NCBI GenBank assembly: GCA_963789945.1 | Contig: CAWBMN010000007.1 | Span: forward strand, 283,178-347,177 | Direction: 5' to 3' | DNA length: 64,000 nucleotides | DNA from: an uncultured beta proteobacterium | GTDB taxonomy: Bacteria; Pseudomonadota; Gammaproteobacteria; Burkholderiales; JACQAP01 | In this document: positions 1 through 64,000 of the stretch, piece after piece | How positions within the stretch are numbered: the stretch's first letter is position 1 | How the letters are laid out: each line of letters starts with the position of its first letter | Made by a program: the position numbers and the translations under genes | The notes under the pieces: generated by a model | What the model saw: only the letters and a program-made list of their open reading frames with translations | Database searches by the model: none | What the model was told of the DNA's origin: nothing

Positions 1-127
1 GCGAGGCGCAGCTTCAGTGCCGCGATCAGGGTCTGTCCGCCGGCCATCAGTTTGGCGTCGGCTGCGGCGGCGAGCCTAGCTGCCGCATCCGCGACGCTGG
101 TGCCTTGTGGTAATTGAACTCGTACAT
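1..127 (-). pseudogene. FAD-binding middle subunit of the xanthine dehydrogenase/CO dehydrogenase family (CoxM-like); N-terminal fragment running off the window, with an apparent frameshift
   Basis: The reverse strand reads ATG(127) MYEFNYHKA. One frame over it continues GTSVADAAARLAAAADAKLMAGGQTLIAALKLRL, which carries the AGGQ[ST]L FAD-subunit signature. It lies directly downstream of the 2Fe-2S subunit gene. The frame break is near 98-102. Confidence 0.5.
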
Positions 128-159
128 CGCTGCTCTTCGGTCGTTACATGCCACTTTTC

Positions 160-792
160 TCAAACCCAACACAGAGGCACAGAGGACACGAAGAGGTCAC
201 GAAGAGAATCTGTTGAAGCAACTGCAAGCCGAACTATGTCGGTTTGTCTCTTCGTGCCACTTGGTGTTCTTGTATCTTCGTGTTCGTCTGGACTTCGTCT
301 TGCTTGGGTGTTGATCTTCAGATTCTTCAAGAAGGCGGCGCCGGCGAGTACGGCCTTGACGATGCCGTGATAGCCGGTGCATCGGCACAGGTTGCCGTCC
401 AGTTCGGCGCGGACCTGGGCCTCGCTCGGGTGCGGATGGCGTTTGACCAGATCGATGGCGCTCATCACCATCCCCGGTGTGCAGTAACCGCATTGCAGGC
501 CGTGATGGTCGCGGAACGCCGCCTGCATCGGGTGCATGGTGCCGTCGGGACGCGCCAAGCCCTCGATGGTGACGATAGTGGCGCCGTCGCCTTGCACGGC
601 AAGCATGTTGCAGCACTTCACTGCGTTGCCGTTCATGTGTATGGTACAGGCGCCGCATTGCGCGGTATCGCAGCCGATGTGGGTGCCGGTGAGGCGCAAC
701 GTGTCGCGGATGAAGTCGACCAGCAGAACCCGCGGTTCGATTTCGGCGGTAACGGGCATGCCGTTTACCGTCATTTTGATCTTTACGAGCAT
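160..792 (-). CDS. (2Fe-2S)-binding small subunit of an aerobic-type molybdenum hydroxylase (CoxS-like)
   Basis: The ORF-track protein has both 2Fe-2S cysteine clusters: CDTAQCGACT and CGYCTPG...CRCTGY. Family-like sequence ends near residue 155-160 (about position 318). The last ~50 codons run through repeat element E1. Confidence 0.9.
   Translation of the reverse strand: MLVKIKMTVNGMPVTAEIEPRVLLVDFIRDTLRLTGTHIGCDTAQCGACTIHMNGNAVKCCNMLAVQGDGATIVTIEGLARPDGTMHPMQAAFRDHHGLQCGYCTPGMVMSAIDLVKRHPHPSEAQVRAELDGNLCRCTGYHGIVKAVLAGAAFLKNLKINTQARRSPDEHEDTRTPSGTKRQTDIVRLAVASTDSLRDLFVSSVPLCWV
170..310. repeat. Foldback element E1 (CACAGAG/CACGAAG units)
   Basis: Left arm 170-206: CACAGAG-G-CACAGAG-GA-CACGAAG-AGGT-CACGAAG. 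Right arm 248-310: CTTCGTG, CTTGGTG, CTTCGTG, CTTCGTC. Spacer about 41 bp. It lies between the coxS-like and coxM-like genes. Confidence 0.8.
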
Positions 793-1249
793 GAGGCTTC
801 CTCACTGGTTGGCCTGCGAAGGACTCCCATGCTAGTCAAGCGGCGGCGCAGGATCAACTGGAATAGGGAAGCTCTGATCAAGTTCCACATGCGCGACCGA
901 GGCGATTCGGGTCGAGGACAAGACGGCGAGGACGCCGTGTAGCCGGCCTACATAAGGAGGAGCCGACGCTGACATCGGCACGAATCGCCCGGTCCCTCGA
1001 AAGAGTCGAAATGTCATTGGGTTGTGCCAGGTGCGGCGCCTGCGTTGTTACGCTCCTTGTTGGGGCTTCAGCCGCATCTGCGGACCGACGCCTAGCAGTC
1101 ATCCGCACCTGGCGCAACGCGCGTCGCGGAACTTGATCAGAGCTTCCCTGGGTTCCGGACAGTCCTAACAGGACCAGGCCGGGTGGCATAGAATCCGGCA
1201 AGCGGAGTCGTTCTTCGGACCGGCAACTCAGAGATAAAGGATCAGGCGA

Positions 1250-3553
1250 ATGGCAAAGTACGGTATCGGCCAGGCAATGGTGCGGCGCGAGGATCAGCGG
1301 TTGCTCTTCGGGGCAGGGCAGTTCGTCGATGATCTGTCGCTTCCCGGCGAGGTCTTTGTAGCGTTCGTGCGCTCACCGCACGCACACGCCCGCATCGTCT
1401 CCATCGACACTCAGGCCGCGCGGGCCATGCCCGGAGTCACAGCTGTGCTGACAGGTGCGGACCTCAAGGCCGACGGCATCGGTCCGCTGCCGGATGGACA
1501 GGGGCTGAAACGCGCCGACGGCAAACCTATGTGCGGCCCGCCGCACCACGCGCTTGCCGTAGACGCTGCGCGCTTTGTCGGCGAGCCCGTGGCCGCGGTA
1601 GTCGCGCAAACCCGTTCGCAGGCGGAGGACGCCGCCGAAAAGGTTATGGTCGAGTACGAGGAATGGCCGGCGGTCGTGACGATCGAGGCGGCCACCGCGC
1701 CGGGTGCGCCGCAACTGTGGCCGGACGCGCCGGGCAACATCGCCGCGCAGACCCAGTTCGGTAGCAAAGGCGAATGCGACGCCGCCTTCAAGAAGGCCAA
1801 ACACGTTACCAGGCTTGCGCTCTACAACCAGCGGCTGGTGCCGGTCAGCATGGAGCCGCGCGGTAGCATCGGGGAATTCGACGCCAAGACCGGCCGTTTC
1901 ACGCTGCGGACCAGTTGTCAGAACCCGGCCGGGCTGCAGCAGACGCTGGCGACGTCCTGCCTCAAGGTGCCGATGGACAAAGTGCGCGTTCGCGTCGGCG
2001 ACGTCGGCGGTGGTTTCGGCATGAAGACCCAGCTCTATCCCGAAGACGTGGTGTGCGCGTGGGCAGCGCGCAAGCTCGGCCGGCCGGTGCACTGGCGCGC
2101 CAGCCGCAGCGACGAATTTCTCGCCGGCAATCACGGGCGCGACCAGATCAATCGCGCGGAACTCGCTTTCGACGCGGACGGCAAGATCCTCGGCTTCCGG
2201 GTCGAGATCGTCGGCAACATCGGGGCGCATGCCAGCGGGCCGGGTGCGGTCATCGTTGTGGCAATCGGGCCGAAAGTGATCACCGGCGTCTATCACATCC
2301 CGGCACTCGACCTGCGCGGAACGGCGGTGCTGACCAATACCAACGTGGTCGGCGCGTATCGCGGCGCCGGACGGCCGGAAGCGATCTATCTCATCGAGCG
2401 GTTGATGGACCAGGCGGCCGCGGAAATGAAGATCGACCCGGCAGAATTGCGCCGGCGCAACTTCATCCAGCCCGGCGCCATGCCTTACACCACTCAGATG
2501 GGCGAAACGTTCGACAGCGGCAACTTTCCGCACATGCTCGACCGCATCCTCGGGCACGCCGACTGGAAGGGTTACGACAAACGGCGCGAAGAGTCTCGCA
2601 AGCGCGGCAAGCTGCGCGGCCGCGCACTGTCCACCTTTCTCGAATGGACCGGAGTCGTGCACGAGGAAACGGTGGACCTGCACGTGGAGGCCGACGGGCG
2701 GATCATGGTCTATACCGCGATGCAGGCGATGGGACAGGGCATCGAAACCAGCTATGTACAAATCATTTCCGAGACGCTCGACGTCGATCCGGACCGGATC
2801 GTCATCGTCCAGGGCGACAGCGACATCGCCCAGGGAATCGGCAGCATGGGCAGCCGTTCGGCCTACATCGGCGGCTCGGCGATGTTCACCGCTTCAAAAG
2901 ATACCGTCCAGAAAGGCAAGGAACTCGCCGCGGATGCGCTCGAGGCGGCCGCTTCGGATATGACGTATGACGACGGCCGCTTCAAGGTGGCCGGCACCGA
3001 TGTCGGCATCGGCCTGTTCGATCTGGCCGCGAAGCAGCCCGAGAAGCGCATCACCATCAAGACGTTGCAGAAGGTGGGCGGTCCGTCATGGCCGAACAGT
3101 TGCCACGTCTGCGAAGTCGAAGTCGATCCGGAAACAGGCGTGACCGAGATCGTGCGCTATACGACTGTGGATGACGTGGGGCGGGTGATCAATCCGCTTA
3201 TCGTCGCCGGTCAGGTGCACGGCGGAATTGCCCAGGCGGTGGGACAGGCGCTATTGGAGAATGCGCGTTACGACGCCGAGTCCGGTCAGCTCATCACTGG
3301 TTCACTTCTCGATTACTGCCTGCCGCGCGCGGACGATCTGCCCAGCTTCGCAACCTTCACCGACGAGTCCACGCCCTGCAAGATCAATCCGCTTGGCGCA
3401 AAGGGTGTCGGCGAGCTTGGCACGGTCGGCGGCACGCCCACCGTGATGAATGCGCTGATCGACGCGCTTCGCCCGTTGGGCGTCAAACACATCGAAATGC
3501 CGGCTACATCCGAAAAGGTATGGCAGGCGATCCGCCACGCCAAGGCAGCCTAG
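1250..3553 (+). CDS. Molybdopterin-binding large subunit, xanthine dehydrogenase family (form-II CoxL-like)
   Basis: 767 aa. The N-terminus MAKYGIGQAMVRREDQRLL is typical of the family. The active-site loop reads VVGAYRGAGRPEA (the AYRGAGR form-II motif, not the AYXCSFR motif of true CO dehydrogenase). Confidence 0.9.
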   Translation: MAKYGIGQAMVRREDQRLLFGAGQFVDDLSLPGEVFVAFVRSPHAHARIVSIDTQAARAMPGVTAVLTGADLKADGIGPLPDGQGLKRADGKPMCGPPHHALAVDAARFVGEPVAAVVAQTRSQAEDAAEKVMVEYEEWPAVVTIEAATAPGAPQLWPDAPGNIAAQTQFGSKGECDAAFKKAKHVTRLALYNQRLVPVSMEPRGSIGEFDAKTGRFTLRTSCQNPAGLQQTLATSCLKVPMDKVRVRVGDVGGGFGMKTQLYPEDVVCAWAARKLGRPVHWRASRSDEFLAGNHGRDQINRAELAFDADGKILGFRVEIVGNIGAHASGPGAVIVVAIGPKVITGVYHIPALDLRGTAVLTNTNVVGAYRGAGRPEAIYLIERLMDQAAAEMKIDPAELRRRNFIQPGAMPYTTQMGETFDSGNFPHMLDRILGHADWKGYDKRREESRKRGKLRGRALSTFLEWTGVVHEETVDLHVEADGRIMVYTAMQAMGQGIETSYVQIISETLDVDPDRIVIVQGDSDIAQGIGSMGSRSAYIGGSAMFTASKDTVQKGKELAADALEAAASDMTYDDGRFKVAGTDVGIGLFDLAAKQPEKRITIKTLQKVGGPSWPNSCHVCEVEVDPETGVTEIVRYTTVDDVGRVINPLIVAGQVHGGIAQAVGQALLENARYDAESGQLITGSLLDYCLPRADDLPSFATFTDESTPCKINPLGAKGVGELGTVGGTPTVMNALIDALRPLGVKHIEMPATSEKVWQAIRHAKAA

Positions 3554-3573
3554 CGGCGAGAGAGCAAACCTTC

Positions 3574-3612
3574 GACGCAAAGGCGCAAAGACGCAAAGAA
3601 ATTCGAAGAAAC
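3574..3612. repeat. Foldback-family half element E2 (CGCAAAG units)
   Basis: GA-CGCAAAG-G-CGCAAAG-A-CGCAAAG-AAATTCGAAGAAACG lies just after the coxL-like stop. Only a degenerate partner (CTTACTTTCTCACTGCCTGCCTTGC, about 3688-3718) is visible. Confidence 0.6.
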
Positions 3613-3731
3613 GGACGTGATAGTTATTGTGATACGCGCCGAGGTAAGTCCTGCCTCGTTGTGAGTCATTGGTTCCGTTAGCTGAGTAGCGGCTTACTTT
3701 CTCACTGCCTGCCTTGCTATGTGGCGAAGGC

Positions 3732-4712
3732 CTAATCAGCACGCATGCCGGAAGCTTTCACCACTTTGCCCAGTTTTTCGATTTCGGCGCGAGTGAACTT
3801 GGCGAACTCCTCAGGCGTACTGGACTTGGGCACCACACCTTCGCTTTGCAAGCGCTCCCTGATATCCGGGAGAGCAAGAATACGCGCGACCTCGTTGGAC
3901 AGTTGGTTGAGGACCGCTTTGGGTGTGTTGGCGGGCGCCCACAGTCCGCCCCAGCCTTCCATCTCAAAGCCCGGAAGCGCTGTCTCCGCGACTGTCGGCA
4001 CGTTCGGCAGTACAGGGCTGCGCTGCGCCGTTGTCACCGCCAACGCCAGCAACCTCCCGTCCTTGATGAACGACAGGGCTGGCGCAATGGGCGATATGAA
4101 ATACTGAATGCGCCCGGCCATGGTGTCGATAAGGGCTTCCGGCGTGCCTTTGTAGGGCACATGTACAACGTCAATGTCAGCGGCAAACCTGAATTGCTCC
4201 CCGGTCAGGTGTGTGGCGCCACCGATACCGGCCGAGCCAAAGTTGAGCTGTCCCGGCTTCTGCTTGGCGAGCGCGATGAGATCATTGACCGACTTCACCC
4301 CAAGCGAAGGCCCAACTACCAGCACAAACGGACTGATCGAGATCTGGGTGACAGCTGCGAAGTCCTTGAGCGGATCGTAGGGGAGCTTCGAATAGAGTGT
4401 CGCGCTCACTGCAAAGCCCGGTCCATGGTACAGAAGCGTATACCCATCAGGCGCGGCGCGGGCGACGATGCTTCCAGCCACGATGCCGCCCCCGCCAGGG
4501 CGATTGATCACCACCACTTGCTGGCCCCAGTTCTCCGACATTTTCTTGCCGACCATGCGCGCGTGTATGTCGGTCGAGCTTCCCGCTGTGAACGGTACAA
4601 TCATCTGGATTGGTTTGTTCGGAAAACGGTCTTGCGCGTTTGCCATAAAGGACAGCGTGGTGACCAGCGCGAACGCAAGACCCGTTGCGACAAGTGACTT
4701 CCCGGTTCTCAA
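3732..4712 (-). CDS. Bug-family tripartite tricarboxylate transporter substrate-binding protein (TctC-like)
   Basis: 326 aa with a signal peptide, followed by FPNKPIQMIVPFTAGSSTDIHARM and NRPGGGG, as in Bug/TctC proteins. Confidence 0.88.
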   Translation of the reverse strand: MRTGKSLVATGLAFALVTTLSFMANAQDRFPNKPIQMIVPFTAGSSTDIHARMVGKKMSENWGQQVVVINRPGGGGIVAGSIVARAAPDGYTLLYHGPGFAVSATLYSKLPYDPLKDFAAVTQISISPFVLVVGPSLGVKSVNDLIALAKQKPGQLNFGSAGIGGATHLTGEQFRFAADIDVVHVPYKGTPEALIDTMAGRIQYFISPIAPALSFIKDGRLLALAVTTAQRSPVLPNVPTVAETALPGFEMEGWGGLWAPANTPKAVLNQLSNEVARILALPDIRERLQSEGVVPKSSTPEEFAKFTRAEIEKLGKVVKASGMRAD

Positions 4713-4806
4713 GGTTGTCTCCTCTTTTTCCGTGTGAATCGGTCTCGATTGCTTTTTTAGCAGGCAGGTCTATGAGTTGTCGTGAACCGGCCATTTCGGT
4801 TGGTGC

Positions 4807-6240
4807 TTAGAGGATTGCGCGGGTCCGACCTCGATCGGGATCGCTGGCGCGCGCCAAATCCCTGACATTCTGCACAGCGTCGAGCGCGGCGAGTTGCTCG
4901 TAGAGAGAACTCGCATCAATTTGGTTTACGCCCGCAACGCAGTCGAAGAACTTGGCCTTCAGTTCCTCCTCGCGCAGCGGCAGCTTCATGTTACCGCGGG
5001 CAAAACGGACCTCCCCGCTGTCGATCACTCGGCCGTCTTTGAGCCGGATTCGCGCGCGGTCGCTAAAAGCAAACGCCGGCTCGATCGGACAAGTCGTTGC
5101 GACGGTGGAGATCTCAAGTTTCTTCATTGCCTCGCGTACCTCTCGGCGATTGACGAATTCTTCACTGAGTTGCGCCAACCCCACTGCCCGCGCGACCAGC
5201 GCTGAGGCTACGGCGAACTCAAGGCTGAACTTCGCCTCGAGTGCTGTTACGGGAGCGTGATTGCGCAACATCGACGCCTGTGTGACGCCAATGGTTGCAC
5301 GAACCGATTCGACATCGTCTGGCCGGAGATTCTCCTTGCTGGCGAGGTCGATGACGGCATCGATGATCCGATGGGTCGCGTAGCAGATCGGGTATTTCTT
5401 GACGCTTAAGCCAGACTCGAGAATCCGTAGCGATCGGCCGAGACCATCCGCGGGGCGATCGAGATCCACATTGCCCTTGGGGGAGATCGCCTTCAGATAT
5501 CCCGCGTGGTGCTCGATCGCGTCAGGCGACGCGGTCATGCCGCCCATGGCCAGGCGCACCGCCTCGATCGCTGCACTCGCTGCGCGCCCCGCATGGAAAG
5601 GCTTGGTCATCGTCCCGAAATTAGCCACCAAACCTCCAGCCATACTCGCCGAAAGTGCGATGGCATTACCGCAGGTCTCGATGGGGAGCCTGCGTAGACA
5701 GGCGATCGCAGCAGCGGCTGCCACAGGCCCGAACACCGCGGTCGGATGCCATCCTTTAACGTGATGCGAGTCTGCGTCACGACTGATGAGTTCTGCCCAT
5801 ACTTCGTAGCCGACCAGGTATGCGCGCAGCAGACTCGCGCCGGAGGCGTCCGCCGCTTCGCCTTCCGCCAACAGAGCCGGCACGAGGACAGTACTGGGAT
5901 GCCCGGCGAGCGCAACGTCGTCATAGTCAAGGGCATGCGCCGCGGTTGCGTTGATCAGCGCAGCGTAATGCGCGGGCGCGCGCTCCGCGCCCAGCAGCAC
6001 ACTTGATTCCCGAGCATTCGATTGGGCAGACTCGACGTATTGCCGAACGATTCGCACGACCGGCTCATTACGCCCCGCGATCATGGTCGCGACAGTATCG
6101 ACAAAGCCACTTCGAATAATCCGCGCGGCGGCAGCGGGTGCCTCCGAGAAGGGCGGAGCATTGGCAAAGCGGGCAAGAATCTGCGTCAAGCTAATCACAG
6201 GAATCCCTGAAGAAGAATCACTTGCGAAGACGAGAAGCAC
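4807..6240 (-). CDS. MmgE/PrpD family protein (2-methylcitrate dehydratase-like)
   Basis: 477 aa. Family-like segments are DTVATMIAG, AAHALDYDD and KGWHPTAVFG. Confidence 0.85.
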   Translation of the reverse strand: MLLVFASDSSSGIPVISLTQILARFANAPPFSEAPAAAARIIRSGFVDTVATMIAGRNEPVVRIVRQYVESAQSNARESSVLLGAERAPAHYAALINATAAHALDYDDVALAGHPSTVLVPALLAEGEAADASGASLLRAYLVGYEVWAELISRDADSHHVKGWHPTAVFGPVAAAAAIACLRRLPIETCGNAIALSASMAGGLVANFGTMTKPFHAGRAASAAIEAVRLAMGGMTASPDAIEHHAGYLKAISPKGNVDLDRPADGLGRSLRILESGLSVKKYPICYATHRIIDAVIDLASKENLRPDDVESVRATIGVTQASMLRNHAPVTALEAKFSLEFAVASALVARAVGLAQLSEEFVNRREVREAMKKLEISTVATTCPIEPAFAFSDRARIRLKDGRVIDSGEVRFARGNMKLPLREEELKAKFFDCVAGVNQIDASSLYEQLAALDAVQNVRDLARASDPDRGRTRAIL

Positions 6241-6341
6241 GGGATTCGACGATCTTATACCTTGTTCCCGATTTTGCTAGGGAAGCCTACCCCCTCCGCT
6301 GCTTGCGGGGGAGGGCCCAGCCGAGACGGCGTTCGCCTTTC

Positions 6342-7793
6342 TCAGTCCAGACGGCGGTTTTTCGCGTTCCAGTGCTGCTCGAGGTTGGAAATCAGCGCGG
6401 GGCTGAAGTGGCAATACGCCTGCTCGAGCGCGTACACCGCGAAATATTCGCGGAACAGATCCAGCGGTTCCTGGGCGACGCGGAAAGCGCGCCGGTTCGA
6501 GGCGGCGCTCACAACGCCGGAGCCGGTTAGATTTTCAACTACGCGCTCGATCGCGTTGTCCATGTCTGCCGGCGCAACGACTTCGTCGCAGATTAGCCGG
6601 CCCTCAGGACTGTCGCAGTCGAGCCGGCGCTGGTACATGATCGCCTGCCGCGCGATGCGGTCGCCCGTGAATCGCGGCAGCCGCAAGTTGGCCGCTCCCG
6701 GGATGATGCCTTCCTTGCGTGCCGGCAGGGTCATGAAAGCGTCCCGCGCGGCCAGCACGTAATCCATGGTCAGCAGGTACTGGCAATGCCCGCCGATGGC
6801 GAATCCCTCCACCGCCGCGATCCAGGGCATCTCGATGGTCTGACCGTTGACGTCGTCCGGCATCATTTCGGGGTGGGCCAGTCCTCGATAGAGCTTGTTC
6901 ACGATCCCCAGATCGCGCTGCAGGTACCAGATGAACGGCACCTTGCCGTAGTAAAGGTGCGTCAGGTTGATGCCGCTGCCGAGCACTCGTTTTCCCTGAT
7001 ACTTGCCACCCTGCACGTAATCGCCGCGCAGCACGCCGATCTGGGTGTGCGGATCGAGGATCGCCAGATCGACGGCGATCTCGGCGGCGTCGATCGTGGT
7101 CGCGTCCTCAGCGTTCAGGTGGCGGGGATTTTTTTCGATCACGTGCGAGGCCCGGCCCTTGCGGAAGATTTCGGCCGCACCGAGATCCACGCGCCCTTTG
7201 CTATCCAGCTCCGCCAGCCGCTCGGACGTCCCGGCGTGAGGCAGAAGCATCGCGTGGCAGAGGTGGCGTCCCGTGACAGGGTTGGCCAGCGAGGCAGAAA
7301 CGAAGATACCGTGGTCGATTTCCAATCCGTCCTTGTCGCGCTGAAGGCATGCGGATTCGGCCGCGACCTGCGCGCGCGTGGGCGTCAGCCCCGGCACAAG
7401 CGCCGCGGCGTCGTAGATGAGTTGCTCGACGCGGATGAAGCGTGTCCGGTTGTGCGTGAGACGGTCGTAGACTGCTTCGACATGGGCGCGCAGGAACCGG
7501 GTGCGCGCTTTGCGCGCCACCTGTTTGATCCGCTCTGCTGCGTCCATCTGTCGCGCGTCGCGCGCCGGCTTAGCGGGCAGCCGCGCAAGCAATGCGGCAC
7601 TCGACTCCCAGAAGCGCGAATAGCGGGCGCAGTCGCCGTCGAAATCGCCGGTATCGCGCGGAGCCGCAGCGTGCCACGCCGCGACTGCATCGGCAGCGAT
7701 TCCGGCGCGCTGCAGGCCTTCGGATTCCTGAATGGGTTCTTGAGTAACGGGTGCCGCCAAATCCTGCTCCTTTCGATCCCTTTCGGCCTTCAA
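6342..7793 (-). CDS. Long crotonase-fold protein (enoyl-CoA hydratase/isomerase superfamily, DpgC-like architecture)
   Basis: 483 aa. A helical N-terminal extension of ~200 aa is followed by a crotonase core (GSGINLTHLYYG, AAVEGFAIGGHCQYLL, LPARKEGIIPG). It is adjacent to a PaaK-like ligase. Confidence 0.6.
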   Translation of the reverse strand: MKAERDRKEQDLAAPVTQEPIQESEGLQRAGIAADAVAAWHAAAPRDTGDFDGDCARYSRFWESSAALLARLPAKPARDARQMDAAERIKQVARKARTRFLRAHVEAVYDRLTHNRTRFIRVEQLIYDAAALVPGLTPTRAQVAAESACLQRDKDGLEIDHGIFVSASLANPVTGRHLCHAMLLPHAGTSERLAELDSKGRVDLGAAEIFRKGRASHVIEKNPRHLNAEDATTIDAAEIAVDLAILDPHTQIGVLRGDYVQGGKYQGKRVLGSGINLTHLYYGKVPFIWYLQRDLGIVNKLYRGLAHPEMMPDDVNGQTIEMPWIAAVEGFAIGGHCQYLLTMDYVLAARDAFMTLPARKEGIIPGAANLRLPRFTGDRIARQAIMYQRRLDCDSPEGRLICDEVVAPADMDNAIERVVENLTGSGVVSAASNRRAFRVAQEPLDLFREYFAVYALEQAYCHFSPALISNLEQHWNAKNRRLD

Positions 7794-7800
7794 TGACCGG

Positions 7801-9108
7801 CTATTTCCTGGGTCGCTTGTCGATGACGCGGACGGCCTTGCCCTGCGAGCGCTGGACCGTGCCCGGTTCGACGACCCGCACCCGGGTGGTCACCCCGATG
7901 TAGCCCTTGATCTGCCGCTCCATATCCTGCTCGATGGCGGTGATTGTCGCAACCGACAACGGTGCCGCGGTGCCGGACCGGCGTTCGACCAGGATGTCCA
8001 GATCGTCGAGACGTCCTTCGCGACGCACTTCCAGGACATAGTGGGGCGCGAGGCCCGACTGTTTCAACAGCAGTTCTTCGATCTGCGAGGGAAACACATT
8101 GACGCCGCGGATGATCAGCATGTCGTCGCTGCGCCCGGTGACCCGCTGCATCCGGCGCATGCTGCGCGCGCTGCCGGGCAGCAGCCGGGTCAGGTCGCGG
8201 GTGCGGAAACGGATCACCGGCATGCCGATCTTTGTAAGCGAAGTGAGGACGAGTTCGCCGGGCTGACCATTGGGCAGCACCGTGCCGGTTTTCGCATCGA
8301 TGACCTCCGGGTAGAAATGATCCTCCCACACAGTGAGCCCATCCCGGCTCTCGATGTATTCCGCGGCGACTCCCGGGCCGATCACCTCGGAAAGCCCGTA
8401 GTGGTCGAGCGCAGCAAGGCCAAGACGCTTTTCGATTTCGGCGCGCATGCTCTCGGTCCACGGTTCAGCCCCGAAGATGCCCACGCGCACGCTGCATTGC
8501 GCCGGGTCCAGGCCTTGGCGTTCGAACTCGTCCGCGATCACCAGCGCGTAGGACGGCGTGCACATGAGGATGCCGGGCTTGAAATCGCGCATCAACTGCA
8601 CCTGGCGCTCGGTCATGCCGCCGCTAACCGGAATCACCGTAGCGCCCAGCGCCTCGGCGCCGTAGTGCGCGCCCAGGCCCCCGGTGAACAGGCCGTAGCC
8701 GTAGGCGTTGTGGACGATGTCCGTGGATTTCCCGCCTGCGGCCCGCAGCGAGCGCGCCATCACCGTCGCCCAGGTATCGATGTCCTCCCGCGTATAGCCG
8801 ACCACGGTGGGTTTGCCCGTGGTGCCGCTGGAGGCGTGAATGCGCACGATGTCGTCCATCGGCACTGCAAACATCCCGAAAGGGTAGTTGGCGCGCAGGT
8901 CGGCCTTGTCGGTGAACGGAAACTTTGCCAGGTCCGCCAGGTCCTTGAGGTCGCCGGGGCGAATGCGGGCGGCGTCGAATGCCTTGCGGTAGTGCGGCAC
9001 CTTCTCATACGCGTGCTGCAGGCTCCAGCGCAGCCGCTTCAGTTGCAGCGCCCGCAGTTCATCGACGCCGGCTTTTTCGATGGGTTCGATTTGATCTTTT
9101 GCCCCCAT
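7801..9108 (-). CDS. paaK: Phenylacetate-CoA ligase family protein
   Basis: 435 aa. It contains FPFTDKADLRANYPFGMFAVP and the AMP-binding motif IHASSGTTGKPTVVGYT, typical of PaaK. Confidence 0.82.
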   Translation of the reverse strand: MGAKDQIEPIEKAGVDELRALQLKRLRWSLQHAYEKVPHYRKAFDAARIRPGDLKDLADLAKFPFTDKADLRANYPFGMFAVPMDDIVRIHASSGTTGKPTVVGYTREDIDTWATVMARSLRAAGGKSTDIVHNAYGYGLFTGGLGAHYGAEALGATVIPVSGGMTERQVQLMRDFKPGILMCTPSYALVIADEFERQGLDPAQCSVRVGIFGAEPWTESMRAEIEKRLGLAALDHYGLSEVIGPGVAAEYIESRDGLTVWEDHFYPEVIDAKTGTVLPNGQPGELVLTSLTKIGMPVIRFRTRDLTRLLPGSARSMRRMQRVTGRSDDMLIIRGVNVFPSQIEELLLKQSGLAPHYVLEVRREGRLDDLDILVERRSGTAAPLSVATITAIEQDMERQIKGYIGVTTRVRVVEPGTVQRSQGKAVRVIDKRPRK

Positions 9109-9144
9109 GTTTTTCTCTCCTCGGTGTCGAATTTATCTTGCAGT

Positions 9145-10251
9145 TTAGTCCTGCAGCAGCGTGCGCACGTACTGCGCGATCGCCATCGAAGCGGTGAGGC
9201 CCGGCGATTCGATGCCGTATAGATTCACCAGTCCGGAAACGCCGTGGTCTTTCGGCCCCTGGATCACGAAATCGGCGGCGGGCGCCCCTTCGCCCGAGAC
9301 CTTGGGGCGGATGCCGGTGTAACCGGGTTGAAGCTGGCCGTCCTTCAACCCCGGGTAATACTTGCGGATGGCACGGTAGAACAGCGGTTCGCGCGAGTGG
9401 TCGAAGCTGTAGTCAACTTTTTCAACCCAGCTTACGTCGGGACCGAAGCGCACCTGCCCGGCGAGATCCACCGTGACATGCACGCCCAGGTGAGCGCTGG
9501 TTGCGACCGGATATACCAGGCGCCTGAACGGCGGCTTACCCGACAACGTGTAGTAGTGGGCCTTGGCAAAGTACTGCGGCGGAATGCTCTGCGCGGGAAT
9601 GCCGCTGATCGAGCGCGCAACTTCCTGGGCAAACAGTCCGGCCGAGTTCACCACAGCGCTGCAGGCAATGGTCATGGGTTCGTCGCCGCCGACATCGAGC
9701 ACGATGCCATCATCGCCGGTTTCACCGGAGCGGACCGGGCTCTTGAACACCACGGCCGCGCCGTGATTCTGGGCGTCGCCCTGGTAGGCCAGCATCAGCG
9801 CATGGCTGTCCACGATTCCCGTGGACGGTGACAGGAATCCGGCAACGCATTCGACGTCCGGTTCCAGGTCTCGCAATTGCGCGCGTGACAGCCAGCGCAG
9901 GTCGGTCACGCCGTTGGCTTCGGCTTTGGCTACGTAACCCTTGAGTGGCTCGATCTCGTCGTCGCCCGCCGCAACCACGATCTTGCCTATGTTCCGGTGC
10001 GGCACGCCGCGCTCGCTGCAATAGGCGTAGAGCATCTGTTTCCCGGCGGTGCAGAAACGCGCCTTGAAAGAGCCTTTGCCGTAGTACAGGCCGGCATGGA
10101 TCACCTCGGAGTTGCGAGAGCTGGTGTGCGTACCGATCGTGTCAGCGGCTTCGATCACGATCACTTCGCGTCCATGGAGCGCGAGCTCGCGTGCAATCGC
10201 AAGCCCGACGATCCCGGCACCGATCACCGCGCAGTCAACGCGTTCAGTCAT
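9145..10251 (-). CDS. FAD-dependent oxidoreductase (L-2-hydroxyglutarate oxidase-like)
   Basis: 368 aa. It has an N-terminal dinucleotide fold (AVIGAGIVGLA) and SSRNSEVIHAGLYY. Confidence 0.78.
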   Translation of the reverse strand: MTERVDCAVIGAGIVGLAIARELALHGREVIVIEAADTIGTHTSSRNSEVIHAGLYYGKGSFKARFCTAGKQMLYAYCSERGVPHRNIGKIVVAAGDDEIEPLKGYVAKAEANGVTDLRWLSRAQLRDLEPDVECVAGFLSPSTGIVDSHALMLAYQGDAQNHGAAVVFKSPVRSGETGDDGIVLDVGGDEPMTIACSAVVNSAGLFAQEVARSISGIPAQSIPPQYFAKAHYYTLSGKPPFRRLVYPVATSAHLGVHVTVDLAGQVRFGPDVSWVEKVDYSFDHSREPLFYRAIRKYYPGLKDGQLQPGYTGIRPKVSGEGAPAADFVIQGPKDHGVSGLVNLYGIESPGLTASMAIAQYVRTLLQD

Positions 10252-10313
10252 GTTTGCAACGGGCGTGGATATACTGGAACGGCAATGTTAACCGATCACT
10301 TCTTTTCATCCGC

Positions 10314-11144
10314 ATGGCAGACTCCTGGAACACGGATTGGCTGACCCGCAGCGAGATGTTCGCGCCGCTGCGCCCGGTGGCGGCCGCCCTGCCGGCAATC
10401 GGCTGGCCGGACCTCGATATGCTCAACGCACTGGCGGCAGACCACGGCCGACGCATCGCCAACGCGCAGGGCCTGCGCGTGCGCTTTGTTCCCCAGGCGC
10501 CGAAGGCGCAATCATTCGAAGCCGCGTTCGAGCCGCGTGCCTATCTCAGGGGCGAGGTCCAGGTGCGGCCTTTCGACTGGCACGACCTGCTCAATTCGCT
10601 GGTGTGGGTGACGTTTCCGGCCACGAAAGCGGTGATCAATGCCCGGCACTACGAGTCCATGTCTGCCACGGGTAGGGGCAACCGCCCGCCGCAACGCGAT
10701 GCGCTGACCCTGTTCGACGAAGACGGCGTGGCGGTCATTTCCAGCGATGCGGAATTGCTCGAACTGGTGCGCGGCTTTCGCTGGAAGGAATTGTTCTGGC
10801 ACCGGCGCGGCGCCGTAAAGGAACGCATGCGCTTCTGCGTGTTCGGCCACGCGCTGTTCTCCAAGGCGCTGCAACCCTTCGTCGGGCTCACCGGAAAAGC
10901 CGTTCTGCTCGAGGTGCCCGGCGAATTCCTTGAACTGGCACAGGCGGTGCAACTGGCCGAGCTGGATCGCCTGCTGGCCATGCACATCCGGGACCGCGAA
11001 CGATTTCGCCACGGCAGGGAGCTGTCTCCGCTGCCGGTGCTGGGTGTGCCGGGCTGGTGGAACGGGAACGAGCGGGAGGGGTTCTACGACGATGCCGCGT
11101 ACTTCCGGCCGGGACGGCGTCAGACTACCGTGTCCTCCAGATAG
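10314..11144 (+). CDS. DUF3025-like conserved hypothetical protein
   Basis: I take the start at ATG 10314 (MADSWNTDW), which avoids overlap with the upstream gene. Conserved-looking segments are WHDLLNSLVWVTFPATKAVINARHY and RDALTLFDEDG. Confidence 0.6.
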   Translation: MADSWNTDWLTRSEMFAPLRPVAAALPAIGWPDLDMLNALAADHGRRIANAQGLRVRFVPQAPKAQSFEAAFEPRAYLRGEVQVRPFDWHDLLNSLVWVTFPATKAVINARHYESMSATGRGNRPPQRDALTLFDEDGVAVISSDAELLELVRGFRWKELFWHRRGAVKERMRFCVFGHALFSKALQPFVGLTGKAVLLEVPGEFLELAQAVQLAELDRLLAMHIRDRERFRHGRELSPLPVLGVPGWWNGNEREGFYDDAAYFRPGRRQTTVSSR

Positions 11145-12187
11145 GACACCACGCGGTTGCGGCCCTTCTGCTTGGCGCGATACATCGCCTTGTCGGCCTT
11201 TTCGAGGATCACATCCAGATTGCCGCCGTCCTCGGGGTAGCTCGCCACCCCCAGACTGGCCGTCACGTTGGTGTCGCCGTCGCGCACGTTGAAACGCGAC
11301 AACTCGACTGACTTGCGAATGCGCTCGGACATTTCCAACGCACCCTTGTTGTTGGTCTCCGGCAGCAGCAGGATGAACTCGTCGCCGCCGAAGCGCGCCA
11401 TGACGTCGGAGCCGCGCAACTGTTCGCGAATGCAGCGTACCAGGTGCTGCAGCAGGCGGTTGCCGGCTTCGTGGCCATGCGCGTCATTGATCTGCTTCAG
11501 ATTGTCCGAGTCGATCATCACCACCGACAGCGGATGCCCATAGCGTACCGCCTGCTTGAAGGATCGCTGCAGCATGGTCGAGAAGGCGCGCATGTTGTAC
11601 AGGCCGGTGAGTTCGTCGGTGTCCGACACCTGCTTGATCTTGTCCACGGCGAAACGGATATCGGCGGAGAGCATGGTGGTGATGTAGGCCACCAGGATCA
11701 TCGGCGAGGACATCGCCATGATCTCGCCCCAGTAGCGCATTGACAGCAGCGTCTTTAACCCCGGATCGTAGGCAAAGTACATGAAGCAGCCGACGATCGC
11801 CGCAACTTCGATGGCGGTCAACAGCTTGCCGAAAATCAGCGCGCTGGCAATGATCGGCAACAGGTAGAGATTGAGCAGCGGGCTGTGGATTCTGCCCGTG
11901 TACAGCACCACCCAGGTAATGAAGACGATCATCACCCAGGTCTCGACCAGCAGCTTGGGCCGCGACTCCTCCTTGTAGAACTGGACGTAATGCAGGCCGA
12001 GGATGAACGCGGCAAAGAAAAACAGCGCCATGTTCAGCGCGATGCTGCCCTCGCCCGGCGGTTCGCCGGCGAGCAGGTACACCAGGACCAACGCGAGCAG
12101 CAGCCATTCGATCTCGGCTATCGTCCGCGAAAAGCCCTTGAGCTCGTCCTGTTCGATCGTGAGACCGAGGTTGGTTCTTGTTAGCAT
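11120..12187 (-). CDS. Membrane-anchored diguanylate cyclase (GGDEF domain)
   Basis: 355 aa. The N-terminal half is multi-pass hydrophobic; the C-terminal half has DELTGLYNMRAF ... ARFGGDEFILLL. Confidence 0.9.
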   Translation of the reverse strand: MLTRTNLGLTIEQDELKGFSRTIAEIEWLLLALVLVYLLAGEPPGEGSIALNMALFFFAAFILGLHYVQFYKEESRPKLLVETWVMIVFITWVVLYTGRIHSPLLNLYLLPIIASALIFGKLLTAIEVAAIVGCFMYFAYDPGLKTLLSMRYWGEIMAMSSPMILVAYITTMLSADIRFAVDKIKQVSDTDELTGLYNMRAFSTMLQRSFKQAVRYGHPLSVVMIDSDNLKQINDAHGHEAGNRLLQHLVRCIREQLRGSDVMARFGGDEFILLLPETNNKGALEMSERIRKSVELSRFNVRDGDTNVTASLGVASYPEDGGNLDVILEKADKAMYRAKQKGRNRVVSYLEDTVV

Positions 12188-12333
12188 TAGGCGGGGCCGG
12201 GGTCCATGGATGGAGGGCCGCAGGGGCCGGAAAACTGCGGTAAGACTAAACGGTTTCGGCGGCGAGTTCCATAGGTGGCGCGCGGCTTACGGCAAGCCGC
12301 CGCCGCAGATCGTCCAACGGGGAGGTTTGAAAA

Positions 12334-13512
12334 ATGATGCGATCAGTCGGCGGAGACCTGGTTCGGCACGCGCTTCTTCGAGTAGCGATTGCGGCGATAT
12401 TCGTGGCGATAGCGCCGCCCGCAATCGCCGGCCCGGTCTATTTCCCCGGTGCCCAATGGGAGCGCCGCGCGCCTGCAGCGGCGGGATTCGACCCGGCGGC
12501 CCTGGAGGAGGCCATACGTTACGCGCAGCAGAACGAGGCGCCGTGGGAGCGCGACGTCTTCAAGCAGATTCAGAAAGACGTGGCCAACGAGCCCTATCCG
12601 GCGATCCTCGGCGAGACCAGGGAGCGCGGCGGCCCCGCCGGAATGATCGTTCGCCATGGGTACCTCGTGGCTCAGTGGGGCGACATCGACCGCGTGGACA
12701 TGAGTTTCAGCGTGGCAAAGAGCTACCTGTCAACAGTAGCCGGATTGGCCGTCGATGCCGGGCTAATCGCCGATGTGAAGGATCGCGTGGCCGACTATGT
12801 GCAGGACGGCGGATTCGACGACAAACGCAATCGCGAGGTGACCTGGCACATGCTGCTCAATCAGACCAGCGAATGGGAGGGCACGCTATGGGACAAGCCG
12901 GACGTCGCTGACCGTCGCAAGGGCTATGACCGCAAGCTGCAGTCGCCCGGCACATTCTGGGAGTACAACGACGTGCGCGTGAACCGGTTGGCGCTCGCAT
13001 TGCTGCGCGTATACCAGCGGCCGCTGCCGGAAGTGCTCAAGGAAAAAGTGATGGACCCGATCGGTGCTTCGGATACCTGGGTCTGGCACGGCTACCGCAA
13101 TTCCTATGTCGAGATCGGTGGCAGGCGCGTGCAGTCTGTGAGCGGAGGCAGCCACTGGGGCGGCGGATTCTGGGCCAGTGCTCGCGACCACGCCCGCTTC
13201 GGTTACCTGCTGCTGCGACGCGGGGAATGGGATGGCAGGCGCATACTGTCAGAACGCTGGGTGGACATGGCGACTCAGCCCACTGACATCGCCCCGCACT
13301 ACGGATACCTGTGGTGGTTGTCCCGAAACCGGCGCGGAATTTTTCCCGGCGCGCCCGAGTCGAGTTTCTTTGCCCTGGGCTCGGGCGGCAACATGATCTG
13401 GATTGCGCCGGAGTACGATCTGGTGGTGGTCACTCGATGGCTGGACATCCCCAAGCTGGACGGATTCATCACGCGGGTGGGCGAGGCGCTGCAGGCAGAA
13501 GCAAAAAACTGA
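12334..13512 (+). CDS. Secreted serine hydrolase (beta-lactamase/transpeptidase-like fold)
   Basis: 392 aa with a signal peptide and the SxxK motif SVAKS. There is a GGAGG-like RBS before the ATG. Confidence 0.72.
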   Translation: MMRSVGGDLVRHALLRVAIAAIFVAIAPPAIAGPVYFPGAQWERRAPAAAGFDPAALEEAIRYAQQNEAPWERDVFKQIQKDVANEPYPAILGETRERGGPAGMIVRHGYLVAQWGDIDRVDMSFSVAKSYLSTVAGLAVDAGLIADVKDRVADYVQDGGFDDKRNREVTWHMLLNQTSEWEGTLWDKPDVADRRKGYDRKLQSPGTFWEYNDVRVNRLALALLRVYQRPLPEVLKEKVMDPIGASDTWVWHGYRNSYVEIGGRRVQSVSGGSHWGGGFWASARDHARFGYLLLRRGEWDGRRILSERWVDMATQPTDIAPHYGYLWWLSRNRRGIFPGAPESSFFALGSGGNMIWIAPEYDLVVVTRWLDIPKLDGFITRVGEALQAEAKN

Positions 13513-13566
13513 ATCCTGATTTCCAGTGGATTAACTGAGCGTCCCCGGTCAATGAGCCGGCCCGGG

Positions 13567-13595
13567 TTGACTTGTGGAAGCTCAGTCTCTACACT
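13567..13595 (+). promoter_or_regulatory. Candidate sigma-70 promoter of the rubrerythrin gene
   Basis: TTGACT (13567-13572), a 17-nt spacer, then TACACT (13590-13595), about 100 nt upstream of the ATG. Confidence 0.45.
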
Positions 13596-13605
13596 CGGTA
13601 TACAG

Positions 13606-13622
13606 ATTAGAGTTAGTCTAAT
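13606..13622. promoter_or_regulatory. Candidate operator palindrome downstream of the rubrerythrin -10
   Basis: ATTAGAGTTAGTCTAAT has ATTAGA/TCTAAT arms in a 7-1-7-like layout, as in Fur/PerR-family boxes. It lies 11-27 nt after the putative -10. Confidence 0.3.
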
Positions 13623-13695
13623 TCCTGTGCCGGAGCTGGAAATCCCAGGCTCCGGTATATCCGCAACCGATTCGATTCACTGTACGGAGGCCAAG

Positions 13696-14118
13696 ATGAA
13701 AGCACTGAAAGGTTCGAAGACCGAAAAAAGCTTGAAGGACGCGTTTGCCGGCGAATCACAGGCCAACCGCCGCTACCTGTATTTCGCAGCGAAAGCCGAC
13801 GTGGAAGGCCAGAACGACGTCGCTGCGGTGTTCCGCTCCACCGCCGAAGGCGAAACCGGTCATGCGCACGGCCATCTCGAGTACCTCGAAGCGGTGGGCG
13901 ACCCGGCAACCGGCCTGCCGATCGGCAAGTCGCGCGACAACCTGAAAGCGGCGATTGCCGGCGAGACCCACGAGTACACCGACATGTACCCCGGCATGGC
14001 CAAGGCCGCGCGCGACGAGGGCTTCGACGAAATCGCCGACTGGTTCGAGACCCTGGCCAAGGCGGAGCGCTCGCACGCCAACCGTTTCCAGAAGGCCCTG
14101 GACGCTCTGGCTGACTGA
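13696..14118 (+). CDS. Rubrerythrin-family diiron protein (no rubredoxin domain)
   Basis: 140 aa from ATG 13696. It has paired ExxH-type ligand segments: [13 protein letters not shown] and AERSHANRF. Confidence 0.9.
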
Positions 14119-14305
14119 AGTAGCAAGGCGAAAGGATGAAGGCGGAGGGTGGAAGGATGAAGAGCAAGGCGTAAGGATGAAGTAGGAAAGGTGAAGTCTG
14201 GAGTGGCGAAGCGCACCATTTGCTTCCGCCTTCGTCCTTCGTCCTTCATCCTTCATCCCTCATCCCTCATCCCTCATCCCTCATCCCTCATCCTTCATCC
14301 TTGTA
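14117..14305. repeat. Foldback element E3 (GGATGAAGG / CCTTCAT units)
   Basis: The left arm has AAGGATGAAG at 14132, 14153 and 14173 (20-21 nt period). The spacer is about 32 bp. The right arm has 11 tandem heptamers CCYTCRT at 14229-14305. The element starts at the rubrerythrin stop and ends 3 nt before ATG 14309. Confidence 0.9.
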
Positions 14306-14308
14306 TCT

Positions 14309-15657
14309 ATGACTGTTCGCGAAGGCAGCCTGGAGGCGCCCACCCGGCATCCGCTCGACTGGAAGTCGGCGGACTTCTACGACGAAGACAAGGTGTTCGA
14401 TGAACTGCACCGCGTCTTCGACATCTGTCACGGCTGCCGCCGCTGCGTGAATCTGTGCACCGCGTTTCCGACGCTGTTCGACCTGATCGACGAAAGCAAG
14501 ACGCGGGAGGTCGACGGGGTGGCGAAGCCGGATCTACTGGAAGGTCGTCGACCAGTGCTACCTGTGCGACATGTGCTACATGACCAAGTGTCCGTACGTG
14601 CCGCCGCATCCCTGGAACGTGGATTTCCCGCACCTGATGCTGCGCGCCAAGGCGGTCAAGTTCAAGAAGGGCGAGACCAGGTTTCGCGACAAGCTGCTCT
14701 CCAGCACCGACGCCATGGGCAAGCTCGCCACGATTCCGGTGGTGGTGCAGGTCGTCAATGCCGTCAACAAGAACAGCGCCGCGCGCACGGTCATGGAATC
14801 GGTGCTGGGCGTGCACAAGGACCGCGTGCTGCCCGAGTACGAGCAGCGCCAGGTTCCGCAGTCGACGCGAAGCCGGACGCCTCCTTTCCGGTGCAGGGAC
14901 GGCAAGAACACCCCGGGCAAGGTGGCGATCTTCTCGACCTGTTACGTGAACTACAACGAGCCCGGCATCGGGCCACGATCTGCTGAAGATGCTCGCGCAC
15001 AACGAGGTGCCGGCCATCGTCGTCGAGAAGGAAGCCTGTTGCGGCATGCCCAAGCTCGAGCTGGGCGATCTGGAGGCGGTGCGCAAGCAAGGAGGTCAAT
15101 ATCCCGGTGCTGGCGAAGCTCGCGCGCGAGGGCTACGCGATCCTCACCGCGGTGCCGTCGTGCACGCTGATGTTCAAGCAGGAACTGCCGCTGATGTTCC
15201 CGGACGACGCCGACGTGAAGGCGGTGCAGGAGGCGATGTTCGATCCGTTCGAGTATCTGGTGCTGCGCCACAAGGACGGCCTGCTCAAGACCGATTTCAA
15301 GAAGCCGCTGGGCAAGGTTTCCTATCACGTTGCCTGCCACCTGCGGGTGCAGAACATGGGGCAGAAGACGCGCGAGACTGCTGGAGATGGTGCCGCGACA
15401 CCCAGGTCACCACGGTCGAGCGCTGCGCCGGCCACGACGGCACCTGGGGCGTAAAGAAGGAGTACTTCGACGAATCGATGAAGATCGGCCGCCCGGTGTT
15501 CCGCCAGATGGCGGAGGCCGAGCCCGATTACGTCAGCTCGGATTGCGCCATCGCCGGCCGCCACATCCAGCAGGGCATGGGCGACAGCGGATTGGACAAG
15601 GGCAAGGCGGAGAAGCAGCACCCGATCACACTGATCCGCATCGCCTACGGTCTGTAA
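14309..15657 (+). pseudogene. (Fe-S)-binding oxidoreductase (heterodisulfide reductase/GlpC-like) interrupted by five +1 frameshifts
   Basis: The protein is recoverable by joining ORF-track frames 14309, 14571, 14989, 15107, 15330 and back to the 14989 frame. Segments are ICHGCRRCVNLC, YWKVVDQCYLCDMCYMTKCPYVPPHPW, STCYVNYNEPGIG, EKEACCGMP, VPSCTLMFKQE, YHVACHLRVQNMG, VERCAGHDGTWG and SSDCAIAG. Breaks are near 14534, 14974, 15091, 15379 and 15396. Confidence 0.8.
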
Positions 15658-15692
15658 AGTCCGGGATGTTGCCGACAGTGAATAAGTCAGAG

Positions 15693-16281
15693 ATGGCTGC
15701 CATTACCGCCGACAGCCTGATGACGCTCGAAGCCTACGCCAAGGCGCGCCCGGAATTCCGCGCCAAAGTGATGGCGCACAAGAAGAATCGCACGGTCCAG
15801 CTCGGCGAGCACGTCACGCTGATATTCGAGGACGAACTCACCATCCGCTACCAGATCCAGGAGATGCTGCGCGTCGAGCGCATTTTCGAGGAGGCGGGCA
15901 TCGAGGACGAGCTCGATGCCTACAACCCGCTCGTCCCCGACGGCAGCAACTGGAAGGCCACGATGATGATCGAGTATCCCGACGTCGAGGAGCGCGCGGT
16001 TGCGCTCGCGAAACTGATCGGCATCGAGGACCGGGTCTGGGTCAGGTCGCGGGCCAGCCGCGCGTCTATGCGATTGCCGACGAGGATCTGGAGCGCGAGA
16101 ACGAGGAAAAGACCTCCTCGGTGCATTTCCTGCGCTTCGAACTCGACGCCGCCGATGAAGCGGGCGCTGAAACGACGGAGCCGTCCTTGCCGTCGGCGTC
16201 GACCATCCCAAGTACAACGCAACGGTTGACGCGGTCGCTGCCGGTGTCAGGAGTTCGTTGCTCAACGACCTCGTTCTTTAG
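15693..16281 (+). pseudogene. DUF3501-family protein interrupted by three frameshifts
   Basis: MAAITADSLMTLEAYAKARPEFRAKVMAHKKNRTVQLGEHVTLIFEDELTIRYQIQEML continues in other frames as QVAGQPRVYAIADEDLERENEEKTSSVHFLRFEL, MKRALK and DGAVLAVGVDHPKYNATVDAVAAGVRSSLLNDLVL, then stop 16279-16281. Breaks are near 16043 (-1), 16160 (+1) and 16180 (+1). Confidence 0.7.
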
Positions 16282-16307
16282 AATCCTGCCGGCAGCAAGT
16301 ACAATGA

Positions 16308-16336
16308 GCGGCAGCCTTTCCGGCTGCCGCTTTTTT
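16308..16336 (+). terminator. Rho-independent terminator after the DUF3501 gene
   Basis: GCGGCAGCC-TTTCC-GGCTGCCGC followed by TTTTTT. Confidence 0.8.
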
Positions 16337-16361
16337 GAACCGACTGCTTCGGAGGAACGCC

Positions 16362-17567
16362 ATGCTGGTAGCGCCCATGATCGGCATGCTTGAGGATCGC
16401 CTGAGGCGACTCGACCTGCCGCTGAGCCTTACGCTCTGGAACGGCAGGATTATTCAGTCCGGCGACAGCCCGGAACTGCGCCTGACCGTGCGCTCGCCGC
16501 AGGCATTGGTGTCGCTTATCAAGCCCAGCCTGGGTAAGCTCGCCAAGAGCTACGTTGAGGGCGATCTCGACCTCGAGGGCGACATTCGCGAATCGATGCG
16601 CATCGGCGAGCAACTGGTGGCCGGAGATGCCGGAGCCTACCGCAAGCGCTCGGACATCTGGAAGTGGTGGCGGCATACCCGTCCCGCCGACCGCAAGGCC
16701 ATCCAGCATCACTACGACGTGGGCAACGAGTTCTTCGGCCTCTGGCTGGACCGGAATCGGGTCTACTCCTGCGCCTATTTCAGGACGCCCGACGATTCTC
16801 TCGATCTCGCGCAGGAACAGAAGCTCGAACTCATCTGCCGCAAGCTCGACCTGAAGCCTGGGGAACGTTTCCTCGACATCGGCTGCGGCTGGGGCGGACT
16901 TGTGTTGTGGGCCACACAGCACCATGGAGTAAAGGCGCTCGGAATCACGCTCTCACAAGAGCAGCATGCATATGCGACCGAGCGCATCGGCGCGCTGGGA
17001 CTCGAAGGCCGCTGCGAAGTGCGAATGATGGACTATCGTGACGTGCCGGAGGATCAGCCGTTCGACAAGGTCGCGAGCGTCGGCATGTTTGAGCACGTGG
17101 GCAAGCGCAATCTGCCAGAGTACTTCGGCAAGATTTACCGGCTGCTCAAGCCGGGCGGGATGGTTATGAACCACGGCATCACCACAAATTCACTCGAGGA
17201 CGGCGCACTTGCCAGCGGCATCGGCGAGTTCGTCGAAGAGTACGTCTTTCCCGGGGGCGAACTGGTGCATATTTCGCGGGTCCTGGGCGCGATGTCGCAG
17301 CAGGGGCTGGAGGCCTGGGACGCGGAGTGCCTGCGGCCTCACTATGCGAAGACGCTCTGGCACTGGGTGAGCAGGCTGGAGGCGCGCCAGGAAGAGGCGC
17401 GCAGGATCGTGGGTGAAAAACGCTTCCGCATCTGGCGCATCTACATGGCCGGGTCGGCGCACGCGTTCGACCGCGGCTGGATCTCGATTTTCCAGATTCT
17501 CGGGACCAAGCCTCTCACCGACGGCTCGGTGCCCTATCCGCTTACCCGCGAGCACGTATACAGATGA
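16362..17567 (+). CDS. cfa: Cyclopropane-fatty-acyl-phospholipid synthase family methyltransferase
   Basis: ATG 16362 is preceded by GGAGG. The protein contains HYDVGNEFFGLWLD and the SAM motif LDIGCGWGG. Confidence 0.85.
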   Translation: MLVAPMIGMLEDRLRRLDLPLSLTLWNGRIIQSGDSPELRLTVRSPQALVSLIKPSLGKLAKSYVEGDLDLEGDIRESMRIGEQLVAGDAGAYRKRSDIWKWWRHTRPADRKAIQHHYDVGNEFFGLWLDRNRVYSCAYFRTPDDSLDLAQEQKLELICRKLDLKPGERFLDIGCGWGGLVLWATQHHGVKALGITLSQEQHAYATERIGALGLEGRCEVRMMDYRDVPEDQPFDKVASVGMFEHVGKRNLPEYFGKIYRLLKPGGMVMNHGITTNSLEDGALASGIGEFVEEYVFPGGELVHISRVLGAMSQQGLEAWDAECLRPHYAKTLWHWVSRLEARQEEARRIVGEKRFRIWRIYMAGSAHAFDRGWISIFQILGTKPLTDGSVPYPLTREHVYR

Positions 17568-17573
17568 AGGCGC

Positions 17574-18152
17574 ATGACGCAGCAACGATCACTTCTTAGT
17601 GGTTCGTCCCGGCTGGCTGCGTCGGTCCTGTCGCTCGGACTCGTGCTGGGCGGCAGTGGTGCCACATTGGCCTGGCAACGCGGCAATCCCGAGAACATCG
17701 GCGGCGTGCCCGAGGAGAAGCCATTCAAGGAAGACGCGCTGAACCTTCCCGCCTATCCGGATGATGCCGCCCTGATCGAAGTCCGGCCGAGAGGCCATTC
17801 GCAGAACCGGTTCTACGTCGATCGCAATTCCGTATCGCTAGGCACGGACTGGGTGGTGCGCTACACGGCGGTCATCAAATCACCCTCCGGTGCGGCCAAC
17901 GTCAGTTACGAAGGCATGCGCTGCAAGACGTCGGAGTACAAGGTGTACGCGTACGGCACGCGGGAGCGAACCTGGGCGGATGCTCGCCAGCCCAAATGGC
18001 AGGATATTGACGGCACCACAGCCAATTTCCGTTACTCGTTGTCGGTTGACTATCTTTGCGACAGCGAGGCCGTCGGAGGGCGAAACGCGAAAGAACTCAT
18101 TGTCAAGCTCAAAGGCGATCGGCTCAACAACTTCGATATGAAGCAACGGTAG
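17574..18152 (+). CDS. CNP1-like periplasmic/lipoprotein family protein
   Basis: 192 aa with a signal-like N-terminus. It contains FYVDRNSVSLGTDWVVRYTAVIKSPSGAANVSYEGMRCKTSEYKVYAYG, as in CNP1-like proteins. Confidence 0.65.
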   Translation: MTQQRSLLSGSSRLAASVLSLGLVLGGSGATLAWQRGNPENIGGVPEEKPFKEDALNLPAYPDDAALIEVRPRGHSQNRFYVDRNSVSLGTDWVVRYTAVIKSPSGAANVSYEGMRCKTSEYKVYAYGTRERTWADARQPKWQDIDGTTANFRYSLSVDYLCDSEAVGGRNAKELIVKLKGDRLNNFDMKQR

Positions 18153-18168
18153 GTCGACCGCCCGGCAG

Positions 18169-18293
18169 GTTGCTGCAGTTACAGCAATACCAAATTGCAG
18201 TTCCGGCACGCTCTGCGAGCTTAACCTGACCGCTGTCTGCGATCAGGTTAGCCTGCACTGCAATCGCGTGCTGCTAAAGCAGCACAAGATTGT
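18169..18293. repeat. Copy A of a ~125-bp direct repeat (pseudo 3' end of proB plus downstream hairpins)
   Basis: The core 18195-18293 is about 90% identical to 18383-18481. It carries two hairpins: TAACCTGACCG...CGATCAGGTTA and GTGCTGCT-AA-AGCAGCAC. Confidence 0.85.
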
Positions 18294-18358
18294 GGCTCCG
18301 GCCGCGCCTGCGGCGCTTAACGTCGGCTACGCAGACATTAGCCTACGCCGCAACCTCG

Positions 18359-18481
18359 CTTGCTGACTACAGCTAACCTAAGTTGTAGTTCCGGCACGCT
18401 CTGCGAGCTTAACCTGACCGCCATCCGCGATCAGGTTAGCCTTCTCTGCAATCGTGTGCTGCTAGAGCAGCACAAGATTGT
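18359..18481. repeat. Copy B of the ~125-bp direct repeat, overlapping the true proB stop
   Basis: It is offset 188 bp from copy A. It includes the last ~7 proB codons (HRDNLVLL and stop) within the hairpin GTGCTGC-TAGA-GCAGCAC. Confidence 0.85.
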
Positions 18482-19580
18482 CTCGGTGGATCAGTTCCGG
18501 TTCATCGACGTAGCCCAGCCGTGCTTCGATCTCGCTGCTGGGCGACTTGAGGATGCGTCGGGTTTCCGCCGAGCCGTAGTTCACCAGCCCGCGGGCGATT
18601 TCGTTGCCTTGCGGATCAAGGCAGCTCACCACTTCCCCCCGTTCGAATTCCCCGGCGAGCTCGTATACGCCGATCGGCAGCAGGCTCTTGCCGTCCACCT
18701 TCAGTGCCCGAACCGCACCGTCGTCGAGCGTGAGCTTGCCGCGCACCTGCAGATGATCGGCCAGCCATTGCTTGCGGGCGGCAAGGGTCATGGTATCGGC
18801 GATCAACTGGGTGCCGATCGGCTCGCCCCCCGCGAGTCGTATCAGAACGTCCGGCTCCCGCCCCGAAACGATGATGGTGGCGGCGCCACTGCGGGCGGCG
18901 CGCCGGGCCGCAAGCACCTTGGTAAGCATGCCGCCGCTGCCGAGATGGCTGCCCACTCCGCCCGCCATTTTTTCCAGGCCGGGATCGTCGGCCCGGCCTT
19001 CGCTGATCAATTCCGCGTCTTTGTGGATGCGGGGATCCCTGGTGTACAGGCCGGACTGGTCGGTGAGGATCACCAGGGCATCGGCCTCGATGAGATTGGT
19101 CACCAGCGCTGCCAGGGTGTCGTTGTCGCCGAAGCGGATCTCGTCGGTCGCTACGGTGTCGTTCTCGTTGATGATCGGGATGACGTTGAGCTCGAGCAGC
19201 GTGCGCAGCGTCGAGCGCGCGTTCAGATAGCGCTTGCGGTGAGACAGGTCCTCGTGAGTGAGCAGGACCTGTGCAGTATGCATGCCGTGCTTGCGGAAGC
19301 ACGACTCGTAGGCTTCGACCAGTCCCATCTGCCCTACTGCAGCGGCGGCCTGCTGTTCGTGCAACGCATGCGGGCGGCGCTTCCATCCAAGGCGCTTCAT
19401 GCCTTCGGCGACTGCGCCACTGGAGACCAGCACGATCTGCTTCCGGCGATGCCTGAGTTCCGCAATCTGCTCCGCCCAGCGCGCAAGCGCCGCGTGGTCC
19501 AGCCCCTGGCCTTCATTGGTGACCAGGCTGCTGCCGACCTTGATGACCAGGCGTTGTGCTTCGGCGACGACGGATTTCAT
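18462..19580 (-). CDS. proB: Glutamate 5-kinase
   Basis: 372 aa. It contains [12 protein letters not shown], an amino-acid kinase core and a C-terminal PUA-like region. It sits in the conserved position after obg. Confidence 0.95.
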
Positions 19581-19607
19581 GAGGTGACCGCGGCGGTCCT
19601 GGCCATG

Positions 19608-20669
19608 TTATTCGGTGTCTACTGCCGTTTCCGCCGGCTCGACGCGAGCATGGTGCTGGAGATGCTCCATGATGGCGTAGGTCAGCGCGCGGCATCCCTC
19701 TCCGGTGAGCGCCGAGATAATAAAGCTTTTTTCGGGGGCGGCTGCTGCGCGCGTGTATTCGGACAGAAAAGACCGGACTTTTTCCTCGCGATCTTCCGGC
19801 GCTATCAGGTCGGCCTTGTTGAGAACCAGCCAGCGCGGCTTGCGATAGAGCGAGTCGTCGTACTTGCGCAGTTCCTCGACAATTGCGCACGCGTCGTGCA
19901 CCGGATCGGCACCTTCGTCGAGCGGCGCCAGGTCCACCAGGTGCAGCAACAGGCGGGTGCGCTGCAGGTGGCGCAGGAACTGATGGCCGAGCCCGGCGCC
20001 TTCGGCCGCGCCTTCGATCAACCCGGGGATGTCGGCGATCACGAAACTGCGATTTTCGTCCACTCGCACCACGCCCAGGTTCGGGTGCAAGGTCGTGAAC
20101 GGATAGTCGGCGACTTTGGGACGCGCGGCCGAAACCGAGCGGATGAAGGTGGACTTGCCGGCGTTCGGCTGACCGAGCAATCCGACGTCGGCGAGCACCT
20201 TGAGTTCGAGCTTCAGATTTCGGCTTTCGCCCGGCCCTCCCGGGGTGCATTGGCGCGGCGCGCGGTTGGTGCTCGATTTGAAGTGGATGTTGCCGAGCCC
20301 TCCCTGGCCGCCCTTGACGAGCACGGCGGTCTGTCCGTCGGCGGCCAGATCGGCGATAACTTCACCGGTTGCGAGGTCGCTGATGACGGTGCCGACCGGC
20401 ACCTGCAGAGTGATGTCCTCGGCCGCCTTGCCGTAGCAGTCCGAACCCTGGCCTTTCCCGCCGTTGCGGGCACGATGGATGCGCGCGTAGCGGTATTCCA
20501 CCAGCGTATTGATGTTGCGGTCGGCAACCGCATGGATGCTGCCGCCACGGCCGCCGTCGCCGCCGTCCGGCCCGCCGCGCGGAATGAACTTCTCGCGCCT
20601 GAACGAGGCGATGCCATCCCCGCCCTTGCCGGCGTGGACTTCGATGGTGGCTTCGTCTACGAATTTCAT
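19608..20669 (-). CDS. obg: GTPase Obg/CgtA
   Basis: [45 protein letters not shown] is the glycine-rich Obg fold. G1 motif: GQPNAGKST. Confidence 0.96.
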
Positions 20670-20684
20670 ATGAAGAACAGTTTA

Positions 20685-20857
20685 GCCACAGAGGGCACAG
20701 AGAACACAGAGAAGAGGAAAAACAAAAAATACCAGTAGAAGGGAAAAATTCCTGGTCGCACAACCGAGACCACGTCAAACAGCCGGCGGAGATATCCGCA
20801 GTTATTGCGCGGTTTGCACGTTGGTTTTCCTCTGTGATCTCTGTGTCCTCTGTGGCC
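20685..20857. repeat. Foldback element E4 (CACAGAG units, 9-nt period)
   Basis: Left arm: GCCACAGAGGGCACAGAGAACACAGAGAAGAGGAAAAAC. Right arm: GTTTTCCTCTGTGATCTCTGTGTCCTCTGTGGC. Spacer about 111 bp. It lies between the rpmA terminator and the obg start. Confidence 0.92.
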
Positions 20858-20862
20858 AAGTA

Positions 20863-20898
20863 AGAAACAAAAAAGCCCTACCGGTTCCGATAGGGCTT
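20863..20898 (-). terminator. Rho-independent terminator after rpmA
   Basis: On the minus strand: AAGCCCTA-TCGGAACCGG-TAGGGCTT followed by TTTTTGTT. Confidence 0.75.
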
Positions 20899-20918
20899 CT
20901 TGCCAAAGGCGGGAAACC

Positions 20919-21176
20919 TTACGCCGGCGTGACGCTCACGACTTTCCTGTTGTCCGGGCCCTTCACCGCGAAGGTCACTTTTCCGTCGATCTTGGCAAAC
21001 AGGGTGTGATCCTTGCCCATGCCGACATTCTCTCCGGCGTGGACCTGGGTTCCGCGCTGACGCACGATGATGCTGCCTGCCGGGATGACCTCGCCTCCGT
21101 AGCGCTTGACGCCCAGGCGTTTGGATTGTGAATCGCGGCCGTTGCGTGAGCTGCCGCCCGCTTTTTTATGTGCCAT
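20919..21176 (-). CDS. rpmA: 50S ribosomal protein L27
   Basis: [24 protein letters not shown]..., 85 aa. Confidence 0.97.
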
Positions 21177-21188
21177 TTGCTCTGCTCC

Positions 21189-21500
21189 TTAGCCCGAGAT
21201 CTCGCCGATCTGGATCTCGGTGTAGTTCTGCCGGTGGCCGCCGCTCTTGCGATAGTGCTTGCGGCGGCGCATCTTGAAGATGTGCACCTTGTCGGCGCGG
21301 CCGTGCGCAACAACCGTTGCCTGCACTGTTGCGCCGGCCACCAGGGGTGCCCCGATCGAGACCTTGTCGCCATCGGCGACCATCAATACCTGGTCCAGGG
21401 TAATCTGGCTGCCAACATCTGCAGGTATCTGTTCTACCTTGATTTTTTCGCCGGACGAGACACGGTACTGCTTGCCCCCGGTTTTTATGACCGCATACAT
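21189..21500 (-). CDS. rplU: 50S ribosomal protein L21
   Basis: [14 protein letters not shown]..., 103 aa, immediately upstream of rpmA. Confidence 0.97.
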
Positions 21501-21536
21501 GATGGAGCCCTTGATACGCTTTGAGGAAAGCCGCGC

Positions 21537-21565
21537 ATACTACATAAAAAGAGTGGCTTAGTAAA
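21537..21565 (-). promoter_or_regulatory. Candidate sigma-70 promoter for rplU-rpmA
   Basis: On the minus strand: TTTACT, a 17-nt spacer, then TAGTAT, about 35 nt upstream of the rplU ATG. Confidence 0.35.
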
Positions 21566-21698
21566 GGCGCCGGGCGGATCGAGGGAGGCGGATTGCGCTC
21601 AGGCCGCACTCTATGCAGGGGCGATCGAAACCTTGACACCGGAGCTTTGCGCTTCCTACCATCGCGCACTTTTTAATTCGCATTCCCAAGCCTGCAAC

Positions 21699-22667
21699 GT
21701 GACGCCCCACCTAATCAACGAAGTCATCGCCGCGGATCTGCGGGCGGTGGACGAGGTCATCCGTGACCGGCTCGATTCCGACGTCGTGCTGGTACGCCAG
21801 GTCGCGGACTACATCATCGGCGGCGGGGGCAAGCGACTGCGGCCCACGCTGGTCATCCTCGCGGCAGGCGCCTGCGGATATACCGGCCGGCACCATCTTC
21901 AGCTGGCCGCGGTGGTCGAGTTCATCCATACCGCCACGCTGCTTCACGACGACGTCGTCGACGACTCGCAGATGCGCCGCGGACGCTCCACCGCCAATTC
22001 CGCCTTCGGCGACGCTGCCGCCGTGCTGGTCGGTGATTTTCTTTACTCGCGCGCCTTTCAGATGATGGTGCAGGTGCAGAACATGCGCGTGATGGAGGTT
22101 CTCGCCGATGCTACCAATACCATTGCCGAGGGCGAGGTGATGCAGCTAATGCACGTTCACAACGCCGACGTCACCGAGACGGACTATTTGCGCGTCATCC
22201 GCTCGAAAACCGCCAAGCTGTTCGAGGCCGCCGGCCGCCTGGGTGGCATCCTCGCCGGCGTACCGCGCACGCAGGAAGATGCGCTGGCGGAGTATGGCAT
22301 GCACCTGGGCACGGCATTCCAGCTGGTGGACGACATTCTCGACTATTCGGGCGATCTCGCGCAGACCGGGAAGAATCTGGGCGATGACCTGTCCGAGGGC
22401 AAGGCCACGCTGCCGCTCATTCGTGCCATGCGCAACGGCGGCGCCGAGCAGAGCGCACTCATCCGCAAGGCCATTGTCGAGGGCGGGCTGAGCGATTTCG
22501 GGCCGGTGATGCAGGCGATGGAGGAGACGGGGGCGCTCGAGTACACGCGCAAGCAGGCGGAAGATTCGGCGCAACGGGCGCGTGCAGTCATTGCCGGCCT
22601 TCCACATTCTAAATACAAGGATTGTTTGCTAGAATTAGCGGCCTTTGCGGTGACCCGCAATTACTGA
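21699..22667 (+). CDS. ispB: Octaprenyl-diphosphate synthase (all-trans polyprenyl diphosphate synthase)
   Basis: It has two aspartate-rich motifs, LLHDDVVDD and LVDDILDY. I prefer the start at GTG 21699, because the TTG at 21633 is part of a TTGACA-18-TACCAT promoter-like site. The start is uncertain. Confidence 0.88.
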   Translation: MTPHLINEVIAADLRAVDEVIRDRLDSDVVLVRQVADYIIGGGGKRLRPTLVILAAGACGYTGRHHLQLAAVVEFIHTATLLHDDVVDDSQMRRGRSTANSAFGDAAAVLVGDFLYSRAFQMMVQVQNMRVMEVLADATNTIAEGEVMQLMHVHNADVTETDYLRVIRSKTAKLFEAAGRLGGILAGVPRTQEDALAEYGMHLGTAFQLVDDILDYSGDLAQTGKNLGDDLSEGKATLPLIRAMRNGGAEQSALIRKAIVEGGLSDFGPVMQAMEETGALEYTRKQAEDSAQRARAVIAGLPHSKYKDCLLELAAFAVTRNY

Positions 22668-22688
22668 AGCGTTAACGAGACTCACCGT

Positions 22689-22766
<78 letters not shown>

Positions 22767-22793
22767 TGCACATCACTCCACTTCGGAGCCCGC

Positions 22794-23033
22794 GTGGCCA
22801 AGTTTCTCCTAGTCATCGCCGTCTTCATCGTGGTGTATCTGTTCCTGCGCAGCTATCGCAGGCGCGTCGAAGCGGCTCCGCCGCCGGCGGCCGCGGCGAA
22901 GCATGGGGAGGACATGGTGCGCTGCCGGATCTGCGGCGTGCACCTGCCGAAGAGCGAAGCCGTCACCTCTCGCGGCGAGATCTATTGCAGCAAGGAACAT
23001 CTCCAGCTGGCCGACCGGGAACGCGGCCGCTGA
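22794..23033 (+). CDS. PP0621-family small zinc-ribbon membrane protein
   Basis: 79 aa. An N-terminal TM helix is followed by RCRICGVHLPKSEAV...GEIYCSKEH. It sits in the conserved position upstream of pilS/pilR-type genes. Confidence 0.65.
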   Translation: MAKFLLVIAVFIVVYLFLRSYRRRVEAAPPPAAAAKHGEDMVRCRICGVHLPKSEAVTSRGEIYCSKEHLQLADRERGR

Positions 23034-23052
23034 CCCGCGCGTGCCCGCGCCG

Positions 23053-24666
23053 ATGAGCAGCGTCCTGTCCCTCTCCGAGCTTCCGTCGGTCGAGCGCCGC
23101 CAGTATGGCGACGCGTTCTGGCGTTCGCTGTTCTATTTCAATGTCTATCGCCTGGTCGTCGCAATTGCGCTGATGGCGGCAGTGGTGGTTTTCGGCGACA
23201 ACATTCCCTTCGGCTCCTACAGCCGCACGACCTTCCTGTACGCGAACATCGCGTACGTCCTGTTCAGCCTGTTGTCGTTTGCGGCGGTCATTCCGCGCAA
23301 GCCGTATTTCACCCTGCAGCTTACGGTGCAGATCTGCGCCGACATCCTGTTTATCGTGGTGTTGATGCACGCGAGCGGCGGTATCGGCAGCGGCCTGGGG
23401 CTGCTGTTGCTCGCATCGCTGGCGGCGGTCGGCCTGATCAGCCGCGGGCGCCTGACGCTTTTTTTCGCGGCGCTGGCAACGATTGCCGTGCTAGCCGAGC
23501 ACACCTACCAAGTGGTGTTCCTGTTCGGATCGACGCCCCAGTTCGCGCAGGCCGGCCTGTTGTGCATCGGATTCTTCGCCACCGGCTGGCTTGCGCACTC
23601 GCTTGCCAAGCGTGCCGTGGCAATCGAGGCGATTGTGGCGCAGCGCGAAGTGGATCTTGCCAACATGGCGCAGGTCAACCAGCTGGTGATCCAGGACATG
23701 CAGGACGGGGTGCTGGTGGTGGACGAGCATGGGGCCATTCGCCAGATCAACGGCCGCGCCGAAGCCATACTGGGACCATTGCGGCGCAGCCCGCGCGAGG
23801 TGCTGCTCAGCGACTATGCGCCTACGCTGGCCGCGCGGCTGGAGCAGTGGCGCCGCGATCCGAAAGCTGATTTCGAGCCGCTGCGCACCGTGCTCACCCA
23901 CAAACCCACCGCTGCCCGATTTGTGCCGGTAGGGATCAGCCGCAAAGTGGGCGTGGTGATCTTCCTCGAAGACCTGTCGCGCATCCAGCAGCAGGCGCAG
24001 CAGTTGAAGCTGGCGTCGCTGGGCCGGCTGACCGCCAATATCGCCCACGAGATCAGGAACCCCCTGTCGGCGATCAACCATGCCACCGAGTTGCTGCTCG
24101 AGGATTCGGGATTTCACGGCCAATCGCAGGCACGGATGCTGCAGATCATTCACGACAACACGCAGCGGCTGGACCGGATGGTGCAGGACGTTCTCAAGCT
24201 GAACCGGCGCGATCAGGCCACGCGCGAGCATTTCAAGCTGGGCGACTACCTTCGCACCTTCGTTTCCCAGTTTTCCGAGATCGAGAAGATCCCCGGCGAC
24301 ATCATTCTCATCGACATCGAGGGCGACCCGACCGTGGGCTTCGATCGCAGCCACCTCAATCAGGTGATGTGGAACCTTTGCAGGAATGCCCTTCGCTACT
24401 GCAGGAGACAACCCGGCAGCATTCTGTTGCGCGTGCGGCCTGGTCCGCGACAGGGTACGATAGGGCTGAGTGTCATTGACGACGGAACCGGCGTGGCGGA
24501 GGCGTTGCGCGGGCATCTGTTCGAGCCGTTCTTCACCACGGCCTCCAGCGGCACCGGTCTCGGGCTCTACATTGCCCGGGAGATCTGTGAAGCAAATGGC
24601 GCCACGCTGGAATATGTGGAACGTCCGGTCGGCGCGGAGTTCACCCTGATCTGTAGAGGAACATGA
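23053..24666 (+). CDS. pilS: PilS-like sensor histidine kinase
   Basis: Start at ATG 23053 (MSSVLSL). It has about six N-terminal TM helices, the H-box LTANIAHEIRNPLSAI and the ATPase G-boxes DDGTGV and GTGLGL. Confidence 0.78.
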   Translation: MSSVLSLSELPSVERRQYGDAFWRSLFYFNVYRLVVAIALMAAVVVFGDNIPFGSYSRTTFLYANIAYVLFSLLSFAAVIPRKPYFTLQLTVQICADILFIVVLMHASGGIGSGLGLLLLASLAAVGLISRGRLTLFFAALATIAVLAEHTYQVVFLFGSTPQFAQAGLLCIGFFATGWLAHSLAKRAVAIEAIVAQREVDLANMAQVNQLVIQDMQDGVLVVDEHGAIRQINGRAEAILGPLRRSPREVLLSDYAPTLAARLEQWRRDPKADFEPLRTVLTHKPTAARFVPVGISRKVGVVIFLEDLSRIQQQAQQLKLASLGRLTANIAHEIRNPLSAINHATELLLEDSGFHGQSQARMLQIIHDNTQRLDRMVQDVLKLNRRDQATREHFKLGDYLRTFVSQFSEIEKIPGDIILIDIEGDPTVGFDRSHLNQVMWNLCRNALRYCRRQPGSILLRVRPGPRQGTIGLSVIDDGTGVAEALRGHLFEPFFTTASSGTGLGLYIAREICEANGATLEYVERPVGAEFTLICRGT

Positions 24667-26033
24667 GCGTGAAACGCAAGGAGCAGACGGCGGGCGCCAA
24701 CGCCCGCTCAGTGCTCATCGTCGACGACGAGGAAGACATCCTTGAGCTCATCGAGCTTACCCTGCTGCGCATGGGCCTGGACGTCGACCGCGCCACCAAC
24801 GTCAAGTCGGCGATCGAGAAGGTCCAGTCCGGCAACTACGACCTTTGCCTGACGGACATGCGGCTTCCGGACGGCGAAGGCCTGGAGCTGGTGCAGTTCA
24901 TCTCCGACAATCTTTCCGACCTGCCGGTCGCGGTGATAACCGCCCACGGCAATACCGAGAACGCCGTCAAGGCGCTCAAGGCCGGCGCCTTCGATTACCT
25001 GGCCAAGCCGGTGTCGCTGGAACAGTTGCGCACCCTGGTCAAATCCGCGTTGTCGCTGCCGCAAGTATCTGCCGCCAAGGCCGCGACCGGACATGCGCTG
25101 CTGGGCGAGTCGGGCGCGATCCAGCAGGTGCGCGACTTGATCGAGAAGCTGGCGCGCAGCGAAGCGCCGGTGCACATCAGCGGCGAGTCCGGCAGCGGCA
25201 AGGAACTTGCGGCGCGGCTCATCCACGAGAAAAGCGCGCGCCGCAGCCAGCCCTTCATGCCCGTCAACTGCGGCGCAATCCCCGAGAACCTGATGGAGTC
25301 CGAATTCTTCGGTTATCGCAAGGGCGCGTTTACCGGCGCGGACGCCGACCGCGACGGTTTCTTCCAGGCCGCCAACGGCGGCACGTTGTTTCTCGACGAG
25401 GTGGCCGACCTGCCGCTGGCGATGCAGGTGAAACTCCTGCGCGCAATACAGGAAAAGAAAGTGCGCAAGGTGGGTTCCACCCAGGAAGAACCGGTGGATG
25501 TGCGTATCATCAGTGCCACCCACCAGAAACTCGGCGAATGCGTGGAGGCGGGGAAGTTCCGGCACGATCTCTATTACCGGCTTAACGTCATCGAATTGCG
25601 CATGCCGGCGCTGCGGGAGTTGCGCGAGGACATTCCGCAGTTCGTCAGCGCGCTGCTCGACAAGCTGGCCCGCAATGCCGGGACAAGGAAGCCGGAAGTG
25701 AGCAGCGAGGCGCTGGAGGAACTCAAGCGCTACGACTTCCCCGGCAACGTGCGTGAACTGGAAAACGTGCTCGAACGCGCGATGGCGTTGTGCAGCGACG
25801 CCAGGATCACCGCCGACGACCTGCAACTCACCCCGCGCGACCTGCCTGAACAGGCCGTCGCCATCGGCGGCGACAGCAAGGCGCCGCTGCAGGACTATCT
25901 CGACCGGGTCGAAAAGGAAGCCATTCTCGAGGCGCTGGAGAAAACCCGTTTCAACCGTACCGCCGCGGCCAAGCTCCTCGGCATCACCTTCCGCTCCATG
26001 CGCTACAGAATGGAACGGCTTGGTCTGAACTAG
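24663..26033 (+). CDS. pilR: Sigma-54-dependent response regulator (PilR/NtrC family)
   Basis: It has a receiver domain (LIVDDEEDI...DLCLTDMRLPDG), an AAA+ domain (GESGSGKE, GAFTGA) and a C-terminal HTH (AAKLLGITFRSMRYRM). It overlaps the pilS stop by 4 nt. Confidence 0.85.
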   Translation: MSVKRKEQTAGANARSVLIVDDEEDILELIELTLLRMGLDVDRATNVKSAIEKVQSGNYDLCLTDMRLPDGEGLELVQFISDNLSDLPVAVITAHGNTENAVKALKAGAFDYLAKPVSLEQLRTLVKSALSLPQVSAAKAATGHALLGESGAIQQVRDLIEKLARSEAPVHISGESGSGKELAARLIHEKSARRSQPFMPVNCGAIPENLMESEFFGYRKGAFTGADADRDGFFQAANGGTLFLDEVADLPLAMQVKLLRAIQEKKVRKVGSTQEEPVDVRIISATHQKLGECVEAGKFRHDLYYRLNVIELRMPALRELREDIPQFVSALLDKLARNAGTRKPEVSSEALEELKRYDFPGNVRELENVLERAMALCSDARITADDLQLTPRDLPEQAVAIGGDSKAPLQDYLDRVEKEAILEALEKTRFNRTAAAKLLGITFRSMRYRMERLGLN

Positions 26034-26617
26034 TGAGGCCGGCGGCGGGAGGCGGGAAGCCGGCGAATTCCTGGAAGTTTGATCCTTCCGGCCTGCTTTC
26101 CGCGGCGGCATTCGTGCCTTCGCCGAACTGCGATGACAGGCCGGCCGGCGCGATCGTCGAGCTCCTGGTGATTCACAACATCAGCCTGCCGCCTGGCGAG
26201 TTCGGCGGCCCCGGCATCGTCGAGCTGTTCACAAACCGGCTCGACCCGCGGGCCCACCCGTACTATCGCGAAATCCACGGCCAAAAGGTCTCCAGCCACT
26301 TTCTGATACGCCGCGATGGCGAACTGATCCAGTTCGTTCCTTGCATCCGGCGCGCCTGGCATGCCGGGCAGTCCGAGTGGTGCGGCCGCGGCCGCTGCAA
26401 CGATTTTTCGGTTGGCGTTGAACTCGAAGGCGTGGACGATCAGCCGTTCACCGATTCCCAGTACGCGGTACTTGCGGCCCTGGCGCGGGCGCTCAAACGC
26501 GCCTACCCGATCCAGGAGTGCGTTGGCCATTCCGATATCGCCACCCCGCCCGGCCGCAAGACCGACCCGGGACCGCATTTCGACTGGGCTCCGCTTCCGA
26601 GCGATGCTCGAAAGTAG
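26033..26617 (+). CDS. ampD: 1,6-anhydro-N-acetylmuramyl-L-alanine amidase
   Basis: 194 aa. It contains LLVIHNISLPPGEFGG, SSHFLIRRDGELIQFV and AWHAGQS, typical of AmpD. Confidence 0.85.
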   Translation: MRPAAGGGKPANSWKFDPSGLLSAAAFVPSPNCDDRPAGAIVELLVIHNISLPPGEFGGPGIVELFTNRLDPRAHPYYREIHGQKVSSHFLIRRDGELIQFVPCIRRAWHAGQSEWCGRGRCNDFSVGVELEGVDDQPFTDSQYAVLAALARALKRAYPIQECVGHSDIATPPGRKTDPGPHFDWAPLPSDARK

Positions 26618-26628
26618 TAATTAGCGTT

Positions 26629-26706
26629 TAGTGGCTCGTGGCTAGTAAATTTGCCGGTCGTCCCCCGATTTCTTACCAACCACTAGCCACCAACCACCAG
26701 CCACTG
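26629..26706. repeat. Foldback element E5 (GTGGCTN / NAGCCAC heptamers)
   Basis: Left arm: GTGGCTC-GTGGCTA-GT. Spacer 26 bp. Right arm: CAACCAC-TAGCCAC-CAACCAC-CAGCCAC. It fills the ampD-HDAC gap and ends 5 nt before GTG 26712. Confidence 0.85.
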
Positions 26707-26711
26707 TCGTT

Positions 26712-27653
26712 GTGAAGATCTTCTACACCGACCACTACGTGCTGCCGCTTCCCGAGGGGTACCGGTTCCCGATGGCGAAGTACCGGCTTCTGCGTAAACG
26801 GGTTGAGGAAGCCGGCCTCGCAAATGGGGCAGGGCTGCACGAGCCACACGCAGCGACGGACGAGGAGATCCTGCGCGCGCACGATCGCGATTACCTGGAG
26901 CGGGTCGTGAGCGGCCGGTTGTCTGCGCAGGAGTTGCGCCGGATCGGCTTTCCCTGGACACCGCAAATGGTAGAGCGCTCGCGCCGTTCCGCCGGCGCCA
27001 CCATCGAGGCCTGCCGCGCTGCACTCGCCGACGGAGTCGGCGTAAATCTTGCCGGCGGCACTCATCATGCTTTCCGGGACCACGGCGAGGGCTATTGCGT
27101 TTTCAACGATTGCGCCGTAGCAGCATTGGCGATGCAGGCCGAAGGCCGCGCGCTGCGGGTCGCGATCCTCGACTGCGACGTGCATCAGGGCAACGGCACC
27201 GCCGCGATTCTGGCCGATGACCCGACCGTGTACACCTTCTCGATCCACGCCGCGAAAAATTTTCCGTTCCGCAAAGAGGTGAGCGACCTTGACATCGAAC
27301 TGCCGGACGGCGCCGGCGATTCCGACTACCTTGCCGCACTGGAACAAGGCATCTGCCACGCACTCTCGGCTGCACAGCCGGACCTGGCGATCTATCTTGC
27401 CGGCGCCGATCCTTACGAGGGCGACCGGCTCGGGCGGCTTGCGTTGACCAAAGAGGGTCTGCGGAAGCGCGACCGCAAGGTATTCGAGTTGTGCCGGGCG
27501 GCTTCGGTGTCGGTGGCCGTGGTGATGGCCGGCGGCTATTCCACTGACATTGCCGATACAGTGGACATCCACTTCTCCACCGTTGAAATCGCCGCAAGCA
27601 TCCCGCGCGCGTCGCAACATCCGGTTTTTTTCTCCGCAGTGCCGCAAATGTGA
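26712..27653 (+). CDS. Histone deacetylase-family amidohydrolase
   Basis: 313 aa with a GTG start. It contains GGTHHAFRDHGEGYCVFND and DCDVHQGNGT, the HDAC metal/active-site segments. Confidence 0.85.
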   Translation: MKIFYTDHYVLPLPEGYRFPMAKYRLLRKRVEEAGLANGAGLHEPHAATDEEILRAHDRDYLERVVSGRLSAQELRRIGFPWTPQMVERSRRSAGATIEACRAALADGVGVNLAGGTHHAFRDHGEGYCVFNDCAVAALAMQAEGRALRVAILDCDVHQGNGTAAILADDPTVYTFSIHAAKNFPFRKEVSDLDIELPDGAGDSDYLAALEQGICHALSAAQPDLAIYLAGADPYEGDRLGRLALTKEGLRKRDRKVFELCRAASVSVAVVMAGGYSTDIADTVDIHFSTVEIAASIPRASQHPVFFSAVPQM

Positions 27654-27756
27654 TGCCGATACAGCGTCGCAGCGATGCGTCGCTGCCGCGTTTCGTCACT
27701 TCGCATGCACTTCAATTGCGCAACCGAGCATTCTATTTTTCAAATGTAAAAATTTC

Positions 27757-27784
27757 TTGACAGGAGGTGTGGTACTACTAGAAT
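27757..27784 (+). promoter_or_regulatory. Candidate sigma-70 promoter of nrdA
   Basis: TTGACA (27757-27762), a 16-nt spacer, then TAGAAT (27779-27784), in an AT-rich patch upstream of nrdA. Confidence 0.55.
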
Positions 27785-27806
27785 TAGTCATGTCGGTATG
27801 GCCGAT

Positions 27807-27822
27807 GCACAACATATAGTGG
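27807..27822. promoter_or_regulatory. Candidate NrdR box
   Basis: GCACAACATATAGTGG matches 13 of 16 positions of the NrdR consensus acaCwAtATaTwGtgt as I remember it. It lies just downstream of the putative -10. I could not find a convincing second box. Confidence 0.45.
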
Positions 27823-27903
27823 TATTCAGAGAATGTGGTGGTTTCAGACAAATGCTCTTCCGGTTGTAGCTTCCAGGCGACAAGAATGTTCGAAGGAGAA
27901 AAA

Positions 27904-30771
27904 ATGCAACTTGCCACCAACCTGACCGCGGCTACTCCGGTAAGCAACTACTCCACGGAAGACGGCGCGGCCGACCGGGATCCGCAGCGTTACGCCCATT
28001 ACAAAGTCATCCGCCGCAACGGCGCAGTCGTCGGTTTCGAGCCCGGCAAGATCTCGGTTGCCGTGACCAAGGCGTTCCTGGCGGTCAACGGCGGCCAGGG
28101 TGCCGGTTCAGCCCGGGTTCGCGAGCTGGTCGAGAAACTTGCCGCGACCGTGGTGAATGCGTTGATCCGCCGCCAGCCCAACGGCGGCACCTTCCATATC
28201 GAAGACATCCAGGACCAGGTCGAACTCTCCCTGATGCGCTCGGGCGAGCACGAAGTGGCCCGCGCCTATGTGTTGTACCGCGAGGAGCGGTCGCGCGAGC
28301 GCGCCAGGATCCGCGAGACGCAGGCGGCGGCCACGGCGCATGCCATCGGCGTCGTCGAGCACGGCCAGACCCATCCGCTGGATATGGAGAAGCTTACCGG
28401 TCTGATCAAGGATTCCTGCGAAGGCCTGGGCCGCGCCGTGGATCCCGCCGTGATCCTGCAGATGACGCTAAAGGATCTGTACGACGGCGTGCCGATGGAC
28501 GAGGTGCGCAAGTGCGCCATCCTTGCGGCCCGGTCGCTGATCGAGAAAGACCCGGCATACAGTTACGTTACCGCGCGCCTCTTACTTAATAGTGTCCGCT
28601 ACGAAGTCCTGGGCGAAGAAGTCACCCATGCGCAGATGCATTCCCGCTACGCAGAATATTTCCCCGGGTTCATCAAGCGGGGGATCGAGGCCGGATTGCT
28701 GGACGAGCGACTCGGCCGTTTCGACCTGCGCTCGCTGGGCGCGGCGCTGGATGCCAACCACGATTTGAAATTCGGCTACTTGGGCCTGCAAACGCTCTAT
28801 GACCGCTACTTCCTGCACGTGCACGGTCAGCGCATTGAGCTTCCGCAGGCCTTTTTTATGCGCGTGGCGATGGGCCTTGCCATCAACGAAGTCGAGCGCG
28901 AGGCCCGCGCCATCGAGTTCTACAACGTGCTGTCGAGTTTCGACTTCATGTCCTCGACGCCCACGCTGTTCAACTCCGGCACGCACCGTTCGCAGCTTTC
29001 AAGCTGCTACCTGACCACGGTATCGGACGACCTGGAAGGCATTTACGATGCCATCAAGGAAAACGCGCTGCTTTCAAAGTTTGCCGGCGGTCTGGGCAAT
29101 GACTGGACACCGGTCCGGGCGCTGGGCTCCCATATAAAGGGAACCAACGGCAAGTCGCAGGGAGTGGTGCCGTTCCTCAAGGTGGTAAACGACACCGCAG
29201 TCGCGGTGAACCAGGGCGGCAAGCGCAAGGGGGCGGTGTGCTCCTACCTCGAGACCTGGCACCTGGACATCGAGGAGTTCCTCGAATTGCGCAAGAACAC
29301 GGGGGATGACCGCCGCCGTACCCACGACATGAACACCGCCAACTGGATTCCGGACCTGTTCATGAAGCGGGTCATGGAAGCCGGTGAGTGGACGCTGTTC
29401 TCGCCCGCCGATGTGCCCGATCTGCATGACAAGGTCGGCAGGGAATTCGAGGCGGCCTATACCGAATACGAGCGCAAGACCCAATCCGGTGATCTCAAGC
29501 TCTTCAAGCGCATCCCGGCTTTGACGCTGTGGCGCAAGATGCTGACCATGCTGTTCGAGACCGGGCATCCCTGGATCACCTTCAAGGATCCCTGCAATAT
29601 CCGCAGCCCGCAAAGCCACGTCGGCATGGTGCACAGCTCCAACCTGTGCACGGAGATCACGCTCAACACTTCGGACAGCGAGATCGCGGTCTGCAATCTG
29701 GGTTCGATAAACCTGGTTGCCCACATGAAGGACGGCAAGCTCGATCACGACAAGCTCAAACAGACGGTGTCCACCGCCATGCGCATGCTGGACAACGTGA
29801 TCGACGTCAACTACTACGCGGTCAACAAGGCGCGTAACGCCAACTTCAAGCATCGCCCGGTCGGTCTGGGCATCATGGGTTTTCAGGACTGCCTGCTGGA
29901 GATGCGCGTGCCATACGCTTCAAAGGATGCGCTGGAGTTCGCCGACCGTTCGATGGAGGCGGTGGCCTATTACGCGTACTGGGCCTCGACCGAACTGGCC
30001 GAGGAGCGCGGGCGCTACTCTACATATGAAGGGTCGCTATGGTCCAGGGGCATTCTGCCGCAGGACTCGCTCAAGCTGCTGGCCGAGGAGCGCCGCGGCT
30101 ACCTGGAGGTGGACACCTCTTCGCGCATGGACTGGGATCCGCTGCGCGCGCGCATCAAGCAGTTCGGCATGCGCAATTCAAACTGCCTGGCAATCGCGCC
30201 GACCGCGACCATCGCCAATATCGTCGGCGTATCGGCCTCGATCGAACCGACCTACCAGAACCTGTACGTGAAGTCGAATCTGTCGGGCGAATTCACGGTC
30301 ACCAACGAATACCTGGTCCGGGACCTGAAGAAACTCAATGCATGGGACGAGGTCATGATCGCCGACCTCAAGTATTTCGATGGCAGCCTGGCCAAGATCG
30401 ACCGCGTCCCGCAGGAGGTCCGCAACCTCTATGCCACGGCGTTCGAGGTGGACTCGGCGTGGATCGTCGAAGCGGGCGCGCGCCGGCAGAAGTGGATTGA
30501 CCAGGCGCAGTCCCTCAATATCTATATGGCGGGCGCTTCCGGCAAGAAGCTCGACGATACCTACAAGCTGGCCTGGAAGCGGGGGCTCAAGACGACCTAT
30601 TACCTGCGCACGCTGGGGGCGACCTCGGCGGAAAAATCCACCGTCCGCGGTGGCCAGTTGAACGCCGTGCCCATGGATGGCGGCGTCATGGGTGCGGGTC
30701 GGGCCGCCGTCGCGGACGAGGAAACAAAGTTTTGCTCCATAGATAGCCCCGATTGCGAGGCCTGCCAATGA
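27904..30771 (+). CDS. nrdA: Ribonucleoside-diphosphate reductase alpha subunit (class Ia)
   Basis: ATG 27904 follows GGAGAA. It has an N-terminal ATP-cone (YKVIRRNGAVVGFEPGKI), the catalytic segment SSNLCTEI and a C-terminal CEAC redox tail. Confidence 0.97.
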   Translation: MQLATNLTAATPVSNYSTEDGAADRDPQRYAHYKVIRRNGAVVGFEPGKISVAVTKAFLAVNGGQGAGSARVRELVEKLAATVVNALIRRQPNGGTFHIEDIQDQVELSLMRSGEHEVARAYVLYREERSRERARIRETQAAATAHAIGVVEHGQTHPLDMEKLTGLIKDSCEGLGRAVDPAVILQMTLKDLYDGVPMDEVRKCAILAARSLIEKDPAYSYVTARLLLNSVRYEVLGEEVTHAQMHSRYAEYFPGFIKRGIEAGLLDERLGRFDLRSLGAALDANHDLKFGYLGLQTLYDRYFLHVHGQRIELPQAFFMRVAMGLAINEVEREARAIEFYNVLSSFDFMSSTPTLFNSGTHRSQLSSCYLTTVSDDLEGIYDAIKENALLSKFAGGLGNDWTPVRALGSHIKGTNGKSQGVVPFLKVVNDTAVAVNQGGKRKGAVCSYLETWHLDIEEFLELRKNTGDDRRRTHDMNTANWIPDLFMKRVMEAGEWTLFSPADVPDLHDKVGREFEAAYTEYERKTQSGDLKLFKRIPALTLWRKMLTMLFETGHPWITFKDPCNIRSPQSHVGMVHSSNLCTEITLNTSDSEIAVCNLGSINLVAHMKDGKLDHDKLKQTVSTAMRMLDNVIDVNYYAVNKARNANFKHRPVGLGIMGFQDCLLEMRVPYASKDALEFADRSMEAVAYYAYWASTELAEERGRYSTYEGSLWSRGILPQDSLKLLAEERRGYLEVDTSSRMDWDPLRARIKQFGMRNSNCLAIAPTATIANIVGVSASIEPTYQNLYVKSNLSGEFTVTNEYLVRDLKKLNAWDEVMIADLKYFDGSLAKIDRVPQEVRNLYATAFEVDSAWIVEAGARRQKWIDQAQSLNIYMAGASGKKLDDTYKLAWKRGLKTTYYLRTLGATSAEKSTVRGGQLNAVPMDGGVMGAGRAAVADEETKFCSIDSPDCEACQ

Positions 30772-31021
30772 GGAGGCCTGCCTACCGCCTGCGGTTCGCC
30801 GCGCGCCGCCGACTGACGTTCTGGATGATGCGCAGCCGCGCCGAATCTGCGCGGTTTGCGGTTACCGCGAAGGTGCAATCCAGGGGCCGGGATTTTTTTT
30901 GAGCGATGAGCCGATCGAATTCATTCTCATCGCGATCGAAGGATAAAAAGGGGTCGCATCGCGACCGAATATCAAAGAAGTATTTGACATTCCACCGATA
31001 ACATTTATAAAGGAACCAGGC

Positions 31022-32170
31022 ATGCTGCAATTTGAGAATCACATTCCGAGTACCGGCGGTGCTGGTTTGCAGCCCGTCGTGGGCAACATTCCGGTGAGCA
31101 TTGTTCCGCCGGCGTGCGTTGCCGAATCCGATCCGGCCGCGGACGTTGCGCTTCGTCGTGTGCGCGTTGAAGACAAGCGCGTCATCAACGGACAGGCCGA
31201 CGTCAACCAGCTCGTCCCGTTCAAGTACAAGTGGGCCTGGGACAAATATCTGTCGGGCTGCGCCAACCACTGGATGCCCCAGGAAATCAACATGAGCCGG
31301 GACATCGCCACCTGGAAAGACCCGAACGGGCTGACCGAGGACGAGCGCCTGGTGGTCAAGCGCAATCTCGGTTTCTTCGTGACTGCCGACAGCCTGGCGG
31401 CCAACAATATCGTGCTCGGCACTTACCGCCACATCACTGCCCCGGAATGCCGGCAGTACCTGCTGCGCCAGGCTTTCGAAGAAGCGATCCACACCCACGC
31501 CTATCAGTACATCGTCGAGAGTCTGGGGCTGGACGAAGGCGAAATCTTCAACGCCTACCATGAGGTCTCCAGCATCCGGGACAAGGACGAGTTTCTGATC
31601 CCGTTCATCGAAACATTGACCGACCCGGAGTTCAAGACCGGCACCCCGGAGGCCGATCAGCAGCTCCTGAAAAGCCTGATCGTATTTGCCTGCATCATGG
31701 AGGGGCTGTTTTTCTATGTAGGCTTTGCCCAGATCCTGTCGCTGGGGCGCCAGAACAAGATGACGGGCGCCGCCGAGCAGTACCAGTACATCCTGCGCGA
31801 CGAGTCCATGCACTGCAATTTCGGCATCGACCTGATCAACCAGATCAAGATGGAAAACCCGCACTTGTGGACCCCGGAGTTCCGCGAGGAAATCCGCGGC
31901 CTGATCCAGCAGGGCGTGGAGCTGGAATACCGCTATGCAGAGGACACCATGCCGCGTGGCGTGCTGGGCCTGAACGCGCCGATGTTCAAGGAATACCTGC
32001 GCTTCGTGGCCAACCGCCGCGCGCAACAGATCGGCCTCGATCCGCTGTACCCGGGCGCGGCCAATCCGTTCCCGTGGATGTCGGAGATGGTCGACCTCAA
32101 AAAGGAGAAGAATTTCTTTGAAACCCGTGTGATCGAGTATCAGACGGGGGGGGCCCTGAACTGGGATTGA
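31022..32170 (+). CDS. nrdB: Ribonucleoside-diphosphate reductase beta subunit
   Basis: 382 aa. It contains the diiron ligand segments [13 protein letters not shown] and [10 protein letters not shown]. Confidence 0.96.
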
Positions 32171-32601
32171 TGCATGGGCCGCAAGAAGCTTTCTGTAGCA
32201 CCCGCGCTGCCGCCGGTCGAATCATCGGCCCGGCAGTGCACTTGTTAGGGCTGAATGGGTAAACCGGACAAGCAGTTCACTATTCAATTACGAAGCGCGC
32301 GGGGCCTCTCCAAAGAGCAGACCGCCAGGCCGGGAGCGACAATCCCCCGGGCCAAGGTTTCCTTTCCTCTTCGTTTCCGACAATTGGCCGAGTGGGGAGT
32401 CAACCCCTTTCCGGCCGTCCCCTCTCTCACGAATCGCGCTGCGGACATGGCAGGTCTTCGTCCGCGGCCCACAGAACTGTCCGATGACCGGTCAGGCGGC
32501 CGATTTGGCGCGCGCCCGGGCATTGGCGGTTGGCACCGAGAAGATCCGTTCTTCGAAGTGCTGGTAGTGCCCTTTGTTTAACTTTCATTAGGAGAATAGC
32601 A

Positions 32602-32922
32602 ATGGCAGCGAAGAGAAAAGCAGCGAAGAAGTCTACCAAGAAGAAGTCCACAGGCAAGAAGAAGGCCGCCAAGAAGCGTCCGGCAGCCAAGAAGGCAAAG
32701 CGCCGTTCCGGCAAGAAAAAGGCGGCGAAGAAAAAGGCCAAGAAGCCGGCCAAAAAGAAGGCGAAGAAGGCGAAGAAGCCCGCGAAAAAGAAGGCGAAGA
32801 AGAAAGCGGGCAAGAAGAAGCCTGCGGCCAGGCCGGCTGCCATGGCAGCCCCGGCCGCGCCGAAGCCAGTTTCTGCACCGGCGGCTTGGCCGTTTCCGGT
32901 AGCGGGTAACCGGCCTAACTAA
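32602..32922 (+). CDS. Histone H1-like lysine/alanine-rich nucleoid protein
   Basis: ATG 32602 follows AGGAGA. The protein is 106 aa: ~75 aa of K/A/P repeats (KKAAKK, KKPAKKKAKK) and then an A/P-rich tail. Confidence 0.72.
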   Translation: MAAKRKAAKKSTKKKSTGKKKAAKKRPAAKKAKRRSGKKKAAKKKAKKPAKKKAKKAKKPAKKKAKKKAGKKKPAARPAAMAAPAAPKPVSAPAAWPFPVAGNRPN

Positions 32923-33335
32923 GCTTCCCAGATGCTCGCGGGCAGTCTGCATCCGCGATGGATACCAGACACTGAGCCGCGAGCTTTGGACTTGCAGTAC
33001 ACATAGCCGGGCCTGAAAGGGCACGGTCGAGTTGGAGCTTTAAGCAAACCTCCGCCGATCAAGAGACGGGAGGCGGGGCAAGTTCCATACGCAAATCTTC
33101 TTGTCCCGATTCGGGACGAGAGGGTAGTTTCGTTCCTGCTGAAAGTGAAACGCTAAGCACTTCAAAGATCAAGCAAAAGTCCCGGCGGGAGTCGGCCCGG
33201 AAAGGGCACCCGGGATCCGCCGGGACGGAGAGAAAACAGGACGTTCACGGGACGAGGCAGCGGATCGGATCTGCTGCCTCCTTGATTTCGGTCCGCAACC
33301 GCCGCCGGGCGGACTCTGGCGGAAAGGGGACAGCG

Positions 33336-33524
33336 ATGAAAGCACCAAGCAGAAACGCAGGCTTCATCTGCCTGCTGCTGTTTATTGTCGGAGTGATTGG
33401 TTTTTTCGTGCCGCTTGCCGGCATACCTTACGCCGGTCCGGTTCTGCAGATATTGAACGAGATCGATGTTTACATCCTGATGGTTGGTTACGGACTGCTG
33501 CTGCTGACCGTCTACATCTTCTAG
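33336..33524 (+). CDS. Small two-helix membrane protein (hypothetical)
   Basis: 62 aa: MKAPSRNAGFICLLLFIVGVIGFFVPLAGIPYAGPVLQILNEIDVYILMVGYGLLLLTVYIF. It has two clear hydrophobic helices but no strong RBS. Confidence 0.4.
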   Translation: MKAPSRNAGFICLLLFIVGVIGFFVPLAGIPYAGPVLQILNEIDVYILMVGYGLLLLTVYIF

Positions 33525-33557
33525 CAAAAAAGAAGGGCTGGTCTCTGAAACCAGCCC
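33525..33557 (-). terminator. Rho-independent terminator after the peroxiredoxin gene
   Basis: Hairpin GGGCTGGT-(7 nt)-ACCAGCCC. On the minus strand it is followed by TTCTTTTTTG. Confidence 0.72.
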
Positions 33558-33593
33558 CAGGCCTCGGCTGACTGCTCGATCAGCGTCTGGATA

Positions 33594-34235
33594 TCAGCGA
33601 TTGGGTTGCGGGGTCATGCGCAAATAGGGACGCAACGCCTTGTAGCCTTTCGGGAATTTCTGCTTGATTATCTCCGGGTCCTGCAACGACGGCACGATGA
33701 CCACGTCGTCGCCGTCCTTCCAGTTCACCGGCGTGGCGACGCTGTAGCGGTCAGTGAGTTGCAGCGAATCGATCACCCTCAGGATCTCGTCGAAATTCCT
33801 CCCGGTGCTTGCCGGGTAGGTGATGGTCGCGCGCACTTTCTTATTCGGGTCGATGATGAAAACCGAACGCACGGTGAACGTGTCGCTGGCATTCGGGTGG
33901 ATCATGTCGTAGAGGTTCGACACCTTCCGGTCGGCGTCCGCCAGGATCGGAAAATTGACCCTGGTTTTCTGCGTGTCGTTGATGTCGTCGATCCACTTGA
34001 TATGCGAGTCCACCGGGTCGACACTCACCGCGATTGCCTTGACGCCGCGCTTCTCGAACTCAGCCTTGAGCTTGGCGGTGTAGCCGAGTTCAGTGGTGCA
34101 CACCGGGGTAAAATCCTTCGGGTGGGAGAACAGGACGGTCCAGCTGTTGCCGATCCACTTGTGAAACTCGATCGGTCCCGTGCTGGATTCCTGCGTGAAA
34201 TCGGGGGCAATGTCGCCCAGTCGTAAAGTGGCCAT
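33594..34235 (-). CDS. 1-Cys peroxiredoxin (Prx6-like)
   Basis: 213 aa. It contains MATLRLGDIAPDF, and the peroxidatic site is HPKDFTPVCTTE. Confidence 0.92.
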   Translation of the reverse strand: MATLRLGDIAPDFTQESSTGPIEFHKWIGNSWTVLFSHPKDFTPVCTTELGYTAKLKAEFEKRGVKAIAVSVDPVDSHIKWIDDINDTQKTRVNFPILADADRKVSNLYDMIHPNASDTFTVRSVFIIDPNKKVRATITYPASTGRNFDEILRVIDSLQLTDRYSVATPVNWKDGDDVVIVPSLQDPEIIKQKFPKGYKALRPYLRMTPQPNR

Positions 34236-34348
34236 GATGATCTCCGGTTAGCTTTCGAAACTTGAACGGGTGAGTCTAGCGGCCGCTTTATATTACACAA
34301 ACGAACGCTTTTACATATCTTAATTCCGGATGGGCTTATAGTCGGAGT

Positions 34349-34570
34349 GTGGCCATGGAAAGAAAGAAAGTGAACTCGAGCTCAATCCGGGCGGTCGGGT
34401 ACGACGAGCGCGGCCGCGTGCTGGAGGTGGAATTCAACGACGGCCGCGTCAATCAGTACAACGGGGTTTCGCCCGAAGTGCACCGGCGGCTGATCAGCGC
34501 GCCGTCGATCATCAGCTATTTCCGCGATAACGTCGAAGAGTCCTTTCCCGCAAAGCGCGTAAAGGGGTAG
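34349..34570 (+). CDS. KTSC domain-containing protein
   Basis: 73 aa. VNSSSIRAVGYDERGRVLEVEFNDGRVNQYNGVSPEVHRRL matches the KTSC pattern. The start could instead be ATG 34355. Confidence 0.72.
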   Translation: MAMERKKVNSSSIRAVGYDERGRVLEVEFNDGRVNQYNGVSPEVHRRLISAPSIISYFRDNVEESFPAKRVKG

Positions 34571-34593
34571 CCGGCCGATGGCCGGCATCAGAT

Positions 34594-34726
34594 GCGCTGA
34601 CGCGAAGGGCGCAAGGGAAAAAAGAAAGTACGGGAAAGCTATACTTTTACGAGCCACGAGCCAGAGCCACGAGCCACGAGCCACGAGCCACGAGCCACGA
34701 GCCACGAGCCACGAGCCACGAGCCAC
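34594..34726. repeat. Composite foldback-family element E6a, with an expanded (GAGCCAC)11 array
   Basis: The head GCGCTGACGCGAAGGGCGCAAGGGAAAAAAG (34594-34627) is homologous to 39139-39170. It is followed by 11 tandem heptamers GAGCCAC, one of them 6 nt, at 34651-34726. Confidence 0.9.
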
Positions 34727-34731
34727 GGCGT

Positions 34732-35331
34732 TCAACATTCCGGCTCCCCTTCCTTAGGCCGGGGATTCGGATCGAAACCGAATTTCTGCGGCACCTCGCC
34801 AGCCTGGATACGCCCTACCGGGACGCGGTTGCCGGCATAGTCGAAATACAGCCCGGTCGCGTGACGCCGGGCCCCGGCATCGAAGGCTCGCCCCAGAACG
34901 GCGTCGCCGACCGGCTTGCCGTGAACATCGGTGAACAGGACCATGATGTCCGCCAGGTCGCGATCGCTGACCAGGCCCGGGCCGCCGCTCCAGCGCAACA
35001 ACAGTGAGCCCGTTTCGTCCATCCACGCGCCGGTGGCTCGCTCCACTGCCTGCCCCGTATGCGTGATCAGTGCTGTCGCGCCGGTGCCGGCGGTAGCAAT
35101 GACGAAAGGCGCATATTCCAGCGTCACGAACACCCGTTGCGGCCCGTTCTGGAAAAACCAGCGCCCCTGCTCGTCGGCGGCATAATTGCGGCCGATAAAG
35201 GCTACAACACCCGGGTTGGATATCCGCTCTCCCTTGATCATCCAACTGCCACGACGATCCAGGCTCAACCACCCATATACGTGGGGTACGTTGGGCCACT
35301 TGGCCATTGACTGGATGACGATCGGGTCCAT
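34732..35331 (-). CDS. Conserved hypothetical protein
   Basis: The ORF is open from 35430, but the plausible start is ATG 35331 or 35307 (MAKWPNVPHVYGWLSLDRRGSWMIKGERISNP...RWFFQNGPQRVFVTLEYAPF). I cannot name the family with confidence. Confidence 0.55.
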   Translation of the reverse strand: MDPIVIQSMAKWPNVPHVYGWLSLDRRGSWMIKGERISNPGVVAFIGRNYAADEQGRWFFQNGPQRVFVTLEYAPFVIATAGTGATALITHTGQAVERATGAWMDETGSLLLRWSGGPGLVSDRDLADIMVLFTDVHGKPVGDAVLGRAFDAGARRHATGLYFDYAGNRVPVGRIQAGEVPQKFGFDPNPRPKEGEPEC

Positions 35332-35422
35332 GCGGATGCAGAATAGGCAGGCGCCAAAAAAAATTCTACCCGTCTCGCACAATAACGGCCCCGGAAGGCC
35401 GTGGTCGAACGTAGACTTGTTA

Positions 35423-35528
35423 CCAGTCACCAGTCACCAGTCACCAGTCACCAGTCACCAGTCACCAGTCACCAGTCACCAGTCACCAGTCACCAGTCAC
35501 CAGTCACCAGTCACCAGTCACCAGTCAC
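35423..35528. repeat. Expanded heptamer array E6b, (CCAGTCA)15
   Basis: About 15 perfect tandem copies (106 bp) lie in the divergent gap between the hypothetical gene and the GST gene. The array ends at the GGAG RBS of the GST gene. The unit matches the NNGTCAC right-arm units of E11 and E14. Confidence 0.95.
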
Positions 35529-35538
35529 GGAGTCGTCA

Positions 35539-36183
35539 ATGGCACTGACCTTCTACTACGGTTCCGGCTCGCCCTATGCATGGCGGGTCTGGCTTGCGCT
35601 TGAACACAAGGCGATTGCCTACGAATTGAAGACGATCTCGTTCTCGGCGGGCGACCTCAAGAAGCCCGAGTTCCTGAAGATCAACCCGCGCCACAAAGTA
35701 CCCGCGATTACCGACGGCGACCTGGCCCTGTACGAATCGGCCGCAATTGTGGAATACCTGGACGAGCAATACGCTTCGGGCAAGAAGCTCTTTCCTGGCA
35801 ACGCCAGGCAGCGTGCGGTTATCCGGCGCCTGGTGCGTGAAGCGGACGAATATTTCGCCCACGCGCAGGAGCGGCTGGTTGACCAGGTGCTGTTCACGCC
35901 GCAGGACAAGTGGGATGCCGGCGAGATTGCCTCCGCGCGCAAATCCCTGGGGCGGGAACTGGGAATTTTCGAGGGTTACCTGTCCGGTGATTACCTGTCC
36001 GGCGAATTCTCGGCCGCGGACATCACGCTTTATCCCATGATCGCGCTGTGCCTGCGCATGGAAAGAAAGAAGCCGGATCTGGATGTGCGCAGCGCTATCG
36101 GATCGAAGCTCGGCGCATGGATGAAGCGCATCGAGGCGCTGCCGTACTTCGACAAGACCTATCCCCCGCACTGGAAAACCTGA
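35539..36183 (+). CDS. Glutathione S-transferase
   Basis: ATG 35539 lies 7 nt after GGAG. The protein has MALTFYYGSGSPYAWRVW, KVPAITDGDLALYESAAIVEYL and a GST C-terminal domain. Confidence 0.9.
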   Translation: MALTFYYGSGSPYAWRVWLALEHKAIAYELKTISFSAGDLKKPEFLKINPRHKVPAITDGDLALYESAAIVEYLDEQYASGKKLFPGNARQRAVIRRLVREADEYFAHAQERLVDQVLFTPQDKWDAGEIASARKSLGRELGIFEGYLSGDYLSGEFSAADITLYPMIALCLRMERKKPDLDVRSAIGSKLGAWMKRIEALPYFDKTYPPHWKT

Positions 36184-36215
36184 GTCAGCCGGTCTGACGA
36201 CTGGCTGCAAAAGCG

Positions 36216-36403
36216 TTGACGCAGAGGTCGCAGAGATACGCAGAGGGCACGGAGAAAAACAAGATAGGAATCTGGAGGGGAGGCAAATTGGGAATCTAGT
36301 GCTTGCACGTGAGTGACTGGGGAGCGGCACCGAACACTCACTCCCTTCGTTCCGCATTCCTCTGCGACCTTTCTTGCCTTTCTCTGCGCCCTCTGCGTCA
36401 ACG
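36216..36403. repeat. Foldback element E7 (CGCAGAG units)
   Basis: Left arm: CGTTGACGCAGAGG-TCGCAGAG-ATACGCAGAG-GGCACGGAGAAAAAC. Right arm: CCTCTGCG...CTCTGCG-CC-CTCTGCGTCAACG. The ~90-bp spacer has an internal hairpin GTGAGTG/CACTCAC. It fills the gap between the convergent GST and VOC genes. Confidence 0.92.
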
Positions 36404-36406
36404 ACC

Positions 36407-36859
36407 TTATTGCTGGCCTCCGGCGAGCTTGTCCCAGTTGTCGTGCCGATGGCGGCGCTCGTCGCGGTAGTTGGTCACTTCAAGGCGCAAGCCATCCGGG
36501 TCGCTGAAGAAGGTTGCATAGTAATCGACCGCGTACTCCGGGTACTGTTTCGGCTCTGAAGCGTCGATACCTGCAGCGCGCAACTTCGCCGCCGTATCCT
36601 CCACCTCGTCTTTGCCTTCGACGCGCAGACAGAAGTGATGCAGTCCCGGCGCATACGGGTCATGAGGAATGCGGCTTCTGGCCGGCCGCAGCACGAAGCC
36701 GAAGTGCCGGTTGAAGTACTGAACGTGCGGGTCGCCACCAATCGTAAATATGTTCTTCCTGAAACCGAGGGCGGCCATTGCCCTGTCATAGAACGCCTCG
36801 GAACGGCCAAGGTCGCTCACGGCAATATAGATGTGGTCTATTCCAATGACTTCGCTCAT
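36407..36859 (-). CDS. VOC/glyoxalase-family protein
   Basis: 150 aa. GIDHIYIAVSDLGRSEAFY and GLHHFCLRVEG are typical of the VOC fold. Confidence 0.82.
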   Translation of the reverse strand: MSEVIGIDHIYIAVSDLGRSEAFYDRAMAALGFRKNIFTIGGDPHVQYFNRHFGFVLRPARSRIPHDPYAPGLHHFCLRVEGKDEVEDTAAKLRAAGIDASEPKQYPEYAVDYYATFFSDPDGLRLEVTNYRDERRHRHDNWDKLAGGQQ

Positions 36860-36974
36860 TGGTCTGAAGTCTCCGGGATTTCGACACCAGGATTCGGTAC
36901 CATTATGCCCAAAACCAACCTGGGTTCACGGAGGAAGTCCTCGTGTTCGATTTCATTTCCCCGGGAGTCGCGCC

Positions 36975-38240
36975 ATGAGCATCCTGCTCGGATGCGTAGC
37001 CGATGACTTCACCGGTGCGACCGACCTCGCCAATACACTGGTCAAGGCGCACATGCGCACCGTGCAACTGTTGGGCGTGCCGCGTCCGGGACTGAAAATG
37101 CCTGCCGCTGATTGCGTCATTGTGGCGCTCAAGTCGCGCAGCAATCCCGCCAACGAGGCGGTCACCATGTCGCTCGCCGCTCTCGACTGGCTGCGGCAAC
37201 AGGGCGCCAGGCAATACTACTTCAAGTACTGCTCGACGTTCGACTCCACCGACAAGGGCAACATCGGCCCGGTCGCTGACGCGATGCTGGATGCTATCGG
37301 CGCGGACTTCTCTGTATTCAACCCGGCCTTTCCGACCAACAAGCGCACCGTCTACAAGGGGTATCTGTTCGTTGGCGATGAGCTGCTGTCCGAATCCGGG
37401 ATGCGTCACCATCCGCTCACCCCGATGACCGATCCGTCGCTGGTCCGGGTGCTGCAGCGGCAGACCCGGCACAAGGTCGGCTCGGTTCCGTACGCGACCA
37501 TCGTGAACGGAGTGGAGGCGATTCGCGACGCCTTCGAAAAGCTCCGCAAGCAGGGCATCCGCCATGCGATTCTCGACTCGATCACCGACGAGCATCTGAT
37601 AACGCTGGGCGAGGCTTGCGCTGATCTGAAGGTCGTCACCGGCGGCTCCGGAATGGCGATGGGGCTGCCTGCGAACTTCGTCAGAAAGGGCCTGATGAAA
37701 AGCGGCCAGCACTCGCCTTTACCGACAGTCACCGGGCCCACTGCCGTGTTGGCGGGGTCCTGCTCGGTCGCAACCCAGGGGCAAGTTGCAGCCATGAAGC
37801 AGGATCATGAGTACTTTGAACTCGAGCCGATGGCGATTGCTTCCGGTCGCGATCTCGCGCAGGAGGCGCTCAACTGGGCTGCGAGCCGGCTTTCCGAAAA
37901 ACCGGTTCTGATCTATTCGACCGCCACTCCGGAGCAGGTGAAGGCGGTGCAGGAGCGCCTTGGGCGCGAACATGCGGGCGCTCTGGTGGAGGAAACATTG
38001 GGCAAGATCGCCAGGGGGCTGGTGGCGGCGGGCGTGCGACGGCTGGTGGTTGCCGGCGGCGAGACATCCGGCGCGGTGGTCGGTGCGCTCGGCGTCGAAG
38101 GTCTCGCAATCGGCCCCGAGATCGACCCCGGGGTGCCCTGGACGTTCTCGATCGGCGAACCGGCCTTGGCGCTGGCGTTGAAGTCCGGCAACTTCGGTAC
38201 TCCTGATTTCTTCATCAAAGCCTTCAAGCTTCAACCTTGA
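36975..38240 (+). CDS. otnK: Four-carbon acid-sugar kinase (DUF1537 family), probably 3-oxo-tetronate kinase
   Basis: ATG 36975. MSILLGCVADDFTGATDLANTLV is the DUF1537 N-terminal signature. It is paired with a class II aldolase-family gene downstream. Confidence 0.7.
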   Translation: MSILLGCVADDFTGATDLANTLVKAHMRTVQLLGVPRPGLKMPAADCVIVALKSRSNPANEAVTMSLAALDWLRQQGARQYYFKYCSTFDSTDKGNIGPVADAMLDAIGADFSVFNPAFPTNKRTVYKGYLFVGDELLSESGMRHHPLTPMTDPSLVRVLQRQTRHKVGSVPYATIVNGVEAIRDAFEKLRKQGIRHAILDSITDEHLITLGEACADLKVVTGGSGMAMGLPANFVRKGLMKSGQHSPLPTVTGPTAVLAGSCSVATQGQVAAMKQDHEYFELEPMAIASGRDLAQEALNWAASRLSEKPVLIYSTATPEQVKAVQERLGREHAGALVEETLGKIARGLVAAGVRRLVVAGGETSGAVVGALGVEGLAIGPEIDPGVPWTFSIGEPALALALKSGNFGTPDFFIKAFKLQP

Positions 38241-38247
38241 GACCGCG

Positions 38248-38413
38248 TTCACCACGAAGGCACGAAGACACGAAGGAATTCGAATTCGAACCGTAATTGT
38301 TATGCGATACCGGTGACCGCCAGTGGTCCTGTTGCAGTCGGCGAACAAGCCAGGATATTTCGGTTTTCGCAAACCTTCAGATTTTCTTCGTGTCTTCGTG
38401 CCTTCGTGGTGAA
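38248..38413. repeat. Foldback element E8 (CACGAAG units, 8-nt period)
   Basis: The arms form a perfect 28-nt inverted repeat, TTCACCACGAAGGCACGAAGACACGAAG (left 38248-38275; reverse complement at about 38386-38413). Spacer about 87 bp. It lies between otnK and otnC. Confidence 0.95.
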
Positions 38414-38437
38414 AATAGACTTTTGTCAAAGCGAAAA

Positions 38438-39070
38438 ATGAACGAAGCGAAACTCAGGGAAGAGATCTGCATTCTTGCCAAGTCCATGTTCGATCGCGGA
38501 CTCACGCCCGGAAGTTCCGGCAACATCAGCGCGCGGGTGGAGGACGGCTGGCTGATGACGCCAACCAACTCCTGCCTTGGGCGGCTCGATCCGGCGACGC
38601 TTTCCAAAGTCGACGCGAAGGGCAATCCGGTTTCCGGCGGCAAGCCGACCAAGGAAGCCTTTCTGCATTTGTCCGTGTACGGGCAGCGGCCGTCCGCCGG
38701 CGCCATCGTACACTTGCATTCCACTCATTCTGTCGCCGTGTCCTGTCTCGCCGATACCGACCCTGACCAACCGATTCCGCCGATCACGGCGTACTACGTG
38801 ATGAAGATCGGCAATCTTGTACTGTTACCCTATTTCCCGCCCGGCGACATGACGCTCGCCAACGCGGTTCGCGAAGTCGCCGGCAAGCATCACGCGATCC
38901 TGCTCGCCAACCACGGCCCGGTGGTCGCCGGAAGGGACCTCGAGTCAGCGGTATACGCCACCGAAGAGCTGGAGGAAACGGCGAAGCTGTATTTGCTGTT
39001 GAGGGGCAATCGGCTCAAGATCCTCTCTCCCGAGCAAGTTGCGGAACTGCACCGGAAGTACCCGTCCTGA
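38438..39070 (+). CDS. otnC: Class II aldolase/adducin-family protein, probably 3-oxo-tetronate 4-phosphate decarboxylase
   Basis: ATG 38438. It contains GSSGNISARV and AIVHLHSTHSVA (metal-binding histidines). It is paired with the DUF1537 kinase. Confidence 0.7.
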   Translation: MNEAKLREEICILAKSMFDRGLTPGSSGNISARVEDGWLMTPTNSCLGRLDPATLSKVDAKGNPVSGGKPTKEAFLHLSVYGQRPSAGAIVHLHSTHSVAVSCLADTDPDQPIPPITAYYVMKIGNLVLLPYFPPGDMTLANAVREVAGKHHAILLANHGPVVAGRDLESAVYATEELEETAKLYLLLRGNRLKILSPEQVAELHRKYPS

Positions 39071-39257
39071 GAATCAGGATTCAGGAATCAGAATTCGGGA
39101 CTCAGCGAAATTCAGCCGGCCGACGGCTGGAGTTAAAAGCGTTGACGCGAAGCGCGCCAAGGGAAAAAAATTGAGGACGCGAAGGTGAAACGGGATCAAC
39201 AGCGTTCTATACGGGAATTCACGAACAAGAAATTTGGACTTGTCCACGAGCCACGAG
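39071..39257. repeat. Composite foldback-family element E9
   Basis: From left to right: (GAATCAGG/ATTCAGG)-type 7-8 nt array at 39071-39115; a GC hairpin; the head GCGTTGACGCGAAGCGCGCCAAGGGAAAAAAA (39139-39170); GACGCGAAGG; then CCACGAG-CCACGAG at 39244-39257. It is homologous to E6a. Confidence 0.8.
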
Positions 39258-39438
39258 TTCCGTCATGGGAAGTCGCTACGGCACGTTCAAGAATTTCTAC
39301 CCGCCCTACAGTTTGATCGGCGACTGGCGCCTGTAGGCGCAAATCCTCGTGGGAAGGTTCCGGTTGTGAATCCTGTCGCCGCGGCAGGGTCTGCGACTAG
39401 AATGAGATTGTCCTAGTCGAAGGTAGCGCGCGACCGTC

Positions 39439-41985
39439 TTGAAACCGATCTTCTCCCGGCTGATTCCGGTCTTCGGGCTGGCGCTGTTCGCCGTGGCACT
39501 GTTGGCGCTGCATCACGCGCTCGGCAGCTATCACTATCATGATGTCGTGCATGCGCTGGAAGAGATTCCGCCGCAGAAGCTGGCGCTGTCGGCGCTCTTC
39601 GCCGGGTTGGGCTATGTTGTGCTCACCGGTTACGACGCGCTTGGCTTCCGCTACCTCGGACGCGAGTTCAGCTACCCCAAGCTCGCGCGCGTTTCCTTCA
39701 TCGGCTACGCCTTCAGCAACAACGTCGGTTTCGCCGCGCTCGCCGGCGGCTCCATCCGGCTGAGGATGTATTCGGACTGGGGGCTGTCGGCGGTGGAGAT
39801 CGCCAAGCTAGTCGCCTTTCTCGGGCTGACCTTCTGGATCGGATTCCTGGCGATCCAGGGCGCGGCCCTGACCTTTGCGTCGATCCCCGAAGAAATGCCG
39901 CTGCATGCGCCCACCGCACGCGCCATCGGTGTCGTTTTCCTGCTCGCGGTGGCGGCTTACCTCGCGTTCATCTTGATGCGGCGCGCACCGCTGGTGGTGC
40001 GCGACTGGGAAATCGATGTGCCTTCGGTGCAGATCGCCATCCCGCAGATCGCGGTCGCCGTGCTGGACTGGGCCTTGGTTGCAGTGACGCTGTATGTGCT
40101 AATGCCTGCGGAACCTGCGCTGTCCTTTCCCGCTTTTCTGTCGGTTTTCCTGGTTGCCCAGCTGATAGGACTTGTAAGCCACGTGCCCGGCGGCCTCGGC
40201 GTGTTCGAGTCCGTCATCCTGCTGTTCCTGCACCAGCAAACTCCAGCGCCCGCGGTGGCCGCAGCGCTGCTTGCATTCAGGCTTATCTATTACCTGCTGC
40301 CGCTTGCGCTTGCAGCGGCGATGCTGGGTGCGCACGAACTGTTGCAGCGCCGACGGCAAATGGCACAACTGTCACGCGTACTCGGAGGCTGGCTGACCAA
40401 CCTTCTGCCGGCGGTCTTCGCCATCACGACATTTGCCGGCGGCGCGATTCTGCTGTTTTCCGGCGCCACGCCCCCGGAGGCCGAGCGCCTGGCATGGCTG
40501 CGTCGGGTCATGCCGTTGCCGCTGCTCGAGTTTTCGCACCTGCTCGGCAGTTTGGTCGGCGCCGGTCTGCTCATTCTTGCCTGGGGTCTGCGCCGCCGGC
40601 TTGACGCCGCCTACCACCTCTCCATCGGCCTGCTGCTTATCGGCGGGTACGCCTCGCTTTTGAAGGGCCTCGACTACGAGGAAGCCATGTTCCTGATCGT
40701 GACCGCGGCGGCGCTGTTGCCGTGCCGGCGCCACTTCTACCGCAAGGCCACGCTTGCGAGCGACACATTCAGCGCGGGCTGGGTCGCTGCGATCGTCCTG
40801 GTCGTGGCCGGCTCGCTCTGGCTCGCGGTGTTCGCGCACAAGCACGTCGATTATTCAAACGACCTGTGGTGGCACTTCGCGTTCCGCGCCGACGCGCCGC
40901 GCGTGCTGCGCGCCAGCGTCATCGTGGTGAGCTTCCTGATTCTGTTCGCGCTCTACCGGCTGCTGCGGCCTGCGCCGGCGGAACCGAATCCGCCGGACGA
41001 GGCCGAGCTCGCGCGGGCCGGATTGGTCATTGCGACCTCGTCCGACACCGGGGCCAACCTGGCGCTGCTCGCCGACAAGGACCTGCTGTTCAGTGAAAGC
41101 GGCAACACCTTCATCATGTACGGCGTCGGGCGTCGCAGCTGGGTCGCCCTCGGCGACCCGGTGGGTGCGGAGTCGGAAAAGCGCGAACTCGTCTGGCGCT
41201 TTCGGGAAATGTGCGATCGCCACGACGGCTGGCCGGTATTCTACGAAGTCGGCACCCGGCATCTGGACCTTTATCTCGACCTCGGGCTGACACTGATGAA
41301 GCTGGGAGAAGAGGCGCGTGTGCGGCTGGAGGGTTTCTCGCTCGAGGGTGCGGCGCGCAAGAGCCTGCGCTACACCGTGCGCAAACTGGAGAAGGACGGC
41401 GTCACGTTCGAATGGGTGCCCGTCGAAGGCGTGCCGGCCCGGCTGCCGGTACTCAAGACGGTGTCGGACGCCTGGCTTGTTGAAAAGCACGTCGCCGAGA
41501 AACGTTTCTCGCTCGGCTCGTTTGACGAGCGTTACCTGAGCCACTTTCCGATCAGCCTGGTGCGGCAGAACGACCGCATCGTCGCCTTCGCCAACGTCTG
41601 GCCGGGGGCGGACAAGGAAGAACTCTCGCCGGACCTGATGCGCTTTACGCCGGATGCGCCGAACGGCACCATGGATTACTTGTTCACGAAGATGATGCTG
41701 GCCGGCCAGGAGCGCGGCTTCAAATGGTTTAACCTCGGGATGGCGCCGCTCTCCGGCCTGGAGAACCGTGCGCTCGCGCCGGTCTGGGCGCGGCTGGGCG
41801 CGCTGATCTTCCGGCATGGCGAGCATTTCTACAATTTCCAGGGCCTGCGGCAGTACAAGGAGAAGTTCGATCCCGAGTGGAGTCCGAAGTATCTGGCCTC
41901 TCCCGGCGGACTGATCCTGCCGGTGATTTTCACCAACGTGGCAACTCTGATTTCCGGCAGCCTGAGAGGCGTGATATCCCGATGA
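39439..41985 (+). CDS. mprF: Bifunctional lysyl-phosphatidylglycerol flippase/synthase
   Basis: 848 aa. It has about 14 TM helices and then the C-terminal synthase domain (FTPDAPNGTMDYLF, FNLGMAPLSGL, HGEHFYNFQGLRQYKEKF). Confidence 0.9.
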   Translation: MKPIFSRLIPVFGLALFAVALLALHHALGSYHYHDVVHALEEIPPQKLALSALFAGLGYVVLTGYDALGFRYLGREFSYPKLARVSFIGYAFSNNVGFAALAGGSIRLRMYSDWGLSAVEIAKLVAFLGLTFWIGFLAIQGAALTFASIPEEMPLHAPTARAIGVVFLLAVAAYLAFILMRRAPLVVRDWEIDVPSVQIAIPQIAVAVLDWALVAVTLYVLMPAEPALSFPAFLSVFLVAQLIGLVSHVPGGLGVFESVILLFLHQQTPAPAVAAALLAFRLIYYLLPLALAAAMLGAHELLQRRRQMAQLSRVLGGWLTNLLPAVFAITTFAGGAILLFSGATPPEAERLAWLRRVMPLPLLEFSHLLGSLVGAGLLILAWGLRRRLDAAYHLSIGLLLIGGYASLLKGLDYEEAMFLIVTAAALLPCRRHFYRKATLASDTFSAGWVAAIVLVVAGSLWLAVFAHKHVDYSNDLWWHFAFRADAPRVLRASVIVVSFLILFALYRLLRPAPAEPNPPDEAELARAGLVIATSSDTGANLALLADKDLLFSESGNTFIMYGVGRRSWVALGDPVGAESEKRELVWRFREMCDRHDGWPVFYEVGTRHLDLYLDLGLTLMKLGEEARVRLEGFSLEGAARKSLRYTVRKLEKDGVTFEWVPVEGVPARLPVLKTVSDAWLVEKHVAEKRFSLGSFDERYLSHFPISLVRQNDRIVAFANVWPGADKEELSPDLMRFTPDAPNGTMDYLFTKMMLAGQERGFKWFNLGMAPLSGLENRALAPVWARLGALIFRHGEHFYNFQGLRQYKEKFDPEWSPKYLASPGGLILPVIFTNVATLISGSLRGVISR

Positions 41986-43367
41986 AATTCCCGATTTCCG
42001 TTCTGCTTGCGGCGGCGTGTGCCGTCACCGCATCCGTCGCCTCCGCGCAGGAGACGCTGACCTTCAGCCGCTTCGGCAAGCTCACGCTCTACGGCGACAC
42101 GAAGGACCCTGCGGGCGTGGCGCTGCTCGCTTCCGGCGAGCGCGGCTGGAACCATATCGTGGAGGACATGGCGCGTGCGGTGGCCGAGGAGGGTGTGCTG
42201 GTGATCGGCGTCGATACCGGCCGCTACCTCAAGGCGCTCGAGGCTGCCGCGGACAAGTGCGCGTATCCCGCGGCCGACTTCGAGGCGCTGTCCCAGTTCG
42301 TGCAGAAGAAATTGGAACTCGTGCGCTACCAGACGCCGCAACTGATCGGCTACTCCACGGGCGCGGCGCTCACCTACGCCAGCGCGCAGCAGGCGCCGCC
42401 CGGCACCTTCAGCGGCGTGGTGAGCCTCGGCTTCTGCCCGCGTATTTCGCTGGTGAAGCCGCTGTGCCGCGGCAGCGGACCGCGCATCGCCGAGAGCGAC
42501 GACGGCAGCCAGCGTTTTCTCCCGCCGGAGAAATTCCCGGTGCCTTGGGTCGTGCTGCAGGGCGAAGAGGATGCGGTGTGTGATCCGCGGAAGGCGATCG
42601 AATTCGTGGGCGGCAGCGATGTCGGCGGCGTGGTGGTGCTGAGCAAAGTGGGTCACGACTTCGACTACAAGCAGAACTGGATACCGCAGTTGAAAGCGGC
42701 GGCGACAAAGTTGAAACCGAACCCCGCCGCCAGCCAGACCGCGGAGCAGGTCGGCGACCTGCCGCTGGTCGAGCTACCGGCGAAAGCCGCGGCGAACGAC
42801 ACGCTGGCGGTTATCATCTCCGGCAACGGCGGTTGGGCCGGCATCGACAAGTCGCTGGGCGAGCTGTTCGCGCAGCAGGGCATCGCGGTGGTGGGCCTGA
42901 ACTCGCTGCAGTATTTCTGGAAGAAGCGCGATCCCGATGTCGCGGCCCGGGATCTGGAGCGCATCGTGCGGCACTACCTGACGGCGTGGAAAAAGGAGAA
43001 GCTGCTTCTGGTGGGCTATTCCACCGGTGCGGATGTGCTGCCGTTCATGACGAGCCGCCTGCCGAAGGAGCTACTCTCGCGGGTAAAACTGGTCGCCTTA
43101 CTCGGACCCTCGTCCAATGCGAGTTTCGAGTTCCACGTCGCCGAATGGATAGGATTGAACCCGGCGAAGCAAGCACATCCGGTGAAGCCGCAGGTGGCGA
43201 AACTGCAGGGCACCAGGGTGCTGTGCATCTACGGCGAAGAAGAGAAGGACTCGCTTTGCACGAAGCTCGCGCCCGACATGGCGACGCGCAAGGTGCTCAA
43301 GGGTGCGCATCACTTCGGCGGCGACTACCGGGCGCTCGCCGCGGAAATCCTGAAATCGGCGGAATAG
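41982..43367 (+). CDS. acvB: AcvB/VirJ-family lysyl-phosphatidylglycerol hydrolase
   Basis: The ATG overlaps the mprF stop (ATGA). It has a signal peptide and two alpha/beta-hydrolase-like halves, each with a GYSTGA nucleophile elbow. Confidence 0.78.
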   Translation: MKFPISVLLAAACAVTASVASAQETLTFSRFGKLTLYGDTKDPAGVALLASGERGWNHIVEDMARAVAEEGVLVIGVDTGRYLKALEAAADKCAYPAADFEALSQFVQKKLELVRYQTPQLIGYSTGAALTYASAQQAPPGTFSGVVSLGFCPRISLVKPLCRGSGPRIAESDDGSQRFLPPEKFPVPWVVLQGEEDAVCDPRKAIEFVGGSDVGGVVVLSKVGHDFDYKQNWIPQLKAAATKLKPNPAASQTAEQVGDLPLVELPAKAAANDTLAVIISGNGGWAGIDKSLGELFAQQGIAVVGLNSLQYFWKKRDPDVAARDLERIVRHYLTAWKKEKLLLVGYSTGADVLPFMTSRLPKELLSRVKLVALLGPSSNASFEFHVAEWIGLNPAKQAHPVKPQVAKLQGTRVLCIYGEEEKDSLCTKLAPDMATRKVLKGAHHFGGDYRALAAEILKSAE

Positions 43368-43453
43368 CCGTTGGCACCGGGGTGATACCCGCCGCATAAT
43401 AGCCGGCAAACGGCAACTGTCCGCTTCGAATAATCTCTCGGAGGAAGGGCGCA

Positions 43454-43933
43454 ATGAAGCAATTGGCGGCGGTTCTGGGGCTTGTTCTCTGGCCGGCGGT
43501 TCTCCATGCCGGACCGACGCAAAAGATACTCGATCACTATGCGGAAGTGGCCAGGCAGGAAGACCCGGGTTTCGACGGGTTCTCGGGCGAACGCGGGGAA
43601 AAGCTCTATCACGAGAAAGGGATCATCCGTGGCCTCGGGTTCGTTACCTGTGCGTCCTGCCACCTTCCCGACCCTCGCGATATGATCATCGCGCACGAGA
43701 GCAAGATCCTGTGCCGCGCCTGTCACGTCATCAACGACGAAGAACACCCCAATCCCAAGAAGGCGAAAGTGCGGAAAATTCCGCCGCTGGCGCCATCGGC
43801 GAACGCGAAGCGCCTGACCGATCCGCAGACCGTGGAAGACTTCCTGCGGGTGAACTGCACGCTTGTGTTCAAGCGGGAATGCACGGCGAAAGAAAAGGGC
43901 GACGTGCTGGTCTGGCTGGGCGGGGTAAAGTGA
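43454..43933 (+). CDS. Periplasmic dihaem c-type cytochrome-like protein (DUF1924-like)
   Basis: 159 aa with a signal peptide and two CxxCH motifs, CASCH and CRACH. Confidence 0.68.
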   Translation: MKQLAAVLGLVLWPAVLHAGPTQKILDHYAEVARQEDPGFDGFSGERGEKLYHEKGIIRGLGFVTCASCHLPDPRDMIIAHESKILCRACHVINDEEHPNPKKAKVRKIPPLAPSANAKRLTDPQTVEDFLRVNCTLVFKRECTAKEKGDVLVWLGGVK

Positions 43934-43985
43934 TGTGACGGTGGTCCCTGACCCGCACGCGGCAAGCGAGCTTCAGGCGCGGCAG

Positions 43986-44552
43986 ATGCGACGGGTCTTT
44001 CCATGGATAGCGATTGCCCTGCTCGTTCTGTCCGCGCCCGTAATCCGGAGTGGCCATGCGAAGGAGGAACAAGCCATGACGCTCAAGCTGACATCATCCG
44101 CCTTCGGGCATGAAGGTGGCATCCCCAGGCTCCACACCTGCCAGGGAAAGGACGTCTCCCCGCCGCTGGCTTGGAGCGGTGTTACGGAAAATGCAAAGAG
44201 CCTGGTACTCATCGTCGATGATCCCGACGCGCCCGATCCGGCCGCACCGACGATGACCTGGGTCCACTGGGTGCTGTACAACATCCCGCACTCGGCGACG
44301 GGTCTGCCGCAAGGGGTCTCGCCGAACGAACTGCCCGACGGAACGCTGGAAGGCGTCAGCGATTTCCAGCGTACCGGCTATGGCGGCCCGTGTCCGCCGA
44401 TCGGGCGCCATCGCTACTTCCACAAGCTCTACGCCCTTGACACCGTACTTGCGAATTTGAAGAAACCGCGCAAAGCCGATGTCGAGAAGGCGATGAAGGG
44501 TCATATCATCGAACAGGCGGTATTGGTGGGGACTTATCAGAAGAGTCCGTGA
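43986..44552 (+). CDS. YbhB/YbcL-family (PEBP/Raf-kinase-inhibitor-like) protein
   Basis: ATG 43986 gives the signal peptide MRRVFPWIAIALLVLSAPV. The PEBP core contains LIVDDPDAP and GYGGPCPPIGRHRYFHKLYAL. Confidence 0.85.
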   Translation: MRRVFPWIAIALLVLSAPVIRSGHAKEEQAMTLKLTSSAFGHEGGIPRLHTCQGKDVSPPLAWSGVTENAKSLVLIVDDPDAPDPAAPTMTWVHWVLYNIPHSATGLPQGVSPNELPDGTLEGVSDFQRTGYGGPCPPIGRHRYFHKLYALDTVLANLKKPRKADVEKAMKGHIIEQAVLVGTYQKSP

Positions 44553-44710
44553 GGCCGGCAATTGTGCCGTTTCGCGATCTATCGAATCCCGGGCCGCGAC
44601 AACATCGGGACGTGTCGGCGCATTCCTGAGATTGCGCCGGCGAATCGAACGCGCATGACCGGAAGCAGGTAATTTTCTGTTTCGACAGAAACCGGGGGAC
44701 GAAGTCAGGC

Positions 44711-45299
44711 ATGGCACTACGCATCCCGTCAATTTTCGTGTTGACCCGATTGGTCGCCGTTTCTTTGTGTGGGATTCAGCTGGCCGCCGGCGAACCCTCA
44801 GTGGCATTCGAGTACAAAGGGCTGCCCGGCCAAATGACCATGGAGCAGGCGAAGGACTACGGCGGATATTCGCTCGCCTGCGAAACCGACACAATTGTGC
44901 CGGCGCTGGTCCACTGCCACGATCACTCGACCACTTACCTGGGAAAGCGTGCAATTCTCAAGCTCGAGTTCATCGAACGGTAACCTGGCGATGCTGACCC
45001 TGCTGGTGCCGGCGGACCACTTCGGAGAAGTCAGACGCGACGTCCTGCGCCGGTACGGCAAGCCGCGCCGGCACGGAACCGAAACCGACGGACCGAAACC
45101 CTACGAGCACATGGAGTGGACGCTCGCCGATGGCGAGTTGGTCCTGGATGAATGGATCGCCCGTTTTAATCCGGCCGATCAGCGGTTCGCTACAGTACTG
45201 GGACTGAGATTTCTGCCGTCGGCGCTGGAAAAGCGGCGGGCGGAAGTGGCGTGGATACGGCACAGGTCAAGCGAGGAGCGGAATCAGGCTGACATGTAG
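44711..45299 (+). pseudogene. Hypothetical secreted protein, apparently split by a +1 frameshift
   Basis: ORF 44711-44983 (signal-like N-terminus ...RAILKLEFIER) continues naturally in the next frame as GNLAMLTLLVPADHFGEVRRDVLRRYGKP. The break is near 44975. I see no family assignment. Confidence 0.35.
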
Positions 45300-45402
45300 C
45301 AGGATCGATTCGGGGCGCCGGCCCGGCTCGCGGCGCACTGGCGCGCAGGACCTTGCAGGAGTGCGTGCGGAAGATGAGTAGTCCGCACGGATCATCAGAC
45401 GG

Positions 45403-45630
45403 CTACGACTTGGCGTGGTACCTCGCCCGCACGACACGATGGGCGGCCGCGAAAACGAAGTTGTACTCGCTCCATTTTTCCTTGTCCCACGTCACATCCA
45501 GCAATTGGGGCGCGGTATAGGGAGAAGGCGCCGCAACAAACTGCATCCCTTTCTGGTAGTACGGGTGCCGTTTGATTTCTTCGTTGAGCAACTCAACGTA
45601 GCGTGCGGTGGGAACAGTCTGCTTCTGCAT
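45403..45630 (-). CDS. Small hypothetical protein
   Basis: ATG 45630 is preceded by GGAGG. The protein is 75 aa (MQKQTVPTARYVELLNEEIKRHPYYQKG...). No recognisable family. Confidence 0.35.
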   Translation of the reverse strand: MQKQTVPTARYVELLNEEIKRHPYYQKGMQFVAAPSPYTAPQLLDVTWDKEKWSEYNFVFAAAHRVVRARYHAKS

Positions 45631-46014
45631 GTCTTGCCTCCATAGAAACCCGGATTGCTCTATTACGGACTCGTCACGGGCGCAAGTGCTTCCGGCCTGT
45701 GGCAAAGCGGATACCGTGTGTCGAACGTCGGAATCGGCTGAGTTGGGTATTGCATGATCAGGGACGCATATCCCTGAATTTCGGCGGGAGTCCGCTGACT
45801 TACTCGTTGCCCGACAAAGTCTGCACCGTGGTGCAAATCAGCGACGGTAGCTCATTGTATCCTTCAAGCGCCTCATTGACAAGGGAAAAACAGAAATCGG
45901 TCGGCAGTTGCCGGAGTTCTATTGGCGGATTTCGCCACTCGGGAACGACATCCGGGCGCAGGTGGCAAACGCAAAGCGGCGCATGAGCGCAGGAATTGAT
46001 GCCTTCATCCTGGT

Positions 46015-47709
46015 TCACTCCAGGCGCAATTCCGTGCGCACCGTGCCGGCGCGCTCGTGCCGCGCAGTGAGTTTCAGCGTCGCGCCTTTGGGTGCGCGCA
46101 CCACCCACTCCACTTTCAGCCTGTCGTCGGTCTCGTCCGCGCTCGAACCCGCCCAGGTATTCGCGGCGGCGGGTTTGTGCGCGCGGCCTTCGAGCTGAGT
46201 GAGTTCCTCGCGCAGCTTGCCGGTTTCCAGCGTCGCGCCCTCTGGCAGTTCGATCTCACACACCACACCGCGTGCGAGTTTCTTCTGTTTCGCCATCCTG
46301 GTCACGTAAGTTGGCAGCCAGCCGCTGTTCTGCACCACCAGCCTGACGCGCCAGGCATTCGCCCCGAGCACGACGGCGGAGGCCTCCACAATTTCCAGCC
46401 GCGGTGAGATGAGAGCGTGCCACACCAGCCAGCGAGAGAGCGGCGCGATTTCCTTCTCCAGCAGATGATGCGGAGGATTGGTCCAGGTGTAGAGGCTGTT
46501 CCAGCCGCCGAGCTCTACCCGCCCGAGTTGTGGATGCTCGAACGGATACCAGTCCACGAAGCCCTTGCCCTTCAGGACTTTGTCATTCCATTTCATGAGT
46601 TTCAGATCGTCTTCAGGCGGGTGCTCGCGATACCACTCGATGTATTTGTAGTTGTCGATGCCGGCCTGGCGCTGCGGGCTCCAGATCTCCACGGTCCAGG
46701 CGTATACACCGCGGTGGTCATACATCCAGGAATCGAAATCGCCGGTGATGACTTCCTTCGGGTGATAGCGGAATTCGTGATACGCCGATGCTGCCGGATA
46801 GCCGGTGATCTCGGTGCCCTTCGCGCCGATCTTCTGGAAGGTCCAGAGGTCTTCCGGCGGCAACTGTTCATCCGCCAGGTGTGAGTAGGGTCGCAGCAGC
46901 ACGCCGCTGTAGGTGTGAAAGGCGCATGCGCCGGTTATGTTCGGGTGCCGCGCAATGAAGCCGGTGATCGCGGCGATCTCCGGTTCGGAGGTCGGGAAGG
47001 GCCCGGCGCCGACCTGTTCGTTCTCGCTGCGCCAGTACGCCGGGAAGTTGCGATTGAGATCGAGCCGTTCCTTGCGTGCCTGCAGCTTGATGGTTACGCC
47101 GTCGTAGTCTTTGAACCTTCCCTCCGGCAGCAGGCGGTAGTATTGCCCGCCGGTTTCGGTCGGGTCGCGGCGTAACAAAATGCGCGGGTCCTCCGGGCAA
47201 AGCTTCCACGGCCCATTGGGGTCGGGAATTCGCATCGACAGGATGCGTCCGTCGCCATCCGCGTCCTCGCGAATCAATCCGCCGACCGGTTCCTCGTCAT
47301 AGGGATAGGGCCGGGTGCTGGATCGGATCAGCTTCGGCACATCCGCGAGCGCCCATTCCGCGCCGTCGGGGTTGACCCGTGGGCAGACGTAGAACGCGCG
47401 GGTGTCGAGGCAGCGTGTGATCTCGGGATCGCGCCCGTAGCCGCCAAGGAGGCGCTGGATCAGATGCAGGCAGGCGGCGGAACCCGCCAATTCGGTGGCG
47501 TGGATGTTGCCGTCCACCCAGAAGGCCGGCTTGTCCACGTCCAGCCCCGACTTGTAGCTTGTGACCCGCACCACGTAGATTTCGCGCCCCTCGTAGCTCT
47601 TGCCGACCGGCTCGAGCCGCACCAGATCGGGATGCGCCTCGGCCCAACCGGTGAGGAAGCGCACCATCTCGTCGTACCGGTAGTAGGTATCGAAGCGGAT
47701 GACGTTCAT
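46015..47709 (-). CDS. M14-family zinc carboxypeptidase
   Basis: I take the start at ATG 47709 (MNVIRFDTYYRYDEM); the upstream part of the ORF overlaps dusA. The zinc motif is DGNIHATELAG. Confidence 0.82.
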   Translation of the reverse strand: MNVIRFDTYYRYDEMVRFLTGWAEAHPDLVRLEPVGKSYEGREIYVVRVTSYKSGLDVDKPAFWVDGNIHATELAGSAACLHLIQRLLGGYGRDPEITRCLDTRAFYVCPRVNPDGAEWALADVPKLIRSSTRPYPYDEEPVGGLIREDADGDGRILSMRIPDPNGPWKLCPEDPRILLRRDPTETGGQYYRLLPEGRFKDYDGVTIKLQARKERLDLNRNFPAYWRSENEQVGAGPFPTSEPEIAAITGFIARHPNITGACAFHTYSGVLLRPYSHLADEQLPPEDLWTFQKIGAKGTEITGYPAASAYHEFRYHPKEVITGDFDSWMYDHRGVYAWTVEIWSPQRQAGIDNYKYIEWYREHPPEDDLKLMKWNDKVLKGKGFVDWYPFEHPQLGRVELGGWNSLYTWTNPPHHLLEKEIAPLSRWLVWHALISPRLEIVEASAVVLGANAWRVRLVVQNSGWLPTYVTRMAKQKKLARGVVCEIELPEGATLETGKLREELTQLEGRAHKPAAANTWAGSSADETDDRLKVEWVVRAPKGATLKLTARHERAGTVRTELRLE

Positions 47710-47728
47710 GGCTTGATGCTCGGGTGCT

Positions 47729-48742
47729 TTACGCCACCGCGGCGATCTCGGCCTGTGCGGCTTCGGTCGCCTGCATGGCCTGCAACAGCAATTCGGGGCG
47801 GTTGGCGGCGAGCATTGCGGCATCCGAAAGCATGCGCCGCCATAGCCTGGCATTGGGTTGCCCGTGATAGAGACCGAGCATGTGGCGGGCGATCGCGCGC
47901 AGCGAAGTGCCGCGCGGAACTTCTTCGCGGGCATACTCGAACATCGCCTGCACGATCCGCGCGCGCACAGGCGGCGGGCCACCAAACAGCCGCGTCTCCG
48001 CGGTAGCGAGCACGTAAGGGTCGTGATAAGCGGCGCGCCCGAGCATGACCCCATCCACGTGCTGGAGATGTTGCTCGATCGCCTGCACCGTTTCCACGCC
48101 GCCGTTGATGACAATGCCAAGTTCGGGGAACTCCCGCTTCAGCCGGTAGACGTAGTCGTACTTCAGCGGCGGAACCGCGCGGTTGTCCTTGGGCGACAGG
48201 CCTTTGAGGATGGCATTCCTGGAATGGACGAAAAAGGTCCTGCAGCCCGCTGCCGCAACGGTTTCGACAAAGCGGCGCACGAAGGCATAGTCCTCGATCG
48301 AGTCGATTCCCAGGCGGTGCTTGATGGTGACCGGAACGGCGACCGCGTCCTGCATCGCCTTCACGCACGCGGCCACCAGTTGCGGTTCGGCCATCAGGCA
48401 GGCGCCGAATGCGCCATGCTGCACGCGCTCCGATGGGCAGCCGCAGTTCAGATTGATCTCGTCGTAGCCGTATGCCTGCCCGAGTATTGCGCAACGGGTG
48501 AGATCCACAGGTTCGCTGCCGCCGAGCTGCAGAGCTACCGGATGTTCGGCAGAGTGGAAGCGCAGATGCCGTTCGACGTCGCCGTGGATCAGCGCGCCGG
48601 TGGTCACCATCTCGGAATACACCACCGCATGCGGCGACAGTTGACGGAAAAAGAACCGGCAATGCCGGTCCGACCAATCCATCATCGGCGCAGTGCAGAG
48701 GCGGTGGGAATGCGCTGTTGATTGCGGCATCGGGTAATGCAA
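47729..48742 (-). CDS. dusA: tRNA-dihydrouridine(20/20a) synthase
   Basis: 337 aa. It contains RLCTAPMMDWSDRHCRFF and LNCGCPS, typical of DusA. Confidence 0.92.
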   Translation of the reverse strand: MHYPMPQSTAHSHRLCTAPMMDWSDRHCRFFFRQLSPHAVVYSEMVTTGALIHGDVERHLRFHSAEHPVALQLGGSEPVDLTRCAILGQAYGYDEINLNCGCPSERVQHGAFGACLMAEPQLVAACVKAMQDAVAVPVTIKHRLGIDSIEDYAFVRRFVETVAAAGCRTFFVHSRNAILKGLSPKDNRAVPPLKYDYVYRLKREFPELGIVINGGVETVQAIEQHLQHVDGVMLGRAAYHDPYVLATAETRLFGGPPPVRARIVQAMFEYAREEVPRGTSLRAIARHMLGLYHGQPNARLWRRMLSDAAMLAANRPELLLQAMQATEAAQAEIAAVA

Positions 48743-48770
48743 TTACCGGTTTCCGGCCATCGGGCGCGAT

Positions 48771-49235
48771 CTACCTGCAGTTGCCGGTGCAGCGGACAAC
48801 ACGCTCCCCACAGGTGATCGTGGCGAGCCGTTTGCCGAGCACGGCATCAGTGTCGCCGCCGGTGTGCTCGACGCGCGCGTCATTGCACTGTATATCGGAA
48901 GTCACGAAGAGCGGCTCGGTGATCCATTCCACATTCAGGCACCCCGGCGCACCGACGCCGAATCGCACCCCCATGCTGTAGGTGGCACACAGCAGTCCGG
49001 TGTGCTTGATCCAGCCACTCACCTGAAAGTCGCCGTCGTCGTTGATCCAGGCATGCGAGTCCCCCACGCGAAAATCGAAGTCCAGCCGTTCCGGTTTCGG
49101 CTTGGCGTCCAGCGAATACGTGATCTGCGCGGATGCGGAGACGCCAACCTCATCCGGGCCGAGTTCCTGCTCGACCGGCATAGCGCTCCCGGCCGCAAAA
49201 GCGCCGAGAGCCAGAAGTGCCGCGAAGCGCATCAT
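48771..49235 (-). CDS. Secreted cysteine-containing hypothetical protein
   Basis: The likely start is MMRFAALLALGAFAAGSAMP (a signal peptide). There are six Cys in the mature part. No family recognised. Confidence 0.45.
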   Translation of the reverse strand: MMRFAALLALGAFAAGSAMPVEQELGPDEVGVSASAQITYSLDAKPKPERLDFDFRVGDSHAWINDDGDFQVSGWIKHTGLLCATYSMGVRFGVGAPGCLNVEWITEPLFVTSDIQCNDARVEHTGGDTDAVLGKRLATITCGERVVRCTGNCR

Positions 49236-49287
49236 GAGAAAGTGTTTCCCGAATTCCTTTCGAGGCATCATAGCCCGAATCGGACGA

Positions 49288-49318
49288 CAAAAAAGGCGCA
49301 CGGCCGTGCGCCTTTTTT
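49288..49318. terminator. Bidirectional rho-independent terminator
   Basis: AAAAAA-GGCGCAC-GGCC-GTGCGCC-TTTTTT lies just downstream of the FAH-family gene, which ends at 49337 on the minus strand. Confidence 0.8.
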
Positions 49319-49336
49319 CCCCGATCCCTGGGGGAG

Positions 49337-50182
49337 TCAGCCTCCGTGCACTTTCTGCTTCTGCTCGCCCAGGCCGTCGATTCCCAGGCGCATTTCGTCG
49401 CCTGGCTTGAGGAACTGGGGCGCGGGCTTGATGCCCATGCCGACACCGGGAGGAGTGCCCGTGCTGATCACGTCACCGGGGGTCAGCGTACAAATATAGG
49501 ACAGATAGGAGACCAGCTTCCTTACGCCAAAGATCATGGTATTGGTGTTACCGGTCTGCTTGCGCTTGCCGTTCACGTCCAACCACATGGAGAGGTTCTG
49601 CGGGTCCTTGATCTCGTCGGCAGTGACGAACCAGGGGCCCAGAGGGGCAAAGGTGTCGAAGCTTTTTCCTTTGGACCACTGGCTGCCGTGCTCGAGCTGC
49701 CACTCGCGCTCGGAAACATCGTTGCAGATCATGTAGCCCGCCACGTGGTTCAGTGCGTCGGCTTCAGTGACGCTCTGCGCTTTCTTGCCGATTACGAATG
49801 CAAGTTCGACTTCCCAGTCGCCCTTCTTCGAACCTTTCGGCAGTTTCACGTCGTCGTTCGGTCCGGTGATGGCGCTGATCGCCTTCATGAATACCACCGG
49901 CTCGCCCGGGATCGGCAGATTGGACTCCTTGGCGTGATCCGCATAATTCAGCCCGATGCAGATGAGTTTGGGCACGTTTGCAATCGGCGGTCCGAGGCGC
50001 GGGTTGCCGCTCACCTTCGGCAGGCCATCAACCTTCACCCCGCGCAGCTTGGCAAGCCCCTCGGGCGACACCGCGGCTGCCTCGATGTCCTTCACCACGC
50101 CGGAAAGGTCGCGAATTGCGCCCTGCGCATCCAGAATCCCCGGCTTCTCTTTTCCTGCTTCCCCATAACGTACCAGCTTCAT
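49337..50182 (-). CDS. Fumarylacetoacetate hydrolase (FAH) family protein
   Basis: ATG 50182 follows GGAGGAG. The protein has MKLVRYG, CIGLNYADHAKE and DWEVELAFVIGK, typical of the FAH fold. Confidence 0.85.
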   Translation of the reverse strand: MKLVRYGEAGKEKPGILDAQGAIRDLSGVVKDIEAAAVSPEGLAKLRGVKVDGLPKVSGNPRLGPPIANVPKLICIGLNYADHAKESNLPIPGEPVVFMKAISAITGPNDDVKLPKGSKKGDWEVELAFVIGKKAQSVTEADALNHVAGYMICNDVSEREWQLEHGSQWSKGKSFDTFAPLGPWFVTADEIKDPQNLSMWLDVNGKRKQTGNTNTMIFGVRKLVSYLSYICTLTPGDVISTGTPPGVGMGIKPAPQFLKPGDEMRLGIDGLGEQKQKVHGG

Positions 50183-50195
50183 TTGTTGTCTCCTC

Positions 50196-50395
50196 CTGCA
50201 AAAGTCAAAGTCGTTAGCCACAGAGGACACAGAGACCACAGAGAACTGCAAAGACGAAAACGATAATAGGAACAAAGAACAAAACAAAAACCCGCGGGAA
50301 ACGTCATGTATCCACCCAGTCCCGGTGTCTGTCTCGCGTCTTGCTTATTCGCTCTTCTCTGTGCCCTCTGTGCCCTCTGTGTCCTCTGTGGCCAA
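50196..50395. repeat. Foldback element E10 (CACAGAG units)
   Basis: The leader CTGCAAAAG is followed by the left arm TTAGCCACAGAGGACACAGAGACCACAGAGAAC (3 units). Spacer about 87 bp. The right arm is TTCTCTGTGCCCTCTGTGCCCTCTGTGTCCTCTGTGGCCAA (4 units). It lies between the SDR and FAH genes. Confidence 0.92.
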
Positions 50396-50401
50396 TTCGT
50401 T

Positions 50402-51157
<756 letters not shown>

Positions 51158-51366
51158 CTATTTCTTCGCAACGATCGAGAGGCGTAAGTATGCCACAGGC
51201 AGTCCGGACGACTGATCCGGCCTTGCTGCTGCGCTGCGGTTTACTTTAGACTGCAACGGGCAAAATTATTACAAAGGGAGAGGGGATGAACCGCCGCACC
51301 GCCCTTCGTGTTGGCGCGAGCCGCACGCCGCGATCATCAGGTCAGCGCCGCTACAGGTTCGCGTAA

Positions 51367-52431
<1,065 letters not shown>

Positions 52432-52451
52432 TCCGGAACTGGAGTCAAAAA

Positions 52452-53765
52452 ATGAATCGAATCACAAGGCGTCGTTTTCTCCAGGCTTCCGCTCTCGCGG
52501 GTGCCACACTCGGCGCGCCGATGCTGGCGCGCAACTCTCTCGCCCAGGACCTGTCCTTCAAACCCGAGCCGGGCGCGAAATTGCGGGTGCTGCGCTGGAA
52601 GCGCTTCGTCCAGGGTGACGAAGACCAGTGGATGGCCAATACCAGGGCATTCACCGAAAAGACCGGCGTTGCGGTCACGGTGGACAACGAGAACTGGGAG
52701 GACTTGCGTCCCAAGGCCGCGGTCGCCGCGAACGTGGGCAGCGGACCCGACATTATTCTCTCCACCAACGACGACTCGCACCAGTATCCCGACAAGTTGC
52801 TCGAGATCGGCGATCTGTGCGAGTACCTGGGGAAGAAATACGGCCCCTGGTATCCGAGCGCGCTGGCGTATGGCAAAAGCGGCGGGCGGTGGATCGCGCT
52901 GCCGCTGGGCTCGGGCGGCAACTGCATGAACTACCGCACGAGTCACTTGAATGCCGCCGGCTTCAAGCAATTCCCAAAGGACACCGACGGGTTTCTGAAG
53001 TTGTGCAAGGCGCTCAAGAAGAACGGCACCCCGCCCGGATTCGCGCTCGGCAATGCCACCGGGGACGCCAACGGCTGGTGTCATTGGCTGCTCTGGGCGT
53101 TCGGCGGAAAGATGGTCGACGAGCAGAACCGGCTGGCGATCAATTCGAAGGAAACCGCCGCCGCGCTGGAGTATGCCCGGGAACTGTATCCGACCTTCGT
53201 TTCCGGCACGCTGTCCTGGCTCGATCCGAACAACAACAAGGCCTTTCTCGCCGGGGATATCAGCCTCACCGGCAACGGCATCTCGATCTATTACGCGGCG
53301 AAGACGTCCAAGGACCCGAAGCTGCAAGACATCGCCAAGGACATGAACCATGCCGTGTTCCCGGTCGGGCCGGTCGGCCACCCGACAATGAGCGCGCTGT
53401 TCTTCACTTGCGTAATCTACAAGTACAGCAAGTATCCGAACGCGGCCAAGGAGTACTTGCGCTTCATGATGGAGAAGGAGCAGTACGAAGAGTGGCAGAA
53501 GGCATCGATCGGCTTTGTCACCCAGCCGCTGACCTTCTACGAGCGTAACCCGGTGTGGACCGTGGACCCGAAGCACACGCCGTTCAAGTATTCCTGCAAG
53601 AACATGCTGCCAAATGGCTATGCCGGTACGCTCGGTGCCGCGTCGGCGGGTTGCATTGCCGATTTCATCGTGGTCAACATGGTCGCAGAGGCCGCCTCCG
53701 GTGCCGAAACCGTCAAGGATGCGATGTCCCGGGCGGAGAAGCGGGCGAAGCGGTACTACCGCTGA
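52452..53765 (+). CDS. ABC transporter extracellular solute-binding protein (family 1)
   Basis: ATG 52452. It has a Tat-type signal (MNRITRRRFLQASALAGA). Its ~437 aa length is typical of sugar-binding proteins. Confidence 0.85.
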   Translation: MNRITRRRFLQASALAGATLGAPMLARNSLAQDLSFKPEPGAKLRVLRWKRFVQGDEDQWMANTRAFTEKTGVAVTVDNENWEDLRPKAAVAANVGSGPDIILSTNDDSHQYPDKLLEIGDLCEYLGKKYGPWYPSALAYGKSGGRWIALPLGSGGNCMNYRTSHLNAAGFKQFPKDTDGFLKLCKALKKNGTPPGFALGNATGDANGWCHWLLWAFGGKMVDEQNRLAINSKETAAALEYARELYPTFVSGTLSWLDPNNNKAFLAGDISLTGNGISIYYAAKTSKDPKLQDIAKDMNHAVFPVGPVGHPTMSALFFTCVIYKYSKYPNAAKEYLRFMMEKEQYEEWQKASIGFVTQPLTFYERNPVWTVDPKHTPFKYSCKNMLPNGYAGTLGAASAGCIADFIVVNMVAEAASGAETVKDAMSRAEKRAKRYYR

Positions 53766-53771
53766 CGCGGA

Positions 53772-53892
53772 GTGACCGGTAACCGGTGACTGGTGAGGTA
53801 GGATGGAGCAGGACTCGATGAGGGGACAATAAGTGCAGACTTGCGAAGCACGTCTCATCACGCAGTCACTCGTCACTAGTCACCCGTCACCG
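53772..53892. repeat. Foldback element E11 (GTGACNN heptamers)
   Basis: Left arm: GTGACCG-GTAACCG-GTGACTG-GTGAGGT. Spacer 54 bp. The right arm has five NNGTCAC-type units: (CT)CATCAC-GCAGTCAC-TCGTCAC-TAGTCAC-CCGTCAC. It ends 6 nt before ATG 53898. Confidence 0.9.
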
Positions 53893-53897
53893 ATTCT

Positions 53898-54805
53898 ATG
53901 GGAGCGCTCTCTCGATTCTTCGATAGCCGCAATGTCCTCGGGTTGTTGTTCATGCTGCCCGCGGCGGCACTGCTGCTGGTGTTCCTGACCTATCCGCTGG
54001 GTCTGGGTGTTTGGCTGGGATTCACCGATACCAAGGTCGGGCGCGCCGGAGGCTGGATCGGCATCGAGAACTACGAATTCCTGGTGACCGACAGCGTGTT
54101 CACGCTGTCGGTGTTCAATACCTTCGTGTACACGGTTGTTGCGAGCGTCATCAAGTTCATTCTGGGACTGTGGCTGGCCTTGCTCCTCAACAAGCACATT
54201 CCTTTCAAGTCGTTCGTCCGAGCCATCGTGCTGCTGCCGTTCATCGTGCCCACGGTGCTTTCGGCGATCGCATTCTGGTGGATCTACGATGCCCAGTTCT
54301 CGATCGTGAGTTGGGTGCTGGTGAGACTGGGGATCATTGACCAGTACATCAATTTCCTCGGCGAGCCGAACCTTGCGCGCATGTCCACGATCATCGCCAA
54401 CATCTGGCGTGGCGTGCCCTTCGTGGCGATCTGCCTGCTGGCCGGGCTGCAGACCATACCGCCGTCGATGTACGAAGCGGCGAGCATCGACGGGGCGAGC
54501 CCCTGGCAGCAGTTCTGGCACGTCACGCTGCCCATGCTCTCGCCGATCATCGCGGTGGTCATGACTTTCTCGGTGCTGTTCACGTTCACCGATTTTCAGT
54601 TGATCTGGGTGCTGACCCGCGGCGGACCGATCAACGCCACCCATCTGATGGCCACGCTTTCTTTTCAACGTGCGATCCCCGGCGGGGCACTGGGTGAAGG
54701 TGCGGCGATCGCTACCGCGATGATTCCGTTCCTGCTGGCGGCGATTCTGTTCCGTACTTCGGGTTGCAGCGGAGAAGGTGGCAGCAGGGGGGGAGCGACA
54801 AGTGA
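53898..54805 (+). pseudogene. ABC transporter permease 1 (MalF/UgpA-like) with a -1 frameshift near its 3' end
   Basis: It is a six-TM permease with an EAA-like loop (YEAASIDGASPWQQFWHVTLP). After ...PFLLAAILF the family-like tail YFGLQRRRWQQGGSDK and its stop (TGA 54803-54805) lie in the -1 frame. The annotated ORF instead reads on to 54983 through element E12. Confidence 0.75.
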
Positions 54806-54907
54806 CGAGGTTCGAGGTACGAGGGCCGAGGTTCGAGTGGAAACCAAGCGCTATAGGAAGCATTTGAACTTACTCGGCCCTCGTCACCTCGGTCCTCGGC
54901 CCTCGCT
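54804..54907. repeat. Foldback element E12 (NNCGAGG heptamers)
   Basis: Left arm: GACGAGG-TTCGAGG-TACGAGG-GCCGAGG-TTCGAGT. Spacer 34 bp. Right arm: CTCGGCC-CTCGTCA-CCTCGGT-CCTCGGC-CCTCGCT. It lies between the two permease genes. Confidence 0.9.
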
Positions 54908-54919
54908 CAGCGAGCGCAC

Positions 54920-55790
54920 ATGGCGAGCGCTGAGCCCCGCGAAGGCATGCAGTACCTGGAGTCGCTGCCGCGACGCTGGGTGACGGTTTACATTCCGTTG
55001 CTCGTTTTCCTGTTCGTGCTGCTGTTTCCGTTCTACTGGATGGTGATCACGTCGTTCAAGCCGAACGCGGAACTGCTTTCCAGCAGCGGCAATCCATTCT
55101 GGGTCGTCGATCCGACGCTGGAGCACTTCAGGAAACTCTTCTTCGATACGTCCTATCCGAAGTGGATGTGGAACACGATGCTGGTGTCGGTGGTGTCGAC
55201 TTTCGTTTCGCTGGTTGCCAGCGTGTTCGCCGCCTACGCGATCGAGCGGCTGCGCTTCAGGGGATCGCGGCAGACCGGGCTGGCGATTTTTCTCGCCTAC
55301 CTGATTCCGCCCTCCATCCTGTTCATACCGCTGGCGACCATGGTGTTCCAGCTCGGGATTTTCGACACTCGCTGGGCGTTGATCCTGACGTATCCGACTT
55401 TCCTGATTCCGTTCTGCACCTGGTTGCTGATGGGCTATTTCCGCTCGATCCCGTTCGAGCTTGAGGAGTGCGCACTGATCGACGGCGCTACGCGCTGGCA
55501 GATTCTGATCAGGATCGTTCTGCCGCTGGCGGTGCCGGGGCTGATCTCGGCCGGCATCTTTGCGTTCACGTTGTCCTGGAACGAAGTTCATCTACGCTCT
55601 GACGTTCATTTCGGCTTCCGAGAACAAGACGGTCCCGGTGGGGGTGATCACCGAACTGGTCGAGGGCGACGTGTATCACTGGGGCTCATTGATGGCGGGC
55701 GCTCTGGTCGGCTCGCTGCCGGTGGCGGTGATGTATTCTTTCTTCGTCGAGTATTACGTCGCCGGCATGACCGGCGCGGTTAAGGAATGA
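54920..55790 (+). pseudogene. ABC transporter permease 2 (MalG/UgpE-like) with a +1 frameshift
   Basis: ...GIFAFTLSWNE continues in the next frame as FIYALTFISASENKTVPVGV...YYVAGMTGAVKE (ORF 55560-55790). The break is near 55584. Confidence 0.78.
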
Positions 55791-55794
55791 AGCA

Positions 55795-55963
55795 CTTGAC
55801 CACAGAGGACACAGAGGGCACCGAGGAAAGAAAAGTCAGAAATTGCTTGAGTTAGCACTGGAGCGATATCGGGGATTCCTGCGTCGGCAACCATGAGAGG
55901 CTCGGTCCTCTTCCGATTGCTGCTTTTGTTCTTCTGTGTGATCTCTGTGTTCTCTGTGGTCAA
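55795..55963. repeat. Foldback element E13 (CACAGAG units)
   Basis: Left arm: TTGACCACAGAGGACACAGAGGGCACCGAGGAAAGAAAAG. Spacer about 87 bp. Right arm: CTTTTGTTCTTCTGTGTGATCTCTGTGTTCTCTGTGGTCAA. Confidence 0.92.
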
Positions 55964-55987
55964 ATAATTTTGGGGGGATGGAAAAAA

Positions 55988-57720
55988 ATGGCTGCAAGGA
56001 AAAAACTGCGTAGTTACGACTGGTTCGGCGGAGCCGGGGATCGACAGTATGGTGCATCGCTCGTGGATGAAGAACCAGGGCCTGCCGCGACACTTGTTCG
56101 AGGGCCGTCCGGTGATCGGCATCTGCAATACCTGGTCGGAACTCACGCCCTGCAATGCGCACTTCCGCATGATCGCCGAGCGCGTCAAGCGCGGCGTGCT
56201 ACGAGGCCGGAGGTTTCCCGCTCGAGTTCCCGGTGATGTCGCTGGGCGAGCCGGTGATGCGTCCGACCGCAATGCTGTTCCGCAATCTCGGCGTCGATGG
56301 ACGTCGAGGAATCCATCCGCGCCAATCCGCTCGACGGCGTGATGCTGCTGACCGGCTGCGACAAGACCACGCCGGCACTGATGATGGGCGCGGCATCCTG
56401 CGACGTGCCGACGCATCGTTGTTTCCGGCGGCCCCATGCTCAACGGTCGCTGGCGTGACGAGACTGTCGGTTCCGGCACGCACGTCTGGAAGTTCAAGGA
56501 AATGCTCAAGACGCGGCGAGATGACCGACGAAGACCTGCTCGATGCCGAGCAGGCCATGTCGCGTTCCGCCGGCCATTGCATGACCATGGGTACCGCTTC
56601 GACGATGGCGTCGATGGCCGAGGCACTGGGCATGGCGCTGCCCACCAACGCCGCGATTCCCGCGGTGGATTCGCGCCGCTACGTGCTCGCGCACATGGCG
56701 GGACAGCGGATCGTGCAGATGGTCAAGGAAGATCTGCGCATGTCGAAGATCCTGACCAAACAGGCTTTCGAGAATGCCATCCGCGTTAACGGCGCCATCG
56801 GCGGCTCAACCAACGCGGTGGTGCACCTGCTGGCGTTGGCCGGCCGTATCGGCGTCAAGCTCACGCTGGATGACTGGGATCGCCTCGGCCGCGACCTGCC
56901 CTGCCTGGTGAACCTGATGCCTTCCGGCGAGTATCTCATGGAAGACTTTTATTACGCCGGCGGCCTGCCGGTGGTGATCAGGGAACTGGGCAGGGCCGGC
57001 CTGCTGCACAGGAAGGCGCCCACCGTTAACGGCCAGAGCATCTGGGACAACGTCAGGGACGCCAGGAACTGGAACCCGAAAGTGATCTTCCCGGTGGACA
57101 AGCCGTTCAAGAAGCAGGGTGGCATAGCGGTGCTGCGCGGCAATCTCGTGCCCAAAGGCGCAGTGATCAAGCCCTCGGCCGCAACGCCAAAGCTGATGAA
57201 GCATCGCGGCCGCGCGGTGGTGTTCGAGAACATCGAGGACTACAAGAAGCGAATCGACGACCCTAAGCTGAAAGTGGACGAAACCTGCGTGCTGGTGCTG
57301 AAAAACTGCGGGCCGAAGGGCTATCCGGGTTTCCCTGAGGTCGGCAACTTTGCGCTGCCGGCCAAGGTCCTGAAGAAAGGGATCACGGACATGGTGCGCA
57401 TATCCGATGCGCGCATGAGCGGCACCGCCTACGGCACCGTGGTGCTGCATAGCGCTCCGGAAGCCGCGGCAGGCGGAACGCTGGCGCTGGTGCAGGACGG
57501 CGACATGATCGAGATCGACGTGCCGAAGAGAAAATTGCATCTCGACGTGTCGGAAGCCGAGCTGGCCAGGCGGCGCAAGAAGTGGAAGGCGCCTAAAGCC
57601 ATGGCGGAACGGGGTTACGTAAAGATCTACATCGACCACGTCAATCAGGCGGATGAGGGCGTGGACCTCGACTTTCTGGTGGGCGGCAGCGGCACGCCTC
57701 TGCTGCGGGAGTCCCACTAG
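55988..57720 (+). pseudogene. IlvD/Edd-family sugar-acid dehydratase with five +1 frameshifts in its first ~530 nt
   Basis: Joined across frames, the protein reads MAARKKLRSYDWFGG...MVHRSWMKNQGLP...GRPVIGICNTWSELTPCNAH...EAGGFPLEFPVMSLGE...MDVEESIRANPLDGVMLLTGCDKTTPALMMGA...VSGGPMLNGRW...GEMTDEDLL..., then runs intact to 57720. Breaks are near 56048, 56201, 56292, 56414 and 56514. Confidence 0.8.
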
Positions 57721-57751
57721 GCGGAACGAGCCCCAATACTGGCTGCAAAAA

Positions 57752-57800
57752 GGGGCTGCGCGGGACTAGAATGTCAGTCTTTCCTCACCTGCGCGGCCCC
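57752..57800. repeat. 13-nt-stem inverted repeat between the dehydratase genes
   Basis: GGGGCTGCGCGGG-(23 nt)-CCTGCGCGGCCCC. It is preceded by CTGGCTGCAAAAA, the same leader seen before E7. Confidence 0.7.
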
Positions 57801-57843
57801 TGTCCTTACGCGGTGCCCGCCGTTCACCGAAGGAGATAACAGC

Positions 57844-59367
57844 ATGTTGCAAGCAGCCGATCTGACCATCCGCCTCAATCCTGCGGACGATGTGGTGATT
57901 GCGCGGGTGGAACTGTCCGCCGGCACCGAAATCATCAAGGAAAAAATCCGCGTTGCCGTGACCGTTCCGGCCGGCCACAAGATAGCCACTCGCGACATCA
58001 GCGAAGGCTCGCCGGTGCGCCGCTACAACCAGATCATCGGTTTCGCGATCAAGCCGATCAAGGCAGGAGATCACGTACACGTCCACAACCTGGCAATGGG
58101 CGACTTCCAGCGCGACTATGCCTTCTGTGCCGACTACAAGCCGGTCGACTACGCCGCCAACCCGGCCACTTTCCAGGGCATCGTGCGCGAAGACGGACGT
58201 GTGGCAACCCGTAACTATCTGGGCATCATCTCCAGCGTTAACTGCTCGGCGCACGTCTGCCGCACCATCGCCAAGTTCTTCGACGAAGATTTCATGAGCC
58301 AGTACCCGAACGTGGATGGCGTGGTGCCGATCCATCACAAGACCGGCTGCGGCATGGGGTCCGAGGGCGAGCCGGTGGAACTCCTGCGCCGCGTGCTGGC
58401 GGGCTACGCCGTCCACCCGAATTTTCATTCCTCGCTGATGATCGGGCTGGGCTGCGAGGCCAACCAGATCAACAATCTGCTGGCGTCGCAGGGCCTGAAG
58501 CGCTCGAAGCAGTTGCAGGCCTTCACCATCCAGGAAACCGGCGGCACCAAGAAGACCGTCGCCGACGGCATCGCCCGCATCAAGGAACTGCTGCCCGACG
58601 CCAACAACGTCAAGCGCGAGACCGTTCCCGCGGGCCATCTGACTCTCGGTCTCCAGTGCGGCGGCTCAGACGGCTATTCCGGAATTTCCGCGAATCCCGC
58701 GCTTGGCGCCGCCGTGGACATCCTGGTGCGCAATGGCGGCAGCGCGATCCTTTCCGAGACGCCCGAGATCTATGGTGCCGAACACCTGTTGACCCGCCGT
58801 GCGCGCTCGCGCGAAGTCGGCGAGAAGCTGGTGAAGCGCATCAAGTGGTGGGAGGACTACACCACCAGGCTGGGCGGCGAGATGAACAACAATCCTTCAC
58901 CCGGCAACAAGGCCGGCGGCCTCACCACCATCCTGGAGAAATCGCTGGGCGCGGTCGCCAAGGGCGGCACGCAGGCGCTGATGGACGTATACGAGTACGC
59001 CGAACGCGTTTCCGCCAAGGGTTTTGTGTTCATGGACACCCCGGGTTACGACCCGGTATCGGCGACCGGCCAGGTGGCCGGCGGTGCCAACATGATCTGT
59101 TTCACCACCGGCCGCGGATCGGCATACGGGTGCAAGCCGTCGCCTTCGCTCAAGCTCGCCACCAACAGCGCGATGTTCAACAAGCAGGAAGAGGACATGG
59201 ACATCAACTGTGGCGTGATCGTGGACGGCAAGGCCAGCATCCAGGATGTCGGCGAGCAGTTCTTCCAGATGATTCTCAGGACCGCATCCGGCGAGCAGAG
59301 CAAGAGCGAGGCAATGGGTTACGGCGAAGACGAATTCGCGCCTTGGGTGCTTGGCCCGACGATGTAG
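57844..59367 (+). CDS. UxaA-family hydrolyase (altronate/galactarate dehydratase-like)
   Basis: 507 aa. It has an N-terminal SAF-like domain (RLNPADDVVIARVELSAGTEI...AGHKIATRDISEG) and a UxaA C-terminal domain. Confidence 0.88.
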   Translation: MLQAADLTIRLNPADDVVIARVELSAGTEIIKEKIRVAVTVPAGHKIATRDISEGSPVRRYNQIIGFAIKPIKAGDHVHVHNLAMGDFQRDYAFCADYKPVDYAANPATFQGIVREDGRVATRNYLGIISSVNCSAHVCRTIAKFFDEDFMSQYPNVDGVVPIHHKTGCGMGSEGEPVELLRRVLAGYAVHPNFHSSLMIGLGCEANQINNLLASQGLKRSKQLQAFTIQETGGTKKTVADGIARIKELLPDANNVKRETVPAGHLTLGLQCGGSDGYSGISANPALGAAVDILVRNGGSAILSETPEIYGAEHLLTRRARSREVGEKLVKRIKWWEDYTTRLGGEMNNNPSPGNKAGGLTTILEKSLGAVAKGGTQALMDVYEYAERVSAKGFVFMDTPGYDPVSATGQVAGGANMICFTTGRGSAYGCKPSPSLKLATNSAMFNKQEEDMDINCGVIVDGKASIQDVGEQFFQMILRTASGEQSKSEAMGYGEDEFAPWVLGPTM

Positions 59368-59372
59368 TTCTG

Positions 59373-59530
59373 GTGACTTGTGACAAGTGACAAGTGACAA
59401 GTGACAGGACTCGCCACAATCGCTGACTAGAGAAAGCAGTCCGCAGGAAGCCCGAATCACGAAAACGACAAAGTCAGGATGTCGAGGATTATTGCCCTTG
59501 CCTCGTCACCTGTCACTAGTCACTCGTCAC
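59373..59530. repeat. Foldback element E14 (GTGACAA heptamers)
   Basis: Left arm: GTGACTT-GTGACAA-GTGACAA-GTGACAA-GTGACAG. Spacer 95 bp. Right arm: TCGTCAC-CTGTCAC-TAGTCAC-TCGTCAC. Confidence 0.92.
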
Positions 59531-59548
59531 CGCGCGCGGAGCAAAGCA

Positions 59549-59848
59549 ATGGCTGAAGATTCATCGAAGGAACTGTTCGAGTTCTTCCAGAAGATGTGGA
59601 ACCCGATGTCGTTTCCCATTCCCGGCATGTTCCAGCCGACCATGAGTGTCGAGGAAGTGGAGAAGAAGATCGTGGAACTGCAGTCGGTCGAGAACTGGCT
59701 GAAGATGAACCTGACCTTCGTACAGATGACCATAAAGACCCTGGAGATGCAGAAATCTGCCTTGCAGACGATCCAGGAATCTGCCGCGGCAACCGCGCAG
59801 AAGCCCCCGAAGAAACCGAAGGACGAGGGGCAAGGCGCAAAGAAGTAG
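59549..59848 (+). CDS. PhaM-like PHA-granule-associated protein
   Basis: 99 aa. EEVEKKIVELQSVENWLKMNLTFVQMTIKTLEMQKSAL resembles the PhaM core, and the tail is lysine-rich (PPKKPKDEGQGAKK). Confidence 0.55.
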   Translation: MAEDSSKELFEFFQKMWNPMSFPIPGMFQPTMSVEEVEKKIVELQSVENWLKMNLTFVQMTIKTLEMQKSALQTIQESAAATAQKPPKKPKDEGQGAKK

Positions 59849-60222
59849 CAGATCGCCAAAGCGGCATTCGCCGGAACACGTACACCTGCGCACAGTCTGT
59901 CTCCCCGCTCGGGCTCCCTCGCCGCACGTCGGCCCACCGGCCGATTCATGCCTCTATTGCATAGCAGCAATTCTTTTCCAGATATACATGATCTCCGTCT
60001 ATCAATGATAATGACGCAGTGCAATATCAGAGATGGAGGTCACAGTGAACATACTTAGCCAGTTTTTGGGCACGTTCGACAAGTTATTGAATCATCGTCA
60101 AATTCTCAGGCGTGAGGCGCTTCTTGCCCAAGCCGAGGCCGCGGAGGAGATGGAGTACCGGTTGCGCCGTCTGGAAGCCAAAGCCAGCCATCCGGTTCTG
60201 TACCTTTAAGCGGGGGGTCGGC

Positions 60223-60429
60223 ATGATTTCAGCCTTCCGCCGCTTGTTCAGTACACGCCGTCCGCAGATCACCGTGCGATCGCGGGTCAATCTTCTGGGC
60301 ACTTTCGGTTTGCTCGAACGCACCGACGGCGTGGTCGAGTCCATGGTGGGTGACGAGGCTTACGTCGAGTGGGCGAATGGTGCCCGCTCGGTCGAAAGCG
60401 CCCGGCGCCTGGTACGGATCAGCGCCTGA
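60223..60429 (+). CDS. Small hypothetical protein
   Basis: 68 aa from ATG 60223, followed by a strong terminator. No family recognised. Confidence 0.3.
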   Translation: MISAFRRLFSTRRPQITVRSRVNLLGTFGLLERTDGVVESMVGDEAYVEWANGARSVESARRLVRISA

Positions 60430-60450
60430 TCGAACGTCACAGCGAAACAG

Positions 60451-60479
60451 AAAAAGCCCGGCGAAGCCGGGTTTTTTTT
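60451..60479 (+). terminator. Rho-independent terminator
   Basis: AAAAAG-CCCGGC-GAA-GCCGGG-TTTTTTTT. Confidence 0.85.
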
Positions 60480-60480
60480 C

Positions 60481-60548
60481 AAGGATGAAGGATGAAGGAG
60501 GAAGGATGAAGAGAAGTATCATTGCTCATCCGCTTTTCTTCGTTCGTG
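60481..60548. repeat. Foldback-family element E15 (AAGGATG heptamers, short partner)
   Basis: AAGGATG-AAGGATG-AAGGAGG-AAGGATG-AAGAGAA is followed after ~8 nt by a degenerate partner, GCTCATCCGCTTTTCTTCGTTCG. Confidence 0.75.
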
Positions 60549-60641
60549 TTGTTGGCAACGACCAAGTGCGCGGGTGCTGCAGGCAATCACGAAACACAGG
60601 CACTTACGCAGCACTCAGTACACAGCAGACAGCGCTCGGCA

Positions 60642-61460
60642 CTACGCCAGCATCCGCACCTCGCGCTGCGGGAACGGGATGATGATGGCGCGTGCGCGGA
60701 ACGTTTCGACGATAGCTTTGTTGATCTCGCCGGCCGCAGGGCCGTAGTCGACCACACTCAACCAGGGCTTCACGGCGATGTTGATCGAAGAATCGGCGAG
60801 GACGCTCACCGCGATCACCGGCGGCGGATCCTTCAGCACCCGCGGGTTGGCCTGCAGGATTTCATTGATAGCGGCCAGCGCCTTGTTCAAGTCCGTATCG
60901 TAGGCCACGCCCACCACGACGTCCTGCTGCCGGATCTTGCCGTAGTTGTGCAGGATTTCGCCGACGATCTTGCGGTTCGGGATCACCACCCGCGACAGGT
61001 CCGGGTGGCTCAGCACGCTGTTGAACAGGCTGATGGCCTCCACTTTTCCTTCGACCCCGAGCATGGATATGTACTCGCCAACCTTGAACGGCCGGGTGAA
61101 GATGATCGTCAGCCCGGCGACAAGATTGCCGAGTACGCCCTGCATGGCCAGCGCGATTCCCGCACCCGCAAGGCCGACCCCGGCGATCAGTGGCAACAGC
61201 TCCACCCCCAGGTTCTGCAAGGCCATGATCGCGAACAGGCCCAGAACAAATATTCGCACCACCCGCACCAACAGATCGCGAACGGGCGGTTCGAGTTCGA
61301 TCTTCAACAGCCCGCGCTGCATGATCCTGCCCACCCAGCGCCCGGCAAAGTAGCCCGCGACCATGATGACGATCGCGACCAGGACCTTGGGACCGAACTT
61401 GAAGGAAAGGTCGATGACCGTGCTCTTTATCTGCGCCAGGGTTTCGACGTGCTCGTTCAT
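60642..61460 (-). CDS. Small-conductance mechanosensitive channel (MscS family)
   Basis: 272 aa with three TM helices and then the MscS beta-domain (FKVGEYISMLGVEGKVEAISLFNSVL). Confidence 0.88.
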   Translation of the reverse strand: MNEHVETLAQIKSTVIDLSFKFGPKVLVAIVIMVAGYFAGRWVGRIMQRGLLKIELEPPVRDLLVRVVRIFVLGLFAIMALQNLGVELLPLIAGVGLAGAGIALAMQGVLGNLVAGLTIIFTRPFKVGEYISMLGVEGKVEAISLFNSVLSHPDLSRVVIPNRKIVGEILHNYGKIRQQDVVVGVAYDTDLNKALAAINEILQANPRVLKDPPPVIAVSVLADSSINIAVKPWLSVVDYGPAAGEINKAIVETFRARAIIIPFPQREVRMLA

Positions 61461-61474
61461 TGCAGTTCCTTTTC

Positions 61475-61646
61475 AGGGACGCGGGGCGAGGAATGAGGGG
61501 TGAGGGGAACGATGTTCTGGATCGGCTTACGGCAACAGTGAAACTTCGTACAATTCCCATGCAATTGATGAAACGTCGGTGTGGGTCTTGGGATAGATTC
61601 TTCGGTTCTTACCCGTCCCTCGTGCCTCGCACCTCGTGCCTCATGT
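61475..61646. repeat. Foldback element E16 (YGAGG heptamers)
   Basis: Left arm: GGGACGCGGGGCGAGGAATGAGGGGTGAGGGGAAC. Spacer about 102 bp. Right arm: CCCGTCC-CTCGTGC-CTCGCAC-CTCGTGC-CTCATGT. The right arm overlaps the pip stop codon (61641-61643). Confidence 0.85.
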
Positions 61647-62603
61647 TTTGAGCCTTTCCATCGCCGCCACCAGTCTTGCGCTGATACCGGATTCCCATGC
61701 CGAGTGGCCGGCGTCGGGCACGATGAGGTACTGCGCTTCCGGCCAGGCGCGGTGCAGGTCGTCTGCGGACGCTATCGGACACACCATGTCGTAGCGTCCC
61801 TGCACGATGATCCCGGGAATGGCGCGCAACCTGCCTGCGTTCTCCAGCAGTGAATTCTCCGGCAGAAAAATGTTATTGGAAAAGTAGTGTGCCTCGATGC
61901 GGGCGAGCCCGAGCGCGACGATGTCTTCGGCGAAGTGCGCAACCGTGGAGGGGCTGGGCAGAAGGGTCGAACAGGAGCCTTCGTAGATGCTCCACTGATG
62001 CGCGGCCGGCATGTGCACTTCCGGATCGGGGTCGTTCAGCCTCTTCGAGTAGGCGGCTAGCAGGTCCTTGCGCTCCGCCTCGGGGACGAACGAGGCGAAC
62101 TTGCGCCATGCCTCTGGATATACGAAGCGCATGCCGTAAAGAAACCAGTCGATCTCGAGTTTGCGGCACAGAAAGATGCCGCGCAGCACCAGCGCCATGC
62201 AGCGTTGCGGATGTGTTTCGCCATAGGCCAGTGCCAGCGTGCTTCCCCACGAACCTCCGAAAACGATCCACTTTTCGATGCCGAGGTGCGCACGCAGCTG
62301 CTCCATGTCCGCTATCAGGTTCGGAGTGGTATTGCCGGCGAGTTCGCCGTGTGGGCGCGAGCGGCCGGCGCCGCGTTGGTCGAAGATCACGATGCGGTAG
62401 TGCGCCGGGTCGAAAAAGCGCCGGTGCATCGGGCTCGCGCCTGCGCCCGGTCCGCCGTGCAGGAACACCACCGGCACGCCGTTGTCGTTTCCCGAAACTT
62501 CCCAGTACAATTCATGGCGCCGGTCGAGCCTGAGATAGCCCGACCGATGCGGCTCGATGTCGGGATAAAGTTCGGTGCGGATTCCCGGAGCGGCGTAGTC
62601 CAT
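61641..62603 (-). CDS. pip: Prolyl aminopeptidase (proline iminopeptidase)
   Basis: 320 aa. It contains VFLHGGPGAG and the nucleophile elbow GGSWGS. Confidence 0.9.
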   Translation of the reverse strand: MDYAAPGIRTELYPDIEPHRSGYLRLDRRHELYWEVSGNDNGVPVVFLHGGPGAGASPMHRRFFDPAHYRIVIFDQRGAGRSRPHGELAGNTTPNLIADMEQLRAHLGIEKWIVFGGSWGSTLALAYGETHPQRCMALVLRGIFLCRKLEIDWFLYGMRFVYPEAWRKFASFVPEAERKDLLAAYSKRLNDPDPEVHMPAAHQWSIYEGSCSTLLPSPSTVAHFAEDIVALGLARIEAHYFSNNIFLPENSLLENAGRLRAIPGIIVQGRYDMVCPIASADDLHRAWPEAQYLIVPDAGHSAWESGISARLVAAMERLKT

Positions 62604-62605
62604 CG

Positions 62606-63511
62606 TCAGAGCGGGCGCACCCGGTAACCTTTTTCCGACAGGATCTGCAGCACGCTGTCCTGTCCAAGCAAATGTGCAGCTCCTATGGCGATGAAATGCA
62701 CATCGGGTTCCTTCAGCATTGATTCGATCTTTCCGACCATCGCGATATTGCGATCCGACATGAATTTCCGGTGAAACTCCTGTGCTACCGCAGCCGGCAG
62801 TTTGCGCTCCTCTGCGGATACCGTGTCCAGCAGTCTTATCCCGTCCCCGGACTTCCAGGCATCTACCATCGACCCGACCAGCGCGGGGATTTCTCCCTTG
62901 TCTATGGAATCCAGCGTGACCTGCAGCATGCTTTCCTGCAGGCGGTCCGACAGATTGCTCATCAGCGCCATCTGGCTTCCGAACGATTCAAGTTCCACGA
63001 CAGGCTTGCCATCCTGCTTCGCCCGTCTGGCGAAATGCATGTCTACTCCGAGGGACGGGTCGAAACCCGCCTTGGCGTACTCGATCGAAGCCAGCGTGAT
63101 CGCGACCAGAAAGGGCTTCATTGGTTGAACCTGTTCCAGAGGGATCCCGTAGCGTTCCAGTGTCCGGGAAAGTCTGGCCAGCAGCGGTCCAGGCAGGTTC
63201 TTCTGCAGAGATTCCGGCGGCTGGTATAGGGAAGCCGAGATTGCCTCCATGACCGACTCCTGGTCGGTAGGGTCGGCTTCGAGCACGACGATCTTCGAGG
63301 CCTGATAGGCCTTTTCGACCACCGGTCCCATCGGGTACATATCGCTGCGCCCAAGGTGAATCGAGCCCAGCAGATACACGGCGTTGGCTTCGGAGCGCAC
63401 TTCCCAGATCAGCGGCGTGACGCCGGCTTTCTGCGCCAGTGCGTTGCCGGCGGCGAAGGCTGCGAAAAGCAGCAACAGACTGGAAAAATGGCGGGCGACG
63501 GGACGATGCAT
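62606..63511 (-). CDS. TraB/GumN-family protein
   Basis: 301 aa with a signal peptide and LWEVRSEANAVYLLGSIHLG, typical of the family. Confidence 0.78.
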   Translation of the reverse strand: MHRPVARHFSSLLLLFAAFAAGNALAQKAGVTPLIWEVRSEANAVYLLGSIHLGRSDMYPMGPVVEKAYQASKIVVLEADPTDQESVMEAISASLYQPPESLQKNLPGPLLARLSRTLERYGIPLEQVQPMKPFLVAITLASIEYAKAGFDPSLGVDMHFARRAKQDGKPVVELESFGSQMALMSNLSDRLQESMLQVTLDSIDKGEIPALVGSMVDAWKSGDGIRLLDTVSAEERKLPAAVAQEFHRKFMSDRNIAMVGKIESMLKEPDVHFIAIGAAHLLGQDSVLQILSEKGYRVRPL

Positions 63512-63698
63512 AAGACCTCACTAAGGGGACTCGGGCGATGAGCAGACCGGTGTCCAGCACATTGCGCCGGTCCGGCTCGCAGCGAACCATAACAAAATCC
63601 GCGTGCTCCCACAAACGCGCTGCTCCAGCCGCATTGGTCACGGCTGTTGCAGAGTGGCTCCCGTATAATCGCAGCAACCTGTTGATTACGGAGTTTCC

Positions 63699-64000
63699 AT
63701 GGACGAGCAATTGCGCAAAAGCGCGCTCGATTACCACCGCTTACCCACCCCCGGCAAGATTTCCGTCGTTCCCACCAAAGGCCTGATCAACCAGCGCGAC
63801 CTCGCGCTTGCCTATTCGCCCGGCGTCGCTGCAGCCTGCGAAGAGATCGTCAATGACCCCGGCGCCGCGCGCAACTACACCGCACGCGGCAATCTGATCG
63901 GCGTGATCACTAACGGCACCGCAGTGCTCGGACTGGGCGCAATCGGGCCGCTCGCGGCCAAGCCGGTGATGGAAGGCAAAGGCGTGCTGTTCAAGAAATT
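63699..64000 (+). CDS. maeB: NADP-dependent malic enzyme, N-terminal part (runs off the window)
   Basis: [50 protein letters not shown] is a typical MaeB N-terminus. Confidence 0.85.

Follow-up and report, generated by a model that had tools for sequence, protein, structure and literature searches.

What are the short repeats that crowd the intergenic regions of this 64,000-nt stretch of DNA (the window, from an uncultured Burkholderiales MAG lineage), and how did they come to be there? An earlier note had listed 17 intergenic sites as copies of one unfamiliar foldback family and likened them to mobile elements. Here we ask which parts of that picture stand, and what might generate the repeats.

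A dense class of hairpin-forming repeats

Our analysis confirms that the window is densely scattered with small hairpin-forming repeats whose arms are built of short tandem arrays. Tandem 7–9-nt units are present at all 17 sites (TRF, inverted-repeat finder and direct reading). Complete foldbacks (array, spacer, reverse-complement array) occur at about 12 sites, the remaining five being half, composite or lone arrays. Under a strict automatic criterion, the window holds 31 arrays of period 7–10, compared with 5.8 in second-order Markov simulations. It also holds 11 arms with an inverted partner (a reverse-complement match of at least 13/14 within 300 nt) against 0.05 in 20 simulations (maximum 1). 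The class of structured intergenic repeats is real. Summed element length is 2,392 nt, in agreement with the ~2.4 kb, or 3.7% of the window, originally estimated. Full elements folded as long RNA hairpins have MFE z-scores of −5 to −12, whereas the composites at 34594 (z = +2.4) and 39071 (z = −0.5) do not fold as hairpins. At least ten different units occur within the 64 kb, and for most of them a G4 is impossible. No Rfam family matched, whether gathering thresholds or a limit of E ≤ 1 were applied; hits were confined to chance hairpin similarities to plant miRNA precursors. The defining features of REP/BIME are missing, in keeping with the earlier note, and no transposase was found among the window ORFs scanned.

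The elements lie 0–30 nt from stop or start codons, a wider range than the 0–12 nt first given. An approximate gene map places them in 5 of ~9 convergent, ~10 of ~40 co-directional and, apart from one lone array, 0 of ~9 divergent intergenic regions. None is located inside a conserved domain, but three ORFs run on into elements, which thereby encode their C-terminal tails. In the CoxS-like ORF 160–792(−), whose 3′ end contains the element at 170–310, the Fer2_2 domain extends only to aa 148 of 210, and the tail beyond it is thus element read-through. ORF 18360–20738(+) terminates inside the foldback at 20682–20859, and the 3′ end of the permease ORF 53898–54983(+), with a domain ending at aa 283 of 361, reads through the foldback at 54804–54907. 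In both classes described below, the purine-rich arm is always 5′, whichever the strand: 62/65 left arms are purine-rich and 72/78 right arms pyrimidine-rich (24/25 and 26/28 without the CACAGAG family), and there are 70–83 inverted partners compared with 2–4 in a reversed-sequence control.

Two classes and their turnover

The repeats are not a single family, as first supposed, but two differently behaving classes: 8–9-nt ×3 modules (sites 170, 3574, 20682, 34594-left, 36214, 38248, 39071-middle, 50214 and 55796) and heptamer foldbacks or arrays (14117, 26629, 34649, 35423, 53772, 54804, 59373, 60481 and 61475).

An arm of the first class is a specific, conserved module of ~30 nt: the terminus TTNRC comes first, then some three units (CACAGAGNN, CACGAAGN, GCAGAGGNN or GCRAAGGN), and the arrangement is mirrored on the opposite side (TTNRC...GYNAA). 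Foldbacks of CACAGAGNN lie at 20682–20859 (three units, spacer 118 nt; inverted-repeat finder, z = −11.8), 50196–50395 (arms 50214–50246 with three units and 50353–50395 with four; z = −6.6 / −10.4) and 55796–55963 (three units, termini TTGACC...GGTCAA; inverted-repeat finder, z = −7.7), the first two sharing the same idiosyncratic termini TTAGCC...GGCCAA, mismatch included. Between convergent genes at 36214–36403 is a GCAGAGGNN ×3–4 foldback (termini CGTTGAC...GTCAACG; inverted-repeat finder, z = −6.4), and within the otnK-aldolase gene pair at 38248–38413 is a CACGAAGN ×3 foldback (termini TTCACC...GGTGAA, 94% complementary, z = −9.7). The foldback at 170–310 has CACAGAGG / CACGAAGAG units and a degenerate right arm (TRF, direct reading, MFE z = −3.1). 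A half element between convergent genes at 3574–3612 has only the left arm, TTCGAC-GCAAAGGC-GCAAAGAC-GCAAAG (TRF, direct reading), of a unit family found again in L004, L399 and L082. Composites are seen at 34594–34726, with a GCRAAGG-element left arm (34594–34617) and an unrelated (ACGAGCC)11 array (34649–34727; TRF), and, in degenerate form, at 39071–39257, with GAATCAG/GATTCAG heptamers (39071–39105), a half arm GCGTTGAC-GCGAAGCGC-GCCAAGGG (~39138–39165) and a CCACGAGCCACGAG remnant (39244–39257; TRF, direct reading).

Heptamer foldbacks lie at 14117–14305 (left arm ~10 degenerate GAAGGAT-like units, right arm CCTTCAT/CCCTCAT ×10.6; z = −6.5 / −7.4), 26629–26706 (TAGTGGC/TCGTGGC...GCCACTA-like, filling a 94-nt co-directional intergenic region; z = −5.2), 53772–53892 (GTGACCG-like...GTCACNN; TRF, z = −2.3 / −3.7), 54804–54907 (CGAGGTT-like...CCTCGNN; TRF, inverted-repeat finder, z = −6.6), 59373–59530 (GTGACAA ×4–5...GTCACNN ×3–4; TRF, inverted-repeat finder, z = −4.7) and, as an imperfect heptamer-type foldback, 61475–61646 (GGGACGC/GAGGGGT...CCTCGTG; z = −2.1 on + and −0.3 on −). 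An (AAGGATG)4.4 array at 60481–60548, preceded by a T-tract, has a weak and short inverted partner (TRF, direct reading, z = −2.1), and a lone (ACCAGTC)15 array (VNTR; TRF, 100% matches) occupies a divergent promoter region at 35422–35528, 10 nt before the start codon of GST.

Outside the window, the CACAGAGNN family is spread across many phyla and viral contigs, the 28-base arm recurring in at least 120 metagenome contigs of 39–65% GC with essentially unrelated spacers. Copies of one family in the window have only their arms in common, as do 54 metagenome copies, which would be unusual for MITEs; the exception is a single contig (L168) where CACAGAGNN copies have a common spacer. Spacer length varies from 6 nt to over 1 kb, and genes may lie within. 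The 7-nt cores are conserved despite 2-nt linkers that are often mismatched, so the sequence itself is maintained, not pairing alone.

In relatives whose neighbouring proteins are 95–100% identical, orthologous intergenic sites are either vacant or occupied by another family. Presence/absence polymorphism, a check proposed in the earlier note, is thus seen; of target-site duplications, or of a clean empty/filled junction, none was recovered at the orthologous sites compared in relatives. Three states are seen at the otnK-aldolase site: no element, one of the CACGAAGN type or one of the CGCAGAGGA type. The element in the window at 38248 is absent from L001 and L003 and replaced by a different family in L005 and L006; the same arms recur unchanged in L004, L126 and L127, with a right arm of two units in L127 and three in the window. 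L004 and L126 have the spacer in the opposite orientation; the seemingly unrelated spacers of the window and L004 are in fact reverse complements, so that a spacer described as unique is not always an unrelated one. Three different families occupy the GST/glyoxalase site across relatives. The 36214 element is orthologous in L004, with heptamer foldbacks instead in L127 (AGTGCTN) and L001 (GGGTGAG), and the 26629–26706 site in L001 and L005 holds a different foldback with CGTCACG units. L004 carries the orthologue of the 34594 element in full, GCGTTGAC(GCAAAGGNN)n...GTCAACGC; in L001 and L005 the site is empty (17–19 nt). The adh_short/FAA site shows five states among genomes with a 96–100% identical FAA protein; the 50196–50395 site has other families in relatives with a 96–100% identical flanking protein.

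Unit number varies in both classes, and in both spacers flip, which would come from recombination between arms. The adh_short/FAA heptamer foldback has two units per arm in L001, four in L397 and 5/4 in L398, its spacer being conserved, and (ACCAGTC)n is present in 0, about 3, 4.5 or 15 copies: the window has 15 and L004 ~4.5, L005 shows a degenerate proto-repeat, and L001 lacks the array.

GxxExxY genes and the possible origin of the repeats

Gene-containing versions exist elsewhere, which strengthens the analogy with mobile Foldback elements: similar arms enclose a gene of the GxxExxY family (TIGR04256 / PF13366), a ~120-aa protein with a PD-(D/E)XK nuclease fold; some versions hold an additional cargo gene. 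Among ten such genes found independently of arms, 8–9 lie between arms of this kind, and complementarity of at least 13/14 across the gene was seen for 6/10, compared with 0/61 control genes. Each gene lineage has its own arm unit. Arm-based finds include L441 (arm / gene / arm), L411, L465, L488, L423, L464, L115 and L501, a contig from the arm scan in which the gene was then recognised by tblastn. Finds by protein only come from viral contigs (L530–L533) and from plasmids of B. finegoldii (radA / TTCAC(CACAGAGGA...) / gene / (...CTCTGTG)GTGAA / next gene), Sphingomonas (fabD / arm / GxxExxY gene / fabG), Bernardetia and Gemmatirosa, the last with its gene between two complete foldbacks and not inside one. 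The catalytic-type residues E, D and ExK show no variation, and a confident structure model (pLDDT 90.9) has an alpha-beta-beta-beta-alpha-beta core with Cas4, lambda exonuclease and DrdV nuclease as its best, weak neighbours (E 7.5e-3, TM 0.5). By tblastn, no GxxExxY gene was found in the window or ~150 kb of close relatives, so the link to the source organism is through arm similarity alone. As DUF5677, FRG and SIR2-like genes also lie between arms, GxxExxY could be cargo instead of the mobilising enzyme. No heptamer-unit arms were seen around the GxxExxY genes examined, and the heptamer class may be distinct and produced by mutation alone.

We give a probability of roughly 0.5 to the reading that two related kinds of hairpin repeat are mixed here, the 8–9-nt foldbacks being non-autonomous relatives of a mini-element that encodes GxxExxY, and the heptamers being slippage arrays. 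The 8–9-nt foldbacks would be gene-less members of a family of very small palindromes that is widespread and apparently undescribed, and whose full-length form would carry the GxxExxY gene between arms of the same kind. We infer mobilisation by the putative nuclease, which would recognise either the units as such or the hairpin or cruciform built from them; after its cut, DNA bounded by arms could be copied into further intergenic sites, with gene-less copies mobilised in trans, as in MITE/IS and REPIN/RAYT. The heptamers would be simple-sequence arrays that gain and lose units by slippage without moving, both arms being kept in step.

A possible, if rather unlikely, alternative is that all repeats arose locally as overgrown palindromes or terminators, in which slippage duplicates a 7–9-nt unit and hairpin-templated copying (template switching or stem mismatch correction) mirrors it on the opposite arm, with no movement between loci and no dedicated enzyme. 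The stepwise unit numbers of the adh_short/FAA foldback around a constant spacer, the expansion of (ACCAGTC)n from a degenerate proto-repeat and the two- or three-unit right arm at 38248 are all consistent with such growth, as are the decay of units toward the element centre and the nested layers of differing units. Variable positions within arm pairs match more often than in shuffled pairs (6.18 versus 4.89 ± 0.23 of 11), and the A-rich 5′ and T-rich 3′ flanks resemble those of bidirectional terminators and could account for the polarity. Slippage has already been proposed for a heptamer excess (PMC4692102). However, the unit number is exactly three for 136/151 and 148/153 CACAGAGNN arrays (about 90–97%), with the flank consensus aaaaTTARC and 69 partners downstream versus 9 upstream, whereas two control 9-mers of the same composition have 3–11 copies, no flank motif and 0–1 partners. 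Local growth also fits poorly with an identical 28-nt arm in contigs of such different GC, the shared termini at 20682 and 50196, the three 8–9-nt families at exactly one position in genomes with 96–100% identical neighbours, and the specific association with one protein family.

More doubtful is that these are host-selected RNA elements, whose transcript 3′ hairpins terminate bidirectionally or shield upstream mRNA from 3′ exonucleases, like REP/BIME. Their preference for convergent and co-directional regions, starts 0–30 nt past stop codons, z-scores as low as −12 and the T-rich tracts after several right arms would suit this role, and Xanthomonas repeats with the same placement rules are transcribed (PMC4692102). 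Against it are the presence/absence differences between genomes with 95–100% identical neighbours, the spacers that vary so widely in length and may contain genes, and the mismatched linkers beside conserved cores. Some elements lie inside operons of which the genes overlap in relatives (for example, otnK-aldolase in L001), and canonical terminators occur beside or inside elements (49289–49318, conserved in relatives; an inner hairpin in B. finegoldii). Transcribed foldbacks must give very stable hairpins at mRNA 3′ ends, which we regard as a consequence and not the reason for their existence.

It is highly improbable that the arms are attC-like folded sites for the insertion and excision, by a site-specific recombinase, of small genes with accessory or defence roles. 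The integron R″/R′ cores (RYYYAAC/GTTRRRY) are matched by the consensus termini ATTTAAC...GTTAAAT, and single small genes between arms, some with several arms in series around them, include candidate defence genes (FRG = PDC-S15, SIR2-like and DUF5677, a weak PDC-S52 match), but the AAC/GTT triplet is variable (AGC and CAC are common), no integrase was seen at any locus examined, window elements sit between syntenic housekeeping genes with no array, and attC sites lack tandem-unit construction.

Relation to known repeats

Inverted pairs of tandem heptamers have a precedent, contrary to what was first thought. In Xanthomonas, GGGAATC heptamers form two convergent arrays, G-rich arm first, in 70–75 cases per genome; they lie near ORF ends, are under-represented between divergent ORFs, differ in unit number between related species and have no known function (Rehm et al. 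2015, PLoS One, PMC4692102). The window elements share the intergenic setting, tandem heptamers, inverted pairing, G-rich arm first and avoidance of divergent regions. Unlike the window, with its many units and little G4 potential, Xanthomonas has one unit type (GGGNATC), read as G-quadruplex forming; the 8–9-nt class, with its fixed copy number and conserved termini, is an extra feature here, and a link to a protein family was not noted there (PMC4692102).

REPINs also combine two inverted, short conserved copies with a less conserved spacer into a hairpin, are extragenic, reach hundreds of copies in several families per genome, and, as non-autonomous units, are linked to a small gene that has the same repeats on either side (Bertels and Rainey 2011, PMC3116915). 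By contrast, REP arms are imperfect palindromes with a 5′ GTAG rather than tandem 7–9-nt units, REPIN copies within a genome have a common spacer, and RAYT is an HUH/Y1 transposase, whereas a PD-(D/E)XK protein accompanies the present arms. Bacterial MITEs (Correia/NEMIS, ERIC, RUP and Nezha, among others) are likewise small, non-coding, intergenic and polymorphic in presence, with terminal inverted repeats, but their copies share internal sequence, usually have target-site duplications and have TIRs matching a known IS transposase, none of which was found here. Eukaryotic Foldback transposons have long inverted termini of tandem subrepeats and a variable middle sometimes containing genes; they differ in domain of life, size (kilobases) and enzymes, and serve as an analogy only.

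Cyanobacterial STRR heptamers and small dispersed repeats, reportedly described by Mazel in 1990 and Elhai in 2008, are said to include intergenic tandem heptamers and 21–27-nt modules that arise at new positions and take each other's place. STRRs are usually described as plain arrays; the earlier contention that they never have an inverted partner is too strong. Arms of the CACAGAG family are present in Nostoc and Anabaena plasmids.

Tandem-unit foldbacks in the window and its relatives

The earlier note had described foldbacks built from tandem units at 17 intergenic sites, some of them half or composite copies, and this description is borne out. Tandem Repeats Finder (TRF) returned arrays of period 7–9 at all 17 sites, an inverted-repeat finder paired most arrays in the window with a reverse-complement array 50–130 nt away, and the stretches, read directly, contain complete foldbacks at 12 of the 17. 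The five partial sites comprise a left arm alone (3574), a left arm with an unrelated (ACGAGCC)11 array (34594), a lone (ACCAGTC)15 array that is the sole array in a divergent region (35423), a degenerate composite (39071) and an array whose inverted partner is weak (60481). Counted by a strict automatic definition, arrays of period 7–10 number 31 in the window versus 5.8 in 20 second-order Markov simulations of it, and the possibility that inverted partners are no commoner than chance did not hold: 11 arms have a partner matching at 13/14 or better within 300 nt, versus 0.05 in the simulations. Complete elements form long hairpins (z = −5 to −12 against dinucleotide shuffles), and composites show no such folding in the same test. 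Elements lie 0–30 nt from stop or start codons, a wider range than the 0–12 nt first proposed, and, on an approximate gene map, foldbacks are present in about 5 of 9 convergent, about 10 of 40 co-directional and 0 of 9 divergent intergenic regions. Three ORFs extend into elements and end in element-encoded tails; the elements account for spurious ORFs and odd C-terminal tails with TEDTE- and LCVLCG-type peptides, as had been suspected.

The best protein matches of the window come from uncultured Burkholderiales MAGs, and because gene order is common to the window and several relatives, orthologous intergenic regions can be compared, a check that the earlier note had proposed. Sites proved empty, filled or differently filled. 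Between otnK and the aldolase gene, for example, the two genes overlap in one relative's locus (L001) and are 100 nt apart without repeats in another (L003); the window and relatives L004, L126 and L127 carry a CACGAAGN element with identical arms, the right arm of L127 having lost one unit, and L005 and L006 carry a CGCAGAGGA element instead. Although the spacer in L004 looked unrelated to that in the window, the two are reverse complements; the spacer therefore flips between inverted arms, and random turnover of spacers or separate insertion events at this site can be rejected. The GST/glyoxalase site holds a GCAGAGGNN element in the window and L004, an AGTGCTN heptamer foldback in L127 and a GGGTGAG heptamer foldback in L001. 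Additionally, the adh_short/FAA site has five states among genomes whose FAA protein is 96–100% identical to that of the window: a GGGNNGA heptamer foldback, this foldback plus a GCAAAGG element, the GCAAAGG element by itself, a CACGAAGG element, and the CACAGAG element of the window. The heptamer foldback here has two units per arm in the distant L001, four in L397 and five and four in L398, with a constant spacer, and the (ACCAGTC)n array of site 35423 runs from none through a degenerate proto-repeat and 4.5 copies to 15. Given such varied states at orthologous sites and such growth in place, turnover is very fast, combining local growth with replacement by other families. Differing between genomes with 99% identical proteins, the elements are fast-evolving strain-typing markers.

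Target-site duplications, which the earlier note had suggested looking for, were absent from inspected ends and from empty-versus-filled sites, where few junctions are informative, and a metagenome search for paralogous copies of the spacer of the element at 50214 gave no match. An assembly or adapter artefact is ruled out by elements at the same loci in independent assemblies and in complete records from cultured bacteria (Bacteroides, Anabaena/Nostoc, Gemmatirosa and Pseudoalteromonas); copying of units from flanking genes has a single coincidence in its favour (ACGAAG, at the aldolase start) and is not general.

Some neighbouring features were also seen. Window positions 39070–43693 contain MprF and the following gene(s), missing at the matching L001 junction, where the flanking genes are joined by about 10 nt; the degenerate element at 39071–39257 sits at the left boundary of this difference. 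Downstream of the element at 55796–55963, a dihydroxy-acid/arabinonate dehydratase ORF (56233–57720, + strand) matches its family only from about profile position 172 of 576, and Pfam ILVD_EDD_N from 134, which suggests a 5′-truncated gene or pseudogene whose first ~170 residues are missing or replaced. Very many short-read contigs carrying the relatives' neighbouring genes or GxxExxY genes (see below) are just 0.6–2 kb long, approximately one gene plus flanks, as if assembly breaks at repeats; many of the relatives' contigs measure 1–2 kb, and the elements are the probable reason that such contigs in this lineage so often end right beside genes.

A three-unit arm module and its polarity

Window sites 20682, 36214, 38248, 50214 and 55796 have inverted arms of about three tandem 8–11-nt units with complementary outer termini. 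We scanned one genome per species for three copies of the CACAGAG-family unit CACAGAGNN; the matches listed include Planctomycetota, Acidobacteriota, Chloroflexota, Cyanobacteria, Bacteroidota, Gemmatimonadota, Firmicutes and several proteobacterial classes, and an inverse array frequently lies close by. Exactly three units are present in 136 of 151 arrays among these matches and in 148 of 153 in viral contigs, the flank consensus is aaaaTTARC, and partners lie downstream in 69 cases versus 9 upstream. Two control 9-mers of the same composition gave 3–11 copies in viral contigs, no flank motif and 0–1 partners. Between the two arms, the 2-nt linkers match at 6.18 of 11 positions, versus 4.89 ± 0.23 by chance, but mismatches in them are frequent. 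The 7-nt core itself is conserved as sequence, beyond pairing alone. Other 8–9-nt families in the window (CACGAAGN, GCAGAGGNN and GCRAAGGN) have the same layout of a TTNRC-type terminus and about three units.

The CACAGAG arm also occurs, without annotation, in complete records for Bacteroides finegoldii, Anabaena/Nostoc, Gemmatirosa and Pseudoalteromonas, and a 28-base form of it is found in at least 120 metagenome contigs with GC contents of 39–65%. In these contigs the spacers range from 6 nt to more than 300 nt and, among the 54 metagenome copies compared, are essentially all unrelated, the exception being one contig (L168) in which whole elements are repeated, spacer included; window copies of one family also have arms but not spacers in common. 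Elsewhere, whole foldbacks or single arms are repeated head-to-tail several times over (L093 678–1151, L423 8480–9110 and L411 2517–2700, all outside the window), so the elements themselves can form higher-order tandem arrays.

The arms are also polar. Across roughly 1 Mb of loci from many phyla, 297 arrays of period 7–10 have inverted partners downstream in 70 cases and upstream in 83, versus 2 and 4 in a reversed-sequence control. Purines dominate the 5′ arm in 62 of 65 cases and pyrimidines the 3′ arm in 72 of 78, and the bias persists (24/25 and 26/28) without the CACAGAG family, which had been used to find the loci. This purine-first order holds on both strands, as it must in an inverted repeat. 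Polarity led us to consider whether a telomerase-like process adds repeats to the two ends of a double-strand break; this is disfavoured by correlated variable positions in the two arms and by some perfectly mirrored arm pairs. The pyrimidine arm comes first in 9 of 78 CACAGAG pairs (for example L020 6325–6408, L022 88–171 and L090, all outside the window), with the outer termini facing each other over a short gap; these resemble two adjoining elements, with the right arm of the first touching the left arm of the second.

GxxExxY genes between arms

Genes enclosed by arm pairs more than 500 nt apart were sought in genome, viral and metagenome sets. No transposase was found between such pairs; the search instead yielded DUF5677, FRG, SIR2-like and GxxExxY genes. 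CACAGAG arms on metagenome contigs enclose small genes at L411 3237–3947, L423 7672–8421, L465 322–1086, L486 1104–1925 and L488 9059–10141: three DUF5677, one FRG-domain (PADLOC PDC-S15) and one SIR2-like. We regard them as candidate defence systems of one gene each, borne as cargo beside a GxxExxY gene; we found no DUF5677 relatives in viral contigs.

Clustering of all ORFs near arms revealed a protein of about 120 aa beside arms in five loci of different collections. It is TIGR04256, 'GxxExxY protein', whose homologues carry PF13366 (PDDEXK_3) in precomputed annotation. The simplest form (locus L441) is a three-unit arm, the GxxExxY gene and the inverse three-unit arm between two housekeeping genes; L411, L465 and L488 have arm, GxxExxY gene, arm, cargo gene and inverse arm. 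The arms of these gene-containing examples have the same form as those at window sites 20682, 36214, 38248, 50214 and 55796.

A second sample comprised GxxExxY genes found independently of arms in plasmid records and viral contigs. On a B. finegoldii plasmid, the order is radA, TTCAC(CACAGAGGA CGCAGAGGA CACGGAGGA), the gene, (CTCTGTGAC CTCTGTGTC CTCTGTG)GTGAA and the next gene. Other plasmid examples have degenerate CACAGAG arms (Bernardetia), TTCAC GCGAAGGC GCGAGGAC GCGAAG in front of a gene lying between fabD and fabG (Sphingomonas), a complete GGACTGAAGAA foldback on either side (Gemmatirosa), a simple inverted repeat (Treponema) or no arms (Persicobacter). Viral contigs L530–L533 feature, respectively, TTCAC-CACAAAG/CACGAAG arms, tandem 9–10-nt units (ATCAGCG-type) on both sides, three copies of CGGAATAAA, and CGCGAAAAG-type arms. 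A further locus from the arm scan, L501, has arms of three to four ACAGGATTA units, its GxxExxY gene being found by tblastn. By an automatic measure, flanks are complementary at 13/14 or better for 6 of 10 independently found GxxExxY genes versus 0 of 61 control genes.

E, D and ExK residues are invariant in the family. A confident structure model (pLDDT 90.9) has as its best neighbours Cas4 SSO0001, lambda exonuclease and DrdV, which are weak matches but all PD-(D/E)XK nucleases. At least 7,861 homologues reach E ≤ 1e-20 among the 8,000 matches listed. A survey of PD-(D/E)XK proteins gives the function of the family as 'unknown' and lists it with frequent horizontal transfer (PMC3424549), and our literature search found no paper linking the family to CACAGAG or other repeats.

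Readings of the elements and their known counterparts

The boldest reading, to which we give a probability of roughly one in three, is that GxxExxY (PF13366) proteins are the nucleases of an unrecognised, bacteria-wide class of tiny selfish elements comprising autonomous arm–gene–arm units, gene-less foldbacks and cargo carriers, of which the foldbacks in the window would be the Burkholderiales branch. The autonomous form would measure about 450–500 bp, with a nuclease gene between arms of about three tandem 8–11-nt units specific to the nuclease lineage. It would spawn large gene-less foldback populations, amounting to a few per cent of some genomes, and could carry single defence-type genes (DUF5677, SIR2-like, FRG/PDC-S15) between its arms. 

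The reading we favour is narrower: judging by their arms, the 8–9-nt foldbacks of the window are most likely the gene-less form of this arm-bounded class, comparable to MITEs or REPINs. The nuclease fold, together with units specific to each lineage, suggests that GxxExxY proteins may recognise and cut the arms or their hairpin or cruciform. Against this reading, tblastn of the window and of the relatives' loci found no GxxExxY gene, no target-site duplications were seen, copies have no common spacer, and other small genes also occur between arms, so GxxExxY could itself be cargo. Additionally, no heptamer-unit arms were seen around GxxExxY genes.

Like MITEs, the 8–9-nt foldbacks of the window are short, non-coding and bounded by terminal inverted repeats. 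However, MITE copies share internal sequence, whereas those in the window and the 54 metagenome copies share arms only (L168 excepted); MITEs leave target-site duplications, of which the inspected window junctions, few of them informative, have none; and the terminal repeats of a MITE match those of an autonomous element, whereas here arm–GxxExxY–arm units are known from other organisms and the role of the enzyme is putative. Like REPINs, they are hairpin-forming inverted doublets dispersed in extragenic DNA. The earlier note was right to set them apart from REP/BIME: REP, BIME and REPIN sequences are imperfect palindromes of 20–40 nt with a 5′ GTAG, whereas the arms consist of units repeated directly in tandem, carry TTNRC termini and lack GTAG. 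No RAYT (Y1 transposase) gene was noticed among the window ORFs scanned.

The heptamer foldbacks clearly grow in place, and are best described as inverted simple-sequence-repeat pairs of the Xanthomonas type, slippage being the driver and the two arms changing in step. Records of intergenic heptamer and nonamer repeats in cyanobacteria, Xanthomonas and many MAGs go back decades, and tandem-unit architecture has relatives in the STRR/SDR literature. Xanthomonas pairs have the same arm orientation (PMC4692102), with G-rich-first convergent arrays as at window sites 14117, 26629, 53772, 54804, 59373 and 61475. They are also intergenic, near ORF ends and rare between divergent ORFs, as in the window on its approximate gene map. 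Their unit differs, being GGGNATC, preferentially in four copies (G-quadruplex potential), whereas window units include GAAGGAT, GTGACNN, CGAGGNN and TAGTGGC.

Hairpins this stable should have effects at the RNA level (termination, 3′ protection, RNase III processing), but such effects are unlikely to be the reason for the elements' existence, given rapid presence/absence, positions inside operons and adjacent canonical terminators. Intrinsic terminators are short GC-rich stem-loops with an immediate U-tract, whereas window stems measure 25–40 bp, loops 30–130 nt, and T-rich tracts, where present, begin 4–10 nt past the stem. Integron attC sites have R″/R′ cores RYYYAAC...GTTRRRY with AAC/GTT invariant; the arm consensus ATTTAAC is compatible with this, but 38% of arms have G at position −2 and 43% have a base other than A at position −3. 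Integron cassette arrays adjoin intI, whereas window elements sit between syntenic housekeeping genes and no integrase was seen. An Rfam search, which the earlier note had proposed, matched no family to the elements: tRNA alone reached gathering score, and E ≤ 1 added nothing but chance hairpin matches, MIR2118 and MIR398. DnaA boxes, parS half-sites, sigma-70 −35 boxes, Chi, KOPS and CsrA, TRAP or HutP-type RNA sites fit some units only or fail at a conserved position.

The general architecture is already published for Xanthomonas. In the literature searched, the cross-phylum three-unit module with conserved termini, the universal purine-first polarity and the link to GxxExxY genes and to cargo of defence type appear undescribed, and there is a substantial chance that they mark a new element family. 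If the link to GxxExxY nucleases is true, a very large orphan protein family gains a role, the pairing of a PD-(D/E)XK nuclease with tandem-unit hairpin arms joins the few known bacterial pairs of autonomous and non-autonomous elements (IS/MITE and RAYT/REPIN), and the long-noted intergenic heptamer and nonamer repeats gain an explanation.

Finally, the window contains several other repeats. A perfect 15+15-nt palindrome at 49289–49318 (AAAAAAGGCGCACGG/CCGTGCGCCTTTTTT) is a textbook bidirectional intrinsic terminator and served as our canonical comparison; it is kept in relatives L396–L400, so the lineage uses ordinary terminators too. Two copies of a 32-nt palindrome, CAATCGCGTGCTGCTAAAGCAGCACAAGATTG, lie 156 nt apart (18261–18292 and 18449–18480), upstream of or overlapping the start of a 792-aa ORF without a family match. 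A perfect 22-nt inverted repeat, AGGGAAGCTCTGATCAAGTTCC (865–886 and 1128–1149, 241 nt between arms), is accompanied by two shorter nested inverted repeats in the divergent region upstream of molybdenum hydroxylase genes. At 32602–32922, a lysine/alanine-rich coding repeat of AAGAAGGCC-type units (period 9–33), typical of histone-H1-like proteins, is behind several TRF rows unrelated to the foldbacks.

Follow-up and report, generated by a model that had tools for sequence, protein, structure and literature searches.

A little-described family of intergenic hairpin elements with inverted arms of 7-base units, widespread in bacterial phyla

An intergenic hairpin family with inverted arms made of 7-base units is widespread in bacterial phyla and has been little described so far. 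On balance, we favour the reading that five copies (E4, E7, E8, E10 and E13) in the window, meaning the whole 64-kb stretch of DNA analysed, are gene-less members of this family, and that the family is one of selfish, invertible hairpin cassettes. The match between the two arms of a copy is due mainly to the descent of both arms together and to recombination between arms, base-by-base compensation having a small part.

Results

The five copies are intergenic, 166-190 nt long each, and consist of two inverted arms around a loop of 70-135 nt. In each arm, a 7-nt core (C-R-C-N-R-A-G in this subclass; CACAGAG, CGCAGAG or CACGAAG in the five copies) plus a linker of 1-2 nt is repeated two to five times in tandem, and the stems are 28-34 bp long. 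In the family as a whole, termini are TTNNC...GNNAA and polarity is fixed. The arms described in an earlier note on this DNA were found: a perfect 28-nt inverted repeat in E8 at 38248-38413 (TTCACCACGAAGGCACGAAGACACGAAG), which reaches 34 nt at 94% complementarity; CGCAGAG/CTCTGCG arms in E7 at 36214-36403 (CGTTGACGCAGAGG...CCTCTGCGTCAACG); and CACAGAG/CTCTGTG arms in E4, E10 and E13 at 20682-20859, 50214-50395 and 55796-55963, E4 and E10 having in common the termini TTAGCC...GGCCAA. The A-rich and T-rich inner edges that had been proposed are clear in E4, E7 and relatives (GAGGAAAAAC) and inexact in E8, E10 and E13. As had also been noticed, the spacers are not conserved: the five loops have no shared similarity, and the loops of window copies in general resemble only those of their orthologues. 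No ORF was found within the loops of window elements.

In total, the window contains at least 12 inverted-arm elements (the five copies plus seven or more others), with at least eight unit types. They are listed here without strand, together with single arrays on the plus strand; z refers to RNAfold.

166-313: compound element; left arm (166-212) CACAGAG x2 then CACGAAG x2, right arm (247-313) of degenerate CTTCGTG units
3573-3735: CGCAAAG-type element between convergent ORFs; left arm TTCGACGCAAAGGCGCAAAGACGCAAAG, right arm decayed
14116-14302: AAGGATG/CATCCTT-type element between a rubrerythrin gene and the next gene; right arm of about 11 units
20682-20859: E4, CACAGAG type; left arm 20682-20722, right arm 20818-20859; z = -10.2
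26631-26704: E5, small GTGGYTG/CCACGAG-type element between amidase and deacetylase genes
34649-34727, plus strand: single expanded array, (ACGAGCC) x11, of CCACGAG units, without inverted partner
35419-35528, plus strand: single expanded array, (ACCAGTC) x15, of CAGTCAC units, without inverted partner
36214-36403: E7, CGCAGAG type with one CACGGAG unit, between convergent genes
38248-38413: E8, CACGAAG type, perfect 28-bp stem, inside the otnK-otnC operon; z = -10.4
50214-50395: E10, CACAGAG type, three units left and four right, as the earlier note had counted; z = -10.6 on the transcribed strand
53770-53892: GTGACNN/NNGTCAC-type element; arms cross-match those of 59378-59532
54803-54908: CGAGGNN/CCTCG-type element; z = -5.6
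55796-55963: E13, CACAGAG type, termini TTGACC...GGTCAA; z = -7.0
59378-59532: GTGACAA/GTCAC-type element; z = -5.6
60479-60511, plus strand: single AAGGATG array that immediately follows a terminator-like hairpin (60455-60478), with no clear partner arm

On the minus strand, E4 is located between the terminator-like hairpin of rplU-rpmA (20870-20900) and the start codon of obg (20669). E7 lies between a GST-like gene (stop 36183) and a VOC-family gene (stop 36407), while E8 is separated by 7 nt from the otnK stop codon before it and by 24 nt from the otnC start codon after it. E10, whose inner part shows degenerate CGCAAAG-like arms, has an SDR-family gene and a hydrolase gene as neighbours, both on the minus strand, and E13 lies between an ABC permease gene and the next plus-strand gene. 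A DUF2946 gene is flanked by the single arrays 34649-34727 and 35419-35528, the latter being the right-arm form of the GTGACTG family.

Pairing of the arms was confirmed, their complementarity being far above that of shuffled and slid controls. A strict detector, which requires a 6-mer doubled at 7-11 nt and its reverse complement doubled within 600 nt, found six elements in the window and none in each of 20 shuffles. RNAfold z-scores were about -6 to -10 for the five copies and -3.0 to -3.5 for element 166-313; element 3573-3735 (z = -0.2) folds no better than shuffles and is therefore considered a decaying copy. Scored against its own right arm, a left arm reached 20.3 on average; against right arms from other elements the mean was 8.8. 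The proposal that the register slips by whole units also holds, since the number of units is equal in both arms in just 35 of 69 CACAGAG elements.

By contrast, the claim that each copy has its own unit does not stand: E4, E10 and E13 have interchangeable arms (cross scores 23-28, own scores 23-24) and all unit types recur elsewhere. They are sub-families that turn up more than once in the window, and again in close relatives and in more than 15 phyla; CACGAAG, the unit of E8, is for instance also present in element 166-313 and in relatives. The 26-nt pattern of the CACAGAG arm matched at least 120 loci, from Planctomycetota, Acidobacteriota, Chloroflexota, Bacteroidota, Cyanobacteria, Desulfobacterota, Proteobacteria, Verrucomicrobiota, Chlamydiia, Firmicutes and others, and these loci also contain CGCAAAG, CGCCAAG, CGCGGAG, GGATGAA and more units. 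In 65 cases the purine-rich array preceded its partner, and in 3 it followed. The unit differences between the five copies are thus those of shared sub-families, and in-situ compensation is not supported as their origin. This is close to the outcome that the earlier note had set against its own view, namely separate multi-copy sub-families with identical copies: the sub-families are shared, but their copies are non-identical and their loops unrelated.

Orthologous sites were compared in close relatives from soil Burkholderiales metagenomes. At the otnK-otnC site, alleles drawn from L121-L129 and L147 carry a CACGAAG, CGCAAAG, CGCAGAG, CACGGAG or CACAGAG element, or no element. A whole element can give way to one of another type between genomes with as little as 3% DNA difference in the flanking genes. 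At the E4 site, L187 and L188 have a CACGAAG-type element with an unrelated loop. E5 is missing in L187, whose genes at this place are 11 nt apart, and the orthologue of element 14116-14302 in the same genome is shorter (105 nt, about six units). E7 has orthologues in L123 and L126 but none in L127 and L128.

The loop was found flipped in three comparisons (L147 with L123/L124, L121 with the window, and E7 of the window with L123), the inner parts of the arms being swapped to match; for E7, the entire element is flipped relative to L123. These orientations were seen between genomes, not inside one population. The flips demonstrate DNA-level recombination between the two arms, although loss and re-insertion in the opposite orientation formally fits too, and the three loop inversions make arm-to-arm copying plausible. 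Moreover, between L125 and L128, whose loops are 89% identical, CGCAAAG has become CGCAGAG/CGCGGAG in both arms. The suggestion that pairing is kept by selection or by arm-to-arm copying is thus partly upheld, in that arms recombine and paired changes are seen, but not as an account of the differences in the window by in-situ compensation.

In full-length relatives, the loop is a GxxExxY gene (PD-(D/E)XK nuclease, PF13366). These gene-bearing relatives, from Bacteroidota, Alphaproteobacteria and several MAGs, have the same arms and TTCAC...GTGAA termini, and in L118 (twice) and L091 the gene lies exactly between the left and right arms. In an unbiased tblastn sample of plasmids and secondary replicons of isolates, arms of this kind enclose the gene in Bacteroides finegoldii, Bernardetia and Sphingomonas; the Sphingomonas copy lies within fabD-fabG and has the termini TTCAC...GTGAA. 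The E-D-ExK residues of the nuclease do not vary. Some points weigh against the cassette reading. Copies with cargo are rare among the sampled loci (about 3 in 100), and where GxxExxY genes are more divergent, the repeats beside them are direct rather than inverted. A GxxExxY gene was found neither in the window nor in about 330 kb of sequence from its relatives, leaving mobilisation in this lineage unexplained.

Discussion

Could the arms have diverged by compensatory evolution in situ, an RNA hairpin drifting while selection for pairing fixes changes in the other arm until each copy has its own unit? The orthologous otnK-otnC site offers arguments for this idea. There, 96.2% of cells are paired, compared with 83.0 +/- 1.7 in shuffles (0 of 500 reach 96.2%), 11 of 26 pairs are altered on both sides, giving strong covariation at this one site (score 0.468 vs 0.209), and 12 of 13 elements have a lower MFE on the sense strand than on the antisense strand. 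One terminal T-A pair has changed to C-G between the window and L126, and one C-to-U change between these two gives a G.U pair. However, the covariation comes from two arm haplotypes (4 vs 4) and hence from few events, the switch between haplotypes amounts to about 12 coordinated changes between genomes 3% apart in flanking DNA, and identical unit types recur across phyla. Linkers are barely mirrored between arms (47%, against 38.8 +/- 3.1% expected), which places conservation in the core and not in every base pair. Mismatches between arms show no wobble bias on the transcribed strand (G.U 62 vs A.C 62), and changes in orthologous stems are mostly single and uncompensated. We thus consider this explanation unlikely. 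The RNA-level evidence in general is weak, given the absence of G.U bias, the mixed strand preference of RNAfold among window elements and the rates of change, stem changes in the best orthologous pair being about half of loop changes (5/68 vs 12/97).

A role comparable to that of REP/BIME, as an intercistronic RNA useful to the host that stabilises or processes transcripts and sets the relative expression of adjacent cistrons, seems quite improbable to us. Placement is tight, 6-12 nt past the stop codon and 6-31 nt ahead of the next start codon, the stems are long and stable, and no element resembles a terminator or a promoter, all of which would suit such a role. Against a conserved role for any one element, close relatives have elements present, absent or replaced at the same site, and the link to a nuclease gene and the spread across phyla fit a selfish element better. 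That the heptamers are binding sites of host regulators or nucleoid proteins, the paired inverted arrays bending or looping DNA (an idea put forward for paired repeats in Geobacter metallireducens, PMC2700814), is very unlikely: conserved cores with free linkers, fixed polarity, the same cores in distant phyla, the lack of wobble bias and the Geobacter class 2 consensus TCTCCGTS, which is the reverse complement of CACGGAGA and corresponds to the CACGGAG unit found here (PMC2700814), would agree with it, but at least eight unit types in one 64-kb window would need as many proteins, elements are gained, lost or retyped between close relatives with the same flanking genes, and sites lie inside operons and between convergent genes at no fixed promoter distance.

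The selfish hairpin cassette that we favour resembles several known systems in part. Its layout is that of the intervening sequences (IVS) of 23S rRNA (e.g., Coxiella burnetii, Leptospira, Salmonella), with terminal inverted repeats, a stem of about 28 bp and a variable loop or small ORF. The Coxiella IVS has a 28-bp terminal stem cut by RNase III, an internal ORF and, in its arm, two to three tandem GACAGAT heptamers whose number varies between strains (PMC4990558), a likeness to the tandem units of variable number seen here. The distribution of 23S IVS is sporadic and thought to reflect horizontal transfer, and they are tolerated because RNase III cuts the stem (PMC4990558; bioRxiv 10.1101/2024.02.27.582315). 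In contrast to 23S IVS, which are inserted in 23S or 16S rRNA helix tips (helices 9, 25 or 45), the window copies all lie between protein-coding genes, and no rRNA was found within the window. The cargo also differs, an S23p / 23S_rRNA_IVP four-helix-bundle protein in 23S IVS and the GxxExxY PD-(D/E)XK protein in the relatives described here. The 23S IVS are excised by RNase III without re-ligation, and RNase III cutting of the present elements is proposed by analogy. The "global regulator binding sites" of G. metallireducens, classes 1-4, were read as protein-binding (Aklujkar et al. 2009, PMC2700814). Like the present elements, they are made of three to five tandem 7-9-nt repeats, paired on opposite strands with a variable separation, and are multicopy and intergenic (dozens of sites). 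Their description makes no connection with a cargo gene, with inversion or with turnover.

MITEs, Correia elements, REP/BIME and RPE are likewise short, multi-copy, intergenic, bounded by terminal inverted repeats and RNA-foldable, and can be operon-internal, but the arms here differ in being tandem arrays of a short unit. A MITE was rejected, although the terminal inverted repeats match, since the interior is not conserved between copies (loops are unique save for orthologues) and there is no transposase partner. No direct repeat or target-site duplication was seen at the ends of E4, E7, E8, E10 and E13 or at the empty and filled otnK-otnC junctions. REP/BIME are imperfect palindromes of about 35 nt with a conserved 5' GTAG and a RAYT partner, while the present arms are tandem heptamers with TTNNC termini and no GTAG-type signature. 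Integron attC sites (R''/R' cores RYYYAAC and GTTRRRY, one per cassette, in an array by intI) were discarded because the termini do not fit GTTRRRY, the cargo gene is inside the hairpin and the neighbours are housekeeping genes that point in different directions. As in invertible DNA switches, a segment between inverted repeats occurs in both orientations, here in three orthologous comparisons between genomes. A phase-variation switch, with a promoter or coding end within the segment and a dedicated site-specific recombinase, does not fit, since the promoter scan gave no sigma-70-like promoter within E7, E8, E10 or E13 and no recombinase was noted beside them; neither does an intrinsic terminator (a G+C-rich hairpin followed by a T run), since the terminator scan gave no terminator-like site overlapping the elements. 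Drosophila foldback (FB) elements, which are eukaryotic and much larger, also have inverted arms of tandem sub-repeats, with unit numbers differing between arms and copies. Cyanobacterial STRR arrays are intergenic tandem heptamers (CCCCAGT and others) of a sequence unlike the units here, and we know of no description of STRR units as inverted pairs carrying a gene.

For the selfish cassette family, the picture is as follows. Both arms descend from one sub-family, elements arriving or being replaced whole, as the orthologous sites show. Recombination between arms and template switching may copy changes from arm to arm, and unit number drifts through slippage, as the unequal arms show. Transcribed within a host operon, the element would form a long stem that rejoins the flanking cistrons, by analogy with 23S IVS, and that is probably cut by RNase III as they are. 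Such folding and cutting would allow the insertion to be tolerated and would constrain pairing to some extent, while recognition by a nuclease or recombination machinery of the element itself probably accounts for the conserved core and the polarity.

Hairpin elements of the window

We read directly the five intergenic hairpin elements E4, E7, E8, E10 and E13, and their coordinates and sequences agree with those of the earlier note, as does the unequal unit number of E10. The arms are inverted arrays of a 7-nt core, which names the sub-family, with 1-2 nt linkers, and they enclose a loop. Many further elements of the same architecture were found beyond the five named copies.

Elements and arrays in the window (forward-strand coordinates)
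166-313: CACAGAG units, then CACGAAG units
3573-3735: CGCAAAG units, right arm decayed
14116-14302 (E3): AAGGATG units
20682-20859 (E4): CACAGAG units
26631-26704 (E5): GTGGYTG units
34649-34727: single expanded array, (ACGAGCC) x11, near-perfect
35419-35528: single expanded array, (ACCAGTC) x15, near-perfect
36214-36403 (E7): CGCAGAG units
38248-38413 (E8): perfect 28-nt inverted repeat, extending to 34 nt at 94% complementarity
50214-50395 (E10): CACAGAG units, 3 in the left arm and 4 in the right
53770-53892 and 59378-59532: GTGACNN units
54803-54908: CGAGGNN units
55796-55963 (E13): CACAGAG units

A strict detector returned 6 elements in the window against 0 in 20 shuffles, and about one intergenic region in five is occupied. 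With RNAfold, the five named copies folded beyond shuffled sequences (z-scores -6 to -10). An Rfam search of the window, with gathering and E-value thresholds, returned only tRNA and chance microRNA-like matches, leaving the elements without a family. The two expanded arrays stand on either side of a DUF2946 gene (minus strand, 34732-35430) and are not mutually complementary; each looks like a lone arm, from a different unit family, that slippage has lengthened.

Within the well-kept CACAGAG arms of E10 lie degenerate CGCAAAG-like arms (50243-50365; GCAAAGACGAAAACG ... CGCGTCTTGCTTATTCGC), so that its outer units have been kept better than its inner ones. Five comparison loci from other genomes and metagenomes (L016, L059, L077, L079 and L120) also contain nested or compound elements. 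E4 (20682-20687/20854-20859) and E10 (50214-50219/50390-50395) have an asymmetry of their termini in common, TTAGCC on the left and GGCCAA on the right, which makes an A.C mismatch, or G.U on the transcribed minus strand; their loops are unrelated.

Genomic setting

The host belongs to an uncultured soil lineage of Burkholderiales/Betaproteobacteria, the Obg of its best named relatives being 82-84% identical. The elements fit tightly into the gaps between genes. E8 lies within the otnK-otnC operon, with a stop codon 7 nt before it and the next start codon 24 nt after. Co-directional genes border E10 and likewise E13, convergent genes border E7, and E4 sits between a terminator-like hairpin of rplU-rpmA and obg. 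Exact-protein look-ups left two window proteins without a record.

Several candidate roles were set aside. Telomerase-like addition at breaks was ruled out, as conservation is higher in the outer units, and in a membership test the elements fell outside the integron attC sites. A promoter or terminator role was rejected, since no element coincided with promoter-like or terminator-like consensus sites. Loops as captured foreign DNA were likewise rejected: a phage collection searched with the loops gave no match, and a plasmid search with E4 as query matched only an arm. A role as CsrA sponge or Shine-Dalgarno decoy is unlikely, given that GGA is missing from several unit types and that the purine arm is base-paired.

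Other features were noted nearby. A different repeat, about 110 nt long, occurs twice in the proB-CNP1 intergenic region (18261-18480), and both copies contain a 32-nt palindrome (CAATCGYGTGCTGCTARAGCAGCACAAGATTG) followed by GGCTAACCTGATCGC...GGTCAGGTTAAG; one copy is present in L187 and two in L188. Among the tandem-repeat matches, a coding-region repeat at 32625-32808, AAG/GCC-rich (lysine/alanine) with periods of 12-33 nt, is probably a low-complexity basic protein tail. The intergenic region 3' of otnC (39071-39439) is unusually long, about 370 nt, and contains GAATCAG-like heptamers (39071-39105), a promoter-like site (39142-39171) and a CACGAGCCACGAG motif near 39245.

Unit types are shared between elements

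According to the earlier note, each copy has its own unit, mirrored in the partner arm. The first part of this was not borne out. The arms of E4, E10 and E13 are interchangeable, scoring 23-28 against each other's partners and 23-24 against their own, and those of the two GTGAC elements of the window cross-match; arm pairs of unrelated unit types among the window elements score about 9. When one genome per species was scanned with a 26-nt CACAGAG-arm pattern, for which we estimate about 0.03 matches by chance, at least 120 loci were found, with more than 15 phyla among the matches listed. Other units (CGCAAAG, CGCCAAG, CGCGGAG, CACGGA and GGATGAA) recur in these loci, again among the matches listed. 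The unit variants are thus multi-copy sub-families, recurring in the window and in many other loci, rather than singletons. Several unit types can stand within one arm, as in Bacteroides finegoldii (CACAGAG-CGCAGAG-CACGGAG). The polarity is fixed: among the loci listed, the purine-rich array comes before its complement 65 times and after it 3 times. In a Chitinophaga MAG (L063, 650-1151), 4-5 whole CACAGAG elements follow one another head to tail, one about every 110 nt; this array is a tandem duplication of entire elements, and the loops are partly homologous.

We then looked at what the two arms have in common in 69 CACAGAG elements. Linker dinucleotides between cores were complementary between arms in 47% of cases, against 38.8 +/- 3.1% in permuted pairs, and unit number was equal in both arms of 35 elements. 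Two positions outside the first core, the base (A or G) matched its partner in 91% of elements, where 49% was expected. Copy-private outward extensions of the stem, 9-21 nt long, were found in a minority of elements. Arm mismatches had no wobble bias with respect to the strand of the flanking gene (62 G.U against 62 A.C), a soft null result since the gene calls are heuristic. Therefore, the mirroring holds for core type and terminus type, not for every base, and the linkers mostly escape it.

Gain, loss and replacement at orthologous sites

To follow one site across relatives, the otnK-otnC junction was compared in 66 loci from a metagenome scan with OtnK. The junction lacks an element in relatives at 76-85% identity, plus one at 95%, and their stop and start codons either overlap or are separated by no more than 59 nt. 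An element is present in relatives at 86-97% identity, its arms being of the CACGAAG, CGCAAAG, CGCAGAG or CACGGAG type or mixed, and those at 62-65% identity have a CACAGAG element. Two loci with different arms, L121 (CACGAAG) and L147 (CGCAAAG), differ by only 3% in flanking coding DNA.

In a formal count over eight otnK-otnC elements with an 8-nt period, 96.2% of cells were paired against 83.0 +/- 1.7 in shuffles (0 of 500 reached it) and 33-53% in slid controls; 11 of 26 pairs had changed on both sides, and the covariation score was 0.468 against 0.209. The covariation proposed in the earlier note is thus found as pairing beyond shuffled arms, but it reflects few events, because just two arm haplotypes are involved.

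Other sites behaved similarly. L187 and L188 have a CACGAAG-type element with an unrelated loop instead of E4; L187 also retains E3, with about half as many units, and lacks E5. L123 and L126 carry E7, which L127 and L128 lack; in L128 the site has the look of a deletion by microhomology.

Loop inversion and recombination between arms

In three comparisons, loops that at first seemed unrelated were found to be reverse complements of each other. The L147 loop scored 47 and 31 inverted against L123 and L124, and 12 and 11 direct; L121 scored 18-19 inverted and 7-8 direct against the window and L126, with inner arm linkers swapped as expected; and E7 of the window scored 39 inverted and 11 direct against L123, whose left arm matches the window right arm. 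The loop, or the whole element in the case of E7, has therefore flipped between close relatives, three times independently as compared between genomes. To find three flips among so few comparisons is direct evidence of an interaction between the arms at the level of DNA, and it makes arm-to-arm conversion a credible cause of the mirrored changes. The clearest such change separates L125 from L128: their loops are 89% identical, and CGCAAAG has become CGCAGAG/CGCGGAG in both arms.

Constraint at the RNA level was also considered. Between the window and L126, 5 of 68 stem positions differ, as do 12 of 97 loop positions; there is one compensatory replacement of T-A by C-G, and one C-to-U change yields a G.U pair. 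The sense strand folds more stably than the antisense in 12 of 13 otnK-otnC elements, while the preference among window elements is mixed, which suggests a possible constraint at the RNA level.

GxxExxY genes between the arms

The loop of one CACAGAG element (L118) is a 125-aa ORF encoding a GxxExxY protein (TIGR04256, E = 1.6e-46; Pfam PF13366 PDDEXK_3), a family of PD-(D/E)XK nucleases, and in the sampled loci 3 of 4 GxxExxY genes lie exactly between a left and a right arm. As an unbiased sample, we took eight GxxExxY genes that isolates carry on plasmids or secondary replicons. Three (Bacteroides finegoldii, Bernardetia, and Sphingomonas, inserted within fabD-fabG) are enclosed by inverted arrays of the CRCNRAG type, whose termini are TTCAC(C)...(G)GTGAA. 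The Treponema gene has an inverted repeat of a single unit, the Gemmatirosa gene is flanked by two complete small CGCAGAG hairpins, and the remaining three (Prevotella, Persicobacter, Fusobacteria) have direct repeats. The E...D...ExK motif is invariant in all eight proteins aligned, from isolate replicons and two MAG loci; a sequence search for a solved structure found none. Neither the window nor about 330 kb of sequence from its relatives contained a GxxExxY gene. Long 'arm ... gene ... arm' pairs as further cargo were discounted, being mostly ordinary genes separating two neighbouring elements. In Sphingomonas parapaucimobilis (L193, 392-820), the annotated GxxExxY CDS overruns the conserved domain by 20 codons, across the right arm; the arm sequence may thus produce artefactual ends in the annotation of such genes.

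Discussion

The pattern reported in the earlier note is real, but its main cause is another one. The copies are members of sub-families within one class of hairpin cassettes. Both arms of an element come from one sub-family by descent, elements are gained, lost and replaced as whole units, and the two arms recombine with each other, while unit number slips. Selection on RNA pairing is plausible by analogy with rRNA intervening sequences (IVSs), and so is RNase III processing. In Coxiella, the 23S rRNA IVS has a 28-bp terminal stem and an internal S23p ORF, contains 2-3 tandem GACAGAT heptamers in strain-dependent number, and is cut by RNase III inside the stem (PMC4990558). IVSs are regarded as horizontally transferred and sporadic in distribution (bioRxiv 10.1101/2024.02.27.582315).

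Paired arrays of 3-5 tandem 7-9 nt repeats were annotated as putative regulator sites in the Geobacter metallireducens genome, and one array consensus equals our CACGGAG unit (PMC2700814). A Bacteroides fragilis primer upstream of BF2782, adjoining an invertible promoter, contains CACCACAGAGAACACAGAG (PMC3090145), which is a CACAGAG arm with a CACC terminus; it was the only hit of a literature search with exact arm sequences. Searching for 'GxxExxY' gave incidental mentions only, and no paper found tied heptamer arrays to GxxExxY, inversion or turnover. Rfam contains no family for the class, and the literature searched gives it no name.

This class is a more interesting result than the mirroring of the arms. 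Tentatively, and with less than even confidence, we propose a single pan-bacterial class of selfish hairpin cassettes, in which the GxxExxY nuclease would recognise terminal inverted tandem-heptamer arrays and spread or maintain the cassette between genes and at the tips of rRNA helices, full copies would be outnumbered by gene-less miniatures, and the arms would drive frequent inversion and concerted evolution. If true, the class would bring together rRNA IVSs, the 'regulator sites' of Geobacter and many heptamer arrays between genes that so far lack an explanation. The GxxExxY link would give a very common 'hypothetical' protein family its first functional context and offer an origin for rRNA IVSs. 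A stem of tandem units can still pair after slipping by a whole unit, which makes the structure robust to indels. Finally, fast gain, loss, replacement and inversion inside operons is a source of strain-level variation, and assembly and annotation artefacts are likely to result from it.

Follow-up and report, generated by a model that had tools for sequence, protein, structure and literature searches.

Two long heptanucleotide arrays flanking a DUF2944 gene of an uncultured soil Burkholderiales bacterium probably represent slippage-prone, non-coding tandem repeats of variable length

Why should a single gene be bracketed by two long and nearly perfect heptamer arrays, and does the number of repeat units control the neighbouring genes? 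The question is raised by a locus within a 64,000-nucleotide stretch of DNA from an uncultured betaproteobacterium (the window). A first-pass annotation of its sequence had viewed the arrays as single arms of inverted elements that had grown by slipped-strand mispairing and had proposed that they act as a contingency locus. From a comparison of related loci we consider it likely that both arrays, termed A and B below, are hypervariable, non-coding heptanucleotide VNTRs (long SSRs) that change in length by slippage, and unlikely that either of them serves as an on/off switch.

The bracketed gene (34732-35331, minus strand) encodes a 199-aa DUF2944 protein (PF11161; E = 3.6e-56). To its left lie a KTSC-domain gene (34355-34570, plus strand) and a gene for a 1-Cys peroxiredoxin. 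On the opposite side a 214-aa glutathione S-transferase (GST) is encoded at 35539-36183 on the plus strand. Exact look-ups found no record of the window's own DUF2944 and GST proteins. That two heptamer arrays flank this one gene was borne out by inspection of the sequence and by TRF, and both consist of head-to-tail copies of one short unit at high identity (97% and 100% matches in TRF). When read on the minus strand both conform to GTGNCTN and are thus in direct orientation, which rules out that they are the two arms of one large inverted element around the DUF2944 gene.

Array A, (GAGCCAC)11 on the plus strand and GTGGCTC in the sense of the DUF2944 gene, occupies positions 34651-34726. Direct reading reveals one GAGCCAC (34651-34657), a 6-nt GAGCCA (34658-34663) and nine perfect units (34664-34726); TRF reports 34649-34727 with period 7, 11.4 copies and 97% matches. 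The first count of 11 copies stands if the 6-nt unit is included, but the distance to the DUF2944 stop codon (34732-34734) amounts to 5 nt (GGCGT) and not to 6. The array is bordered by the unique flanks GGAGCCGGAATGTTGAACGCC and GTAAAAGTATAGC. It is non-coding, lies downstream of the DUF2944 stop codon between the convergent 3' ends of the KTSC and DUF2944 genes, and precedes the start codon of no gene. Next to it, at 34598-34638, is half of a decayed inverted-array hairpin element (TGACGCGAAGG GCGCAAGGG aaaaaagaaagt ACGGGAAAG) without its complementary partner arm; array A occupies the place where the loop and the second arm of this element would be expected. The possibility that array A is itself the complement of the half element was rejected because the two show no complementarity. 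A GC-rich hairpin (GCCGGCC-GAT-GGCCGGC; 34570-34586) overlaps the KTSC stop codon and is kept in all aligned alleles of the array A site. It probably functions as a terminator between the convergent genes, and was missed by a simple terminator scan because it lacks a T-run. Folding of the RNA from the 3' region of the DUF2944 gene does not surpass that of shuffled sequences (z = +1.2).

Array B is a perfect (CCAGTCA)15 on the plus strand (35423-35527, followed by a C at 35528), for which TRF reports 35422-35528, period 7, 15.3 copies and 100% matches; its unique flanks are GTAGACTTGT and GGAGTCGTCAATGGCAC. Located in the divergent gap between the DUF2944 and GST genes, it is non-coding, abuts the GST Shine-Dalgarno sequence and ends 10 nt before the ATG. 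The earlier description of some 15 perfect copies that end at the GST ribosome-binding site was therefore accurate, as the 15 units are followed directly by GGAG. This motif (35529-35532), a 6-nt spacer and the ATG at 35539 make up the true GST start (35529-35541, plus strand). It had also been suggested that the 7-nt unit could change the reading frame because ORF 35401-36183 (260 aa) reads through the array as SPVTSHQ repeats. That ORF is open only since 105 nt of CCAGTCA contain no stop codon in the respective frame. The 120 best GST relatives listed have a length of 201-241 aa and align only with the 214-aa GST part, none of them covering the repeat-encoded residues. Likewise, the N-terminal motif MAL(T/I)TFYYGSGSPYAWRVW is present in all seven GST sequences read and the repeat-encoded extension in none; the few longer relatives carry unrelated, non-repeat extensions. 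A translated N-terminal extension of the GST was rejected on the basis of these lengths and N-termini, and the read-through is an artefact of ORF listing.

Promoter placement in the divergent gap was guided solely by sequence conservation, because a consensus scan of 34300-35700 found no σ70 promoter (and no intrinsic terminator). The block AAAATTCTAC (35360-35369; TAGAAT on the minus strand) is kept across relatives. Within it, AAATT[CG]TAC (35361-35369; TAGAAT or TACAAT on the DUF2944 strand) is found in every heptamer-carrying relative, where it is the only promoter-like feature kept in all of them; some 55 bp separate it from array B, and it lies towards the DUF2944 gene. We consider the block a candidate for the -10 boxes of the DUF2944 and GST promoters, which would overlap here in divergent orientation. 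If both promoters are located there, array B would be transcribed within the GST leader and would cover roughly positions -60 to -165 of the DUF2944 promoter; hence, unit number would alter leader length and upstream distance, not core promoter spacing. Array B lies between this promoter-like core and the GST Shine-Dalgarno sequence, outside any recognisable -35/-10 spacer, and the previously proposed change of promoter spacing and phasing is not supported.

Structure predictions gave little for either array. GST leader RNA (35405-35640) folds no better than shuffled sequences (z = +1.04), with only 2-bp helices inside array B. At the DNA level the CCAGTCA strand yields 0 kcal/mol and the other array strands form weak structures only. 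An inverted-repeat search that did find partners for other elements detected no complementary partner for 34651-34726 or 35423-35528. Rfam 15 at the gathering score returned only a tRNA for the whole window, and at E ≤ 1 across 34200-36500 only chance-level matches, none of them credible.

Loci for comparison (numbered with the prefix L) comprised contigs that encode an identical peroxiredoxin, hits from a metagenome scan, and representatives of the DUF2944 and GST clusters. Among the matches, the best are MAGs that derive from soil and comparable metagenomes and bear the label Burkholderiales or Betaproteobacteria. L001-L004 encode the identical peroxiredoxin, and their flanking DNA is 96-98% identical to that of the window; on these grounds we treat them as the same species.

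Array A is present in six assemblies besides the window, with its flanks retained and its unit number varying. Counts of the alleles, which here and at the array B site all stem from different samples and mostly from short-read metagenome assemblies so that lengths are possibly imprecise, are 11 in the window (including one GAGCCA unit), 9 in L001 (one GTGGC unit), 7 in L002 and 5 in L004 (one GTGGCTG unit), and at least 5 in L003 and at least 8 in L188, whose contigs begin inside the array. Seven units are found in L176, a separate species with ~87% nucleotide identity. Each lineage has its own interruption (GAGCCA, GTGGC or GTGGCTG), as is expected if the arrays grow and shrink independently. 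That every carrier including L176 has at least 5 units could point to selection for a long array rather than neutral drift.

Other relatives show different states of the same site. In L171-L174 it is empty: with a single hairpin, TTAGCTGGCCAGGGGCCGGCTAGCC, the two stop codons are 19 bp apart. L005 and L007 contain a complete inverted-array element (TTGACGCAAAGG...CCTTTGCGTCAA) and L175, L091 and L092 a partly complete one, while inverted arrays with other units (CACAGAGG, GCGCAGAGG, GAAAGGT, AGTGCTG/CAGCACN) are present in remoter relatives. The end of the L005 contig is a fold-back artefact around the hairpin element. Taking into account these allele states and the surviving arm at 34598-34638, array A appears to have persisted for long as an array of varying length, within a hairpin element that has decayed.

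Alleles at the array B site tell of more recent change. In the sense of the GST gene the heptamer alleles end with CAC directly followed by GGAG-N6-ATG, and that of the window, TACCAGT (CACCAGT)14 CAC, is the only one with 15 units; the relatives have one to four imperfect CACCRRT units at the same position. L001, which belongs to the same species, contains three imperfect units (TGCCAGT GACCAGT CACCAGC CAC), L010 three units ((CACCAGT)3 CAC), L093 and L094 two (CACCAGT CACCAAT CAC), L188 two degenerate units (CACCAGA CCCAGT CAC) and L180-L187 a single degenerate one. Two to four imperfect CACCRRT units were found in L011, L013, L014, L095-L097 and L099-L101, with 70-73% DUF2944 identity. A short CAC-heptamer array that adjoins the GST ribosome-binding site is kept in more than 10 relatives with 70-86% DUF2944 identity, and this persistence suggests that the short form may be functional. 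In L176 the site reads TACCAGT (CACAGT)2 CACCAGT TAC, and the contigs of L177 and L178 (same GST protein) begin within at least four CACAGT units. The 6-nt derivative CACAGT has thus expanded independently, and instability of the site does not depend on how long the unit is. The eight contigs L180-L187 come from different samples, have an identical leader and represent a sister species with intact GST gene and leader. It follows from the identical one-unit leaders that variability goes with the repeat, and from the intact GST gene that a long array is not needed. The GST leaders of L002, L091/L092, L171-L175 and L179 are unrelated and devoid of heptamers, a state linked to a different DUF2944 N-terminus. 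Given its perfection, which speaks for recent growth, the 15-unit array B is best explained as a recent, strain-specific expansion of an old short array. As the first-pass annotation had anticipated, copy number thus differs between related strains at both sites, with conserved flanks.

The genome around the two arrays contains an unusual wealth of short arrays with units of 7-9 nt. With a cut-off of at least 2.8 copies TRF detected 11 arrays of period 7, three of period 8, seven of period 9 and one of period 3 in the window, and no others; periods 7 and 9 predominate among the tandem repeats of the window and the related loci. Most short arrays are organized as inverted pairs about 60-160 bp apart (for example 20682-20859, 36214-36403, 38248-38413, 50214-50395 and 55796-55963) in which a spacer, visibly different from copy to copy, separates some three tandem units from their complement. 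These inverted-array elements match no Rfam family at the gathering score. Earlier, the units of arrays A and B had been noted to match arms elsewhere, and they do: GTGGCTC GTGGCTA at 26631-26644 is opposite GTGGCTN-type units on the other strand (26677-26704), and GTGACNN/GTCACNN units form the arms at 53772-53799/53863-53890 and 59373-59407/59503-59530. Arms elsewhere consist of two to five units, and arrays A and B exceed each of them in length by a factor of three to five. If array A at other loci is disregarded, the window and 0.84 Mb of related loci contain just four further arrays of at least six copies with a unit of 5-12 nt; a degenerate pair is located at 14117-14302, and L047, L101 and L170 contribute one array each. 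None of them is longer or more perfect than arrays A and B.

Recurring unit types and the graded series of alleles at fixed sites make growth in situ, by slippage from a short array, well supported. As for the earlier view of single arms grown by slippage, slippage-prone behaviour and the correspondence of unit types to arm types were confirmed; replication slippage itself, as the process that adds and removes units, we infer from the fact that alleles differ by whole units, that each lineage has interruptions of its own and that a 6-nt derivative expanded in parallel. Accommodating these data, array B would have reached its 15 perfect units in one strain after a long time as a short array with one to four imperfect CACCRRT units, and array A would have varied between 5 and 11 units over a longer time within a decayed hairpin element. 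Growth of array B would result in a longer, unstructured and C/A-rich GST leader and would move the DUF2944 promoter further away from its upstream surroundings, and growth of array A would lengthen the DUF2944 3' UTR. The effect on expression would be a graded modulation at most. A functional role of the short ancestral array is plausible, though partly contradicted by the lineages without an array.

Such a role is elaborated in an alternative to which we concede a small but real chance. CAC-phased heptamers near start codons might be functional cis-elements that a regulator or a single-strand nucleic-acid-binding protein contacts in a register of 7 nt, and array B a hyper-dosed version of such a site. 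In line with this, the short (CACCRRT)n arrays of the relatives mentioned above end uniformly with CAC directly before GGA at the same place upstream of the GST gene. Moreover, four CAC-phased arrays of the window end 7-18 nt upstream of a start codon on the sense strand: 26681-26704 before GTG 26712 of a 313-aa ORF without family assignment, 53867-53890 before ATG 53898 of an ABC permease gene, 59507-59530 before ATG 59549 of a PhaM-family gene, and array B before the GST ATG. Two of the four downstream genes lack a Shine-Dalgarno sequence, and the TAACTGA repeats of the Beggiatoaceae, for which S1, Csp or CsrA were proposed as binders (PMC4679880), offer a parallel. By contrast, the presumed element is dispensable, as one sister species has a single degenerate unit and other lineages an unrelated leader, and the expansion of a 6-nt derivative at the same place breaks a strict 7-nt register. 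Three of the four cases in the window are hairpin elements that fill short intergenic gaps, and proximity to the start codon may therefore be incidental, a by-product of that location. The four downstream genes have unrelated functions, and array A is not associated with a start codon. By eye, the N-terminal start of the 313-aa ORF resembles deacetylase-family proteins.

Less probable still is the contingency (phase-variation) locus originally proposed, in which frequent, reversible and selected changes of unit number switch or tune expression of the GST gene, the DUF2944 gene or both through altered promoter geometry or leader length. Copy number does differ between conspecific strains at both sites, and array B is perfect, located in a divergent intergenic region and directly upstream of a ribosome-binding site. 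Contigs that break within arrays (L003, L188 and L177/L178) are compatible with mixed lengths in the samples, which is suggestive only. A precedent exists in hmw1A, where (ATCTTTC)n heptamers in the 5' UTR give graded expression (PMC12721329). However, array A is placed between convergent 3' ends where there is no promoter, and array B is outside both a recognisable -35/-10 spacer and the coding sequence; in these respects the original claim found no support, and its reading-frame argument failed. Array B also lacks the complementary partner that an hmw-type hairpin would require (fold z = +1.0). Genes at contingency loci typically encode surface or restriction functions, unlike the cytoplasmic-type GST and the DUF2944 protein. 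Finally, close relatives with one to three units or a different leader (L002, L171-L175, L180-L187) have retained an intact GST start and ribosome-binding site. What is possible is that array B acts as a contingency locus by a graded leader effect.

It is tempting to speculate, as an idea with only an outside chance of being correct, that CAC-phased heptamer arrays with or without a complementary upstream arm constitute a genome-wide class of leader and intercistronic cis-elements in this lineage, whose 7-nt register would be read by a putative single-strand-binding factor (e.g., a cold-shock-domain or S1-like protein) and whose turnover would occur by slippage. If so, one gene would be preceded by a natural dose series, with array B ranging from 1 to 15 sites; co-variation between the arms of the hairpin elements would go back to the same recognition code, and arrays A and B would be single arms that escaped pairing and expanded.

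There is very little to commend the view that both arrays arrived at full length, as orphan arms that a mobile, MITE-like hairpin element brought in, and did not grow in place. It is true that elements were gained and lost downstream of the DUF2944 gene (empty site in L171-L174, full element in L005/L007, partial element in L175/L091/L092), that array A is found inside the half element at 34598-34638, and that unit types match arms elsewhere. Yet those arms have 2-5 units and not 11-15, the array B site is graded with 1, 2, 3, 4 and 15 units at one fixed position between conserved flanks, and alleles of array A with identical flanks differ in unit number alone; the latter two observations argue for gain and loss in situ. 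An assembly artefact affecting the lengths or the very existence of the arrays is hardly credible, for although short-read assemblies do break at repeats (L003, L188, L177/L178) and the L005 end is itself a fold-back product, array A with the same flanks occurs in at least six independent assemblies and short array B sites in many, and a single read can cover an array of 105 bp or 76 bp.

With slippage-prone, non-coding VNTRs as the preferred interpretation, arrays A and B can serve to tell strains of an uncultured soil Burkholderiales population apart at high resolution. In addition, they provide a clean natural example of how a short leader array of one to four units turned into one of 15 units, with a parallel 6-nt expansion in a sister lineage. 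That a mutated 6-nt unit expanded in parallel fits polymerase slippage and not a sequence-specific process. If the short CAC-heptamer arrays prove functional, the GST locus is a ready-made allelic series. Nothing in our data indicates a new mechanism.

Known systems share individual features with the locus. An excess of intergenic heptamer repeats in bacteria, with length variation between Xanthomonas strains and slippage as the proposed cause, has been described (Rehm et al. 2015, PMC4692102), and over-representation of heptamers appears to be general (Mrazek et al. 2007, as cited in PMC4692102). To this poorly understood excess our study adds a betaproteobacterial case. Like the cyanobacterial STRR and the GGGAATC-type repeats of Xanthomonas and Nostoc (PMC4692102), the arrays are intergenic, consist of 7-nt tandem units, occur at many loci per genome and in part form inverted pairs; length and sequence likewise vary between close relatives at the same intergenic site, and slippage was proposed there as well. 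Unlike in the GGGAATC-type SSRs, the units are others and not G-rich and therefore have no potential for G-quadruplexes, many different units instead of one are used in the genome, and the host is an uncultured soil member of the Burkholderiales.

TAACTGA direct repeats upstream of start codons are known from Beggiatoaceae, Cyanobacteria and Bacteroidetes (MacGregor 2015, PMC4679880). Common to both systems are two to six forward direct heptamers a few nucleotides from the start codon, now and then a very long array (with as many as 43 copies in those organisms and 15 in the window), and functionally unrelated downstream genes, some of them without a Shine-Dalgarno sequence. The unit of our arrays, by contrast, is CACCAGT/CACNNNN (CCAGTCA, GAGCCAC), array B stops just before a good GGAG instead of replacing it, and most arrays in the window possess a complementary arm, which is rare in Beggiatoa.

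In Haemophilus influenzae the (ATCTTTC)n repeats of hmw1A and hmw2A pair as left arm with a G-rich partner, and RNase III cuts the long hairpin that results (Rapun-Araiz et al. 2025, PMC12721329). As in that case, array B is a heptamer SSR with at least 10 units, is located after the promoter region and ahead of the start codon, and varies in copy number between strains. It differs in that it has no partner and folds no better than shuffled sequences, in the downstream gene (GST versus adhesin), and in the ecology of the host. The RNA fold (z = +1.04) and the weak DNA folds led us to reject an hmw-type 5'-UTR hairpin for array B.

The inverted-array elements have a counterpart in Geobacter metallireducens, where paired sites were reported that consist of three TCTCCGTS[Y] repeats, lie on opposite strands and differ in spacing, along with a set of five MTYCTGA heptamers (Aklujkar et al. 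2009, PMC2700814); they were read, without any test, as binding sites of a regulator or of IHF/HU. CACGGAG- and TCAGGAT-like units are present in the window, too. Similar to the Geobacter sites, the elements of the window comprise about three tandem 7-9 nt units that face their complement across a variable spacer. Arrays A and B depart from that plan as solo arrays without a partner arm and with three to five times the length of any arm, and thereby link solo arrays to a family of inverted-array hairpins that had been noted only in passing before (Geobacter, 2009).

Among close relatives, the site between the stop codons of the DUF2944 and KTSC genes (34570-34731 in the window) occurs in at least three alternative forms, as seen by comparing the window with the metagenomic loci L171-L175, L005/L007 and L091/L092. 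It is either empty, with one hairpin and the stops 19 bp apart, or it harbors a hairpin element, full or partial, or it carries the GAGCCAC heptamer array (array A) together with a half element. The one hairpin seen in empty alleles is present as two in filled alleles, one on either side of the element, which suggests that the element was inserted into a palindromic terminator or that such a terminator was duplicated.

The 5' end of DUF2944 is structurally unstable, too. A module of 128 bp (about 166 bp in L010) that contains a copy of the gene's opening 13-16 codons is inserted or tandemly repeated at this position in several comparison loci (L176:1070-1368; L010:4001-4763; upstream of DUF2944 in L095, L096 and L099). 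In L176, which represents a separate species, the module is present twice, the two copies being 94% identical, and a third copy is partial. Two variants of the DUF2944 N-terminus are in circulation, MDPIVIQ... and MDEAVIK..., the latter of which accompanies a GST leader devoid of heptamers.

In the conspecific contig L001 (2700-2800; ENA ERZ25039602) the GST gene is cut to approximately its first 25 codons and fused to a PQQ-repeat gene. This junction is either a real rearrangement adjoining the site of the CCAGTCA array (array B) or the product of a chimeric assembly. Two Logan contigs that were reached via glyoxalase likewise terminate within the GST N-terminal region. The start of contig L005 (1-300) is a perfect fold-back palindrome with a hairpin element at its center and the 3' end of KTSC on either side. 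Most likely, this fold-back is an assembly artefact due to the inverted arms, and it calls for caution with every allele call that is based on short contigs.

Inverted-array hairpin elements form a dense family within the window (165-300, 3574-3599, 14117-14302, 20682-20859, 26631-26704, 36214-36403, 38248-38413, 50214-50395, 53772-53892, 54806-54905, 55796-55963 and 59373-59531). Typically, about three tandem units of 7-9 nt lie opposite their near-perfect complement, separated by a center of 60-160 bp that differs visibly from copy to copy, and TTGAC...GTCAA-like ends are frequent. Arm units, among them CACAGAGG, GACGCAGAG, CACGAAGG, AAGGATG, CGAGGTT and GTGACNN, vary among copies, but both arms within any copy match. 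In the element at 14117-14302 both arms are expanded, with roughly 10 degenerate GAAGGAG/AAGGATG units opposite (CCTTCAT/CCCTCAT)10.6; apart from arrays A and B, these arms are the sole long arrays of the window. The element's AAGGATG unit recurs in a solo array of 4.4 copies (60481-60511) shortly after a terminator-like hairpin. Tandem repeats with a period of 12-33 at 32625-32808 are made of AAG/GCC codons (GAAGAAGGCCAAG...) and fall within an apparent Lys/Ala-rich coding region.

In both a 313-aa ORF (GTG at 26712) and an ABC permease gene (ATG at 53898), exactly 7 nt lie between the start codon and the final CAC of the heptamer array before it, and neither start is preceded by a recognisable Shine-Dalgarno sequence (26705-26714 and 53891-53900, respectively). 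The hairpin elements of the window have no match in Rfam; they resemble the as yet untested 'paired sites' described in Geobacter metallireducens (PMC2700814).
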